64,000 bases of DNA from Hyaloraphidium curvatum SAG 235-1 (GCA_025558095.1 JAIVFI010000026.1:496001-560000), one strand, 5' to 3'. Positions 1 through 64,000 are shown, counted from the stretch's first letter. Notes: generated by a model not told the origin, from the sequence alone. Numbers and translations are program-made.

Positions 1-746
1 TCCGCCCGGTCCCCTGGCCGTGGGCATCCCGGGCAAAGAGGTGAAATGAACCACCTCCCTTGCTCGTTTTCACAGATTGATTTGCCTCGCTGGATATTGC
101 TTCGTACCTTGTCCGGGCGGGCATCTTTGAACAGGCGGGGTGCGCCGGGCCTGGGCAGGCGGTGCTTACGCCCGGAGACCGTGGACGACGGCATCGAGTG
201 AACGAGATCTCCTAACCTAACCCTCTTTCTTTAGCAAATGATCGAGCACAAAGCAAGATCCAGGACATTATAGCGTTGGGCAGCTCATTCTCGCCCGACG
301 GGGGAAAGTGCGCCGTCACTGCCAGCCGCCGCGGCCGGCCAGCCGGCCGGGACGGACATGGGGGATTCGGCATCATATCATCGCAATAGAATCAATTTTC
401 TTTATTTCTCGTCAGTTCCAGGTGGAGCCCGCCTCATCTAGCTATACTAGCTCGGCTGCCGTGATCGAACGCGGTGGGGGTAAACAAACGACGCGCTGCC
501 GCGCGATCGGCCCGTCCTGCGTTCATCGGGGGGGACCCAGGCCCAGAAACCCGTCCTCCACGGTCGGGAGCCACCCATTGGTCGGTTGGGGGCGTGGCTT
601 GGGCAGACGCCGTCGTGCCGCGGAGAACGGGCCTCGACGCCGGACCACGGGCCCTGGACGCGTTCCTCCGGCCTCTTCCACCCTCCCCGCCCCGGACCAC
701 GCGTTTCCCCCCTTCCTCCCAACCCTCTCCCTCCCTTTTCAACCCC

Positions 747-1647
747 ATGCACGCCCCCACGACACCGATGGACCCCACCCCACCCCCGCAACCCGCCGCC
801 GACTTCCCCCACCAGGTCGCCGGCCACTCCGGCATCCTCCTCCTCCCCGACGGCACCCTCCTCAAGCCCTCCACCGGCACCGAGGCCGCGTTCTACGAGG
901 AATCGCGGTCCCACGGGGGGCTGGCGTCCTTGATGCCCGCGTACCACGGCACCGTCGTGCGGCCTTCCGACGGACCCGGGGGCGGGGACAAGGTGTACGT
1001 GAGGATGGACAACGCGCTGGCCCGCTTCAGGCGACCGTGCGTGCTGGATGTCAAGCTGGGGACGGTGCTGTACGACGCGTCGGCGGGGGAGGAGAAGAGG
1101 GAAAAGATGAGGAGGCAGGCGGCCGAGACGACTTCGCTCGCGACGGGGGTGAGGGTGTGCGGGATGAAGGTGGGCCCTGTTGGGGTGGAGATGCGCGACG
1201 GGGAGAGGCTGATTACCCCATCCCGGTCAGGTCTGGGACCCGGAGGCCGGGGAGGACGTGGCGGCCGAGCGGGACTGGTGCCGCAAGCTGACCCCCGAGC
1301 AGCTCCCGGGGGTGCTGCGGTCCTTCTTCTGCCTGCCGCGCTCGGGGGCCTTTGCCTACCGGCACCTGATCCCCGCCGTGGTTGCGCGGCTGAAAGAGGT
1401 CGAGAAGGCGTTCGAGGGGGACAGGGCGAGCCTGATCGCGAGCTCGGTGTTGGTCGCCTACGAGGGCGATCCCGGCGGGGCTGGGACACCCGGAGCCGCA
1501 CGGCCGGGAGAGGACGTCGAGGTGAAGTTGATCGACTTTGCGCACAGCAGGTTCCTGCGGCCGGACGAGGTGGCGGCGGACGAGGGGTACCTGTTCGGGC
1601 TGCGGACGCTGATCGGGATGCTGGAGGCGGCCTACGCCGGGCGTTGA
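747..1647 (+). CDS. Inositol polyphosphate multikinase (IPK/Arg82 family), 2 exons
   Basis: Motifs HQVAGH, E..FYE, PAYHG, RPCVLDVKLG, G.RVCGMK, SS.L..YEG, VKLIDFAHS and DEGYLFGL. Intron 1170-1230 (GT..AG) joins the two ORFs. Alternative ATG at 768. Confidence 0.9.
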
Positions 1648-1870
1648 TCCATTCATCTGATTATCTGCCTCGATTGCTTGGCGGCTGCCCGATTTCCCAT
1701 CTCCGTTCGGCGTGGGCCCGGTGTCCGTGTGCAGGCGCTCAGACTGGCGCGCGTGAGCGCCGCCCTTCCCCGCACACCCTGCCATCTTTCCCCCGCCGGC
1801 CCACCGGCCCATGCCGACCTAGCCCCGCCGCGCCACCGCGCTTAGCCTAGGCGGGCACGCCGCAGCCGCC

Positions 1871-3495
1871 ATGGGGCAGACGCTCTCGTGGGTGGCGGCG
1901 CGCGGGGAGCGGGCGCGGGCTGACCCCCCGCAGCGAGCCCGTGACGGAGAAGCACTCCGAGTCGGGCGGCGACAAGTTCCTCATGTTCGGCGCGTCGGCC
2001 ATGCAGGGCTGGCGGATCTCGATGGAGGACGCGCACACGGCCATCCTCGAGCTGGCGGAGGAGGGCGGCGGCACGCAGCCCGCAGAGTCCGAGGCCGCAA
2101 CGGCCGCCGCCGCCTTCCGCGGCGAGAGCGCCGCCACCGTCGGCGACCCCGAGCCGAAGCACCACTCGTTCTTTGCCGTGTACGACGGCCACGGCGGGCA
2201 GGCCGTCGCCATCGCCGCCGGCGCGAAGCTGCACCAGCGGATCGCCGCCACGGACGCGTTCAAGAAGGCCGACTACGCCGCGGCCATGCAGCAGGGCTTC
2301 CTGGCAATGGACGAGGAGCTCAAGCAAGGTGGGCGTTTTCTTGGCCCCTTTGCTGCCGGTTGCTGACCCCGAGCGACCCCGCCTGCGGTGCCAGACCCCG
2401 AGCTCATCCACGACCCCTCGGGCTGCACCGCCGTCGCCGCGCTCGTCGTCCACGAGACGCAGATGCTCTACGTCGCCAACGCAGGCGACTCGCGCGCCGT
2501 GCTCAGCGTGCAGGGCGAGGCCAAGCCCATGTCGTGGGACCACAAGCCCGGGAACCAGAGTACGTCCCCTTTGGCGGCGAGATCCGCCCCCGCAGACCTG
2601 ACCGTCCCCCGCCGCGCCGCCAGCCGAGGTCGCGCGGATCATCGCCGCCGGCGGCTTCGTCGAGTTCGGCCGCGTGAACGGCAACCTCGCCCTCTCGCGC
2701 GCCCTGGGCGACTTCGAGTTCAAGCAGAACCCCTCCATGCCGGCCGAGGAGCAGATCGTCACGGCCTTCCCGGACGTCGAGGTGCGCAAGATCGAGGCGG
2801 GCAAGGGGGGGCCGGTGGAGTTCCTGGTGCTCGCGTGCGACGGTGGGATGACCCGCCTGCGGGAGCGGCGGTCCCGAGGCTGACCCCGTTCCGCGTCCCG
2901 GGACCCGTCGGCGGCCAGGCATCTGGGACGTCATGTCGAACCAGGACGTGGTCAACTTCTGCAGGCGGCTGATCGCCGACGGCAAGGACCTCGACAAGAT
3001 CTGCGAGCTCCTCGTCCGTCCCCCCTCCCGCAGCCTCCTTACGTTCCCGCTGACCGCTCCCCGCGCCGCCGCAGATGGACCGCTGCCTCGCCCCCGACCG
3101 GAGAGCCTCGGAGCTGGGCGGCATCGGGTGCGACAACATGACCGTCGTCCTGGTTGCCTTCCTGGGCGGGCTGTCCCCCGAAGAATGGTGGCCCCCGCCG
3201 CGCACATCCCCGTTCGCTCCGATTGCTGACCACCGCGATGCAAACCCCGCTTTCAGGAGGAAGCAGATCAAGGAGCGCTACGACGCGGACCGCGCCGCCC
3301 GCGGCGCGGACGCGGACGCCACGGACGGCTCGGAGGACTACACGGACGACGACGGGGACGGCGAGGATGCGTCGGTTCCCGTGGGTCTCCCTGTTCCCCC
3401 CGGGATCCGCTGCCGGCGGTGCTGACGATTTGCCCCCCCATTTCTTCCCTGCCCGCCTCGGCGGCGATGCGACGTGTGCGTGCGGCGAGGAGTAG
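1871..3495 (+). CDS. Protein phosphatase 2C (Ptc2/Ptc3-like), multi-exon
   Basis: Spliced N-terminus MGQTLSEPVTEK; motifs MQGWRISMEDAH, VYDGHGG, SGCTA, ANAGDSRAV, DHKP, RVNGNLALSRALGD, LACDGIWD and GCDNMT. About 7 short introns; the 3' end is uncertain. Confidence 0.9.
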
Positions 3496-3863
3496 AGGGC
3501 GCGCGGGACGGGGGAGGAGAACGACAGCTACGGGAGGCACGCGGAGTGAACCGGACCGTGTATCGGTATTGGCGGCGTAATGGAGATATCTTCGATGGGA
3601 CGTTGAGGTGGGGGGCGTGGCGGGCAAGGCGGGCGATACCGTGGGACGCCGGGGAAGCGCATCCGGCCCGCCCGTGCCGGCATCCGGTCCTGCATCCTCC
3701 GGATCCGTCGTTTGGCGGGCCTCGTCGGGCTATCCCTCTGTCCGCGGTCCCGAGGGTGATCGACGACTCGGGCGCGCGACAGTAGCTCCCCCAGCCTCCG
3801 CCTTTCGCCCGATTCGGCAAACGCCCTCCGATGCCCACCCCACCCCCCCGCCTCCCGGGCACG

Positions 3864-4838
3864 ATGCCGCGACCACCACCTTCCCCCCTTCTTCATCTCC
3901 TCCCCCTCCTCCTCTTTGCGCTCGCCGCCCCCGCGCTCGCGCAGGGCGGCAACTCCACGGCGGCGGGCTTCGCGGCCGCGTGGCCGGGGGACGCCGCGGC
4001 GTGCGTCGCGGCGTGCAACGGGAGCCTGTACGTGCAGTGCGGCGGGCAGGATGTGGTGGGGGTGGGTTTTCCGCGCCGGGGGTGCCCGGTCCCGAAGTGG
4101 GGGAGAGATGGTGCTGACGCCCGCTCCCGCTGCATCGCACGCCCCGAACGGCGGCAAACAGTACTGCTACCAGCAGTGCACCGAGTGCGGCCGGCGGTGC
4201 GCGGCGTTCGGGGAGGAGCAGGCGTCGTGGGCGCGGAGGGGGGCGGGGGTGACGGCGGGCGACGTGAGGTGCAACTTCACGTGCGGCGCGGTGGTGGCCG
4301 TCGGTGGGGTGCCGCCGGATCCTTGTGGGTGTCCCGAAAGCGGGCCCGCGCGGGGCCGTTGGCTGACCTTTTGCCGTTCCTCGATGGTGTCGCCGTACCG
4401 CCCGTCGGGCTCGCTCCACCCGCCCGTGCAGACGGAGGATCGGGCTACGTGACCTACTCCCGCACCGCGTGGCACTCGTGCAATCTCGACACCCCGCGCC
4501 TGCGGGGCAACATCTGCGCCGCGCTGCTGCCCTACGCCTCGGGCCCGCCGCCGCCCTCGGAGGCGTGCCAGTACGTCGCCCGCTTCGCCAAGTTCCCCTT
4601 CCTCGACTACCGGAGGACGAGCAGCAGGGGGTGGTGCTGCGGGACCAAGCTGGGGAGCTGCGTGGCGGATTCGGGGGGGCCGAGGTGCGACACGGCGAGG
4701 GCGGAGGGGTACTGGGGGGAGAGCTGCTGCGACTCGGCGTACATGAAGAGGCTGGCGGCGGGGAGCGCGGCGGGACGGGCGGCGGGGGCTGTCGGGGGGA
4801 TGCTGGCGGCCGTGGTGGGGCTGGCCGTGCTCCTGTGA
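3864..4838 (+). CDS. Secreted cysteine-rich, probably GPI-anchored protein
   Basis: Signal peptide (LLHLLPLLLFALAAPALAQ), many Cys, and a C-terminal small-residue spacer plus hydrophobic tail (GAVGGMLAAVVGLAVLL). Likely introns at ~4052-4161 and ~4300-4431. Confidence 0.6.
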   Translation: MPRPPPSPLLHLLPLLLFALAAPALAQGGNSTAAGFAAAWPGDAAACVAACNGSLYVQCGGQDVVGVGFPRRGCPVPKWGRDGADARSRCIARPERRQTVLLPAVHRVRPAVRGVRGGAGVVGAEGGGGDGGRREVQLHVRRGGGRRWGAAGSLWVSRKRARAGPLADLLPFLDGVAVPPVGLAPPARADGGSGYVTYSRTAWHSCNLDTPRLRGNICAALLPYASGPPPPSEACQYVARFAKFPFLDYRRTSSRGWCCGTKLGSCVADSGGPRCDTARAEGYWGESCCDSAYMKRLAAGSAAGRAAGAVGGMLAAVVGLAVLL

Positions 4839-5079
4839 GGGGGGGTGGCAAGGAGGTGATGACGAGGATGACGCGTCACCCGCCGGCGCCTGCGCTGCCG
4901 CGTGTAGATAGCCCATCTAGACGTATTTGCATTGCCGCGCCGAGCGATCCCGTCGTCCCCAGCCGCGGAGCAGGGCGTCCCTGGATCCCGCCCGACGCGC
5001 CACCAGGCACTCCCTGAACCCCGCGATCGGATCAGGGTCCCCGGTTCGCGCCCCAACCTCCGTCGACCGGCGGCGCGCG

Positions 5080-6402
5080 ATGGCCGAGTCGCCCCGGCGG
5101 CGGCACGCGCGGTCGTCCAGCGACCCGCCTGCGTACTACGCGCCGGTGTGGCCGTTCCTGTTCCGCGAGGGCGCGCCGAGCGCGAGCCCCGAGAGGAGCC
5201 CCGAGCGCGATGCGCCGGGCGAGGCGGGGGACGAGCCGCCCGGCGTGCGGTCGCCGGGGCGCACGGCGCGGATGGACGCGGTGTCGGGGCTGATGGACCT
5301 GGCGGGCGGGCGGTTCGCGGGGCCGGGGGGAGGCGCCCCCTCGTCGTCCCCGCCGTCGGGCTCGCCCGTCCCGCCGGCCGGCTACCTGGCGCACCACCGC
5401 AACTCGGCCGACTCGCTGTCGCCGCTGCAGTCGCTCGCCGCAGTCTCCGCGCAGCTCGCCCCGCGCGGCCGCGCCGGCCCCGCGCGCTCCTCGACCGGCG
5501 ACGCCCTCTTCTCAAACATCCGCTTCCCGACCGTCGCCACGCTGCCCGTCGCCATCGCGCCCCGCGGCACCGGCACCGGCACCGGCACCGGCAGGGGCAA
5601 GAAGGGCTCGTCGTCGCCCGCCGCCGGCTCGTCCCCGCTCGGCCAGGGCGACCCGGACGGCCGCGGCGTGCTGGCAAAGCGCATGCGCGAGGACGACGCG
5701 ATGCGGCCCAGGCGCACGCCCAGCGTGTCCTCCTTCGCCAGCTTCCAGTCGGGCGCGGACGACTTCGGCCCCGCCGCCGCCGTCGACCGCGTCGCCTCGG
5801 GCTCCTCCATCGCGCGCGAGGCCGTCCCCGCCCCCGGCGGGCTGGACGTCGCGTCCCTCGACATCTCGGGCCGGCAGTCGTTCCCATCGGGGACCGGCGG
5901 GAACGCCCGCCCGGCATCGTACCACTCGGGCTCCTCCCGCGGCGACGTGCCCCCCCCGGCCCCGCGCACGCCGTACGAGCTGCTGGACCGCGAGCTGGCC
6001 CAGCTGTCCCCGCTGCTGCCGCCCGGCCCGCGCGCGCGCCTCTTGTTTGGCTACGCGTTCGGCGCGGACCGGTCGGCGGCGGGGATGGCGGACCCCGGGT
6101 TGGATCCGAGGGAGGCGCGGTGGAGGGCCGAGCGGGCGTGGGACGCGCTGGGGTGGTGGTTCGGCCGTGCCGGTGGGGGCGGGGGAGGGGGAGGGGAGGG
6201 GATGGAGGTGGACGAGGACGAGGAGGACCTGGTGCAGGGGCTGCGGTGGATGGCGGCGCAGAGGCCCGATGTCTGGGGGAGGGGAGGCGAGGGGCCCCCG
6301 GGCGAGACGATGGGGGGCGGGCAGACGATGGGGGTCGGGCAGGAGGGAAGCCAGGGGACGGTGGGGACGCCGCCGGGGCAGGGGCTGCCGCCGAGGAGGT
6401 GA
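5080..6402 (+). CDS. Hypothetical low-complexity (S/P/G-rich) protein
   Basis: Long ORF with coding-like codon usage; no recognisable domain. Confidence 0.5.
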   Translation: MAESPRRRHARSSSDPPAYYAPVWPFLFREGAPSASPERSPERDAPGEAGDEPPGVRSPGRTARMDAVSGLMDLAGGRFAGPGGGAPSSSPPSGSPVPPAGYLAHHRNSADSLSPLQSLAAVSAQLAPRGRAGPARSSTGDALFSNIRFPTVATLPVAIAPRGTGTGTGTGRGKKGSSSPAAGSSPLGQGDPDGRGVLAKRMREDDAMRPRRTPSVSSFASFQSGADDFGPAAAVDRVASGSSIAREAVPAPGGLDVASLDISGRQSFPSGTGGNARPASYHSGSSRGDVPPPAPRTPYELLDRELAQLSPLLPPGPRARLLFGYAFGADRSAAGMADPGLDPREARWRAERAWDALGWWFGRAGGGGGGGGEGMEVDEDEEDLVQGLRWMAAQRPDVWGRGGEGPPGETMGGGQTMGVGQEGSQGTVGTPPGQGLPPRR

Positions 6403-6603
6403 TGCCCGCGGGGTGGGTGGGGGGAGGACGAGCGGCGGGGGCAGGGGGAGCGGGTGGGGGAGAGCTTCGTCGGGCACGGTGGACGTTGAGGGAATCAATT
6501 GCATGCATGCGATCTTGGGCGGAGCGTCCTTGGGAGACGGGTTGAGGCGGGCACGCGTCGAAAGTTCCACCCCGGAACGCCGCCAACGCCCCCCGAGCGG
6601 ACG

Positions 6604-8119
6604 ATGGACGGGGTGCTCTCGCCGGCGGAGCGCCTGGCGCTGTTCCCGGCCCCGCTGCCCGAGCCGCGGCTGCTGCTCCCGGCCGCCCCCGAGGACGCGA
6701 AAGAGGAGCAGCCCGATTCCGCGCCCCTCGATTCGGCCGCCCTGCTCTCCTCGCTGCCCTCGCCTCTCCGACAACTTACGGCCGCCCAGCTGTTCATGGC
6801 GGCGCGTTACCTTGGCGGCTTCGACCGCGTGATGTCCACGACGTTCGCGCCGTCGACCGCCGTCGCGGCCGGGCTCGCGACGCTGGCGCAGCCGTCGCCG
6901 TTCTCGACAAAGACGCTGGCCGTCGGCATCGCCGGGTGCTGCCTGAGCGCCGCAGTGACCGTGGCGCTCTCCCTCTCGGGCGTCGTGCACCGCGGGCGCT
7001 TCTTCAGGCCCGCACGCGGGGCAGGCGACCTCTCGGGGCACCCGCTGGCCGTGTTTGCGCGGTGGAAGCAGCTGGAATGTTCCGGGAGCGCGGACGGCGA
7101 GGATGCCACGAAGCACCCCCAGACTATGCTAAGGCACGTGGAGCGCGACCCGGACTGCCCGTGCTCGCTCCCGTCGTGCGCGGGCGGGTTCCCGGCGCGC
7201 GCGGGCTGGCTCCGTCTGGCGGACCTCGCCATCCGCATCGGGCTGCTGTATGGCGGCATTGTCTTCATCTGGTTCACGCCCGCGTTCACCCTCGCGTGGT
7301 ACACGTGGTCGCACACCGGCCCCCGCGCTGTTCACGGCCCTGAGCGGTGGGTTCTCCGCGGCTTCGTGGCTCCGCGGCGCCTGGGGCTGACCACATCCGC
7401 CGGCAGTGGTCAGCGGTTTCGTCCTCGTCGTGTGCGTGTCGATCGCCTCGACTTCCTACAGCTTCCCGGCCCTGGAGCTCTCCCGGCGCCTGCAGACCCG
7501 CGCGCTCTCGGACGCCCTGTTGGAGTTCCTCGCACGGAGCGAGCGCGAGCTCGCTTCCTCCACCCAATCGGCAAATCCCCGCCTCCCGGAGCCCTACGAG
7601 CACCTATGCGCGCAGCTCCAGCTCCTCCGCGAATCGCGCTTCCCCAACTTCTCCACCTCCCGCGCCACCATCCTCCTCCATTTCGCCATCCCCTGCATCG
7701 TCATCGTCTCCAACATCGGCGCCGGCTCCTGCGTGCCCCTCTGGCCGGCGCTGATCCTGCTGTACGGCGGCGCGGTCGCGTTCCGCGACCTGCACGCGGT
7801 GGCGGCGAGCAACGGGCAGGCCGAGAGCGCCGCCGCGGTGCTCCGCCAGGGCGCGAGGGAGTCGCGTTCGCTCCTGGCGCGGTACCCTCCCGGCCCCGCG
7901 GCGTCGCGGCTGGCGCACCACGCCGCATTGATGGATTCCCTGGCGACCGCGGGGGGGAGGGCGAGGTGGCTTTGGTTCGAGCCCGGGGCGGGGGCGGCGC
8001 GGGGGGCGGGGGCGGCGCGGGCGGCGGGGCTGGCGGCGTTCACGGTCGCGGTGGGGTTGTGGAGCGTGTTGAGGGCGGGAGGGGTGTACCTGACGCCCGA
8101 GATTGCGTGCTGGGGGTGA
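6604..8119 (+). CDS. 7TM membrane protein, family member 1 (putative 7TMIC/GR-like)
   Basis: Two exons (intron ~7347-7413). Shares HPLAV..RW, H......CPC....CAG, W.P..TLA, GSCVPLW, HAAL and GLWSVLRAGG...TPE..C with paralogues at 12783, 52016 and 56097. Confidence 0.75.
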
Positions 8120-8323
8120 CGAGCACGCGGCGCCTCTGACGGAGCTAGGCAAATCTACGGTGCGAGCAATGAACGGGGCCCAAGTGATCAACGGACAATC
8201 GGCAATGGACAGTTTCGGACAAAGAATAGAATCGCAAAGCAAGATAGTGCCGTTTCTACCGGCGACAGTGCTGGGCCTCTTCACCTCCGCTGCCCCCTAT
8301 CGCCAACCGCACCCCGCCCGTCT

Positions 8324-9475
8324 TCACTCCCCCCTGGCGACCCTGAAGCAGCTCCCGAGGAACTCCGCCGCGAACCCGAGCGCCTCCTCCGCGCGCTTCT
8401 TCACCAGCGGGTCGTCGAAGTTGCCGCGGGCCGTGGACCAGCCGTGCCGTACGCTGCACGCGGGGAACGTCAAATGGGCGGGGTCGCGGCCGGGCGTGGG
8501 AAGGCGAAGGACGCACTCGGTGAACACCTTGAGCGGGACGGGGTCGAACTCGAAGGTCTTGGCGCGCGGGATGTGCGCGTTCTTCTTCAGCGCGGCATGG
8601 AACTCGGTCTGTCCCCGGGGTCGGATGGTCAGCAAGGCAGCTTCCTCGCTTGGGATGGCGGACGCACGAAGTCGCCGTCGTCGATCGCGCTCGGCAGCGA
8701 GGCGAGCGGCGTGCGGACGAGCTCGGCTTCCGGGGTCGGCAGCAGGGCGGGGTGGACCCCGACGACGCCGCAGAGGAAGGGGGCAAAGTCCTGGGAGGCC
8801 TTGACGGTGATGTAGCCGCCTGGAGGGGAGTTGGTGGAGGTTTCGGTGATACAGGAGCGCTCGGCGCCCACATGGACTGACCGTAGCAGAAGCCGACTAT
8901 GCCCACGTGCTCGACGCCGCGCTTCTTGAGCCACGCAAACACGTTCTCGAGGTCTTTCTTAACCACGGTGTCGTAGTTCCCTCCGCCGCCAAAGATGTAC
9001 GCGACGAGCTCTGTCCGGGAAGCTGTCGGCCTCCGTTCGCCGTCCTCCCGCGGCGCTCCGACCCACCTGCCATGAGGCTGTTCTTGAGCCCCATCGCGTT
9101 TCTATCCGACGGATCCACCCCGTCCGGAACAGCCGGCTCGTGCGCCCCCGCGCCCCCGAAATCGAACCTCTCGGCCGGGAAGGGCACCCCCCTAAACACG
9201 TCGGGCATGACCGCCACCCTCCCCGACGCCTTCGCCAAAAAATCGCACGCCATCTTGTTCTGCGGCGCGCCGTGTCCCAGGATGTCGTAGATGGCCACGA
9301 TGGCCTCCTTGGTGTTCTCAGCCGAGGGTGGTTCCGCGACGTAGGTGTCCAGGTCGCCCAGGCGCTCCGTGCGGCCCGCGGGGGTGTAGGCGGTGACGGG
9401 GACCACGACGGGGTTTGGGGCCGTCTGGCCATCGCCGGAGCCGCAGCATGCGGCGGGGAGGACCGAGGCAGACAT
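8324..9475 (-). CDS. Dienelactone hydrolase family protein, multi-exon
   Basis: N-terminal ACC, YDILG, VMPDVFRG, nucleophile motif GIVGFCYGG, GVHP and the catalytic His in VRHGW..RG. Confidence 0.85.
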
Positions 9476-10155
9476 GTCTCCCACGAGGTGGCGGCGGGCC
9501 GATCGCTGAGAGGTGCTGGAACGCGCATGCAGAGTCTGCCTAAAGGGTCTTGTCTGGTTCTTCTGTGTCATTTGTTTCGTCGAATTCCACCCCATCCACA
9601 CCGGATTCGGCGTTCTTCGCGACGGCATGGTCGGCTTCGTACGAGAGTTCGTACGCTTCGCTCGCGCAGGACCAGCCTAGGTCACAAATGCGTCGGCGGG
9701 CTTCAGGGTTGGGCCACGCAGAGGAACGACTCGTTGGTGGATGCAGGCCTGGCTCCTCAATCACCGCCATCAGCGCAAGCGCGCTGAGTTGCTGCTGCCG
9801 TCCCGCGCACGCACGCCTCGAATCCTGGCCATCCGGCCCAACAAACGATCAAATCCGAAGACCGGCAATACAGAACGCGAGTGGATCGGGAGTGAGCTTA
9901 GCCGCAAGGTCCCTTTGAATGTCTAGTGCAGGCTTACCGCAAGGCACAGGCCCCGTTGCCGATCGATTCGAGTCCCGAAGACGGCCACGGAGGGCTCGTC
10001 GCAGACCCGGATGGCCCATCACAACCACGTGGCATCATCGTACGCGCGGTTCGGAGCGAACAGATGCAAATTCGTTTGCGATCCGAGGTGGCGATTGGAT
10101 CGTGACTGACTTGACTGACTTGGGCTGGTGCCTCCCAACTCCCCCTCGTCCCGCG

Positions 10156-12557
10156 ATGGTCTTCGAGAGCGCGCAGCGGTGCTACGAGCTCGGCCTCCGC
10201 GCCGAATCCGGCGATGGCGGGGCCCGCGACCCCGGCCTGGCGCTCAAGTGGTACCGGAAGGCGGCGGACAAGGGCCACGCGCTCGGCCGGCTCGCGCTCG
10301 GGCGTTGCTTCGAACGCGGTGTCGGCACCAACGTGGACGCCGCTGCCGCAGTGGCGCAGTACCGCAGGGCGGCGGGGCAGGGCCTGGCGGAGGCCAAGAT
10401 CGCGCTGGGGCGGTGCCTGGCCGAGGGCACGGGAGTTGAGAGGGACCCCGCCGCGGCCTTTGCGCAGTACCTCGATGCGGCGCGCCAGGGCAGCGCCGAG
10501 GCGCAGGCGCTGGTAGGGATGTGCTATCGGCGCGGGAAGGGAGTGCAGGCCGACGCGGAGCAGGCGGCCAGCTGGTACCGGAGAGCTGAACACCATGGAA
10601 GCGTGATCGCGGCAAACGAGCTGAAGGACATGGAGGCCGAGGCAGCCAGGGAAGCCGAGGCTGCGGTGCAGAAGGCGAGGGACCTCGCCCGCATGGAGGA
10701 GCTCCGCAGGCGGGCCGAGGAGGCCGAGAACGTCGCCCGGGTCGTTGTGCGGCAGCTCAGCATGATCTCGCTTGGCGGGGCGTCCACCCGCAGTAGTATC
10801 CACTACGTGGCGCAGGTAAGTCATCGCGCACCGATTGCTGGTCCCTTGATTGAAGGAGCGCGTTCCAGGCTCGGCCGCCATCCAGCGTCACGCGCTCGGC
10901 CAGCCCCGTCGCGCCGGCTGCCGGCCCCAACGGATGGGAAACCAGCTCCATCTACGACGGCTCCGACGACGGCTACACCGACGAGTCCGGGACCCACTCC
11001 ATCCCACGCGCGGACACGCCGTCCGTTTTCGGGCCCTTCGATTCTCTGGATCGATACCGGTCGTACCGGACCGGCTCCCCCGACGCCCCGATCTCGGACC
11101 CTCGTCGGACGCCCTCCCCCGCCCCTCGACCCGCCTCCTTCACCCCAACCCACCGCGCCGCGTTTTCCTACCCCCCGGCGGACAGCACCGAGCTCGCGCT
11201 GGCGGAAGGCGAGCCGATCGAGGTCATCCGCGGGGGAGACGGCGGCGGCGAGGGGTGGCTGTACGGCCGGGACGCGCGCGGGGCCAGGGGGTGGTTTCCC
11301 GCGGCGTACGTGGAGGAGATCAATGATCCGCCGCCGCCGTCCGACGAGCGCAGCAGGCCCCGGCCGCGGACCGTGGACGAGGTGCTGCGGATCTACGACA
11401 ACAACGAGCTGCGCTTGTTCGGGGCGATCGGACGCGAGCAGAGGGAGCAGCTCCAGGGCATCCTCGATGCTGCGAACCTGCTCGATCTGGATTTGGATGA
11501 CTGCGTCCGGGCCGTGGGGGAGATGGTGCGGGCGGGGAGGTTCGACGGCGAGGCGGACGTCTCGGACGTGCTGGACTGGATGCAGTCTGGGGCAGCAGCC
11601 GCGGCAGCGAGCCACGGGCCCCCGCGCACCCTGTCGCCCCAGACCGTGGAGAACCCCCCTCCTCCTCCGCGGAGCCCGCCCATGCTGGTCCGGCGGGACA
11701 CCTTCGGATCGATCGACGGGCTGGACCACATTGCGCGGCACGCCGCGTGGGCCGGAGGCACCGAGCGCCCGCCTCCGCCGCCTCTCTTGGGCCAGCTTCT
11801 ACGACCTTTCGAGGACAAGGGGCTGCATTCCCCCCGGATCGGTCAGATCCGCCGTATTTTGCACGAGGCGCTCGCGTACGGGCACAACGCCTTCCACTGC
11901 GCCGAGGCCGTGGAGGCGATGCTTGGGAACGGGAGCTTCTCGGACCTGACCGGGCTGCAGCAGGTCCTGGAGTGGCTGCACACCGGGCAGGGATCCGTGG
12001 GCGGGGCCGGGCGGGGGCCCGCCGCGCCGGATCGTCCGGCTTCGCCCGCGCCTTCATCCGCAAGCTCCGTGCACTTGGCGATGCCGGAACCGTTTGAACG
12101 ATTCATCAATCGGAGCGACGAACTCGATGACTACCGGCTCCTCCGAATCGCTGACATTCTGGCGCGAGCGGAATCGCTGGACTTCGACGTGGCCGGCCTC
12201 GCGGACGCGATTGAAAGGATGCTGGACTGCGGCAGGTTCCGTGACGACACGACGCTGCAGGACGTCAGCATGTTCCAGCAGTTTGGCGAGGGAGCCGCCC
12301 GCGCGCCCGAGGCCTCGCTCCGGCCCCCGTCTCCTCCCATTCGCCCCTCGTCTGCGCAGTCCGCCGCCTCGCGGACGACGCAGGCCGAGCCCCGAACCTG
12401 CGTCATATGCATCTCCGAGGAGCCAGTGGCGGCGGCGCTGCCGTGTGGGCATCTGATCCTGTGCGAGGGGTGCAGGGAGGAGGGCGCGATAGGGTGCGGG
12501 GACAGTTGCCCGCTGTGCCGCAGGAGGGTGGACGGGGTGTTCAGGATATGGGTGTGA
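10156..12557 (+). CDS. Sel1-repeat + SH3 + triple helical repeat + C-terminal RING (C3HC4) protein
   Basis: Sel1 repeats (ALKWYRKAADKGH, LGRCFERGVG). After intron 10816-10868, an SH3 domain (AAFSYPPADSTELALAEGEPIEVI..GEGWLYG..GARGWFPAAYVEE). RING: CVIC..ALPCGHLILCEGC..CPLCRR. Confidence 0.85.
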
Positions 12558-12782
12558 CGATTGCGGGTGGTTCTTCCCCAGCTGGAGAGTGTACACTCTG
12601 GAGAGTCAATGACGTCAGTTCTAGGCACGAGGCATCAAGCGCCCCGATCGCAGTTTGATACTTTGTCGCAGCGGAGTGCCGAACAGAGCTCTTTCTTCAA
12701 CATCCTCGTAGGAAGGGCAGGAAAGTTCCTGAGAACCCTCGCCGGCTGCCGCCGCCTGCACCAGGTCTCTCGAATATTCTCC

Positions 12783-14345
12783 ATGGAGCTCCCCAAACCG
12801 GCACCGTTCTTCGCCGCGGAGACATGGCTCGCAGCGTTCCCTTCGCCGCCGCCGCCCTCCCGCGCGCTGTCGGGGGCCCCGCCTCCGCCCGACCCCGCGG
12901 CCGCGCTGCGGACCCCTCCGGATCCCACGGGGCGCGCAATCGCGGCGAATCTCGCTGATGTGCCTCTGCTGCGCGCCCAAGTGTCGTGGCGCTTCCTGCT
13001 GGGGCCTCTCATCGGGGCACAGATCATTCTGTGGACGGTGTACGGCGCTCTCGCTGGAGGGGCCGTTGCGACATCGTTGGGTTCGGATCGCGCCGCTTCC
13101 GGGCCGCCGGAGCTCGCGGGAGGGTTCGCGGCCGTGCTCATCATGCTGGTCTCGGCCCCCCTGGCTCACGTTGCCGGATACGTGTCCTTCTGGAGGGCGA
13201 ACGCGGGCGCGCTGGGGGTGGGTAACTGGCGACAGGCTCTCGTGGACCTTGTGTTCTTTCGACGGCCACATTGGATATCTAGCTCATACCGTGGATACCT
13301 TGCGACGTTCTTGGCATACACCGTGACGGTAAAGTTGAACACCGAGGCGCTCCGAAACCACGTCGAAGGGGAAAGGGGAGGATGCGCATGCCTTACCTGT
13401 TGTCCCGCGCGTTGGTCTCTTCGGACTCCGAGGAGGTCCCAGGATCGTCCTCAGAATCAGATGTCCGAGGTCCTCCGTGCCATGGGATATCATTGGCTCT
13501 TTGATGCCGTCTGGAGGGTGGTGTTCAGCCTTGCTTTGTTCCCCGCACTCGTTTGGACTCCTGCTGTGGTCCTCGGCTCCGTTTGGGCCACCTGGTACGG
13601 CATTCTGCTGTTTACCCTGGCGTCCGCGAGCTGGGCCCTCCTAGTCAGCCTGATTTTTGCTGCCTTTCCGGCGGACATGTTTGGCTCGCGGATCGTTGGC
13701 CGGGCCCGCCGGCGGCTCCTCCAGGAGGCGCTGAAATCCTTCCTGTCGCGCGTGCGGCGCGCGGTGAAGGACAAGGTGCCTTTCGAATCCCCCGAGGAGC
13801 TCTGGGACGCGGACGATGAACCGTACGTGGATGTGCAGGCGGCCGTGCAAGCCTCGTGGGCCGTCGACAGCATGTCCAGCGGCTTCATCCCCCTCGCGCT
13901 CCTCCTGATCCTCCTGAGTTACGCCGTTGCCGCCGCCGTCACCCTTGCCTCCGGTGCCTGCGTTCCCGCGTACGTCGTCCTCGGGGGCGCCTACCACTTC
14001 CTCATGCTCGTCCAGGACCTCTGGAGCGTGGCGGTGCGAAACGCCGAGGTCGCTGCGACCGCGGAGCTCTGCCTTGAGGCCCTTCAGGAGCTCCGCCAGC
14101 TTTGCGTGCTCGCGTCGCCCCCCAAAGCCCCCGCGGACCCGATCGCGGGGCATCTGGCGGCGCACGCGGCCGCGATAGAGGGGTTTGCCGCCGCGGCGGG
14201 GAGGAGGAGGGCCAGGTTCCTGGGGTTTGTCGTGGAGGCCGGGTCGGTGAGGGCGTTCCTCGTCACGGTAGCTACCGTTGCCTTCGCGTTTGCGGGATTC
14301 CTCCGGGGCTTCGGGGCGCGGGTGACGATGTCCACGTTCTGTTGA
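12783..14345 (+). CDS. 7TM membrane protein, family member 2 (putative 7TMIC/GR-like)
   Basis: Intronless 520-aa ORF with ~7 hydrophobic segments and motifs HVEG..GCACLTCC, WTPA, DEPYV, SGACVP, RNAEV, HAAAI, RFLGFVV...VRAFLVT and terminal ..STFC. Confidence 0.8.
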   Translation: MELPKPAPFFAAETWLAAFPSPPPPSRALSGAPPPPDPAAALRTPPDPTGRAIAANLADVPLLRAQVSWRFLLGPLIGAQIILWTVYGALAGGAVATSLGSDRAASGPPELAGGFAAVLIMLVSAPLAHVAGYVSFWRANAGALGVGNWRQALVDLVFFRRPHWISSSYRGYLATFLAYTVTVKLNTEALRNHVEGERGGCACLTCCPARWSLRTPRRSQDRPQNQMSEVLRAMGYHWLFDAVWRVVFSLALFPALVWTPAVVLGSVWATWYGILLFTLASASWALLVSLIFAAFPADMFGSRIVGRARRRLLQEALKSFLSRVRRAVKDKVPFESPEELWDADDEPYVDVQAAVQASWAVDSMSSGFIPLALLLILLSYAVAAAVTLASGACVPAYVVLGGAYHFLMLVQDLWSVAVRNAEVAATAELCLEALQELRQLCVLASPPKAPADPIAGHLAAHAAAIEGFAAAAGRRRARFLGFVVEAGSVRAFLVTVATVAFAFAGFLRGFGARVTMSTFC

Positions 14346-14553
14346 GTAAAGCGTTGCGGCCCGGGACGATGGCTAGGGCGGCGGCTCAGGCCTGGCTTTT
14401 GTCGAGGAGATGCTGATGCTGAGGAGACATTAGGGATGTAGTCCACTGAAGTGGTTTCAAGCTGCAGTCAGCAACCTGCTTCAAGCTGTGATCGCATTGC
14501 GTTCCGCAGGGTCGGCGTTCTGCCACGTTCGACAGCTCGCCGCCCTCTCCGCC

Positions 14554-17080
14554 ATGGACGGCCCGCCGCCGTACTCCCGCGCGCCGCCGACGTCCGCGGC
14601 GCGCACGCCTTCTCCGGGCCGCGCGGCCGCGGCGCGCCCCGCCGTGCACCCCGCGCGGGCGCGCGCAAAGACGGCGGTGCAGGACGCGATCAACGCGGAC
14701 TTCAACGGGGAATACGAGAGGGCGCAGCGGCTATACAAGGAGGCGCTGGACGGCTTCGCCGCCGAGGCAAACGGTGGATGCCCCGGGCGGCCCTCCGAGA
14801 CGCTCTAACCGCGACCCGTGCTCCCCCTCCCTCCTATCCGCCCATTCATTCGATTTAATCCGCCGCCTAATCTGGCCCGACGTTCAGCCCCCGAGACGCC
14901 CGGCAACGTGCGCGCCTATCTCCGCGGCAAGATCGACGAGTATTCGGCCCGCGCCGCGAAGCTCTCGCGCTTCCTCGACGCCGAACGGGCCGCGCAGGCA
15001 CAGGGCCCCGACGCGTCGTTCTCCGTGCCGCCGTTCGCGCCCGCCACTCCCGTGCCGGCCCCGGCCCCGGCGCCGGTGGTCGCGGGAGGATGGGGCGCCG
15101 AGGGGCTGCCGGACGCGAGCCTGCTGTCGCCAAAGAGGGAGACCAATGGCGGGATGGCGCCGCCCCCCGTGCCAGGGGTGGTCGTCACGGCCCCGCCGCC
15201 CATGGGATCGGCGGTACCGACGCCGCCGACCGCCCTGGCCCCGCCCATGGGACCGGCCCCCCCGACGGCGGGCCCGACGCCGCGGCGGACCCCGTTCCCT
15301 GCCGCGCCGGCGCCGGTCCCGGCGTTCGTGCCGGGGCCGCCGGCGCCGGTGCCGGAAAAAGCGGGCACGGCGTTCGCGCCTGAAATTGCTGCGGCGCCTC
15401 AGGTCGCGAGGAGGCGCAAGGGGTCGTGGATCGGGTTCTGCTGCAAGCTTGCCTTCCTGGTCGTGCTGCTTTGGGCGGTGAGCACTCCGTTGGCGGCGCG
15501 ATCGGCGGCGAGCTGACCCCCGCCGTTCCAGGCGCTACTGGGGGCGATGCTTTTGTGGCCGCACCAGCTGCAGCCGTACCTGGTGTTCCTCCACTGGGCC
15601 GACTTCCCGCCGCGGTTCATGCTCGACATGGAGAACCCCGAGGACTACCTCAAGCTCAGATGTGCGTTGTGGTCCCCTGCCCTGCTTCTTTCGCTCACGA
15701 CCCGTTCCCCGACCAGACGGCACCGTCCTCCCCGTCCGCATCCAATCCTCCGACCCTGATCCCCCCGTCGTCACATCGCAGTACCCGCCCCCGGGACCCC
15801 CCGTCTCCCTCCAAGCCTGGCACTTCCTCCCCCTCGCCTCGCCCCCCCTCCTGCGCCCCGACGGCCTCTCCCGCGACCCCGCCGCCTTCCGCGCAGCCCT
15901 CGGCCCCGCGTCCAGGGCGTTCCTCTACCTGCACGGCAATGCCGGCAACATCGGCTCTCCCAACCGCGCCGCGACCTACGCCCTCCTCCGCTCCGCGGAT
16001 CCCGGGGCGCATGTGCTGGCGCTCGAATACCGCGGCTTCGGCGCGTCGGACCGCGTGCAGCCCACGGAGGACGGCCTCGTGAGGGACGCAGCGGCGGGGT
16101 ACGGGTACCTCCTCTCCCTCGGCGTGCCCCCCTCGCAGATCGTCGTCGTCGGGCACTCCCTCGGCTCGGGGGTCGCCGCGCGGCTCTGCGCGGAGGAAGC
16201 GGTGCCGCCGCCCAGGGGGCTGGTCCTCCTCGCTCCCTACACTTCCGTCCCCGATGCCGCGCTAGACTACGGCACGCTGCCGCTGCTCAAGGCCATCAAA
16301 CCGCTGCTCTCGGAGCAGCAGAGGGAGTGGGTCAAAGAGAAGGTCGCGGTGCGGTTCGACACGCGGTCCATCATCGCCGGGGTGGCGGACAGGGTGCCCG
16401 TGCTCGCGGTGCACGGCGCCCGGGACGGGGACGTGCCCGCGTACCACTCCCTGGAGCTGTTCAACGCGACCTTCCTCCCGTCCCCCGGTTCCTCCCGCGA
16501 TCCCGAGTGGGAGGTGGATCATTTGCCGGGGGGCAGGGACAGGGTGCTCAAGACCTCGACGCGGCGGCCCGGCGGCGGGGGGATGTGGCTTCTCGAGGTC
16601 GGCGGCGCGCGGCACGGGGATCTGCAGGGGTGGGAAATCGTGAGGGAGGTGCTCGCCGGGTGGGTCGGCGGGCTGGAGAGGGGGGTGATGCCCGCGGGCG
16701 GGAGGGCGGCGGCGGCGCGGAGGGAGATGGAGGGGAGGAAGACGATCGAGGGGGGAGACGGGGCGACGGAGGTCGAGGCGCCGCCGCCGGAGCCGGAGCC
16801 GGAGGCGACCGTGGTGGCGGAGGAGACGCGGGCGCCCGAGGTGCCGGTGCCTGAGCAGCAGCAGGAGGAGGAGCATGCGGGGCAGGGGGAGGAGCCGAGC
16901 CCGCCTGAGGCGGAGGCGCCGGAGCCGGAACCGGAGCCCGCGCCCGCGGAGCCCGTGGAGACGGGGGTGCCCGAGGTGCCTGTTCCCGAGGGGGAGCAGG
17001 TGCCCGAAGGCGGGGAGGGGCAGGAGTGGGAGGGTGAGGAGATGATGGAGGAGTTCGTGCCCGCGAGGGAGGAGCTCTAG
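14554..17080 (+). CDS. MIT domain-Pro-rich-TM-ABHD12/13-like alpha/beta hydrolase
   Basis: MIT helices (AINADFNGEYERAQRLYKEALDGF / LRGKIDEYSARAAKL), a TM segment, LYLHGNAGN, LEYRGFG, the nucleophile motif GHSLGSG, VHGARD and an acidic tail. Introns at ~14774-14888, ~15478-15531 and ~15662-15714. Confidence 0.75.
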
Positions 17081-17363
17081 GCGGCCCAGGGCCGGGAGGT
17101 GTACAACAGTCGCGGTATTTGACGGGATCTTGGTACTTTCGGTGCGATCTGGGGCTCCTGGAGGCGTGAAGGCGGGGGCGCGAGGTTCTGCCGATCGCTG
17201 ATCGCTGAGCGAGATCCTGGGACACGGGACGAAACGAGATAACGCCTAAGCTCAGAGGCTCTCGCGGCCTCTCCTCTTCACGATTCCCGCCTCTACTCTC
17301 CTCGTTCCGCGCGGAACCCTCCGCGCCCTCCCCCGCGCGCTCTCCCTCCCGCGCACGCGCGCC

Positions 17364-18534
17364 ATGTCCGCGCTGCCGTTCCTCCCCGCGGGCACCGTCC
17401 CCACGCGGGACACCCCCGTGACGCTCGCCGGGACACTGCCTGTGCCTCCTCTTGCGCTGGGAGTGTGGTCGTGGGGAGACACGGGGACGTGGAATAAGGA
17501 TGGCTGGACGGCGGAGAAGGAGAAGGAGGCCAAGGGGGCGTTCGACGCGTGCTGCAGCGTGGGTCCGCTCACCCGGTGTTGTGCGCTGCGTGCTGATCGT
17601 AAACAGACTGGCTATCCCTTCTTTGACACGGCGGAGATTTACGGTCGGGGAGAGTCCGAGAAGGTCTGCGGGAGGTTCCTCGCCTCACTGCCGGCCGAGG
17701 AGCGCAAGAAGACGGTCATAGCCACCAAGTTCCTCCCGTTGCCCTACAAGTTCTCCTACCCGTCGGCGCTGCTGGACGCGCTGCGCGCTTCGCTGGAGAA
17801 GCTTGGCATGGACTCGGTGGACCTCTATCAGGTGCACGGCCCCATCCACCTCCGCAGCGTCGAGACGGTCGCCGACGCGCTGGCCGAGGCCGTCAAGCTG
17901 GGCCTGACCAAGACCGTGGGGGTGTCGAACTACTCTGTTTCCGAGGTCACGAGGATGCACAAGCGCCTGAAGGAGCACGGGGTGCAGCTGGCGAGCAACC
18001 AGGTCGAGTTTTCGCTGCTGAGGAGGCTGCCCGAGACGAGCGGGCTGGTCAAGACCTGCCACGACTTGGGGTATGTTTATGGTTGCGGCGGTCAGCCCCG
18101 ATTCTGCTCCTGACAGCTTTCCGAACCAGCGTCGCCGTCCTCGCCTATTCGCCTATCGGCATGGGTCGACTCTCGGGCAAGTACAGCGCCGCCAACCCTC
18201 CACCCTCGGGCCGCCGCTTCAGCAACTACGACATGGCCCGGATCGACCCCCTGCTCGACGTCATGCGCCGCATCGCGGACCAGAAGAAGGTGCCCGTCTC
18301 GGCGGTCGCGCTCAACTGGGTCATCTGCAAGGGTGGGTTGCTACCCATCCATATCTGACGAAGCGAGCTAACTGCGGTGTTGCAGGCGCGATCCCGCTCG
18401 CGGGGGCTCGCAACGCCTCGCAGGCGGAGCAGAACGCAAAGGCGCTTGGGTGGAGGCTGTCGGACGCGGAGATCGCGGAGCTGGACAAGCTGTCGATCGA
18501 GGGGAGCACGGATTTCTTCTGGCAGCACGGGTGA
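17364..18534 (+). CDS. Aldo/keto reductase (pyridoxal reductase-like)
   Basis: Motifs LGVWSWGD, FDTAEIYG, IATKF, DLYQVH, VGVSNY, NQVEFSLL, AYSPIGMGRLSGKY and VALNW; three introns. Confidence 0.9.
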
Positions 18535-18660
18535 TCGCGCGTTAGATCTTTCGGGCTCCGGGGCGGAGCCAGAGGAAGGCCGTCGAAACTCGCCACGTCT
18601 CAACCTCCGTCAACCCAACTCGCGACTGTTTGCAGTCCGAATCCCCGTCAAATACCGGCC

Positions 18661-19503
18661 ATGGACTCTATCTTTGACACCATCTCGTCGGCGGTGCCCT
18701 CGTCGGGCGACCTGCTGTCGTCCCTGAAGCAGTCGGCCGACCTGCCCCCGCGGGTCGTCTCGCACCTGCGCGATGTCTACGGCCTCCTCGCCGTTCTCTG
18801 CGGTGCCGCCGCCGCAGGCTGCTACCTCAGCCTCGCGGGCCTGCTCAACCTCGGCGGCTGGCTCCTCTTCTTCGGCACCCTCGGCGCGTCGCTCGCGTTC
18901 GCCGCCGTGAATGAGGAATGGCAGCGCCGCAACCTCGCCCTCGGCATCGCGTTCCTGCAGGGCAACGGGCTCGGGCCGCTCGTGCGGCTGGCGGGCATCG
19001 TCGGGGGGGAGGGGATGGTGTTTGCCGCTCTCGGTGCCACGGTACGTCGAGAGCCGTTGTCGGACGTCGAAAAAGTCCCGTCTGACCTTTCCGCCCGCCG
19101 TGTTCCCATCCTGCAGGCCTTGATCTTCATCAGCTTCACCGCCGCCACGCTTCTGTCCAACGACCGCACCGGCACTTCCCGCTGGAAGCTCTACGCCTTC
19201 GGCGTACTCGGTTCCCTGGGCCTGCTGCTTCCCTACCTCGCCCTCTTCAACATGTTCCTTGGCTGGCGACTTACCTACGACCTGGAGCTGTACCTCGGAC
19301 TGGCCATGTTTTCGTTGTACGTCGCCTGCGACACCCAGGTCATCGTCGCCAAGGCTTCGATGGGGCGCTTCGACGTGACCAAGGACGCACTGGAGCTGTT
19401 CATCGACCTCGCGGCGGTGTTTGCGAGGGTGCTGATTGTGCTGCTGAGGAAGGAGGAGGACAGGAAGCGGAGGGAGGAGGAGAAGAGGAGGCGCAGGAGG
19501 TGA
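18661..19503 (+). CDS. Bax inhibitor-1 (TMBIM6-like)
   Basis: HL..VY, multiple TM segments, YLGL..F..YV..DTQ.I, LELFIDL..VF.RVL..L and a basic coiled tail; in-frame intron ~19042-19096. Confidence 0.85.
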   Translation: MDSIFDTISSAVPSSGDLLSSLKQSADLPPRVVSHLRDVYGLLAVLCGAAAAGCYLSLAGLLNLGGWLLFFGTLGASLAFAAVNEEWQRRNLALGIAFLQGNGLGPLVRLAGIVGGEGMVFAALGATVRREPLSDVEKVPSDLSARRVPILQALIFISFTAATLLSNDRTGTSRWKLYAFGVLGSLGLLLPYLALFNMFLGWRLTYDLELYLGLAMFSLYVACDTQVIVAKASMGRFDVTKDALELFIDLAAVFARVLIVLLRKEEDRKRREEEKRRRRR

Positions 19504-19605
19504 ATTGCAGGGTGGCAATCTATCGCATTGACGTGAACGTTTGAAGAATGAAACACAAGAATCTGATTGCGGATGCCGATTTGATTGCGGGTGCCGATGC
19601 GACGT

Positions 19606-20547
19606 TCAGACCGCGGTCCCGGCCATCTCCATCTCTTCGACGTTGCGCAGATCATGGATCTTGGGCGGCTCCCCTGTCACGTAGGCCTTGGCCATCTCCA
19701 CGAAGGTCGCCGCCGTCGACTTCGACTGCGCCGAGTAGGTTGCCGAGCTGGGGATGATCTCTGCGGATCCGTTTCAGTATGGCGAGATAAGAGAGAGGGA
19801 CGGGGACGTACTGATCAGGACGAGCCGCGGGTCGTCGGGTCCGCCGTCTCGCACTCCGTCGCCGACGTCGCCGAGCCACTGCGGAAGATAGCAACGCCGT
19901 CAGTGTAATGTCCCGCTCCAAGCAACGCGCACGGCCCAACGGACCATCCGCAGCGTCGACTTGTACTTTTCCTTGACGACTTCGCGGTCGTCCACGATGG
20001 CTGCGCGGCCGTAGATCGAGGCCCATTCCTTGTGCGTCGAGAGGTAGGTGACCGTCACGTGCGAATCCTGGGTGATTTGCTGGACCTTCGCAGAGTGGCG
20101 ATCGGTGGCCTGGCCGGAAGCCGTACCCATCCGAATCAGAAGGAAATCGGTGCCGCCCAACAAGACGATACGGACAAACCAGAGCGCACCCCGTCCTTCA
20201 CGATCGATGTCGAGGTTGCCCATCGCCCTGGCTGGCATCTTGTCCCCGTGCGCGTCCCGCGTGACCAGCATGCCGACGCCGACCCGGTCCACCAGGTCCC
20301 ACAACCCGGCCATCTTCTCGTCGGGGCTGGCGGCAAGGTCGAGGTTGGTCGCGGTGGCGCCGGTCTCCCCCGGGTCCGCGGGGCCCGAGTGATACGGGTT
20401 GGGGGCCACGTCGACCGGGTGCATCGTGCGCCACTCCTTCCAGGACTCGGTGGCGGCCGCGGGGTCGGTGCCGGCTGCGGAGGGGGTGATGTCCTTGGTT
20501 CCGAGGGGAGCGAGCGGTTGCTCAGCAGGCGGTTGGCTTTTCGACAT
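19606..20547 (-). CDS. Bli-3 / general stress protein 26-like (PNPOx-like FMN-binding fold)
   Basis: Motifs EKMAGLWDLV...GMLVTR, ARAM, LWF.TD.HS.KV, EWASIYG.A and WLGDVGDGVRDGGPDDPRL; three introns. Confidence 0.8.
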
Positions 20548-20956
20548 CGTTCTGGTTGGCGGAAGGAAGAACTGTAAACGATGACTGGACAGCACAAATG
20601 GTTAAAAGTAAAAGGCGTTTCGATAGCTACAAACAGGAGCAGCGACATCGTCCCCTTCCAATCAATAAGTGCGAGACTTTCGTGCGAGGCTTCTGATATC
20701 ATTGAAACGAACGTCCTAGTGAATCCGATGTTTCGCGACACGACAGAGTGGTTATTGCTTTGCTTCAATTGGGGCGGATTCTCCACTCGGGGAGGGCGAC
20801 ATGAGAGCCGAGAAGTAACACGAAAGGATCCAGAGACATACGAGATGTTTCTTTGGCATGAGATTTCTCGGCTAGCGCAGCGGAGCGAAGGCAAGGTCGG
20901 CGTTGGGGCCCGGTGCCGCCATAACACCGTCCCTCGACCTTGAGTTGTCCCCCGCG

Positions 20957-22122
20957 ATGAACGGCCACGCCTCCTCCTCCGAGTCCGCCTTGGGCGTCAC
21001 GCCGTGCGCCATCCCACACGTGCTCCACTCGGGGTACCACCACCCCGTGCTGCGGTCGTGGCAGGCGGAGCGGCGGATCGCAAAGTCGGCGCTCGTCTAC
21101 CCCGTCTTTGTCGGCGACGACGCCGACGCCGAGGAGGACATCCGCGGCTTCCCCGGCGTCAAGCGATGGGGCATTAGGAAGCTGGAGGGCCACCTCGGCC
21201 CGCTGGTGGCGCAGGGGCTCCGGGCGGTGCTCCTCTTCGGCGTCCCGACAAAGGCGCCCAAGGACCCCGAGGGCGGGCCGGCAGACGACCCCGAGGGCCC
21301 GGTGATCCTGGCAGTCAAGATGATCCGGGCAAAGTGGCCCGAGGTCGTCATTGCGTGCGACGTGTGCCTCTGCGAGTACACGAGCCACGGGCACTGCGGT
21401 GGGCCTCTTCGGCGTGTGCCACCTTCCATTGCGAGGCTCATCGCCTTTTTCCGAACAGGAATTCTCAACGCCGACGGCACCCTCGACAACACCCGCTCCA
21501 TCGAGCGCCTGGCGACCGTGGCGCTAGCCTACGCCGCCGCCGGCGCCCACGTCGTCGCCCCGAGCGACATGATGGACGGCCGCATCCTCGCCATCAAGCA
21601 GGCGCTCGCATCGCACAAGCCGTCCCTGCTCAACAAGGTGACGGTGATGAGCTACGCCGCCAAGTTTGCCAGCGCCCTGTACGGGCCCTTCCGCGAGGCC
21701 GCGGGCTCGGCGCCGGGGTTCGGGGACCGGAGGTGCTATCAGCTGCCCCCTGCGGCGCGCGGGTTGGCCATGAGGGCGGTCAAGAGGGACGTGGAGGAGG
21801 GCGCGGACATGGTGATGGTCAAGCCGGGCGGCCAGTACCTGGACATCGTGAGGGACGTCAAGAACGCGGTGAGCATCTTCACGTAACGTCACCGGTTGAG
21901 TGGCATTTCTAATTTCCGAACCGCCTTCGATAGTATCCGGACCTCCCGCTGGCAGTCTACCAAGTGTCGGGCGAGTACGCGGCCATCCACGCTGCTGCCG
22001 CCGCCGGCGTCTACGATCTCAAGGGAGCCGTTCTGGAAAGCATGGATGGGTTCGCACGCGCGGGAGCGGGGATCGTGATCACGTACTTTGCGCCGATGCT
22101 GCTGGGCTTGCTTGACGGGTAG
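20957..22122 (+). CDS. HEM2: Delta-aminolevulinic acid dehydratase (porphobilinogen synthase)
   Basis: [14 protein letters not shown], Zn site [43 protein letters not shown] and YQVSGEY; two introns. Confidence 0.95.
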
Positions 22123-22668
22123 CCATTTGGGCGATGCTGCGTCCGCGGCATCGAATTCTCTTGCAAAAACCACGATGGATAGGTTGTCAGTCGGATAGAG
22201 AGCATCTTGTACCAAAGTAGTCTGGCACTTCGAGCTGGCATCTTAGCAACCCTGAACTCTCGACGTAGGGATTAGAATCACGCGCTGGCCCGCCCTGAGT
22301 GTGCCGCCGGAGCGAGGGGCGACAAAGAAGAATCGATCGTGCTTCTCAAGCCATTCGCTGCTGCTTCGAACCATGTTCTGTTACGAGTCCCTACTGTGTG
22401 ATGACGCCGCGCACCCATTTGGTCACTCGTCTCCCAATACCGCAGGATCCTTCGACCCGGGTTCCCTGTGCCTTCCCGGCCGGGCCGCGGCCGAAATCGA
22501 GGTGCTAGGAGCCCTCGGGACGAAATCCGAACGCGTCTGGGGCCGTCTCTCGCGGCCAGAGATTGCGGTCGCCGGACCCTTGGCAGCGGCGGCCTTATCG
22601 CCGCCCGCAGGGGAGCGGCTGCGGGCGGTTTGCCGGGCGGGCGCTGCCCGTAAGGAGCGACCGAAGCA

Positions 22669-25249
22669 ATGGAGGAGGCCCGCGTCCTGCGCACGGTGTC
22701 ATGGTGGGCCGCGACGGACACCCGTTCTAGCGGCCCCGGACTCATTCTTGGTGCCCTCATGCGACGCCGCCCTCCGCCGCGAAACCACAGCGAGGCATGC
22801 TCAATCGTGAAATCGGCAAGTGCCTCGGGATGCCGGCGATATGCGGGGAGACTGACGCCGGACCGCACTGCAGCGCTGCGTGAGGCCCTCGGAGGGCGAG
22901 CCGTGCGAGCGCTGCCAGAGGCTGCGCAAGGTCTGCCGGCTCCAGGACACGACCTTGACGCGGCGCAAGCGCGAGGAATTGCGCAAGGCGGAGCGGGCGC
23001 GGAATGAGGACGGCGAGAAGTCGCCGCCCGGCTCAAGGGCCAAGCGGCGTTCGTCGGGGACACCCGTCCGCTCCAGCTCGGAGGCGTCGGTAGACAACGC
23101 CTCCGCCTTGGCCGTCATGATGGACTACGAGTGCCCGTTCAAGGAAGGGCAAGGTGCCCCGGCCCTCACGGCGAGCCCCGGCTACAGCCCAACAGACTCG
23201 GCGGATGGCCGCGACAACTACTTCTTTTCCCTTCCGGCCCGGCGCCAATCGAGTGCGGCGACGCTGCTGCTTTCGCCGGGACTGCCCCAATTCTCCAACT
23301 CGATAACGCTGTCCAGTACTCTGTCCAGCGGGGATCAGATTGTTCCTTTTGGGGCATTGCCGGACGCCATCGTCGCTGCATCTTCGAACATCCTTCAACC
23401 GCCTTCTCCGCTGGACCTGTACCTCGGTGAGGCTTGTGACGTTGTGCGTGGTTGCTGAAGCTGAAGAAGGGTTGGCCTCCTTGTCCCAGACATGTTGCCG
23501 TCCTGCCTCGCAGCATAGTGGGTGCTCCCATTGGCCATTTCGGGCCGTCACTGATCTGCCCCCCCTTTAGCTTCGACTACTACAACAAGCGCAATCCCAT
23601 TGTGCACCGCGCCACCTTCCTCCGCGCCTTTGTCGACGCCGGCAGCCCCCGTATCTACGGCCCCAACGCTCCCCGCGCCCTGCTCTTCGCCCTCGCCGCC
23701 GCCGGCTCCATCAACGCCGAGTTCCCTGGGCTCCAGGACGCCCAGCGCGTCCGCGCCGGCCGCGAATTCGCCAACCGCGCGCGCGAGCTCGTCCTCGCCG
23801 GGTACTTTGACCGCCCCGCCTACGCGCGCTCCATCACGGGCCTCGAGGCCGTGCTGGTGCTCCTCGTGCTCTCCGGCTACTATGTCCCGCAGGGGCTGGC
23901 GGCGCGGATGTTCCCCATGCTGCAGCGGATGGTCGCGCTGCTGGCCGAGGTGTGCGTGGACGGGCCAGGGGCGACCGTCGGCGGAGCGGACGGGGATCCC
24001 CCCGCGGATGCGACGGAATGGGTGCTCCGGGAAATGAAGACGCGTGCTTTCGTGTTCGTTTCCACGACGGACTGCCTGCAGGCCCCGACGGCGGGAAGGC
24101 TCCCTCTATACCCTTACTTTCGACATCCCATCGTGTTCCCGGCGCACGATGGATTCTACGAGATGGACGACGAGGAAGAGGCATTTGCTCTTCTGCACAG
24201 CTCCCCGGACAGGCCCGCGCGGGCGCGGTTCGACGGCTTCAGGGAGCTGCAGCACGCCCACATCGCGGCGGCGCGGCGGGCGGAGCTGGTCCGCAGGCTC
24301 GTCTCCCCCGCGCTCGAGGGCCGCGCCTTCGTCGGGACGCTCTTTTTCTTCCAGGCCTTCATCGCCGGCATCAAGGCCCGGCAGCGGCTGCTGGCCGCCG
24401 AGAACAAGCTCCGCGTGCTGCAGCTCGCCCTGCAGGACCCTGCTCTGGACACGCCCCCCGAGGCGCTGTACCGCCGCCTCGAGTTGCAGATCACCGCGCT
24501 TTATGCGGATGCGTGGTCGGCCATACCTTCCGTGGGGATCAGCCTGGGGGCGGGCAACCCGTGGCCCTTCCTCCGAGCATGGCCGTCCTTCTTCTCCGCG
24601 CGGGGCCATGCGCACTCCTTCCTCGCCGTCGCCATCACCCTATCCAACTATCCCCTGGAGGGTTACCTCTCCGGGGACCCCTCCTCAGCCCCGGAAGCCT
24701 TCTTCGCCTCCCCGTACTTCCTCTCCGTTCTGCGCGCGGCGTCGGTCGCCGTCGGGCTCATGCGGGGGCAGCTCGCCGACGATCCGGGGCTGCGGTGGGC
24801 CCACGTGGTGGAGCTCGCGACGGCGCTGAGGACGGGGTACGTCCTGCTCGGGGCGGCGAGGGCGGTGGGCGTGCGGGGCGCGCACACGGACCCGCTCGGG
24901 TACGCGGAGGACATCAAGACGGTGGTGAGGGTGATGGACAGCCTGGGGAGGGCGTTCAAGCCGCTCGGTGGGTGCTTCCGCGCGGATGGATCGCCGGAGA
25001 TTTGGCTCATCCTTGGATTCGGCAGGGACGAGGTTCGCGCGCGACTTTCGGCGCGCGGTGCTGGCCGCCGGGATCGATCCCGATGCCCCACCGCCTGCGG
25101 AGGAGGAGGACGACGAGCAGGTGCTGCAGCCGATGCCGGAACCGGGGGCGGCGCAGCATCCCGTCGCTCCGGGTGACGTGACGGTGCCCGCGGCGTTCGC
25201 GAGGATGGCGATGAGCGGCAGCCAGGCGTTCAAGCCGTGGGTCAAGTAG
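22669..25249 (+). CDS. Zn(II)2Cys6 transcription factor with fungal middle-homology region, copy A
   Basis: Spliced cluster SCEACSIVKSRCVRPSEGEPCERCQRLRKVC, followed by FDYYNKRNPIVHRATFL..LLFALAA. Four introns, including a GC-AG intron at 22816-22873. Confidence 0.85.
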
Positions 25250-25950
25250 CGGGATGATGCGCTCTACGGCCCGGGTGTACGCTGCGGACTAAATTTGCGC
25301 GATCGCCTCGCCCGGAGTGTTTGGCTTTGGCGGCTCGTTTGAGTTTTTCCGGGGGGCCGTGTCCGCACTGTGTGCCTGCGCCAGCGGCCGCGATGCCGCG
25401 ATCGAGCGAGTAGAAGCCGGGTATCCCATTCGCGCGCATCGCGACGCGATCGGGTTGAACTCGGTCGGTGCCTTGGTGGGTGCCTTGGCGTCGTTCGATC
25501 GGCCGATTGAGTCAGGCATCATTGTTGGCCGCACGCGACCGACGCGGCCGCGGTGGCCAGGCCTCGGACAGCGGGAATTCGGTGGAGTCCGGGATCGAGC
25601 GGGCGTTTCTGAGCCCGATCCGGCATTTTTCGCCGTGTAGGAGCCAAAGGCCCGAAGCGGGCTGGCGGCTGGGTTGCGGAGGCCAGACTCACCTGCGGCG
25701 GGGCGGACGCTACGAACCCGCTTTCATCGCTCCTCCGGGGCGGGTGCCTCCGCGCGTGCCCGGCGCACCTGCGGCTTCCGACGCCCCGCCGACGCACGCG
25801 CCCGCCGTCTCAGCGGGGCCGGGCGCGCGGCTGCGGCGCGCACGCTGTCGCGGGTCCGGCGCGGCAAACGCCCGGGGCCGGCCGCGCCGAAAGCGGGCGG
25901 CCGGCACGCAGGCACGCCGCGCCGGCGGAGCTGAGAATTCGCGCAAAACA

Positions 25951-28619
25951 ATGGATCGAGCGCGGGTGGCGCGGACGGTCAGCTGGTAATGCCCGACCGG
26001 CGTGCCAACTTTGTCCCTGCTGACCGGCCCCGCGCCTCCCTGCGATGGACCTACAGCGAGGCGTGCTCAGTCGTGAAGGCGGTGCGTTTTGTCGCGCGGC
26101 TTCCGGGGTGCAGTTTCAGTCGGGTTGCTGACCCGGTGCCCCCACCCCCAGCGATGTGTGCGGGCATCCGAAGGGGAGCCCTGCGAGAGATGCACGCGAT
26201 TACGACGTGCTTGCCGCGTGCAGGATACAACATTGACGCGGCGGAAGCGCGAGGAGCTGCGGAGGGCCGAGCGGTCGCAGAAGGACCAGGGCGAGGAGGC
26301 CTCAAGCGGCGGCGGCCACGGCTCCAGCCTCGGATCGGGCTTCCGCCCGCGCTCGCAGTCGGCCTCTTCCCAATCTTCGGGCTCCGTCGATGGTATTGTG
26401 TCGGGATCACCTCCGGACGCGTCGCCCGCCTCGGGGCCGTCGCAGCGGGCCTCGCCTGAGGCCGCGGTGGCCTTGGCCAAACCCAGGAGTCGCAGCCCGC
26501 GGAGGCCGATCGTGAAGACCGAGCCTCCAGATGAGAAGCACACGTACTACTTCATCATGCCGGGCGCGCGCTCGGGACCTGCCGCTGCTGAGCTGCTAGT
26601 GCCGGCATACGCACCGCCGGCGGACGGCCCCGCCTCGTTGACTATTTCGATAGGGGATCGCTCCGGAACCTTTCTGAGCGAGGCTTCGCACGCATCGTCA
26701 AACACTCTATCCAGCGCGGGCTTCAGTGCGGACCTCTCGACGTTCCAGCTGGGCTCTCCTGCGCAGTTCATTTTGCCGGAGGTGTCCCCCGTGCCGCGGG
26801 CACTCAACTCCTTCGACAACACCTCTGGTATTGGCCTTATGCCCCTCTATGTATCCCAGGCACTGATAGTCCCCCATTCAGATGTCCTTCCAGCGTGCAT
26901 TGTCGCCTAGTGAGTGACCGATGACCGAGTCTTGGTCAAGTTCTGACCCTGCACCCAGCTTCGACTACTACAACAAGCGCAACCCCCTCATTCACCGCGG
27001 CACCTTCCTCCGCGCGTTCACACCCCCCGGTAGCCCCCGTATCTACGGCCCCAACCCTCCTCTCGCGCTCTTATTTGCCGTCGCCGCCGCTGGCTCCGGC
27101 CAGGCCGAAGTTCCCGGCCTTTCCGACACGCAGCGCATACGTGCCGGCCGGGAATTTGCCAACCGTGCGCGGGAGCTCGTCCTTTCCGGGTACTTTGACC
27201 GCCCGCCCGGGATGCGCGCCATGACGGACCTCGAAACCATGCTGGTGCTCCTCGTGCTCTCGGGCTACTTTGTCCCTGCGGGCCTGGCGGCGCATATGTT
27301 CCCCATGCAGCAGCGCATGGTCGCGTTGCTCGCCGAGGTGTGCGTGGACGGACCCGAGGCGACCGTCGCGGGGGCGGACGACGATCCGGCCGACGCGACG
27401 GAATGGGTGCTCAGGGAGATGAAGACGCGCGCGTTCGCCTTCATCTCCGTGATGGACTGCATGGCGGCGCCCACGGCCGGCAGGCAGCCGCTGTACCCGT
27501 ATTTCCGGCACCCCATACGGTTCCCGGCGCACGACGGGTACTACGAGATGGAAGACGAGGAGCTGGCTTTCCAGATGCTGCACCGCTCCCCGGACGGGCC
27601 CGCGCCGCCGCGGTTCGACTCGTACAGGGAGCTCTACTCATCGCGGACACCCCCCGCGCGGCGCGCCGAGCTCATCCGGACCTTCCTCGCGCCCTCGTTC
27701 GAGGGCCGCGCCTTCGTGGGCAACCTCCTGCTGATGCACGCCTTCATGTGCACCATCAAGGTCCGCCAGCGTGCGCTGATAAGGGACCACGGGATCGGGG
27801 TGATGCGGCTCGCGTTGCAAGACCGAAGCCTGGACACGCCGCCAGAGGCCGCGTACCGCAGGCTGGAGGAGCACGTGGCGGCACTGTACGGGGACATCTG
27901 GGCGGCGATACCGGGGTTCGGCGCCGCGCTGGGGGCCGGCGATCCCGGGCCGTTTCTGCGGACGTGGCCATCGGTGTTTTCGGCAAAGGGCCACGCGCAC
28001 TCCTTCCTCGCCACCTGCGTGGCGTTCACCGCCTTTCCGCTGGAGAGGTACGTGCTCGGGGACCCATCCGCCGCGCCGGACGCCTTTTTTGCCTCGGAGC
28101 ACTTCCTCGCCGTGCTGGGGGGCGCCTCCGTCGCCGTGGGGCTGCTGCGGGGGCAGCTCGCGGACGATCCAGGGATGAGGTGGGCCCCCGTGGCCGAGAT
28201 GGCGGCGGTGCTCAGGGCGGGGTACGTGCTGCTGGGAGCGGCCAGGGCGGCGGGGGTGAAGGGGGGTGGGGGGGACCCGCTGGGTTACGCCGAGGACCTC
28301 AAAGTCGTGGCGCGGGCGATGGACAGCCTGGGGAGGGCGTTCAGGCCGCTGGGTGGGTGTTCCATCGCCGCTGCCGACCCGGATCGCGCTAACCCTTCCA
28401 CGATCGGCAGGCACCCGCCTCGCGCGCGACTTCCGCCGCCTGGTTCTCGCTGTCGGGATCGACCCCGACGCGCCCGCGCCGCCCGAGGAGGACGACGAGC
28501 CGGTGCTGGAACCGATGCCGGTGCAGCAGCTCCCCGCGGTACCGGAGTCGAGCGCGCCGGCCGCGTTCGCGAGGATGGCGATGAGCGGGGGGGACACGTT
28601 CAAACCGTGGGTCAAGTAG
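25951..28619 (+). CDS. Zn(II)2Cys6 transcription factor, copy B (tandem paralogue of copy A)
   Basis: Spliced cluster SCEACSVVKARCVRASEGEPCERCTRLRRAC; same intron positions as copy A and identical C-terminus (FKPWVK). Confidence 0.85.
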
Positions 28620-29480
28620 GGCACTTGGCTGTAGTTGGCAATGGACGACGACTCCGCCCTGGTTGGCTCTCGGCTTGATGGTAGCACAAGTCTCCTTGCA
28701 TTGTGACTTTGGGGCGAGCGTGCTGGGTGCGTGAAGTTGATTGCGGGCGCACGTCACCGATCGTTACTCCGCCGTCCCAGCAGGCGAAATGCCGAGGACG
28801 GGCTCTGTGTGCCGGGCTTCTGCGGTGTCAGGAATTCCCGTTGGGGGACACTTTTCGCGTCACCACTACGCCTGCGAGCGGGGTTCCGAAAGACGGAGCA
28901 GCTGCGCTGGAGCTGGCCGGCATTCGTTTCAGCCTGCCCTGACAGGCTTCCCTCGACATGCCGGCGATTTGCGGGCGGGCTCCGGCCAGGCCAGCCAGGC
29001 ACACTTCCCGGGGCCGCGGCGCGGTCGCCGCTCCGGCAAGGCGCCTGGCCGGCGGGCTGTGCGCTTCAGCCGGGCTCGGCCGGACCCCGACGGCCACCGA
29101 CCGGCAGTCGTGGGGCAAAGCACGAAGTCCTCCGTGCCCGTGCCGAGCCCTGCTTTGCCTGGACCGAACTTCGACGCCCCGTCCCGGCGCTCTCACCTGC
29201 CAGGATGCCGTCGCCGGCAATGCGGAGCCTGGCGGCTAAAGGTGGTGTGCCTTCGGCACAGCTGGCCGCTCTTTCGAAGGCCGCCTCGTTGGCCCAGGGT
29301 GCATCCCGCGGGACCACCGCCTTCAGACGTGTTGTTCGAACAATGGCCCGCCTGCTCGCGGGGCGTTGGTGTGTCTTGACCACAGTTGGGGGCGGCATCG
29401 GACGTCGGGCGGCCTGGATGCGTCCGGGATCGGAGAGTCGGTGGCCGATGAGCTCACCGCAAAACACCGCACCCAGCGGC

Positions 29481-30377
29481 ATGTCGCGCGCGAGCAGGCC
29501 CGGCGCGACCGCCGGGGCACGTCGCCCGCCTCGCGACCGCTCCGCGGCGTGCTGGCCTTGCCGCCTTCGCCGTCTTCGGTGCCCTCGGGACGGCGACGTC
29601 TGCGGGCGCTGCCGCTCCTACAAGTTCCCGTGCGTGTGGCCGAGATCGCACAGGGGCGCGTGCGGGCCGGCCGCGCTCACTGCTCCCACCGCGGCGGCCT
29701 ACCTCCGCTCCGCCGAGGCGCAGGGCATCTCGCTCTCGGTCGAGAAGACCGCCTGCGTCCGCTGCAGGGCCTCCCGCAGGGGCTGCGACGGGGACCGCCG
29801 GGGCTGCGGGCGCTGCACCGCTGCCGGGGTGCCCTGCGAGTACCCGCCCGACAAGAAACCGCGTGCCAAACGCGCCTCGGACGACGGCTCGGCCTCATCG
29901 GACCCTTGCGACGACACCCACCTCATCGGCGACTTTGACGACGAGCCATCCGCGCCATCGTTCAGCGGCGACGGCGACTGGGCCAGCGCAAGCGCGGGCG
30001 CCTACGGCCCCCCTTCCTTTGCCGGCCTCGCGCCCTCCAGCTTCCCCCGCGCCGTCCGCCTACCGTCGTCGATCAGCGCCCCCGCGAACCCTCTCGATGA
30101 CCAGTGCGACGACTCCTCGACCCTCATCCCGGACTTCTTCCCCCCCGCGACTACTCCGATCGACGGCAGCGGCGACCTCCTCGCCGGGCCCTGGGTGGAC
30201 GAGGACCCCGTGCTCCCCTGGATCCGCGCCCTGATGGGCCCGCCCGTGCCGCCCGCTTGCGAGCCATGGAACCTGGAAGTATACCCGGATCCGGACCCGG
30301 TGCAGGGGCTGGCGGAGGGGATCCTGTGGGACGTGCTGGGGGGGAGGCTGCATGAGGGCCCCTGCTCGACGCTCTAG
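29481..30377 (+). CDS. Double Zn(II)2Cys6 cluster protein, copy 1
   Basis: Two clusters, ACWPCRLRRLRCPRDGDVCGRCRSYKFPC and ACVRCRASRRGCDGDRRGCGRCTAAGVPCEY, followed by an acidic tail; intronless. Confidence 0.8.
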   Translation: MSRASRPGATAGARRPPRDRSAACWPCRLRRLRCPRDGDVCGRCRSYKFPCVWPRSHRGACGPAALTAPTAAAYLRSAEAQGISLSVEKTACVRCRASRRGCDGDRRGCGRCTAAGVPCEYPPDKKPRAKRASDDGSASSDPCDDTHLIGDFDDEPSAPSFSGDGDWASASAGAYGPPSFAGLAPSSFPRAVRLPSSISAPANPLDDQCDDSSTLIPDFFPPATTPIDGSGDLLAGPWVDEDPVLPWIRALMGPPVPPACEPWNLEVYPDPDPVQGLAEGILWDVLGGRLHEGPCSTL

Positions 30378-30723
30378 ATCGAGGGCGGGCCGGGCGCGGG
30401 AATCAAAAGAGGGGCCACCGGCCGGGAGAACGGGGTCTTTGTTGAGCAGAGTAGCAAGAAGATATCAAATCATCTCCCCAGCTCGCCCGCGTCCCTTTTT
30501 CATCCCCATGTCGTGTCGTTGGAACGTGGACGAGCAGAACAAAGCGTAGGTCTGCGATCTGTGACGAGCATCCGCACAAACCGACCATTGGGGAGTATTT
30601 CCCGGTGTCATGCCCCAAAACATATTCTACTGCACTATTGATAGCTTGCATGGTGCGAATATATACATGCTCCAAGAGGCCATTCCACTCTAATGAATCG
30701 GTAGCCCGTTCCATTCGGGGCCA

Positions 30724-31671
30724 TTAGCAAGCCTTCTGCGCCGAAATCGAGACGAACACGTAGTTCTGGGTGCCGCTGCCAGAGCCCGACCAGGACGTGC
30801 CGTCGCCCGACCTCCTTCCCGGAGGCGAGGGGCTCGTGTACTGCGAGCCGCCGACGGCCGCGCCAACTGCGGGGTCGTCATTTCCATCCACAGCAACGTG
30901 CCAGCTGAGCCCCTTCAAGTCGGATCCGCGCTTGACGACGATCCAGTAGGTGGTGCTAGCGGAAAGATCGACCGGGGATGCCGGGGTGTACGTGTACATG
31001 TCGGCGGTCGAACCCCCGGTGACGGGCCCGCCAGTCAGGACCGCGACCTCGGTAGTCGGGTTGCCGGCGCCTGAGTAGAGGGCTACCAAGGGGTCGGCTC
31101 CGCCGGCGCTGGAGAGGGACAGATCGACGCTGGTGAAACGGAGCGGGGAACCGGCGGGGCCGGTGATGAAGCCTGATGCTGCGCGGAGGGTGTTGTTGAT
31201 GAAGACGAAAGCGGTGCTCGAGATCGCGTCGGGGTGCTTGAAGACGGGGGCGGTGGGCTCGAAGCCGTAGCAGCGGTAGAGCAGCCTGCTGCTCCTCCCC
31301 TTCGGGTCGGAGTAGTCGACGCAGGCGACTTGGTTTCCGGGGGCATCGGCGAAGCCGTACTCGCTGCGGAGCGGTGGTCGACGGCAGGCGGGCGGGTGGG
31401 GCGGGCGGATGAGGGAAAGGGGTGGCGCAGGTCAGCACCGGATCGCAGGGGGGGGGGCGGCAACCGGGCGCACCAATAGAGCTCTCCGGGGCACTCTGCA
31501 CAAGTGCGGCGGAACAGGACCATCGGTTTGGGATCGGTGCTGCGCGCGTCGAGTCAGGCTGGGCCCGGTCGGCGGGCGCCGCGCGGCTCACGAGACGGGC
31601 GCGGCGGCGGCGAGAGGCAGCAGCGCGAGGAGCAGGGCGGCGGCCACCGCGAGGCGCGGAGCGGGCGCCAT
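30724..31671 (-). CDS. Secreted protein with bacterial-like beta domain (choice-of-anchor R-like), copy 1
   Basis: Signal peptide and two introns; highly similar inverted paralogue of 33213-34179. Confidence 0.75.
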
Positions 31672-33212
31672 CGTGAGATCTGCGGTTTCTGGGGACTGCC
31701 GGGAGGAGGGCAGTCGGTGTCCTTGTTGGTCCCCTAGTGTGTCTGAACCCCATCAAATGGACACCTCTTGGCTAGCCTCGCTTGCACCCCAAAAACCAAT
31801 TGGAAGCGCGGGCAGGGCAGATCTCACGGGACTGGACTTGTCGTGTTAGTGCCGCCTGGATCCCGCGTTCCCGGCGCTATCCGGCAGGTTTCGACGGCCC
31901 ACTCGGCGGCTTCTCCGGCGTCCCTCAAAGGACTAGGCGTCCCTCAAAGGACTACCCGTGCCCATCGCCCCTCCCACTGACCTCTGCCGCGGGGAAGAAT
32001 GGCATCCGAATGCACGTAACATGGTTATCTCACAATCTAGAAGTTCGAGCCACGATTTGCAGTGCATGTGCGAGTCTGGGCGCCGGTGTTAGTGATCCCA
32101 TGACGCCACGGGGCTGGGGACTTAGGGGTGGGGGGCATCCCCCTTCGCATCGAACAGCTCGAGGACCGCATAGCGACCCATGCAAAGGACTCCCAGCCAG
32201 TCGGACGGTCCACACGGTGCCCGGAAGAGTTCGGCGGGCTGCGGAAGTTAAATCTTCTGGTATCCCTGTCGGCCCCTCCCCGCCGACCAGTCCGGAGGCC
32301 GCAACACGGGATTCGTCCGCCCATCGCCCGCCCAGCCCGCCTGCCCGCGCGCTGCTGCAGCCTGCTGCACATCTTTTCTGTGGGATTTCCCTGGGTTCGG
32401 AGGACTGGCGAGGTGAGGGTAAGCAGGTCCTCGAAAAGACGGGCGCGTGGGCGATGGGATCCCCAAGCAGCGCCTGTGGGGCGCGACGGACCTTGCTGAG
32501 CGCGAGTAGCTGCGTGGGGAACATGTGCGATTGGTACCTCGTGCAGCAGGGCGTCTGCAAGAGGCCGCGGGTCCCACGCCCTCCCGAGATCAGTCTCGCG
32601 ACCCGCAGCCCCCAACGCGTGCGCTCCCGAGCCCCGGATGCAAGCCCCGGGATGGTGACTATCGAGGCAACAGAATACTGTCCCGAGTTCCGGACGGCCC
32701 GGTTGCACCTCCGCGATGCACTGCACCCTCCAACGGAAATCCCATCACCGGGTCGGCACAGCCCTGTCCGGATGACTAACGGACGAATATTACGGCTTTA
32801 GAGTTCCCCCTGTTGACGCCGGCGAGTCGTCTGCACTCCAATTGCCGGATCTGGTCGGCACAGCTTAGTGCAAACGCTCGATCCGCATTCGGGTGCCCTT
32901 TGGCTCGAAGGCCAAGGCATTTTTCAAGGATAGGGATAGTGGGGCGGGCGTCCCGCTTTTGGGGGATAGCACCATTGTCGGGCCCACAGAAGGCCCAAAC
33001 CAACTACCGTGCGTGATTATTCGCGATCTGTATTACGCGAGCTTATTCCGTGATTTTGGCACCGGTCCTGCAACGGTGTGTGCCACAAGGGCTTTGGTTG
33101 CGAAAAAATCGGGCCGAAAAAGTCGGGCGGGAGGGCCTGGATTTTCAAGGGACGGACAAGGACACCGCTGCCTCGAAATCGGCTTCCCCGACAGTGCCGC
33201 CGGATCCACAGA

Positions 33213-34179
33213 ATGACACCCCTCCCGCGCCTCGCGGTGGCCGCCGCCCTGCTCGTGGCGCTGCTGCCTCTCGCCGCCGCCGCGCCCGTCTCGTGAGCCG
33301 CGGAGCGCTTGCCGACCGTGCGGGCCCACGCTGACTCTGCCGCAGCACCGACGCCGAGCCCGCGACGAAAGCGACCGTCCTCTTCCGCCGAAACTGCGGG
33401 GACTGCCCCTCGGATCTCTATTGGTATGGGCCGTCGGCGACTCCCCCGCCTCCGGAAAGCTGACGAACTCCCCCGTGATCCGCCCGACCCACCCACCCGC
33501 CCCACCGCTGATCCCCTTCCCCTCCAACTCCCCCAGCGAGTACGGCTTCCCCGATGCCCCGGAAGACCACGTCGCTTGCGTCGATTACCTCGACCCGGAG
33601 CAGGAGCGCAACATCAGGCTGCTCTACCGGTGCTACGGCTTCGAGCCCACCGCCCCCGTCTTCAAGCACCCCGACGCCCTCTCGAACACCGCTTTCGTCT
33701 TCACCAACAACACCCTCCGCGCAGCATCGGGCTTCACCACCGGCCCGGCCGGTTCCCCGCTCCGTTTCACCAGCGCCGACCTGGCATTCTCCAGCGCGGG
33801 CGGAGCCAACCCCTTGGTCGCCCTCTACTCAGGCGCCGGCAACCCGACCACCCAGGTCGCGGTCCTGACTGGCGGGCCCGTCACCGGGGGTTCGACCGCC
33901 GACTTGTACACGTACGCCCCGGAATCCGCGGTCGATCTTTCCGCCAGCACCACCTACTGGATCGTCGCCAAGCGCGGATCCGACTTGTTGGGTTTCAGCT
34001 GGCACATTGCGCTGGATGGAAACGATGACCCCGCAGCCGGCGCGGCCGTTGGCGGCTCGCAGTACACGAGCCCCTCGCCGCCGGGAAGGAAATCGGGCGA
34101 CGGCACGGTCTGGTCGGGCTCTGCAAGCGGCACTCAGAACTACATGTTCATCTCGGTTTCGGCGCAGAAGGCGTGCTGA
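33213..34179 (+). CDS. Secreted protein with bacterial-like beta domain (choice-of-anchor R-like), copy 2
   Basis: Signal peptide MTPLPRLAVAAALLVALLPLAAAAP, a small Cys-rich module, then AASGFTTG..FTSADL..VALYS..GNP..YTY....LSASTTYWIV..W..SGDG..W. Confidence 0.75.
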
Positions 34180-34270
34180 CGGGCCCCGCCAGACGAAGCG
34201 AACTCGTAGAGTTTAGAGGGGCCGGGCCTGGCAAGCGGAACCCGCTCATGTACGCACCATTGCAAGTTAC

Positions 34271-34334
34271 TAGTAACCGGTAGAATCTTTGTCCTGCCGT
34301 AGTAACCGGTAGAATCTTTGTCCTGCCGTAGTAA
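34271..34334. repeat. 29-bp tandem duplication (2.2 copies)
   Basis: tagtaaccggtagaatctttgtcctgccg twice, followed by tagtaa. Confidence 0.9.
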
Positions 34335-34716
34335 AGACACCAAGCCACATCCCCAATTGGTCGGCCGGTGCGAATGTGAGTGTCCGAATCTGGCTCCAGG
34401 CTTTATGAGCCGACTTCTCCGCGACGGGAGGTGTGGCCTAGTGGTTCGACAGGCCCGGGCAAAGGCTTGGTCAAATGCGTTCTGCAGATGGTTCGCGGGC
34501 TCGGCTCGGTGATCGATGAGAAGAGACAGGGCAGACCGGGGAGTACCAGCACTGCTGAGCCGGCAAAAAGGGTGGGCTGCACTGTCGACACGGGGACGCA
34601 GCATCCGGAACTCGGATCCGTGCCTTCACCCAGGGCTCGCGAGCACAAGTGCAAAATGCATCCGGTTGTATGGTGAGGTACAACCGACTCACTCCCCCTC
34701 GACCATCGACCGCGTC

Positions 34717-34972
34717 TCACAGCGCCGCGACCGCGCCGGCGAGCAGGGCCCCCAGGATCAGACCCGGCTTGAGCGATTCCGCTCCGGCCGGCTTGCTACT
34801 GGTGCTCGCGGCCGGCGCGGCGGTAGTAGTGGTAGGACGGGCGGTCGTCTTGGAGGCGGCGGAAGTGGCGACGGCGTTCGTCTTGGGGCGCCACGGTGAC
34901 GGAGATCACGGCGCCGTGAACCCGCGAAGCAAGCAGGCCGAGCACAACGACGGCGACGCAGGCACGGGACAT
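34717..34972 (-). pseudogene. Small secreted/GPI-anchored S/T-rich peptide gene with a 1-nt frameshift
   Basis: Signal-peptide frame MSRACVAVVVLGLLASRVHGAVISVTVAP and GPI-like frame KTNAVATSAASKTTARPTTTT...GLILGALLAGAVAAL* are offset by one base at the G4 run (34885-34888). Confidence 0.55.
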
Positions 34973-35080
34973 CGCGGTGTGTCCTCGCTGGGATATACGG
35001 GGATAGCAGGAGATGGTTTACGCGATGGCGTCCCCCGCATCCGACAGGCAGTCCTGTGGTTGATCCTGCCCGCCCTGCCG

Positions 35081-36268
35081 ATGGCGCCCATCCTCCGCGT
35101 CGCGGCGCTGCAGTGCGACTGCTCGGCACCCACGACCGCCGACAACCTGCGCCACATCGGCGCGCTGCTCGCTTCGGAGCTCTCGAAGCTCCCCTCGCCC
35201 CCTCACCTCGTCCTGCTGCCGGAACTGTTTGCGACGGGCTACAACCTCGATGCGGGCGACCCCACGAACTGGGCACGCGCAGAACGCGTGCCGGACTCCG
35301 CGGACGGCACGGCGGACCTCTCGGGATCGCCCACGCTGGCCGCCATGCGGGACTGGTCTTCGGCCCACCGCTGCGTAATCGGCGGTACCCTCCTCGAGGC
35401 CTCCCCGGACGGCCATCTGTACAACACCTTTGTCCTCTTCCTCCCCTCGGGCGGCGGTGCCGCGATGCACCCCCTCCGCGTGCGCAAATCCCGCCCCGCC
35501 TCCTTCGAGGCATTTGTCTTCAACGGCACCCCGCCCGGCGCGCAGCGGACCTTCGAATTCGCGCACCCCGAGACCGGGGAGCCGCTGAGGCTAGCCGCCG
35601 CGATATGCTACGAGACGGTGCTCCCCGACGTCGTCGCCTCCCTCTGTTCCTCGGGGAAGCTGGATCTCCTCCTCCTCCCCTTCTCCGCCCCGGACCCGAT
35701 CCCCTCCCCCGCCTTCCCCCCCGCGGACTGCTCCATGTTCCTTTCCTCCCTCGTCTCCGCCCCCCCGATGCTCGCACGCGCCCTCGGGTGCCACGTGCTG
35801 GCGTGCAACAAGGCCGGCGGGTTCGAGACGCTCACAAGCAGGCCGCTCCCGTTCCTGCCGAGGATATTCCCGGCGATGAAAGGGGTGGGGTGGATCCCGC
35901 TGACCATGTTCGTGGACGCGGAGGGCAAGGCGGTGTCGTCGGTGCCCAAGGACGAGGAGGGGATCGCATGGGGCGAGGTCGATCTCGCGGCGCCGCGCCC
36001 ACCTCCCGAGCCCCAACCCAAGGTCGACGGGCCATACGCGGTGCCGATGCCGTTTGCCGTCCGCAGCGGGTTCCCGCTCATGGAAACGATCGGGGCTTGG
36101 AGCTACGTTTGGGCCGCGGGGAGGCGTGAGCGCGTGGTCACGGGGATCGTCGAGGGCGCGGGCGGAAAAATGGCCGTTGCGGAAAACAACGTACTAAGAT
36201 TGGAATGGTACGTCTTGGCGGCGGGCGCCGTGGGCATCGGGATCTGGTGGACGCTGCGGGACCACTGA
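35081..36268 (+). CDS. Carbon-nitrogen hydrolase (nitrilase superfamily) with C-terminal TM anchor
   Basis: LRVAALQ, catalytic triad motifs LPELF.TGY (E), RK (K) and ICYE (C), plus YNT and CNKAG; hydrophobic C-terminus; intronless. Confidence 0.85.
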   Translation: MAPILRVAALQCDCSAPTTADNLRHIGALLASELSKLPSPPHLVLLPELFATGYNLDAGDPTNWARAERVPDSADGTADLSGSPTLAAMRDWSSAHRCVIGGTLLEASPDGHLYNTFVLFLPSGGGAAMHPLRVRKSRPASFEAFVFNGTPPGAQRTFEFAHPETGEPLRLAAAICYETVLPDVVASLCSSGKLDLLLLPFSAPDPIPSPAFPPADCSMFLSSLVSAPPMLARALGCHVLACNKAGGFETLTSRPLPFLPRIFPAMKGVGWIPLTMFVDAEGKAVSSVPKDEEGIAWGEVDLAAPRPPPEPQPKVDGPYAVPMPFAVRSGFPLMETIGAWSYVWAAGRRERVVTGIVEGAGGKMAVAENNVLRLEWYVLAAGAVGIGIWWTLRDH

Positions 36269-36442
36269 TCGGTAAAAGTGCATTTTCAAGCCCGTCTCTA
36301 GCGCATCGTCAGGGTCCCCCGTGCCCCCCTTCCCTGTCCTCCTCCCTTCTCCTGCCTCGGTCCGCCGCCGGCAACAGCCTCGGACTGCCGAGGCAGCCAG
36401 TGTAAGCCCCACATCAAACAACGGCAGCGAACGAGCGGGCAC

Positions 36443-38337
36443 TCACACCCTCAGCCCCCCCTCGGCCTCCACCAGCCGTCCCATCATCCCCACATCGGGC
36501 ATCACCCCCGGCGCCCGGGAGCGGACGAACGCGTAGGCGCTGCCGAGGTCGAGGGACAGCGTGCGCATGGCGTAGGCGATGGCCAGCGAGGCGGAGCGGG
36601 CGACGCCGAGCGAGCACGAGAGGAGCAGGGGCGCGTGGGATTGCCTGCGGCGGGAAGCGAGGGGGACAAACCGGATCAGTTCGGTGCAAAAAGCACGGAC
36701 GCGCAAGGGCGACGCACCTCGCGTGGTCGATGATCGCCATCGCGTACTCCATCTCGTCGCTCCACCCCAGCCGCTGGCACGGCCTGCCCCCCGGGCTCGG
36801 CGGCCTCCGTATGCACTGCGAATGCGTCCACGGGAGGTGCAGCGAGTGCAGGTGGAGCACGTGGGTCCTGCCTCCCTGCGCGGGCGGGAGGTGCGACAGC
36901 GCTCGGGCGGCGCGGGGGGAGTGCAGAGCGTGCGAGGCGCGGGGCTGGGCGGTGGGTGGGACGGAGGGGGAGCGCGGGGCGATGGTGGTGTCGGGGGAGC
37001 GGGGGGAGGGGATGTCGAAGGAGGGCATGCGGCGCGGGGCGGAGGGGGGGAGGGCGAGGTGCGGAGCCGGAGCGGGGTCGGAGTGCCGCGGGGCAAAGGG
37101 AGGGAAAAACTCGGAGGTGGCACGGGAGAGCTTGCCGGCCGAGGCGTCGAGCAGCGGGGGGAGGGCGGTGGCGGTAGGCGTAGGGGGGTCGACGACAGGG
37201 AGGTCCGCGCGGAGGGCGTCGGCGCGGTGCGGTGGGATGGAGGAGTACATGGTGCGCTGCAGGGGGGTGCGGGCGGGCGGGAGGGCGGAGGGGGCGGCGG
37301 TGGGAGCGGGGGGATGCGCGGGGTGCGCATCGCGGGGCCAGGTGTCGCGGCCAATCAGTCTTGAGGGGGGGAGAGTCAGCAAAGGTCTGATCCGGCCTTC
37401 CTCGCACGACAACTCACAGGCACTCCACCTGCGCCGGCTGGTTCCCGTACTTGGGGCCGAACGACGACGGCTGCCCCGGCGCGGCTGGCACCGTCACCCG
37501 GGCTACGACCTCCCTGCAAACGCCAAACTCGCCGACCACGAGCCCCTCTCCGCCGGCGTCGTCGCAGCACGCCTCGCGCCGCGTCGGATCGGCATCCGCG
37601 TCCCCGTCGCAGAAGGTGCGCACGAGGTCCGCCGCGGATCCCTCCCCCGCAAGCGGATTCCTAACCTCCTTGGCCACGTTGACGAGGTACCTTATCCCCA
37701 GCGAGGAGAGCACCTCGGCGTCGCGGGCGTTGTCCTTGCACCCCAGGTACAGGTAGGGCAGGATCTGCGCCGGGCCGTACTTGTACGGGTTCTCCTTCAG
37801 CGAGTCGGTGTCCTTTGCCGCGGCGTGGTGCGGCGGCTCGTGCGGCGCGGGGGCGTGGGCCGCCGGGGCGGACGACGACTGCTGCGGAGGGGCGGTGTGC
37901 ACCGAGAGGCGGGCGCCCTTCTTCTTGGAGAAGGAGCGCTTGGGGACGGCGATCGGGATGGGCGGCGAGAGGGGGTCGCCGGCGGGAGCGCCGACCGGCG
38001 GGGGGCCGAGCGCCGGCGGCTGCCACCCGCCCGGCAGCGGCTGCGACAGCGAGTACTGCGGCGGCGGCGGGGGCGCGGCGAGCAGCGGGGCGGGCGGCGG
38101 CGGCTCGAGGAGCGGCGCCTCCGAGTCCATCGGGCTGCCGGGCTCGTCGTCGTCGGCGGCGGCCGGGGGCGTCGGGGGCGCCCGCTCCCGGCCCGGCGAC
38201 GGCTTCGACAGGCTGCCGTAGCCGCTGTCCCGCTTCTGCAGGCCCGGCGAGGCCGGCGGCCGCAGTTCCTCGTCGCCGTCGCCGCAGGCCGCCGCGGGCC
38301 CGCCCGGCCCGGCCCCCGAGGCTGGAAGCACTTCCAT
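36443..38337 (-). CDS. Dual-specificity (MAP kinase) phosphatase, fungal WH-type
   Basis: YKYGPAQILPYLYLG, VNVAKEV, LPWTH, the CX5R motif SCSLGVARSAS, IAYAM and AYAFVRSR; introns at ~37346-37417 and ~36641-36717. Confidence 0.8.
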
Positions 38338-39195
38338 CGTCCGTCGGACTAGGCACAGAGGGTCTGGGAGTTCCCCATTGTGGTGTCGAAACGTTCGAAA
38401 CTGTGTCGTGGGAGGGGATGCCGTTAGGAGAAATTCTCTAACACCTGGGTGGGCTGGTGATGCCGTCCGGGGCGGAGTCGCTGTGCCCCCCACCTCCGCC
38501 CAAACCTGGAATCCCGCCGTGCGACTTTCGGAAAAGCTTGGAAAGCGTTGATGGAGCTATTCGGAATCATGTTCCGTGGCGGAGGAAACCCCGCCGCTTC
38601 ACCGCGGCGGACCGCGGTCCTTGGACCCCATTCCAGGACCCCCACCTCCCAACCGGCCGGCATCCGCTTCCCGGGACGTTCCCACCAATTCTCCCACGCA
38701 GGCGGTGATATTCCGCCGCGATCCACTGCGGCGGCCGCCAGTGCTGACCCGTCAACGACACGATGCCGTGTCCTTGTGAGCGTACGCCGCAGCCCAGCCA
38801 GGCGCCGTTGCTCATCGCGGCCATCCCGGCCCATCGCGGTCCCGGCCGCCGTCCGTGGCCGTCATTGTGTCCGTACAGCCCGCCCGCGCCTTTCCCGCCC
38901 TCGCGGAGGCCAGCAGGCCCGCCGGCGTCGGCCCCGTCGGACGGTACGTCATCCCCAGCCGCCGTGCGTCGGGATCCCGGTGGGATGCGTCCCACGGGCC
39001 TGTCAACCGCTTGGGATGACGCGTGGATGGCGTTGGGACGGGATGCCGGCCATGGGAGATCTACGAAGGCGCAGGAATAGTTTGGCTGTTGATTTTTCGA
39101 CCTCGGCCGGCTCACTTGCGGCGCGATCACACCCCGCGCGAATGTTCAACGCTACCACCCTCCGACAAGTACACGTCACACAGCTCAACCATCTT

Positions 39196-40122
39196 TCAGC
39201 CCCTCCAACCATCCGCGACCCCCGCACCGAGGGTCCAAGCCTCCTGCTGCCCCCATCCCGAGGCCGGGTCCCACGCCTGATCGCCGAGCACAAGGCCGTC
39301 GACAAGCTCGTCGGCCAGGATCGCGCCGACCCAGTCCGGCAGCGCCTCGTCGTCGGTCGCGTACCACCCCTCGGCGCCGTCGGAGGGGTCGGCCGTCCAG
39401 GAAGGGGAGAGGAGGGAGGCGTCGGAGGAGGCGGGGCTCAGGGTGGGCAGGTGGGAGGAGGGAGAGCAGGAGGGAGGGGGGCTGGGTTCCTGGAGATGCT
39501 CCCTTGGAGGAATCGGGTCGATGAACAGGGGAGTTGTTGTGAAGAGGAGGGCGGGGAGGGAGACCCGCCGGGGGAAGCTGTCAGGTCCGATTTTGGGGCG
39601 GGGTGGCTCCGCGGGCGGCGAAACGGGGCTCCGCGGAGGCGAGGGACACGGCAGCGACGCCAGCCTGGGGAAACAGTCCGGGTCCAGCGCCCTGTGCGCC
39701 ACCCTCCTCGGCCGCGGCGGCTCGGGGTCGGGGTCCACCCTCCTGGGCGAGTCCGCGGCCACCTCCCCGGCCTCCCTCGCGGACCCCCGCCTCGCCTTGC
39801 CCGCGGCGCGATAGCCGCACGCCGCCTTCTGCCCCGCGGCCGCGCACCGGCCGCAGTGCGGCCTGCCGCCGTCGCACTGCCGCCTGGCCGCCCTGCACGG
39901 CTCGCACGCGATTTTCTCGACGGCGAGCGACACGCCGGCCTGTTCCGCGCGCCGCAAGTACTCCGCCTCGCTCCGGCAGCTCCGCCCGCCCGCGGGAGCG
40001 CGGCCCGGCCACGCGCACGGGAACCCGTGCGCCTCGCAGCGCGAACACGTCGCGCCGTCGCGGGGGCATTTGAGCCTCCTAAGGCGGCAAGCCCAGCATG
40101 CAGCCTCGCGCGGCTTGGGCAT
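39196..40122 (-). CDS. Double Zn(II)2Cys6 cluster protein, copy 2
   Basis: ACWACRLRRLKCPRDGATCSRCEAHGFPC..YLRRAEQAGVSLAVEKIACEPCRAARRQCDGGRPHCGRC; paralogue of 29481-30377. Confidence 0.8.
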   Translation of the reverse strand: MPKPREAACWACRLRRLKCPRDGATCSRCEAHGFPCAWPGRAPAGGRSCRSEAEYLRRAEQAGVSLAVEKIACEPCRAARRQCDGGRPHCGRCAAAGQKAACGYRAAGKARRGSAREAGEVAADSPRRVDPDPEPPRPRRVAHRALDPDCFPRLASLPCPSPPRSPVSPPAEPPRPKIGPDSFPRRVSLPALLFTTTPLFIDPIPPREHLQEPSPPPSCSPSSHLPTLSPASSDASLLSPSWTADPSDGAEGWYATDDEALPDWVGAILADELVDGLVLGDQAWDPASGWGQQEAWTLGAGVADGWRG

Positions 40123-40925
40123 CTTTTCGGCACCGGAACGGCGGGGGGGACGCTCCGGGGTGCGAATCAACGGGGGGGGAGATGAGGCAGCCAGGGCTCT
40201 GGACCCCGGTGCAGTTCCGATCTCGAGTCCCCCGGTGGCCGATGCCAAGGGTGTCGCATCGCAGTCCGTCGGTATATCGCCCGCAACATCCCAGGGTTTT
40301 CATAAACCCGGGATCTGCGTCAGGAAAGCGTCCGTCCGCGCGGTAGCCTCCGCCGCTGCCGCCGGCAGTCGGGGCTAGTGGTCACGGGTTTAGGCGCCTT
40401 TGGTCCCGAAGCTCCGCACGGCGGCGCCCATCGACCCCCGCTCCTTCTAGGAGTGCGCCTCCCGAGCATCCTTATCATGTGCAAGCGCTCCGGTGGCGCT
40501 GTGCTGCGTACGCTCGGGCGTGGCGGCGCAAAGGCAGGGCGGCCGGTCCGGCACAGCCGCCCCGCATCGCCGCCGATCCGAGGTCGCTCGGCCACTTTGA
40601 CGCGGGGTCGACACGCGATCGGCGCGGTCCGGGGGGCGGAAATGAGAGGGTAGGAGGCGGATGGTTTCCTGCGGGGACGGGGGACGGCACGGGGTCGGAG
40701 GAGGACGGTTGGGGAACGGACGGGGCTCTGGGCTTCAATCCTCGGACACTGCGATCGCGCACTTCCGGTCGCGCGATCGGCCATCGGCGACGATCCTGCT
40801 GACTTTGACGGGCCTGATCCGTCCACCGAGGTCCTCCGAATGCGGATGGCGCCGTGGTCCGAACGGTTCCTTAAAATGCAACCTCCATGCCGTCTGCGCT
40901 ACAAGCACTTTTATCCAGCTGGCAA

Positions 40926-42141
40926 TCAACCCATCTTGACCACCACCTTCCCCTTGCTCTTCCCCGAATGCAGGTACTCCACCGCATCCGCCACCTTCTC
41001 GACGCCCGCCAGCTCCCCGCCCTTGGTTTCCACCGGCACCTCGATCCGCCCGTCCCTCAGCAGGCCCTGCAGCACCGCGTACTGCGCGTCCGCAATATTC
41101 TTGCGGCCGCCGCGGAAGTACGAGACGACGTAGAAGCCGATCAGCGAGGCGCACTGCACGAAGAAGAAGGCGTCGAGGGGGGAGAGGAGGGAGGCGGCGG
41201 CTTCGAGCATGGGCTTGGCCTCCGTGTCCTGTTGACGGGCAAGCAGGGGGTCATTCGAGGCCGGCCTGCGAAAAGGCGGGGCATCCCACCTTGTAGCTCT
41301 CCACGGCGCCTAGAACGATCAGCCTGCCCCCAACGGCCATCTTCCTTCCGGCCGCCTGCACCATCTTGCCCCCCACTGACTCGTACGCGAGGTCGATCCC
41401 CTCGGGCGCCTCCTTCTTGAGCACCTCGGCCAGCTCCTCGGTCTTGTAGTCCACCACCACGTCGACGCCCCACTTCTTCAGCATCGCCGCCTTCTCGGCG
41501 CCCCCGCAGGTCGCAATCACCCTGTTCCCGGCGAGCTTGGCCAGCTGCGCCGCGAACATCCCCGTGCCCCCCGCCGCCGCGGTCACCAGCACCGTCTCGG
41601 GGGCGTCGTCGTCCGCCACCCTCTTGGGGGGCAGGTACCCCGCCAGGGGGCTCGATTTGCACACCTTCATGTGCCCGGTTTCGAGCAGGCCGATGGACGC
41701 CGTCAGGCCCGACATGCACGAGGCCAGCAGACGCGGGTCGGCGTCCTTGCTCTCCGGCTTGAACAGATAATCCCGGGAAGGGATGAGCACGATGAACTCG
41801 GCGTAGGCGGCGCCGTGGGTCGCGAACCACGAGATCGGGTCGCCGGCGGCGAAGCCCGACCCGGGGCCGGCGGCGAGCACCGTGCCCAGCCCCTCGAGCC
41901 CGGCGACGTGGGGAAGGTCCCGGCCGCGGTTGTAGAACACGCCGGCGGTGAACGCCACGTCGGACGCGTTGGCGCCCGCGTAGAGCACTTTTGCGAGGAC
42001 CGCGGTGGGGTCGGCGGCAAACGCCGCGAGGAGCTCAGCGGTGGGCGCGCGGACGGGGGAGGTGGAGGCGCGGAAGTCGCGGCCGTGGGAGACGAGGTCG
42101 ACGCGCGCGTAGGTTTCGGGAAGCTCGGGGAGGGAGGCCAT
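40926..42141 (-). CDS. Zn-independent MDR, PTGR3/ZADH2-like NADP-dependent oxidoreductase
   Basis: Motifs YAGANASDV.FTAG, GLEGLG, SGLTASIGL, VLVTAAAGGTG.FA.QLAKLAGN.VIATC, YESVGG and AVEYLHSGKSKGKVVV; one intron. Confidence 0.9.
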
Positions 42142-42358
42142 GCTTTTTCGTTTGAGGGAGACGGAGTTCGGGTTCTGGCCTTGGCGGTGGAGGCGGCGGC
42201 AAGTACGGAAACCACCCGTACCCGGCCGAGGCGGGTACGTATGCGTGCTCCGAATTCCACGTCGGCATCACATCTTCGAGCATCGTCTCTCTAGTCGTGG
42301 CAACTCCAGGCCAGGAGCACTTGGAACATCGACTGACCAGTGCCCACCATCACCCCCA

Positions 42359-43475
42359 TCACATTTTGGGCTTCTCGGCCATGTAGAGCGAGATGTCGAA
42401 AGCCGTCCCCGGCCCGACCAGCTCCGGCCGCGGGTACTCGATCATCTCGGCCTGCTCCCCGACCACGGCCCACATCTGCCCGCGGAGCGAGTCGTCCTCG
42501 ATGCAGCGGAGGTAGGCGGCGGCGAGCTTGGGGATGGGGATCCTGTGCGGTGAGGGGGAGAGCAGTCGTCAGGGATTGGCGCTGGAAGCAGGCAAGAGAG
42601 GGAGGGAGGCAGACCATCCGTTGAGCATCTGCACGGCGGAGACGCCCCCGCTGCGGGCGGTCATCTGGCTGTCGTACTGCTCCGGCGTCTTGGCCTGCCG
42701 AACGGCGATCTAGGCGTGAGTAGTTGGTTTGGAGGGCGACCCCGACGGACCCCACGACGGGCATCTTTGCCATTGTCGACGCCTGCTCCAGGATTGGCGT
42801 CCACACAAAGGCCGGCATGATCGCGTTGGCCCTGATCTTGCTAGCGGGCCCCTTCCCCTTCGTCAAAGAGATCATGTCCATCGCCCCCTGCAGCGACTTG
42901 ACGAAATGCAGGTTCGATCCTTTGACGGTGTTGTAGATTATCGCCGTGCTCCCCGGCCCTTTCGCCGCCGACCAGAACCCGGCCATCGAGGCGGTCACCA
43001 CGATCGCCCCCGCCATGTCGTTGCGCGTCCAATACGTGCACGCAATCCGCGACAGCCCCACGACGCCGGCGACCATCACCTCCACCGCGTCCCGCCACCC
43101 GTCCTCGCCCTTCTCCACGTCGTCGGCCCAGCTCGTCCCCGTGTGCCCGGCGTTGGCCACCACAGCGTCCACGCGTCCGAAGGCCGAGACGGCGCCGTCG
43201 AAGAGCGCCTGGTTGGATTTCTGGTCGCGAACGTCGGTTTCCCGGAACCGTGCCGCGGGGCCGAGTTCCGAGGCGGCCTGCACGCCGAGGGCGGCGTTGC
43301 GGTCGCCAATCATCACTTTTGCGCCGCGGGAGACGAGAAGACGTGCGATTCCGAGGCCGATGCCTGATAGTGCGGGGGGGAGACATTACCCAGAAGGAAA
43401 GAGGGGAGAAGGGGGGAGCAGCGCACCAGAAGCACCACCCGTGACGACAACGACTTGATCCTTGATGGGAGCCAT
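42359..43475 (-). CDS. Short-chain dehydrogenase/reductase, 15-hydroxyprostaglandin dehydrogenase-like
   Basis: Spliced VVVVTGGASGIGLG; VVANAG, IVVTASMAG, YNTVK (YxxxK), IRANAIMPAFVWTP and AYLRCIEDDSL.G. Confidence 0.85.
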
Positions 43476-43652
43476 GATTCGGGTCCTATGACGACGGCCT
43501 GCGCTCTGAAAGCGGACGGATTCAGGCTCGCCACTCGCTCTCAATAGGATGGCCGCGCGCGCGTAGCGAGTTTACCCCACCCCGGAGACACGCATACGAC
43601 CGAGGCAACCGCTCCGTGTTGCAACGCATTCCTTGCCGCCCTCAAATCGACC

Positions 43653-44018
43653 ATGTCCCCGCCTTCCGCCCGCCCGCCCGTCTACGGCGTCGACGTCGAC
43701 CCCCAGACGCGGTGCGCGCACTACCACACTCCCGTCGACATCGTCGCCCTCCGCTTCGGCTGCTGCTCGAACTACTACCCGTGCCACCTGTGCCACGACG
43801 CCGTCGCCGCGCACCCGCCCGTGCCGTGGCCCAAGGCGCGGTTCGGCGAGCCGGCGGTGCTCTGCGGGGCGTGTGGCTTGGAGATGAAGGTGGAGGAGTA
43901 CCTGGGGAGCGGGTACAGGTGTCCGGGGTGCGGAGAGGGGTTCAATCCGGGGTGCGGCAAGCATGCGCACCTGTACTTTGAGATGGAGCCGCACGGCGGG
44001 GCGGAGGGGAAGATTTGA
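43653..44018 (+). CDS. CHY zinc finger protein (Hot13-like)
   Basis: GVDVDPQTRCAHYH..DIVALRF.CC..YYPC..CHD, VLCGAC and CPGC...FNPGC..H..LYF. Confidence 0.85.
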   Translation: MSPPSARPPVYGVDVDPQTRCAHYHTPVDIVALRFGCCSNYYPCHLCHDAVAAHPPVPWPKARFGEPAVLCGACGLEMKVEEYLGSGYRCPGCGEGFNPGCGKHAHLYFEMEPHGGAEGKI

Positions 44019-44194
44019 GGGCTGCGGCGCCAGGCACGGCGCCTGGACGCGCTCGCCCGACGACAGTTCGGGGCGACATTTCGAGTCTTCTGCTTGGATG
44101 CGGACTGTGCTGCCGTCGGGCAGGTCGTGGTTGGGCGAAGTCACGGGGCCAGCAGGGCGGACTTGCACGACCTGCCGTTGGTTCCAGTCGCGGC

Positions 44195-44228
44195 CCATCC
44201 GCGGACTAGCACCATCCGCGGACTAGCA
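44195..44228. repeat. 17-bp tandem duplication
   Basis: ccatccgcggactagca twice. Confidence 0.85.
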
Positions 44229-44486
44229 GCTTTCGGCGCCGAATCGCTCCGCGCGAACGCCGGGACAAGAGCCGCGGCAGATGGACGATTCTTGAGCTCG
44301 GTTGGCGATGTGATCTCTCTCCAACCAATGGACTACGCATTGTGCGCGTTGGCACGTGTACATCGCTTTCAAAACTACAAGCGGCAACTGCTGCTCTGCC
44401 ATCGACATTCGAAGCTCCCAACGTCCGGCTTCCAGCAGTCCAAGAGTCCAAGACGGCCCGGATCCCTTGCGCGTCCGATGACGTGT

Positions 44487-45032
44487 TCACATCCCCGGTT
44501 CCCCCCTCTCCAGCTTGGCCTTGAGCCTCTCCTCGTTCCTCTTGTACCTCTCCCTGCACCCCGCCTCGGCCGGCCCCGCCTCCCCCGCCGTGTTCTTGCC
44601 CATGTCGTCCGTCCCCCTCCCCTCCCTGTCCCCGGCCGTGTGCTTGGCGGGCTTGTCCGACGCCCTCTCGAACGCCAGCTCGTCCTCCCCGTCCCTGTAC
44701 GCGCTCGGCCTGTGCTCTCCGTCCCCGTCCAGCTCCCCGCGCGCCGCGGCCTCCTCCAGCTCGTCCCAGTGCTCCATCACCGACTCTTCCATCGGGTCCT
44801 CTTCCTCGGGCGGGACGAAGGTCGGACCGCCCGGGCTCGACTCGGGGATGCGCGGGTCGCGCTCGTGGGGCGGAGTGGGGCGGAAGTCCTTCAGGTCCTT
44901 GCGCTGGCCCGAGGAGGGGGCGGGGTGGGCGTGGAAGGAGAAGGTCTGGAGGGGGATGCCGGCGGAGGGGTGGAGAACGGCACGGCGGGCCGTGCGCGCG
45001 ATGGAGGAGATGTAGGGCGTGGGGGAGGACAT
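44487..45032 (-). CDS. Small hydrophilic protein, possible mitochondrial presequence
   Basis: 181-aa ORF with an Arg/Ser-rich, acid-free N-terminus followed by an acidic body. Confidence 0.55.
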   Translation of the reverse strand: MSSPTPYISSIARTARRAVLHPSAGIPLQTFSFHAHPAPSSGQRKDLKDFRPTPPHERDPRIPESSPGGPTFVPPEEEDPMEESVMEHWDELEEAAARGELDGDGEHRPSAYRDGEDELAFERASDKPAKHTAGDREGRGTDDMGKNTAGEAGPAEAGCRERYKRNEERLKAKLERGEPGM

Positions 45033-45589
45033 TTCGGTGGGTGTGGCCGATGGTGGAGGGCGGGGAACAGGCGAGGGTGAGTGGTTGGTGCGGACGAAAG
45101 CCCGGGGCGTCTAGTCATCGCAAGCGGAGCCATGACATTCGGCATCCGGACGAACACAGACGGCCGGAAACAAGGACGAACGTGGAAATAGCAACAATGG
45201 AAAATGGAACGTTTAAGGTCATTCTCAATCGCTACTACCGTAGGAACCTCCGCTGCTCGGCGTCCTGCAGCCATTCCGTTCACTGTTCCGCGTTCCACTC
45301 CGGGTCCGCCTTCCGCACAAGCATCTTGCAAAGACCAGATGGCAGATCTTTGGACAGGAATTCGGCGATGTCCTCCAGGGGAAAAGGCACGGGCCGCCTC
45401 CGCTACTCCCACAGAAAGTTGTGCCGCAACGTTGGCCCGGCGCGGGCTTGAACGGCAGCCTCGCAAATCAACGATCCAGAAGTGCATTGTTTTCGACCGA
45501 ATGCAGGCGCATGAGGTGCACCGGAGGCAACCATCGCACAACTTTGGAAGCGAACTTAGGAGGGTCTCCGTCCATAGGAACGTTGTGCT

Positions 45590-46030
45590 GCCACGTCGCC
45601 AGACCTTGAACAAAAGTCCATGGCCCTGGCCCTCGTGGCCAACGATGTCCTCGACGGTGTACTCCTGCTTGTTCCCAAGCACGTTGTCGTCCTCGATCTC
45701 CTCCTCGAACTCGTTCACAGGTTCCGAGAGATCGAGCTCTTCACCGGGGGCGAGCTTCGGGGCGCGTGCGTTCCACGAGCGCGTGTTGAAAGTGGCCGAC
45801 TCTCAAGGTTGGTGGCGCGCCAGCCGATCTACATGCACGTTAGTAGCGTGGTCGGTCTCGTAGACGTGCCTGCACTTCCAGCGATGCGGTAGGGGCCAAG
45901 ATAGCCAGAGAGGGACTTGCTCGGCCCGCCCTTTGCGAGCGCTCTGGTCCCCAAATGAGCACGAGATCGCCGGGGCGGAAGGTAATCGGGAGCTGGGTTG
46001 CGTTGGCCTTGGCGTTCCGAGTCTCCACCG
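45590..46030 (-). mobile_element. Degenerate Ty3/Gypsy (chromovirus) integrase C-terminus
   Basis: Fragments in different frames, in the canonical order: ITFRPGDLVLIW, PSKSLSGYLGPYRI (GPY/F motif), then chromodomain start EYTVEDIVGHEG..HGLLFKVW. Confidence 0.7.
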
Positions 46031-46934
46031 CTGCGGCCATCTTCTCGGCCACCAGACCATCATAGGCCGCCCGAAGTTGATCGCACTCTCCGACTCCCCC
46101 CCGGGCGGTTGCCCGTCCTGGCCGTCGATTTCGAGCACTCGACCGCCAACGACTTCAGTAGCACCCGCACCTCCACCTCCCCCCTCTTCGTTGACCGCGG
46201 CCCCCGCCTCGCAACCACCGAACCCCGCCGTCGCCCTTCAGAAGCTCCGCATCGCACGCCATCGCCCTGCGCGACCCGGAGCGCGCCATCCTCTGGCTCC
46301 CCGCTGGCCGCTCCGCGATCCGCGGCTGTACGACGTGCGCGCGTGCCTCCGCGCCCTCGGGGAGCGCAGCAGGAGGGCCGCCGCGGTGTCGGCAATGACC
46401 ACTGATGCGCTGGCGGGGCAGCGCACCGTGACGGGGGACGGGGGATGCGTCGGCGAGGCACTTCATGATGTACAATGAGCCTGTCGGCGAGGTCGGCGTG
46501 GGAGAGGTCGACGACGGAGGAGTTCCCGCGACTACTACCCACGCAAGCCCGCAGGGAACAGAGTTGCCCGTGTGGCGCGTGGACACGTACGTCGGATGCG
46601 GTGGACCCGCTTTTGAAGCTAACTTTCATGGACCCATCGGCCAGGGATGCTGCGTTCGGCCGCGAATTGCAGGCACCCGGTCCCAAATCTGAGCGCGAGA
46701 ACAATACAGCTGATTGAATGTCGACCGAAGCGCCTACTGCTGCAGCGGGTGCTCCATCTCCGGGCGCGCAGCGATGCCGGGCCCATCGGGGGCTTTGCGT
46801 CTGGGTCGGCGGCCGGCCGGCCGGCCGGACCCGGCCGCACCCAGAGAAAACCCGGCAGGCGCGCCCCCTACCGCCTGCCGAATCCGCGCCTCCGACACCT
46901 GCCGTCCCGTTCCGCCCAAGAGAAGGAGCCCGCG

Positions 46935-48732
46935 ATGCCGGCCGCCGCTCCCCTCCCCCGCGCCGCGTGCGCCGAGGTCTGCTGCCCCGACACGGTGTGT
47001 TGCGACGACCCGAGCTGCGCCCCGAAGGATCCGCGCGGGCACCGCCGCGGCGATACCCGCGCCGGCCGCAAGGGTGCCGCGCGGGCGGCCAGACCCCGCA
47101 GGGCCGCCGTGCACAAGTCCCTCCTGGCCCTGTGCCTGTGCGTCGGCGTGGCCGCGTGCGCCCTGCGCGCCCTGCCCGGGGCGCACGCCCACGGCTCGCA
47201 CGGTGCCCTCAGGCCCGGTTTTGTGACATGCGACACCCGCGAGGACGGCACGGAGCACTGCGAGGAGGACAAGCAGGCCCTGGAGCTTCACTGCTCCGAA
47301 GTGACCGAGGACGAGTACAACCTCAACCTGCACATCGCCAACGTCTTCATCCAGGTAAATGCACCGCGTGGTGGTCTCCGGTCGTCCCGTGGCATTTGAG
47401 GCCACGTTTGCATTGCTCGTTCTAAAGGGACGTCCCAATCCTCGCCGACCAGATTGCGGTATCATTCTCTGGATGCCTCATCCCAATCCTTTCGAGGCGG
47501 TTTTCGTTCCTCAGGGTGTCCGAGTTTGTGTGGTCGATGTTCAAGCATTTCGGCGCGGGCATCATCTTGGCGACCGGGTTGGTGTTGGGACGGACCAGGG
47601 AGGACCTGTGGCTTACCGATTGCTTCCCTTCGCCCGCCCGCAGCTTCATCCACGTCTTTGCACCGGCCTACGGCAACCTCTCTAGTATCTGCCTCTCCGA
47701 CTTCTGGCTCGAATACGGCTCCTGGGCCGGTGCCTTTGCCATGATCGCCGTCCTCTTCACTCAGCTGATCCAGACCCTAGCCGTTTCGTACCTCAAGGCT
47801 TTCCACCAGCACCAGCACGGTCCTCTCTCAGCGACAGCCGCGGATATGTCCCGGCAGCAAGATGCTTCCATCGCGAAGGAGACCTCGCCCATCGGGGACA
47901 ACTCTAGTGTTATCTTGGAAGCCAACACCGACATGGGCAGGGACTTCACCTCGGGGTGTCACGCCGGTGCCAATCTCAACGCGCAGGGGCCAGACATTGG
48001 AAAGCTAGCAGGCGAACTGGTGGAACTGCAAGAGGCCACGCACACGCACCATCTGCTGCTGGCGCACAGACAGCGGCGCCAGATCACCGTGTACGTGCTC
48101 GAGATCGGGATCGCCACGCACTCGTTTATCATCGGCATGGCGGCGGGGGTTTCGTCGGGGCCGGAGCTAACTGCGCTGGTGATCGCGCTGGCGTTCCACC
48201 AGGTAAGTGTGTGAATGGGTGCCCCGCGTTCCTCGTTGCTCAACTATGTTCGTAGTTCATTGAAGGTATTGCGCTTTCTGCAACCGTGCTGGACGCCGGC
48301 TTCAAGACCAACTGTGCGCGAGTCCCTGTTGCCTCCCTTGCCGTATGCTGACGTTCTACGGCGATCACAGTCCAGCCGATTTTCATGGTCATGTTCTTCA
48401 CCTTGACGACCCCCCTGGGCATCGCCACCGGCATTGCCATCCACTCAGTCTTTGTTCCAAACTCCGAGACGACGCTGCTGACCCTCGGCATCATAGGTGA
48501 AATGCACTTTCCGTTGCTCTGTGTTCGGAAATGCTGGCTGACATGTTCTCGGGGCCATGCAGACGCGATCGCCGCCGGCATCCTAATCTACGACTCGTGC
48601 GTCAATCTTCTCGCGGCCAACATGACCAACTCGGCCTACTTCATGCGGCTGAGCTGGCAGCGCAAGGCGGTCTCATTCCTCGCACTGTGGTCGGCCGCTG
48701 CCATCATGTCGGTCATCGGCATCTGGGCCTGA
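46935..48732 (+). CDS. ZIP-family zinc/iron transporter (Zrt1-like) with Cys/His-rich N-terminal extension
   Basis: Motifs YNLNLHIA, FKHFGAGIILATGFIH, LEIGIATHSFIIG, FHQFIEG, TTPLGIA.G, AGILIY and MSVIGIWA; ~5 introns. Confidence 0.9.
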
Positions 48733-49083
48733 GTGAGGCTCCGCGCAGCGGGGCAGAGCATGTGGGAAGAGGCGGGGGTAAGCCGGGTCGCGGTCCGAGG
48801 GATGCTGTGCGGGCGACCCTGCGCCTAATAGGAGCGATCGCTTAAGCATCCGAGGCGTTCAAGTCTCTGTCCGAGGCGACGTGTCGGATGGCCATCCAAG
48901 GCTGAGCAGGGGAACTTGCAAGTAAGATTGTCGAAGACCATGGTTAGCCGTCCAGACCGTCAGACCGCACTTGAGGGTCGAAATGGCTCGAGACGTTGGA
49001 GAGCAGCAAACTGGAAAGACCTTGCCCCGCACCTCCTTGCTGGGCAGCGAGTGGCCACCTCGTGCGCATCTCTAAGTGACCTA

Positions 49084-50600
49084 TTACATCAAAATGTAGA
49101 CCGCCAAGCTGGCCTTGAAGGCCCCGCCCTGGAACCGCGCCTCTGTGTCAAGCTCCTCCCACGTCCGGCCCGTCCGGACGAAGTCGCCGTTGTGCAAGAG
49201 CCCATCGTGCTGCACGACCTCCTCGACGCCGTCGATCAGGTCCCGGGGCGGGATGCCAACGGGCGTCTCGATGGAGGCCTCAATGTCGAAGCCGAGGATG
49301 TCGCGCTGGAAGGCCGGCTTACGAGGGCCTTGGAAAATATGTCGACGGGTCCGCCCTCGTAGCCGTTCGGGCAGGTGCTCTTGCGCAGCTCGGGAGGGCG
49401 AAGGCTCTGCATGGCGAGACTGACGAGGCCGATCGCACCGTCCGCCGTCCGCTCGGCAAAGGGAACGGCCGAGGCGAAACAGAGCATGGCCTCGGGGGCG
49501 GGGTCGTGGGGCGAGCAGCGGGGGAGGCGGCAATCAGAGCAGCGCTGCCGCATGATGACGTGGGTGATGAGGCTCGCCGACTTGAAGATTTGGAGGAAGC
49601 CGCAGATGAGGCTGGCGAACTTGCCCGCGCCAAAGTTCTTGTCGCCCGACTGGCCTCGTAGCCCGAGTCGAGGGCGTCCTGCGACTTGCGCACTAGACGC
49701 TAAAGCGCCCGACGCCCCGCCTCGGTGATGCAGTGCCAGTAGACGTTGTGGCCTCGACGCGTGAGACGGCGGAAGAGTGCGGGGATGGCGCAGACGACGG
49801 TGTCGGCCGGGCAGCTCAGGTTGACGTTGTTAATCCGCGCGACGGCACTGGAGAGCTCGGAACGGAGCTTGAGAGGGCTCGGCCCGACGTCGAGGGCACG
49901 GTGGGTCCGCGATCGCATGGCCTCGACGGCCTCCTCGAGCTCTGCGTCGTCGTCTGCTTCCGGTGAGGCCCGCCTCAAGCGCGAGGGGCCAGGAACGCTC
50001 TTGGAAGCGCGCAAGGGCGTCGATCTTGGGACCGAGCAGCGAAGGCCTCTCGACGGCCCGTGCCTCGCGGCGGATGGGCACCCGGGTCTGCTGCCTCTTG
50101 CGGGGCGGCGTCCGCGGGGCAGAGGCCGCCGTTGAGGGCGGTGTCGAAGGCGGCAGCGTCGGCGGGGACGGCGACTCATCCACCATAGACCGTCCATCTC
50201 CGTTGTGCAGCAAAAACGCGGCGGCGAGGCTATGGTGGCAGGGTTTGCCACGGCAGGTCCGCTTGAGGCACGCGCGGTCGATGACGAGCGAATCGTGCGG
50301 CTTCTTGTCGGTGCCAATCTCCCTGAAGACATAGAGGCCCTCGGGGGAGAGCTTGACGAGCCCGGCGTAGAAGGTGGCACACGCCTTGCGGAAGCGCTCC
50401 CGTTCGGCAGCAGTCGGTTGGCTACGGAAGGACGCGTGCTCAGCAAGCCACCAGAGGCAGTGATCGAGCCGAAAGAAGTCATGCACCACGCCCATAGTCC
50501 CGTCGCCGAGGATGTTCGCAATCGGGTCGATCTGGGCCTCGGCAAGGTTGTTAGTGTTCATGCCGAAGCGGTCGACGAGGCGCTGGGCAGGAGGCCCAGG
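49084..50600 (-). mobile_element. Degenerate Mutator-like (MULE) transposon remnant
   Basis: TNNLAE motif followed by a degenerate SWIM finger (C..RTCRGKPCHH) and a PHD-like fragment (VVC...VYWHC); frameshifts and stops. Confidence 0.5.
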
Positions 50601-51093
50601 GGGCTCGAGAGGAAGCCGTTCCGGGAGGAAGGTGATGGAGTAGCAGGCTTCCCAGATCCCTCGCAAGCAAGCGTTCGATCCTCGTCGCCCAGCGATGAGC
50701 AGCTCGAACGACAAGCCCGTTGGGGCCAAGTTCGACGGCCCCAACTGCCCTGGGCGCGCACGCTCGGGGCTACCCTCAAGGAGCGCGGCGTCGACGGCTT
50801 CAAGCTCCTGACGCCCCTTTCCCCCGCACACCCGTGCCGCGACCCCGGCGCCTACGTCTTGGACGACCCCGACTTCACGCTCGTGCCCAGCCGCCGGCGG
50901 GAGCAGCATCTCGAGGCCATCGGCCTGCTGCTCACCCCCGACGGAGGTGACCTCATGACGAGCGCTCAACTGATCCAAGTCGCTAGGGCTGCGCCGGTGG
51001 TGCGGGCCGCGATGACCGAGATGGCCTTCTCAGTCCTGTTGAAAGAAGAGTTGTGCGAAGGTTCGGAAGAGCCGGCCACGCGTGCCACGGCAA

Positions 51094-51963
51094 TCAAGCC
51101 AACGGCTCGCGGAACACTTCTGCAAAGGGCAAGTAGTTGTTCGGTCCGTACCCGGCGTGGAAGACGGGAAACACGACGACGTCGAGGTGATCCGCTTTCG
51201 TGAGCTCCTCACGGTAGATTCGCGCCACCTCCTCGGCCGGGTTCATGAAGGCGCCGCAGCCGAACGCCCCCAGGCTGGCGTGGCGGATGCCCTTGGCGCG
51301 GAGCGTGGAGATCTGCGCCCGGATCCTGCGGCGGCACTCGTCCGGATCGAACGCCTTCCCTCCCCGCAGGTCGTCCGCCGCCGAACGGAGCTCGTAGAAC
51401 GAAAAGACGTCGTCGTCGGCGAGCCAAGTGTACCCCAAATCGGCCGCAGCCCTGTCCTCGGGCCCTCGCACGCAGATCCGCGGCTCTGTGTCGAGGTAAA
51501 CCTCCCCGTCCCCGCCGCTGATCAACCAAGTCATCTCCCCCGTGTAGAACCCATTGTCAACCATCTCGGACGCGTCGAGAGCCAAGTGGCAATCTGTGCG
51601 CCGGAAGATGTTCTCTTCTTGAGCAACCATTCCTTCAAGGTATCCCCCGCCTGGGTGGTACGCGTTTGCCATGTTCAGGACCGCGAAGCGCGCGCCGTGC
51701 TCCTTCGTGGCGCGGAGCGCAGCGACGCCCCAGTCTTCCTGCGTCACTTGTACGATGGGAGGGCCCGGCCGAGGAGGATCAGGGCCCCCGCGGGCTCGCG
51801 CCCAGCGCGCCAGGTTGGCCTCAGCAAGGGCGCGGAAGTGGTCGCGTCGGGCGGCCAGGGCGGCGACAGTCTCGCGGAGGACGGCCCGGCGGCGTGCAAA
51901 ATCGGGGCGCGAGTACGGGAAGAGGGAGGGGTCGCCTTCATCGGGGATGGGAGGGCCGGGCAT
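51094..51963 (-). CDS. Microbial-type poly(ADP-ribose) glycohydrolase (DUF2263/TIGR02452 macrodomain)
   Basis: VLNMANAYHPGGGYLEGMVAQEENIFRRT (GGG-X6-8-QEE signature) and LGAFGCGAFMNP; intronless. Confidence 0.9.
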   Translation of the reverse strand: MPGPPIPDEGDPSLFPYSRPDFARRRAVLRETVAALAARRDHFRALAEANLARWARARGGPDPPRPGPPIVQVTQEDWGVAALRATKEHGARFAVLNMANAYHPGGGYLEGMVAQEENIFRRTDCHLALDASEMVDNGFYTGEMTWLISGGDGEVYLDTEPRICVRGPEDRAAADLGYTWLADDDVFSFYELRSAADDLRGGKAFDPDECRRRIRAQISTLRAKGIRHASLGAFGCGAFMNPAEEVARIYREELTKADHLDVVVFPVFHAGYGPNNYLPFAEVFREPLA

Positions 51964-52015
51964 TACAGGCGAGGTGGACGGGCAGCGCACTTCTTCCACA
52001 ACCGAAACCACTGCG

Positions 52016-53428
52016 ATGGACGCCGCCCCTCCCTTGCGCCTCTCTGTCCCGGAACAATGCTCCCTTTTTCCGGCCGAAGCGGACGGCCAGGGCGCGGTTG
52101 CGCCGAAGGACGACGGCGAAGGCGGCGGAAGAGACGCCAACCTCGACACGGCCGCCCTCATTGCGGGCCTCGAACAGGACCCGTTCCTGCGGTTCACCGC
52201 CCGGGTGCACCTTGCGCTGGCCGTCTACGCGCGGTGGAGTGGGGTGGTGCTGGCCACCTGCGGGGGGCTCGATACCATCTCCACCGTCGCAGTCTGGTCC
52301 TTCAACGGGATCACCTGCACGTTCAGCACCCGCCATATGGCCGCCTACACTGTCGCCGTCGCGCTGTGGGCTGCTAGCCTTATTGTGCAAGGTGCTTTGG
52401 CCAGACTGGCCACAATAAGCTCCTTCGTTGGGGAACCACAGGCCTCCGCCCACCCGTTGGCGGTGCTCGTGCGGTGGAGGCACCTGGTCGCGGACGGCTC
52501 AGCCCTCGTCGCGCATGTGCCCGGTGACAAAGGCTGCGCGTGTCCCCGGGCGGAGTGCGCTGGCTCCCTGCCGAAGCAGGCGGCGTTCTTGCGGGCACTG
52601 GCCCCGATTGTTCCCTTGGCATTGAACATCCTTGGGTCGCTGTTCCTTTTCTGGACTCTGGCAGTCACCTTTGCACCCCTCCTGTGGGGTAGCGCGGCGT
52701 GGACCGCCTACTTCGTGGCTTGCCTCTCCTTCATAATCATCATTCATAACGTCCCCATGCACATAATCTTGGTCTGCAACACCCCCAGCACGGCGCTGCT
52801 CCGACTTCAGGGTCGTCTCCGCCACAGGGCTGTCTCGCTCGCCCTCGGGGGCGCCATCTCCCGACTCGAGGGCTGCGTGGCGGACGGATCCACGCTGGTC
52901 GTTCCGGCCGACGAACCCTACGTCTCTCTGCATTTTGCGCTCGCCAAGGCCTGGCCCTCGGAGCTTGCACACATGTCGGCTGGCCGAGCAGGAGTGATCG
53001 CTCATCTTTGCGTCCTGGCCGTGGTTGGGGTGATCACGGCGTCCGCCTCGTCCTGCATTCCCCTCTGGATCTTGTTCGTGATGCTCCTCATCCTTGCAGT
53101 TTTCGTGCAGGAAATGTTCAGCATCGCGGCCGCCAACGCCGAGATCGACCGCATCGCCGCGCTGTACCGCTCCTCCCGCGCCCGCATCCTCGTCGCCATC
53201 GCGCGACACCCGCCTCCCGCCGTCGAACGCGCGCTTCGGAACCACGCAGCGCTGCTGGAAGTCTTCGAACGCACCGAGGAGATGCAGGGTGCCTTCCTGG
53301 GTTTCAGGGTGCGGTACTCGGTCGTCCGCGGCTTCCTCGCAACGATGCTGACGATCGCGGTGGGCTTGTGGTCGCTGCTGCGCGGCGCCGGAGTGAGCTT
53401 TACGGCGGAGACGGTGTGCCCTGGATAA
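52016..53428 (+). CDS. 7TM membrane protein, family member 3 (putative 7TMIC/GR-like)
   Basis: 470-aa intronless ORF with seven hydrophobic segments; motifs HPLAVLVRW, HVPGDKGCACPRAEC, DEPYVSLH, SSCIPLW, ANAEI and GAFLGFRV....VRGFLATMLTIAVGLWSLLRG. Confidence 0.85.
   Translation: MDAAPPLRLSVPEQCSLFPAEADGQGAVAPKDDGEGGGRDANLDTAALIAGLEQDPFLRFTARVHLALAVYARWSGVVLATCGGLDTISTVAVWSFNGITCTFSTRHMAAYTVAVALWAASLIVQGALARLATISSFVGEPQASAHPLAVLVRWRHLVADGSALVAHVPGDKGCACPRAECAGSLPKQAAFLRALAPIVPLALNILGSLFLFWTLAVTFAPLLWGSAAWTAYFVACLSFIIIIHNVPMHIILVCNTPSTALLRLQGRLRHRAVSLALGGAISRLEGCVADGSTLVVPADEPYVSLHFALAKAWPSELAHMSAGRAGVIAHLCVLAVVGVITASASSCIPLWILFVMLLILAVFVQEMFSIAAANAEIDRIAALYRSSRARILVAIARHPPPAVERALRNHAALLEVFERTEEMQGAFLGFRVRYSVVRGFLATMLTIAVGLWSLLRGAGVSFTAETVCPG
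53105..53403 (+). repeat. Left arm of a 299-bp inverted repeat (pairs with 54819-55117)
   Basis: Equal lengths, and translations in multiple frames are identical between the arms. Confidence 0.9.
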
Positions 53429-53545
53429 ACATTTAGTCGTAGTCGTGCAAGTATGTTGGCCGGTTCGAACGATTCGAGTGTTCGATGGGGCTTCAGAGTT
53501 TCGGGCCGAGGGCAGGGGACCGCCGACTCCATCCACCGCACCACC

Positions 53546-53641
53546 ATGGCCTCCCCGGCCGAACAAACCCTTTTCCTGCTGGCCGACGATATCAACAAAG
53601 GTGCCAAGCCCCTCTTGCGCGGCCCCGGTTGCGGGGCCTGA
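53546..53641 (+). pseudogene. N-terminal fragment of another 7TM-family paralogue
   Basis: MASPAEQTLFL resembles the paralogue N-termini (LSPAERLALFP; VPEQCSLFP; AERHALFL); stops after 31 codons. Confidence 0.35.
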
Positions 53642-54793
53642 CCTGCCGTGGCGCTGGCTGCCCGCCGCACCACGTCCCGGCGGCTGTGCCAGGCAACCTC
53701 CAGCAAGCCCTCTCCCGCTCCGTGGACGGCGACGGGATCAACGCCAAGGGGACGGGACTGAGCTCCATGTTCAGGCAAGAGGAGTACAGCGGTGCGGACT
53801 GCACGCGCGTTGGCCACGTCAGCGCGATGGCGCGTGCTGACAAGGCAATGCTGCGACGTGCACCGCACAGGGCGGACGGACGTCGAATCCTTCCTTCAAG
53901 GTCCATCTCTCCCATCTGTTTCGCCGTGCCGACCTCACGGAGCCCCCCGGCCCAGGCCTGATCAACCAGCAGGCTTCGATCGCCGCGGACCCCACCACCA
54001 TCCGCCGCGACGGCGACACCTTCCGCGCTCAGGTGACCGTGCAGCAGGACTTCACCCGCCGGTCCGATTCGTTGCTTCTGGACGGGCAGAGGGGGGCCCT
54101 GGAGGCGGGTGGACCGGCGCGGGGTGGTGATTGCTGTTGATTGAGCGGATTCCTTGACGTGCAGGTAAAGATGGAAGGGGATAAGATCAGGAGCATCGCA
54201 TACGTGCCGGACGAGGAGACCAAGCCGATGCTGCACGGTGGGTTGGGCCAGCCGATCGGTGGGAACGGTTGAAGGCACCACTCACCTAATAGATGCGCAC
54301 ATCTTGACGCACAGTAATCAGGTCACGAATCCAGGAGACGAACAAGCAGCTTCGGCAGTCGATCGAGGATTTCGAAGCGGGGAAGAAGGGGGAGGTGCCT
54401 GGTTCTGGCTGAGGCGTGTCTAAGCGGAACAGGGATACTTCGTCTATTGAATGACAAGCCCACCAAGGACGTCATCCACGGCGTCCTTAGCTTCTGTTTC
54501 CACGTCCACGGCTGTCCAGTTTCTCCTTCGCCGCTGCTCGTCCGGGTCTCAACCAGCGGGGCGACACGTCTCAAAATCCTGCCCTCTGCCTGGCTGGTCG
54601 CCCGCCGGCTTCACGGTCTGACAGACTTTGGCTCTTGGCTCGGCATCCCGCGGCGGACTAGGGCGCAGAGATCCGGAGAACGGCATTCGAGTACCGGTGC
54701 CCCGCGCCGGCATTTTGCGGCTATCCGTGCCTAGACGATGGGATCTCCGTTATCGCACAGTCCATCAACGAGGCCAGAGACCACAGTGGACAT

Positions 54794-56097
54794 CTATTCT
54801 GGCTGCTGCGTCTCAGCAGTAAAGCTCACTCCGGCGCCGCGCAGCAGCGACCACAAGCCCACCGCGATCGTCAGCATCGTTGCGAGGAAGCCGCGGACGA
54901 CCGAGTACCGCACCCTGAAACCCAGGAAGGCACCCTGCATCTCCTCGGTGCGTTCGAAGACTTCCAGCAGCGCTGCGTGGTTCCGAAGCGCGCGTTCGAC
55001 GGCGGGAGGCGGGTGTCGCGCGATGGCGACGAGGATGCGGGCGCGGGAGGAGCGGTACAGCGCGGCGATGCGGTCGATCTCGGCGTTGGCGGCCGCGATG
55101 CTGAACATTTCCTGCACCAGGATGGCGAGGATGCACAGGCAGAGGAACACGATCCACAGGGGAACGCACGAGGAGGCGGAGGCAGCGATCACACTGTTCA
55201 GGACGAACACGCACAGGATGACGACCAGACTTGCGCGGCCGGCCGACATGTACGTCAGCTCTGAGGCCCATGCGCTGGCCAGGGAGAAATGCAGCGGGAC
55301 GTAGGACTCATCCGCGGGCAGGGCAGGGGCGGATCCGTCCGCCGCGCAGGCCTTGAGCCGCGAGATGGCACCGCCCAACATCAGATCAACGGCCCGGTAG
55401 CGGAGACGACCCTGCAGCCGGAGCAGCACCGTACTGAGAAGGGGAGCGAAAGTGACCGCCAGCGTCCAGAAAAGAAAGAGGAGTGCGAGGACCTCCAACG
55501 CAAAGGGCCCTATCGGAGCGAGTGCGCGCAAGACCCCGCCTGCTGAGGAAGAGACCCGGAGCAGGAGACGAGCGGCCAGGGGCAGAGTTTGTCGTCTGGC
55601 ACGTGTGGAACAAGGGCTGACGAATACGAAATCAGGCGCCGCCAACGCACGAGCACGGCCATTGGGTGGGCATCAGCCTTTGGTTCAGTGACGTTTGCGC
55701 CCATTGTGGCCAGCATGCCGTACAACCCCAAGGCGATGGCGGAGCAAGACCATAGAACGGCGGTGGTCCTTTACGCGGCCATGTGGCGGGTGCTGAAGGT
55801 GCCCATGATTCCGATACCAGACTGCGGCGGTGGGCACGGTCCCGAGCGCCGCGCTGACGGCGAGCCGCGCGCCGTTCCACCGCGCAAAGCCGGCCAGCGC
55901 AAGGTGGATCCGAGTGACGAACCGCAGGAAACCGTCCTGTTCCAGCCCGGCAAGCAGCGCCCGCGAGTCGAAGGGCGCGTCTCCCGCGGCCCCTTCCCCG
56001 TCGTCCTTGGCCGCCTCTGCCACCGTGCCGCTCTCGTCGCCGAGAAAAAGGGCATGCCTTTCGGCCGGAGTAGGCGGAATGGCGGGGAGGCCTCCAT
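54794..56097 (-). pseudogene. 7TM family pseudogene (inverted paralogue of 52016-53428)
   Basis: Collinear homology broken by ~3 frameshifts, an in-frame TAA (RHMAA*) and a ~33-codon deletion removing TM4. Confidence 0.85.
54819..55117 (-). repeat. Right arm of the 299-bp inverted repeat
   Basis: Reverse complement of 53105-53403. Confidence 0.9.
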
Positions 56098-56269
56098 TTT
56101 GCCGGGGAAACAGAACGAGGCGGAACTTTCCGCGTGGAAGGCCATGAACAAGATAGGCTCCCCAGAGCAAGGCTCCTCGATCCCATCCTGATAGACTAGC
56201 CGACTTCCTCGACTCCAACGTAATTGTTGAACCGATAGCATGTTCGATTGCCCCATCCAACTACATCAA

Positions 56270-59200
56270 TCACTGGATCCAGCGCCGGCCGACCCTTGGC
56301 CGCAGGCGTCGCTCCGCAGGCTCTTCTACCTCCGCCAGGCCCGAGTCCGATCCCGACGAAGCGTCCTCCCCGACGCCATCGTCGTCGCCCTTATTCCCGC
56401 CCGAGGTTGCGTCCAATGCTCCGTCCGCCGTCTTCTCATCAGCACTCCCGGCCCCAGCCTTCTCGTCCGCAGGCCCGTCCGCGGTCTTCTCGACCTGGCC
56501 CCCGGTCTCGGCCGCGAGCTCGGAAGCCGATGTTCCGCCGGCATTCTTCCCGTCCGTTTCCGCGTCGTCATCTGCATCCATTCCTGCGTCCTCATCATCG
56601 GCATCGGCAGCTTTGCCGCTGTCTTCCTTCACCTGCCCCTGCGTCTCGGCGGCAAACCCGGAATCCCCGGCCGTCCCCACCCCAGAAGGATCCGCATCAT
56701 CCGCATCCGCAGCAGGAGTCTCTGATGGGCTTGAATCCGTAACGGCGGGCGGTCCGGCATCGTTCTCGTTGTCCTCCTCGTCGTCATCCGCATCCTTCCC
56801 TGCGTCCTCCTTCACCTGCCCCTGCGTCTCGGCGGCGAAAGCGGGATCCACGGTCCCCTCGGCCTCGTTGTCCCCGGAAGCTCCTGCATCGACCGCCTCC
56901 GCGGCGGGGGTCACCGCCAGGCCGGATTCGGAGGCGGTAGGCGAGTCCACGTCCTCCTTGGGACGCACCCGGGAACTGGCGTCCGCCTCGTCCTCGTCGT
57001 CATCGTCCTCATCTTCGGGCGACATTGCCGACCCGTCCTCGTCCGGCGAATCCCCAGAACCCGCGCTCGCGTCTCCAGGCTCGCCGCCGCCTTCGGTCCC
57101 GGCGCCGCCCGTGGAGCCCAGGGCATCCTTGGCACCGTCGTCCGCGTGTCCTTCGTCCTCAGAGGCCGGTTGCTCGGAGGCGGGAGTCTCGGCGGTGCTG
57201 GTATCTGAGGCGGCGGGTTCCTCGGTGGGGCTCGGAATGGCGGGCTCCGTCGCGCCGTCGCCATCCTCCTCGTGCTCCTCGTCCTCCTCGTCCTCGCCAT
57301 CCTCCCCATCGTCGTCCTCCTCGGCATCATCCCCTTCTTCCCCGTCATCATCTCCCGACTCGGTCGCCTCCTTGAGCGCCTCCTGCAGGTCCTCCATGTC
57401 CACGGGCTCCCCGCTTCCCCCCCCCGTGCCCACGATGATCTTGCTCCACCACCTGCACGTCCCCTTGCACAGCGACTGGATCTGCATCATCGCGTCGCTG
57501 CCCAGGTACGAGGCGTCCCCGCTCGCGCGGTTGGCGATGGACTTGTCGACCAGCGCGGCGGCGCGGCGGAGGCGGTCCAGCAGGCGGCGGAGGGACCGGA
57601 TGGTGGCGATCACGTTCTTGTGGAGCTCGACCAGGCGGGCGTCGGGGGTGGTGGTGGTGGTGCGGAAGGGGGTGGTGGTGTAGACGGTCCTCGTGGTGGT
57701 GAGCGGCGTTGTGGTGGTCGGCTCAGCGGTGGTGGTCGGCTCAACGGTGGTCGGCTCGGGGGTCGGCTCGGAGGTCGGCTCGGAGGCCGGCTCGGTGGTC
57801 GCCGCGAGAGCCGTGGTCGTCTCCGCGTCCTCATCGTCGTCATCCTCCTCCTCGTCGTCATCCTCCACGTCCTTCGACGGCTCCGCGCCATCCTCGGCAC
57901 CCTCCTTGTCCTCCGCAGCCGCCGTCTTGGGCGGCGCCGCCGCGATCCGGACCGCCGCGAACGCATTGGTCGGCTGCGCCGCCGCCGTGGTGCCACTCGC
58001 TGCCTCCTTGACCTGGCCCGCAGTTTCGGCGGCAAATTCATCGTCATCCTCCTTGGAGGACGAGGTGCCGGCGGCGGATGCATCCTCGTCCCCAGCCTTG
58101 CCGCTGGCGGGCGCATCGTCGTCCTCAGCCTTGCTGCCAGCCGATGCATCGTCGTCCCCGCCCTTGCCGGCAGCGGACGCATCATCGTCCCCGGCATTGG
58201 CCGCGCCGACACCATCATCGTCATCCCCGTCGCCGTCGTCCCCGTCCGAGCCCGCCTTTCCCTTGGCCCCGCCCGCGGACGACTCTGCGGCGTCGTCGTC
58301 CGAATCCGCGTCCCCGTCCGATCCCGAGCCGGTGTCCGATCCCTCGCCAGCGCCCGAGCCGGAATCCGAGCCGGCATCCGATCCCGAGCCAACGTCCGAT
58401 CCCGAGCCAACGTCCGATCCCGAGCCAACGTCCGATCCCGAGCCAGTGTCCGAGCCCGAGCCAGCGTCCGATCCCGAGCCCGAGCCCGAATCCGTTCCCG
58501 ATCCCGCGTCCGACCCTTCGCCGGAGCCCGATCCCGAACCCGCATTGTCGTCGGCATCCACGCGGCCGGCGGTCTCGGCCCCGAATCCGTCGGCATCCTC
58601 GGATCCATCGCCGCCCACATCGCCGCCCGTCTTGGCGCCCTCGGAATCGTCGTCGGCCTCCTTTTCGTCCGGAGACTCGCCGGATGCATCTGCAGAAGAC
58701 GAGGTCAGCTCCCGCGCACCTTCCCGCCCGGAAGGGAAACGTACCGTCATCATCATCGTCCTCATCGTCCTGCCGCCGCACGAGCCTGGCCTCCTTCTCG
58801 CCGGAACCGTCGTCGTCGTCCCCGGCCGACCCAGTGGACTTGGCGCCCGCCGCGTCCCCGTCCTCCTGATCGTCGTCCTCCGCAGATGCATCCATCGAAC
58901 CGAGCTCCCCGTCCGCATCCTTCGACCCCTCTTCCCCATCCGCATTCTCCGACACCGCGTCCCCGTCCGCATCCGGTCCGGGCGTCGGCTCCACCGCCTC
59001 CGTCGCCGACGCCTCGTCCCCTCCGGAAGCACCGCCGACCCCGCCCTCCGACGACGCATCCGGCGTGGTCGCCGGCTCCGAGGCCTCGGTGGCGGACGGC
59101 GGCTCGTCGCCCGCGGCACCGCCCTCGGGAGCGGGAGAGTCTTCGGATGAAGAGTCCGCGTCGGCCGCCGGGGTCGGCTCCGCGGCCTCCGTCGTCGAAC

Positions 59201-61256
59201 CCTCCTCCGCGCCGACATCATCGTCGTCGTCCCCGGCTGCAGTTTTCGAGGATCCGCCGCCGTCGGCGTCAGCTGCGGGCGTCGGCTCTGCGGCCTCCGT
59301 CTTCAAAGCCTCCGCCGCATCCCCGCCATCGTCGTCATCGTCCTCCCCGGCTTCGGTCTTCGAGGATCCCTCCCCGTCGGCATCAGACGCGGGCGTCGGT
59401 TCCGCGGTCTCGGTGGTCGAAGCCCCGGCATCACCGTCCGACCCGTCCACGGATGCCTTTTCCCCGGAGCCGGCGTCCAGCTCGGGCTTTGGCTCCGCGG
59501 CCTCCTCGGCCTCCCCATCCTCATCGTCGTCGTCATCCCCGGATGCCTTCGACAACACGTCGCCGTCCGCGTCCGGCGCCGGAGTCGGCCCCGCAGCCCC
59601 GGTCTCCGACGCATCCGCATCATCGTCGTCGTCGTCCTCCCCGGATGCAGCCTTCGACGATCCCTCCTCTCCAGCATCTGGCACGGGCGTCGGCTCCGCA
59701 GCCCCGGCGGACGACGCCCCCTCCTCGTCGTCGTCCGCGGAACCGCCCGCGGGCGCACCATCGTCCGAGGACGCGGGGGTGGGGGTCGGCTCCGCCGCCG
59801 CGCTCGCCGACGCCTCCTCGCCGTCCCCATCTCCGGCGCCCTTCCCCTCCCCCTCCTCCTCGCCGTCCCCATTCTTCCCCTCTTCCGGCGGCGGCGGCAC
59901 CCCCGTCTCCTCCGCCGCCCTCCCCTCCTCCCACCACATCTCCTTGGCCTGCCTCCTCATCTCGTCCCAATCCACGCTCGTGGTCGTCGGCGTCCCCGTC
60001 CACGTCGTCGTCCGCGTCGTCGTCCTCGTCGTGCTGCTCCGCTCCGTCTCCAACCCGAGCAACACCGCGGCCTCGTGCCGTTCGCCGACGAGCTTGTCGA
60101 GGATCGCCTCCAGGCGGGAGATCTGGGCGCGGAAGCTGGCGGAGAGGGCGAGCAGGCGGTCCGGCGGGGGGGTGGGGGTCGGGGTCGGTTCGGGTTCGGT
60201 CGTAGGGGCGGTCGGATCCGCGGCGGCGTCCCCGGACTCCTTTTCTCCGTCCTCCTCCGTGCCCTCCTTCTCCTCATCGTCGTCGTCGTCCTCTGATGCG
60301 CCGCCCGACGAGGAGGGGGGGGAGGTCTCCTCGGGCGCGGCGGCCGGGTCGGTCGGGGGCGCGGCCTCGGTGGTCGCCTCCGCCGAGGGTTCAGACGCGT
60401 CTCCGTCCTCTTCATCATCCTCCTTCTTGCCCACACCGTCGTCGTCGTCGTCGTCGTCGGATGCGTCGCCCGACGTGGAAGGTGGGGAGGTTTCCTCGGG
60501 AGGGGGCGCAGAGTCCGTGCCGCGGTCGGCCGGGGCGGTTGCTTCTTCGGCGGAGGTTTCCGAGGCCGCTTCCTCCGCATCCCCCCCCTTTTCGGTCTTC
60601 ACGTCGCCACCCGCCGCATCCGCGCCGTCGTCGTCGTCGTCCTCGTCGGCGGAGGTGCTCTTGTCGGTCGGTGTCGGGGCCGGCGTCTCCTCCGCACCGG
60701 AAGTGCTCTCCGCTGCCTCCAGCCCCTCCGTCTCGCCCTTCCCCGCCGCATCCTCCTTCCCCTCCGCGTCGTCATCGTCCGCGCCTTTGCCCGATGCGCT
60801 GCCGGAATCCTCGGATGCCTCGTCCGCGGGGGGCAGCCCGCCGTCGCCCGGCTCGGGTGTCGGCTCCACGGTCGCGTCCGCCGCGGCCTCGGTGCCCGTC
60901 GGCGCGTCCCCGGCGGCGCCCCCGCCGCCGGCCTCATCGTCCGCATCGTCGTCGTCCGGATCGGCATCGGCACCGTCGTCGTCGGCGTCTTCTGCCCGCG
61001 AACCGGTGCCCTCTCCCGCGCCCCCCGCAACGCCGCCGCCCGCGTCCGCCCCGCTTCCCCCCACCTCGGCAATCTCCGCTTCACTCTCCGATATGGCATC
61101 GCGCCGCCACAGCCCGCGCCACGCGCCGCCCCGCGGGATCGCCGCCGCGACGACCACGCCGTCCGCGCCCGCCGCGCCGAGCACCGCGCAGCACACCGCG
61201 AGGAGCAGCAGCGCGAGCAGCGGGGGCGCAGGTCGCCGGCGTTTGCGGCGGGGCAT
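56270..61256 (-). CDS. ~1640-aa secreted, highly acidic repetitive protein
   Basis: Signal peptide, dibasic sites (WRRD, VRRQ), D/E/A/S/G/T/P repeats and two helical modules; intron 58690-58744 joins the two long ORFs in frame. Confidence 0.8.
58300..58540 (-). repeat. Coding tandem repeat, 18-bp unit (GSGSDx)
   Basis: Repeated (tccgatcccgagccaacg)-like units. Confidence 0.85.
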
Positions 61257-61628
61257 CGCGGCACGGGGTGCCGCACTCGAGGTTGCAGGGGCAGAGGGGT
61301 GGGGTGGTGGACGGGCGGCGGACGCATTCCGGGTCCAGGACCAGCCCGCGTTGGTGGCACCCGCGTTCGCCGCCCTCCGATGGGCCGGATGGCTTGGAGA
61401 GAGCCAGGCCGGGGGAAGCAGAGAAGAGAGAATGGAGAGTCGGGGGGCATGTTGATGCCGGGCGAGCAAGGGAGGGGTTGGGGATGAAGTCTGGCAGGGC
61501 GGCGACCAACGCTCCTGGTAGTGGATGGCCTTGTTTCGGAGCAACTTGACATCAGAATTGCCTCCTGAAAAATGAAACAAGCAAGGACCATCCGACAACC
61601 GCGGACTTTGCGCTCCCTTCGCTGCCAA

Positions 61629-62312
61629 TTACACCTCCGCGGGCTCAATCGTCTGAAAGTAGTACACCACACCCCCGTACTCCTCCGGCGCCGTGTACTT
61701 CTCCTTCTTGCCCCTCCTCCACTCGACCGGCCTCGCAAATGCCGGCCCGTCGTAGACGAACGTGTGGAACTCCCCGTTCTCCCCCGCCGGATCCACGCCA
61801 TGCGGCAGGCTATCCACGAACTCGGCGTCGAACTCCCTCCCCACGAATTCCTCCGTCAGGTACCTCCCATCGACGACCACCACCACCGCGCGGTACCCCG
61901 CCCCCAAAAACTCGCGCACGAGCGCGCGCCTGTCGCCGCCCCAGAGCGGCAGCACCGCCTGCAGCCCCGCCGCCCCGCACACGCGCTCTTCCCACGCGCG
62001 GTGCTCGGGGATGTCGATGTCCCCGAACACGGCATGGGTGACGCCCTCCGCCTTCGCCTCCCTGAGCATCTCGACGAACAGCTCCTCGTACGTCGTCCAC
62101 GACGCGGAATAGAACCGCACCGGGACCCCCAGCGCCTCCGCCTGCGCTTCGTGCAATTCGGGGGGCACGCCGTGCGACCGCGAGCGCACGCCGGATTCGT
62201 CCAGGGCGGTGACCAGCAGCGCGGGTTGCAGGCCCGAGAGGCGGGCGCGGTGCAGCGCGAGGCACGAGTCCTTGCCGCCGGACCAGGAGACGAGGGCGCG
62301 GGGCGCGTCCAT
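61629..62312 (-). CDS. Prokaryotic-type Dph6-related PP-loop ATP pyrophosphatase (diphthine-ammonia ligase family/DUF71)
   Basis: Motifs SWSGGKDS, SRSHG, QAEALG, VFGDI....HR.W.ERVC, LPLW and GVDPAGENGEFHTFVYDGP.F; 227 aa, intronless. Confidence 0.9.
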   Translation of the reverse strand: MDAPRALVSWSGGKDSCLALHRARLSGLQPALLVTALDESGVRSRSHGVPPELHEAQAEALGVPVRFYSASWTTYEELFVEMLREAKAEGVTHAVFGDIDIPEHRAWEERVCGAAGLQAVLPLWGGDRRALVREFLGAGYRAVVVVVDGRYLTEEFVGREFDAEFVDSLPHGVDPAGENGEFHTFVYDGPAFARPVEWRRGKKEKYTAPEEYGGVVYYFQTIEPAEV

Positions 62313-62437
62313 CGCGGGAAAGGGAGCGCAAATGGGGAGATCTAGGAGCTGTGGACGGGGTGGAAGCAGGGCGAGCACGTTGCAAGGGCTTGGCGACGCG
62401 GCACGGGTAAACATCGGCCATCTCCATCTCCCTCGAG

Positions 62438-63538
62438 ATGACCTCCGAGACCGCATCGCAGCCCGCGACTGACGAGGCACCTGCTGTGCTTCCGCAGGCG
62501 GCCCCCGCGTGGCCCCCGCACCCCCTCGGCGGGTCCGGCCACCTGTTCGACCGCGCCTTCGTCATCCGCCCCGTGTCCCCGGGCCTCTACCGCGCCCGCA
62601 TCTCCACCGGCTTCTCCGGCGTGCCCAACAGGCCCATCGGCAGCTACGTGCTCGCCTTTGCGCTGCGGTGCATGCTGCACCACGCCGGCGCGGACTACCC
62701 CGACGCCGTGTCGATCCACGCGCACTTCTACAGCTCGCCGCCGCTCGGGAGCGAGGTCGAGATCGCGCTCAGGGAGCGGAGGAGGGGCCGGGCGCTGCTC
62801 TTTCTCGACGCGGAGATCACGCTGCCGCGGCAGGGCAAGGAACCCGAGCCCGTGATTTCGGCGCAGGGCATCCTGGGGCACCTACCCGCCGCCGACCTGC
62901 AGCTCCGCACCGCGCGGTTCACAGCCCCCGCGATGCCGCCTCCCCCCGATGACTGCAGGGACCTGTACGCCGCGCTGTTCGCGGACCCCACGCGTCCCCC
63001 GAAAGACCCGCAGGACGTCGACAGGGCGGAATCCGTGTCGGTCCTGGCCGACCCGTCGCGGCTCTCCTCCGCCTTGGCGCTGATCACCGCGCCGGATGCC
63101 ACGCCGCTGGACCTCGCCCGCGCGTCGCTCGGCCCCGTCTGGATGCTCCATCCCGACGGACGGCCACTGGACCAATCCTCGCTGTGCTTCTTCGCGGACC
63201 AGCCGCCCCCCGCCAACGCCGTGCTCACCATGCGGCGCCGCGCCCTCGACGGGCAAAAGGTGCTCATGCCGTCGACGGTCACCCTCTCGGTGCACTTCCA
63301 CTGCCGCCCCGCGCGCGACGCGCTGCGGTGCGTCAACGTCTCGGGGTGCGGGCTGATCGCGGCGGGGGAAACGGAGGGGAAGAACGACAACGAGATACTG
63401 CTGTTCGACGAGGGGGGGCATCTGCTGTGCAGTTCGAGGCAGGTGGTGCATACCGTCGCGATGGGGGGGAAGGAAGGGGGCGAGGGGAGGGAGCAGTTGT
63501 TTGGGAAGGAGAAGGGGGACGGCAGGGCGAGGATGTGA
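62438..63538 (+). CDS. TesB-like double-hotdog thioesterase, probably peroxisomal
   Basis: FD.A, P.GSY..A, PD.VSIHAHF, RRGR, L.FFADQ.PP, STVTLSVHFH and LFDEGG.LL..SRQ; ends in the PTS1-like tripeptide ARM. Confidence 0.8.
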   Translation: MTSETASQPATDEAPAVLPQAAPAWPPHPLGGSGHLFDRAFVIRPVSPGLYRARISTGFSGVPNRPIGSYVLAFALRCMLHHAGADYPDAVSIHAHFYSSPPLGSEVEIALRERRRGRALLFLDAEITLPRQGKEPEPVISAQGILGHLPAADLQLRTARFTAPAMPPPPDDCRDLYAALFADPTRPPKDPQDVDRAESVSVLADPSRLSSALALITAPDATPLDLARASLGPVWMLHPDGRPLDQSSLCFFADQPPPANAVLTMRRRALDGQKVLMPSTVTLSVHFHCRPARDALRCVNVSGCGLIAAGETEGKNDNEILLFDEGGHLLCSSRQVVHTVAMGGKEGGEGREQLFGKEKGDGRARM

Positions 63539-64000
63539 GGCCGCATCCGACGGCGGCGGGCGGGATGCGGTCTTGCGGCGCGATGGCAGGACGACGTCTG
63601 CCGGACCGGGGCGGGGAACGTCAGGGGCGTTGCCGTGGACGAGGAGCTGGATTCGGCAGTGGATGCGGCGGGGAGGTGGCCCGCCGTCGGATGAGGATGA
63701 ATAGGCAGCAATTCCAGTGTTGCCTGGAGTGCGAAGGGGAGTGCGAAGGGGAATTCTCGTCGGATGCGAGCGTTTCGGGTTTGACGGCATACCATGGAGG
63801 CTTTCCCGGTCCATGACGCGAACCGGGTCCCCACCTCCCGAAGTCCGACGCACATCACACGCGCTTCTGGCCATCCAGAAACATGACTCTAATCCGTGCT
63901 CGTGGTTGACGTCGTTGCGGTTCTTGTGAATGAAGGTGTGCGGGTCACTGAGGCGTCGTTGCGCAGCCGCTTTTCGACTCGTTTCTCCAGGAGCGTGTTT

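Follow-up and report, generated by a model that had tools for sequence, protein, structure and literature searches.

We propose that the receptor-like genes of the window, the 64,000-nt stretch analyzed here of DNA from the aquatic, early-diverging fungus Hyaloraphidium curvatum, belong to a very large family of likely chemosensory channels with the fold of seven-transmembrane ion channels (7TMICs), an explanation that we consider the best available and reasonably probable. That these proteins conduct ions, are gated by ligands, and serve chemosensing is inferred from the fold and from the pattern of evolution. Four subunits would join through an 'anchor domain' composed of helix 7a and the parts of helices 5 and 6 that extend into the cytosol, around a central pore lined by the very conserved last helix (7b). 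Small molecules would open a cation channel by binding a pocket that each subunit forms within its membrane-embedded bundle.

A profile derived from 84 family members matches exactly four loci when searched with hmmsearch against the whole 64,000-nt window: two intact copies, one transcribed but frameshifted copy, and one decayed copy. Pairwise BLASTP backs their paralogy, with identities of 27% (E 9e-20), 33% (E 1e-22), and 72% (E 9e-132). The three paralogues named in the preliminary description are thus real, and those at 12783–14345 and 52016–53428 are intact as it had claimed, whereas the gene at 6604–8119 is frameshifted, a point on which genome and RNA contig agree. Gene 2 (12783–14345, plus strand) is a single exon encoding 520 aa (profile match 12789–14342, 347 bits); among the copies in the window it diverges most. 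Gene 3 (52016–53428, plus strand), likewise a single exon, encodes 470 aa (profile match 52022–53425, 477 bits).

Gene 1, also on the plus strand, is covered by RNA contigs and is transcribed and spliced. Its profile matches span 6589–7314 and 7406–8113. Exon 1 (6604–7346), delimited by the profile, frame translations, and the RNA contig, encodes the protein from its N-terminus through helix 3 and into the beginning of helix 4; profile positions 8–239 are matched up to nucleotide 7314, and the remainder lies in another frame. A 60-nt GT..AG intron (7347–7406) follows, supported by its sequence and by the joint in the RNA contig (7345 to 7406, skipping 60), and its splicing removes an in-frame TGA at 7388–7390. 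Exon 2 (7407–8119) encodes the rest of the protein, helix 4 through the C-terminus (profile positions 250–486, 189 bits). The frame shift falls within 7309–7320, adjoining a run of five C, and genome and RNA contig show no differences over 7224–7345. Since both carry the shift, the transcript is in frame for the first 3.5 helices only.

The fourth locus, at 54794–56097 on the minus strand, is a copy of gene 3 that has decayed and lies inverted, tail to tail with it, in agreement with its earlier designation as a pseudogene. Four profile pieces within 54809–56083 lie in three different frames, which requires at least two frameshifts, and 34 residues, corresponding to about helix 4, are deleted. 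Sliding identity reveals a gene-conversion tract of ~295 nt between the two copies (inverted repeat I1): 53117–53410 on the plus strand of gene 3 is 100% identical to the reverse complement of 54812–55105 inside the pseudogene, while the flanks are ~73% identical. A further fragment reported at 53546 proved to be a mere 15-residue resemblance, with no positive-scoring profile match in 53429–54793.

Beyond the window, the D..C.C....C codon pattern, which detects 60 of the 84 known members, yields 402 matches in the genome against 51 for the reversed control. This corresponds to ~350 family loci, or ~490 once sensitivity is corrected for, and we estimate the H. curvatum family at about 350–500 loci, bearing out the proposed lineage-specific expansion. 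Searches of the fungus's own genome returned 97 family matches and 724 first-look candidates, and clustering at 50% identity gave 211 clusters. The copies are mostly intronless and dispersed over all large contigs, with tandem groups visible among the genome matches; they are 25–35% identical, and mean column identity is ~25%. Gene 3 and a 79% identical copy just beyond the window have an overall dN/dS of 0.28, ranging from 0.05 in helix 7b and the tail to 0.60 in helices 1–2, and helix 7b is also the most conserved membrane helix across the 84 members. The family evolves through tandem duplication, gene conversion, and pseudogenization; tandem copies, the decayed and frameshifted copies, and the conversion tract together confirm the birth-and-death mode suggested earlier. 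The family has members in another organism as well (SRR26194948), where their neighboring genes are ordinary, and in metagenomes. This occurrence outside H. curvatum is new.

Structure prediction points to the fold shared by insect odorant and gustatory receptors (OR/GR), animal and protist GRLs, and plant DUF3537 proteins. AlphaFold2 models of gene 3 (pLDDT 92.6, pTM 0.91) and gene 2 (pLDDT 88.0, pTM 0.89), which are ~22% identical to each other, rest on an 84-sequence alignment of paralogues from essentially one species. Against 48,161 PDB cluster representatives, VIA-align places insect OR/GR chains at ranks 1–6 for gene 3 (Z 11.2–12.8, 299–351 residues aligned), followed as next non-OR/GR rows by helical bundles of ~110–180 residues at Z ≤10.2; the top 14 for gene 2 are all OR/GR (Z 9.7–12.3). 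Unrelated helical bundles trail by a modest margin (Z 10.2 versus 12.8), and by the tool's own note helical proteins can reach Z 12–13 through a common arrangement. All Foldseek matches with probability >0.4 are insect GRs or ORs (best E 1e-2, TM 0.37–0.45), with transporters and GPCRs at TM ~0.1. Searched by shape, the ESM Atlas returns a cnidarian cluster (TM 0.57/0.66), DUF3537 (0.58/0.62, 360 aa), nematode GUR (0.52/0.59), and insect GR 7tm_7 (0.50/0.50) before the following row falls to 0.27. In support of the 7TMIC-like fold claimed in the preliminary description, insect OR/GR channels are the sole whole-chain matches in the PDB, with GR, GUR, and DUF3537 proteins among the ESM Atlas matches.

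The models comprise helix 0 and seven membrane helices, in line with the roughly seven hydrophobic segments noted earlier, in proteins of ~480 aa across the family. The expected loop layout is likewise present, with outside loops of 1–4 residues and helix 2–3 and 4–5 loops of 60–75 residues. Over the 84 members, the N-terminus, helix 0, and inside loops together contain 31 Lys and Arg and the outside loops and C-terminus 0.6, so that by the positive-inside rule the N-terminus is predicted to lie inside and the C-terminus outside, the inverse of GPCRs. DSSP assignments on the gene 3 model separate helix 7a (401–418) from helix 7b (434–457) by a 15-residue loop that includes two short strands and locate cytosolic extensions at 259–290, 301–320, and 373–396. 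Judged on the structural definition of the 7TMIC superfamily (Benton 2020; Himmel 2023), the predicted proteins have its length of ~350–500 aa, seven helices, N-in/C-out topology, inside loops longer than outside loops, an OR/GR-like fold over the whole chain, a last helix split into 7a and 7b, and the long cytosolic anchor-domain extensions of helices 4–6.

Several features are the family's own. The motifs quoted in the preliminary description correspond to its consensus (EPY..LH, C-I-P, AA.N..I, and FLGF.V....R.T..T...GLWS.LRG), to which an N-terminal F...EWLALFP can be added. The cytosolic helix 2–3 loop is folded and carries an invariant H-x3-D-x2-C-x-C-x4-C motif, probably for metal binding. 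On the outside, two conserved cysteines, C347 (invariant) and C468 (83 of 84 sequences), probably staple the C-terminal tail to the helix 5–6 loop.

A tetramer model built from four copies of residues 226–470 of the gene 3 protein is consistent with self-association through the anchor helices, as had been anticipated. Its ipSAE is 0.61 (runs 0.61, 0.61, and 0.62) versus 0.00 for the best of three controls, in a test calibrated on pairs, which the predictor could also pass by having learned solved OR/GR tetramers. Among calibration proteins of solved structure, 21 of 30 one-chain pairs but 0 of 23 single chains attained the mark; for eukaryotes the figures were 17 of 29 and 0 of 30. The runs have at least 67% of contacts in common (partner pLDDT 66). 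Confident contacts map to 299–307, 382–398, and 405–422 in the cytosolic anchor helices, and one copy contacts two neighbors, as in a ring; helix 7b has none among those listed. Conservation at the predicted interface is no higher than at other cytosolic positions (0.40 versus 0.44, p = 0.5).

No sequence method in our searches ties the family to any 7TMIC or other known family, and the relationship to 7tm_6, 7tm_7, or DUF3537 for which profile comparison had been suggested did not emerge at this level. Pfam assigns no family to the window proteins at E up to 1, apart from a weak, sub-threshold, and unrelated DUF7311 match on the 7406–8119 piece, and, at E ≤10, detects no 7tm_7, 7tm_6, Trehalose_recp, or DUF3537 match in any of the 84 members. 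The family profile recovers no OR/GR chain from PDB sequences at E up to 10. PF12056 (DUF3537) and PF08395 (7tm_7) have no match anywhere in the genome at E ≤1, in a search whose control genomes contain no DUF3537 or 7tm_7 member by which to gauge its sensitivity. The insect GR helix 7 motif, T-Y-(5 hydrophobic)-Q-F, is not kept in the column profile of 434–457 (at most one of four positions): T443 and T446 are conserved, with no Y at +1, Q at +7, or F at +8.

Among the closest structural parallels are insect GRs (Bombyx mori Gr9, Drosophila Gr43a and Gr64a; Pfam 7tm_7), the top Foldseek matches for both models (8vc2, E 1e-2, probability 1.0). Between BmGr9 (PMC11100771) and our family, the helix 3–4 loop measures 1 versus 1 residue, the helix 5–6 loop 5 versus 4, helix 6 45 versus 47, and the 7a–7b gap 14 versus 15. 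Both groups have helix 0 plus seven helices, an inside N-terminus, a cytosolic anchor bundle, a most conserved last helix, and large, divergent, tandemly arrayed repertoires; the tetramer likeness is predicted on the family's side. They differ in that sequence similarity is undetectable and the GR helix 7 motif is absent, and the BmGr9 helix 2–3 loop has ~5 residues versus 60–75 with the H/D/C/C/C motif. Unlike insect GRs, the family has the conserved outside cysteines and the F...EWLALFP motif, and is fungal and mostly intronless. Insect ORs/Orco (MhOR5, AaegOR10, AgamOR28; Pfam 7tm_6) give the highest VIA-align scores (MhOR5 Z 12.8 over 335/377 residues, AaegOR10 12.3) and are alike in topology and, on the evidence of the model, in tetramer contacts through anchor helices. 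However, their helix 3–4 loop is long (28 residues in MhOR5 versus 1), and we identified no conserved counterpart of the Orco co-receptor. Plant DUF3537 proteins (language-model feature score 0.93 in addition to the ESM Atlas match) and unicellular GRLs, including chytrid Spizellomyces GRL1, are alike in length range, topology, and long inside loops, yet number 1–12 per species (one per Spizellomyces, six in Thecamonas, 4–12 in plants; PMC7746228) versus hundreds in H. curvatum.

The most serious competitor to a chemosensory family, and a clearly less probable one, is that these are true 7TMIC relatives with another job, as internal-membrane channels or transporters, in self/non-self recognition, or as scaffolds resembling the poorly understood PHTF-like proteins. 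The organism is not known to have a swimming or otherwise motile stage, which makes the use of a large chemosensory set puzzling. A long, folded inside helix 2–3 loop is a feature of Class-B PHTF-like 7TMICs (Himmel et al. preprint, 10.1101/2023.08.30.555482), which, compared by description only, resemble the family in this loop and in the 7TMIC fold; PHTF proteins are nevertheless of much greater length and are not known to form large repertoires. No fungal, protist, or plant 7TMIC has a known function (PMC7746228). The protein is also hardly exposed outside, given its minimal outside loops, although this is no argument against sensing, because the MhOR5 ligand site lies inside the membrane bundle (PMC11100771). 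Several hundred very divergent paralogues speak against this competitor. A housekeeping role is hard to reconcile with a pattern of evolution like that of insect chemoreceptors, in which helices 1–2 change fastest, the pore helix is most constrained, and genes are born and die in tandem.

Were the likeness to insect receptors instead convergence, or a modeling artifact of long helical bundles, the family would be an unrelated, novel one. We judge this improbable. The lack of any sequence link, scores that are moderate for helical proteins (Z 12–13, Foldseek E 1e-2), and the essentially single-species alignment behind the models lend it some weight. Yet models of two distant paralogues lead to the same matches, three independent search methods top-rank 7TMIC families only and over nearly the whole chain, and the topology is inverted as in solved receptors, which the split last helix with its 15-residue hairpin, the single-residue helix 3–4 loop, and the 47-residue helix 6 also fit. 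That the family is mobile-element cargo or a selfish repeat, rather than host genes under selection, is very unlikely: hundreds of mostly intronless copies over all large contigs, some of them broken, might suggest it, but the copies are very old and divergent with no recent burst, and close copies show the constraint described above. Moreover, the 1.4 kb that separate gene 3 from its inverted copy match nothing else among the fetched loci, 51500–56500 contains no repeats besides the gene copies themselves, and the members in SRR26194948 sit beside ordinary genes. The proposal that these are GPCR-like receptors with an outside N-terminus, which draws solely on the helix count and a chance-level adhesion GPCR profile match (E 0.15), is already contradicted and has next to no probability; charge distribution favors the opposite orientation, GPCR structures score TM ~0.1 in Foldseek (rank 39), and none is among the best 50 VIA-align rows.

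A chemosensory channel family of this kind would be far larger than the handful of insect-receptor-like genes per non-animal species reported in the literature searched. If our interpretation is correct, its many divergent paralogues would constitute a broad chemical-sensing repertoire for the fungus.

The proteins of about 480 residues and seven helices encoded at these loci belong to a known superfamily, the ancient channel superfamily of the insect smell and taste receptors, in which they form a new branch that is hugely expanded and structurally modified. Sequence searches made no such connection. Pfam comparisons with the window proteins and all 84 members of the family alignment, and comparison of the family profile with PDB sequences, gave no link to a known family, and the DUF3537 and 7tm_7 models had no match in the H. 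curvatum genome. Structural comparison placed the family. AlphaFold2 with paralogue alignments produced models of the proteins of gene 3 (52016-53428, +; pLDDT 92.6, pTM 0.91) and gene 2 (12783-14345, +; pLDDT 88.0, pTM 0.89). In an exhaustive comparison of the gene 3 model with 48,161 PDB representatives, the top six were insect odorant or gustatory receptors (Z 11.2-12.8, 299-351 residues aligned; 335/377 for MhOR5), and the next rows from outside these receptors were helical bundles of ~110-180 residues. For the gene 2 model, rows 1-14 were all insect odorant or gustatory receptors. Foldseek agrees, with probability up to 1.0 at an E-value of only ~1e-2, and everything else lies at TM ~0.1. 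The nearest shapes in the ESM Atlas were a cnidarian cluster (TM 0.57 by query, 0.66 by cluster), plant DUF3537 (0.58, 0.62), nematode GUR (0.52, 0.59) and insect GR (0.50, 0.50), after which TM falls to 0.27. The 7TMIC-like fold proposed in the preliminary description is thus the top PDB match of both models, and we regard this reading of the predicted structures as well supported.

Membrane orientation agrees with that proposed from the sequence. For the 84 members, the Lys+Arg total is 31 for the combined N-terminus, helix 0 and inside loops (three), and 0.6 for the outside loops plus the C-terminus. This charge bias places the N-terminus inside, as in insect receptors and opposite to GPCRs. 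We therefore reject a GPCR-like topology. The helix plan tracks the boundaries of BmGr9 (PMC11100771): the helix 3-4 loop is one residue, the helix 5-6 loop four residues (five in BmGr9), helix 6 47 residues (45) and the helix 7a-7b hairpin 15 residues (14).

Other features set the family apart from insect receptors. Between helices 2 and 3 lies a confidently folded inside domain of 60-75 residues (residues 137-196 of the gene 3 protein, nt 52424-52603) bearing the motif H-x3-D-x2-C-x-C-x4-C, in which H167 and C176 are invariant and D171, C174 and C181 near-invariant across the 84-member alignment. This motif may be a metal site, perhaps for zinc. Of the outside cysteines, C347 in the helix 5-6 loop is invariant and C468 in the tail is present in 83 of 84 members; their segments pair as short strands in the gene 3 model, and a putative C347-C468 disulfide would join them. 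The N-terminus carries a conserved F...EWLALFP motif, a further difference from the insect receptors.

All three runs of a tetramer model of residues 226-470 reached an ipSAE of 0.61, and the highest-scoring of three controls reached 0.00; this pass may reflect memory of solved relatives. The runs shared at least 67% of contacts, with a partner pLDDT of 66. In calibration on pairs, the mark was reached by 21 of 30 solved one-chain pairs and by none of 23 single chains. Confident contacts involve the cytosolic parts of helices 5 and 6 together with helix 7a, one copy touching two neighbors, and this predicted ring corresponds to the anchor-domain ring of the insect channels. Contact positions showed no greater conservation than the remaining cytosolic positions (0.40 versus 0.44, p = 0.5), and interface conservation therefore adds no support for a tetramer.

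On the same contig, 378 nt past the window end, C26:560378-561787 holds a further intact copy with 79% identity to gene 3. Between gene 3 and this copy, dN/dS is 0.28 overall, 0.05 in helix 7b and the tail, 0.13-0.17 in inside loops 2-3 and 4-5, and 0.60 in helices 1-2. Of the membrane helices, 7b is the most conserved across the family. Insect receptors are known to show the same pattern, with constraint on the pore helix and rapid change in the outer helices.

In all six frames of the window, the 84-member profile matched four loci and nothing else, in line with the paralogues first recognized from the sequence alone. Three of these had been described as intact, which holds for gene 2 (520 aa) and gene 3 (470 aa), both single uninterrupted exons, but not for gene 1 (6604-8119, +), which is frameshifted in both the genome and an RNA contig. 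Searched one exon at a time, gene 1 matches the profile in two frames, at positions 8-239 up to nt 7314 and 250-486 from nt 7406. The sequencing run that supplied these contigs is labeled 'RNA?', and we take it to be spliced RNA because seven canonical GT..AG or CT..AC joints occur within the 6 kb examined. In gene 1 its contigs skip 60 nt (7347-7406), an intron whose removal takes out an in-frame TGA at 7388-7390; since 60 is a multiple of three, the frame change persists after splicing. The family match in the upstream frame includes W-Y-T-W and ends at ~7308, and helix 4 resumes at 7319 in the next frame. The spliced gene is colinear with its closest paralogue, the protein P0084, with 34 versus 32 residues between landmarks. 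An assembly error could have produced such a shift, and is ruled out because the RNA contig equals the genome over 7224-7345 without gap or difference. Gene 1 is transcribed and spliced, and its in-frame product is limited to the first 3.5 helices.

The locus at 54794-56097 (-), read earlier as a pseudogene, faces gene 3 tail to tail and is indeed decayed: four pieces match the profile, spread over three frames, and some 34 residues around helix 4 are missing. Over its final ~295 nt (54812-55105) it is 100% identical to gene 3 at 53117-53410, whereas adjoining sequence is ~73% identical, a sharp edge as expected for recent gene conversion. A proposed fragment at 53546 did not hold up, being only a 15-residue resemblance to the N-terminal motif that lacks profile support. 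A mobile-element origin of the family was also considered and was not supported. In the public annotation (protein P0005), gene 2 is fused into a 1205-aa model from which residues 154-226 of the open frame are dropped; the two matched stretches are 95% and 99.7% identical, and the fusion and dropped stretch are probably a gene-model error.

Several other genes lie near these loci. Beside gene 1, a minus-strand gene at 8256-9628 shows four short introns in the RNA contigs (8453-8517, 8608-8668, 8818-8881 and 9010-9067, with CT..AC joints), and its largest open frame has no Pfam match. The gene at 9919-12557 (+) encodes Sel1 repeats (E 4e-21) and a C-terminal RING finger (E 3e-11), with a GT..AG intron at ~10813-10865 in RNA contigs. 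Divergent from gene 3, with ~55 nt between the likely start codons, is a gene at 51094-51960 (-) with a microbial-type poly(ADP-ribose) glycohydrolase catalytic domain (PF10021, E 9e-16). A 983-aa open frame at 56270-59221 (-) is very rich in Asp, Glu, Gly and Ser and contains repeated short motifs.

The expansion suspected from this window extends across the 31.9-Mb genome (55 contigs, ~68% G+C). A one-protein query gave at least 97 matches with 90 of 724 first-look candidates scored, and phmmer, run in full against 1.84 billion cluster representatives, returned 211 clusters at 50% identity. For a genome-wide count, D-x2-C-x-C-x4-C was searched as a 33-place codon pattern with the reversed pattern as control, giving 402 occurrences against 51, an excess of ~350 loci; the pattern recovers 60 of 84 known members, which corrects the estimate to ~490. 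Tandem groups are common among the matches, for example four within 13 kb on contig C1 and five within 33 kb on C5. At G000:C1:1447054, C2:357778, C2:415788 and C7:695826, the pattern matches include an identical or near-identical 33-nt string that contains an in-frame TAG; it is probably a dispersed repeat unrelated to the family that inflates the motif count slightly. Word-index homologue searches with one protein, an alignment or a metagenomic member as query returned 1-4 proteins each, which we ascribe to the method's limited reach for such sequences, not to absence.

The family is also present in at least one other organism, related yet well diverged. Among 30 of the phmmer cluster representatives that were traced, 21 are from H. 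curvatum and 9 from ENA or JGI metagenomes or the Logan assembly of run SRR26194948. Two non-H. curvatum members lie on SRR26194948 Logan contigs (G+C 53-55%) and others on ENA and JGI metagenome contigs. The contigs examined (L033:10001-11569, L034:1160-2870, L031:295-837 and L032:508-2021) have 52-55% G+C, score 148-428 bits against the family profile and retain all signature motifs; L031 and L032 are ~32-34% identical to the H. curvatum members compared, and L031, the sole contig searched, showed no DNA similarity to H. curvatum. Of the two SRR26194948 members, one is complete and has a single exon (P0138, 522 aa). The L032 copy is interrupted by TAA and TGA codons in frame and changes frame once, so it probably has short introns. 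A scan of metagenome contigs with a single metagenomic member as query gave no match. In the SRR26194948 organism a family member adjoins a divergently oriented MIOX and amine-oxidase gene pair (L034:2960-7124), which recurs in the same arrangement in H. curvatum (G000:C9:106036-109534) at 44% and 53% protein identity, with no family member within 8 kb to serve as a positional orthologue. The conserved pair suggests that this organism is a diverged relative of H. curvatum. Relatives in another organism and in metagenomes indicate that the family is not peculiar to a single strain.

Hyaloraphidium curvatum is a non-flagellated freshwater fungus of the Monoblepharidomycetes. Non-animal members of the insect-receptor channel superfamily have no known function. 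In the literature searched, a species has between one and twelve such genes: each of two Spizellomyces chytrids has a single GRL, Thecamonas and Vitrella have six apiece, and plants have 4-12 DUF3537 genes (Benton et al. 2020, PMC7746228). A preprint by Himmel et al. (10.1101/2023.08.30.555482) traces 7TMICs across the tree of life, with fungal ones restricted to Chytridiomycota and Blastocladiomycota, and describes a Class-B type with a long helix 2-3 loop. In the Hyaloraphidium literature and 7TMIC papers searched, the genus was not linked to the superfamily, and we found no published repertoire this large outside animals.

By reasoned inference, the family would function as channels in chemosensation. 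More tentatively, and with somewhat less than even confidence, we propose that the 7TMIC proteins of this non-motile fungus, several hundred in number, are ligand-gated channels with a new cytosolic metal-binding regulatory domain, and that they make up a true chemosensory system that arose independently of the insect one and is common to at least one other lineage. If so, large odorant-receptor-like repertoires would be a recurrent solution outside animals, and the 7TMIC fold would more than once have given rise to a large, fast-evolving repertoire. Some 350-500 divergent, selected and transcribed copies would occupy ~2% of a 32-Mb fungal genome, with the cysteine-rich cytosolic domain and the outside cysteine pair as new structural features. 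H. curvatum would then offer a genetically simple system for learning what non-animal 7TMICs do, and a microbe in which their ligands, gating and assembly may be tested.
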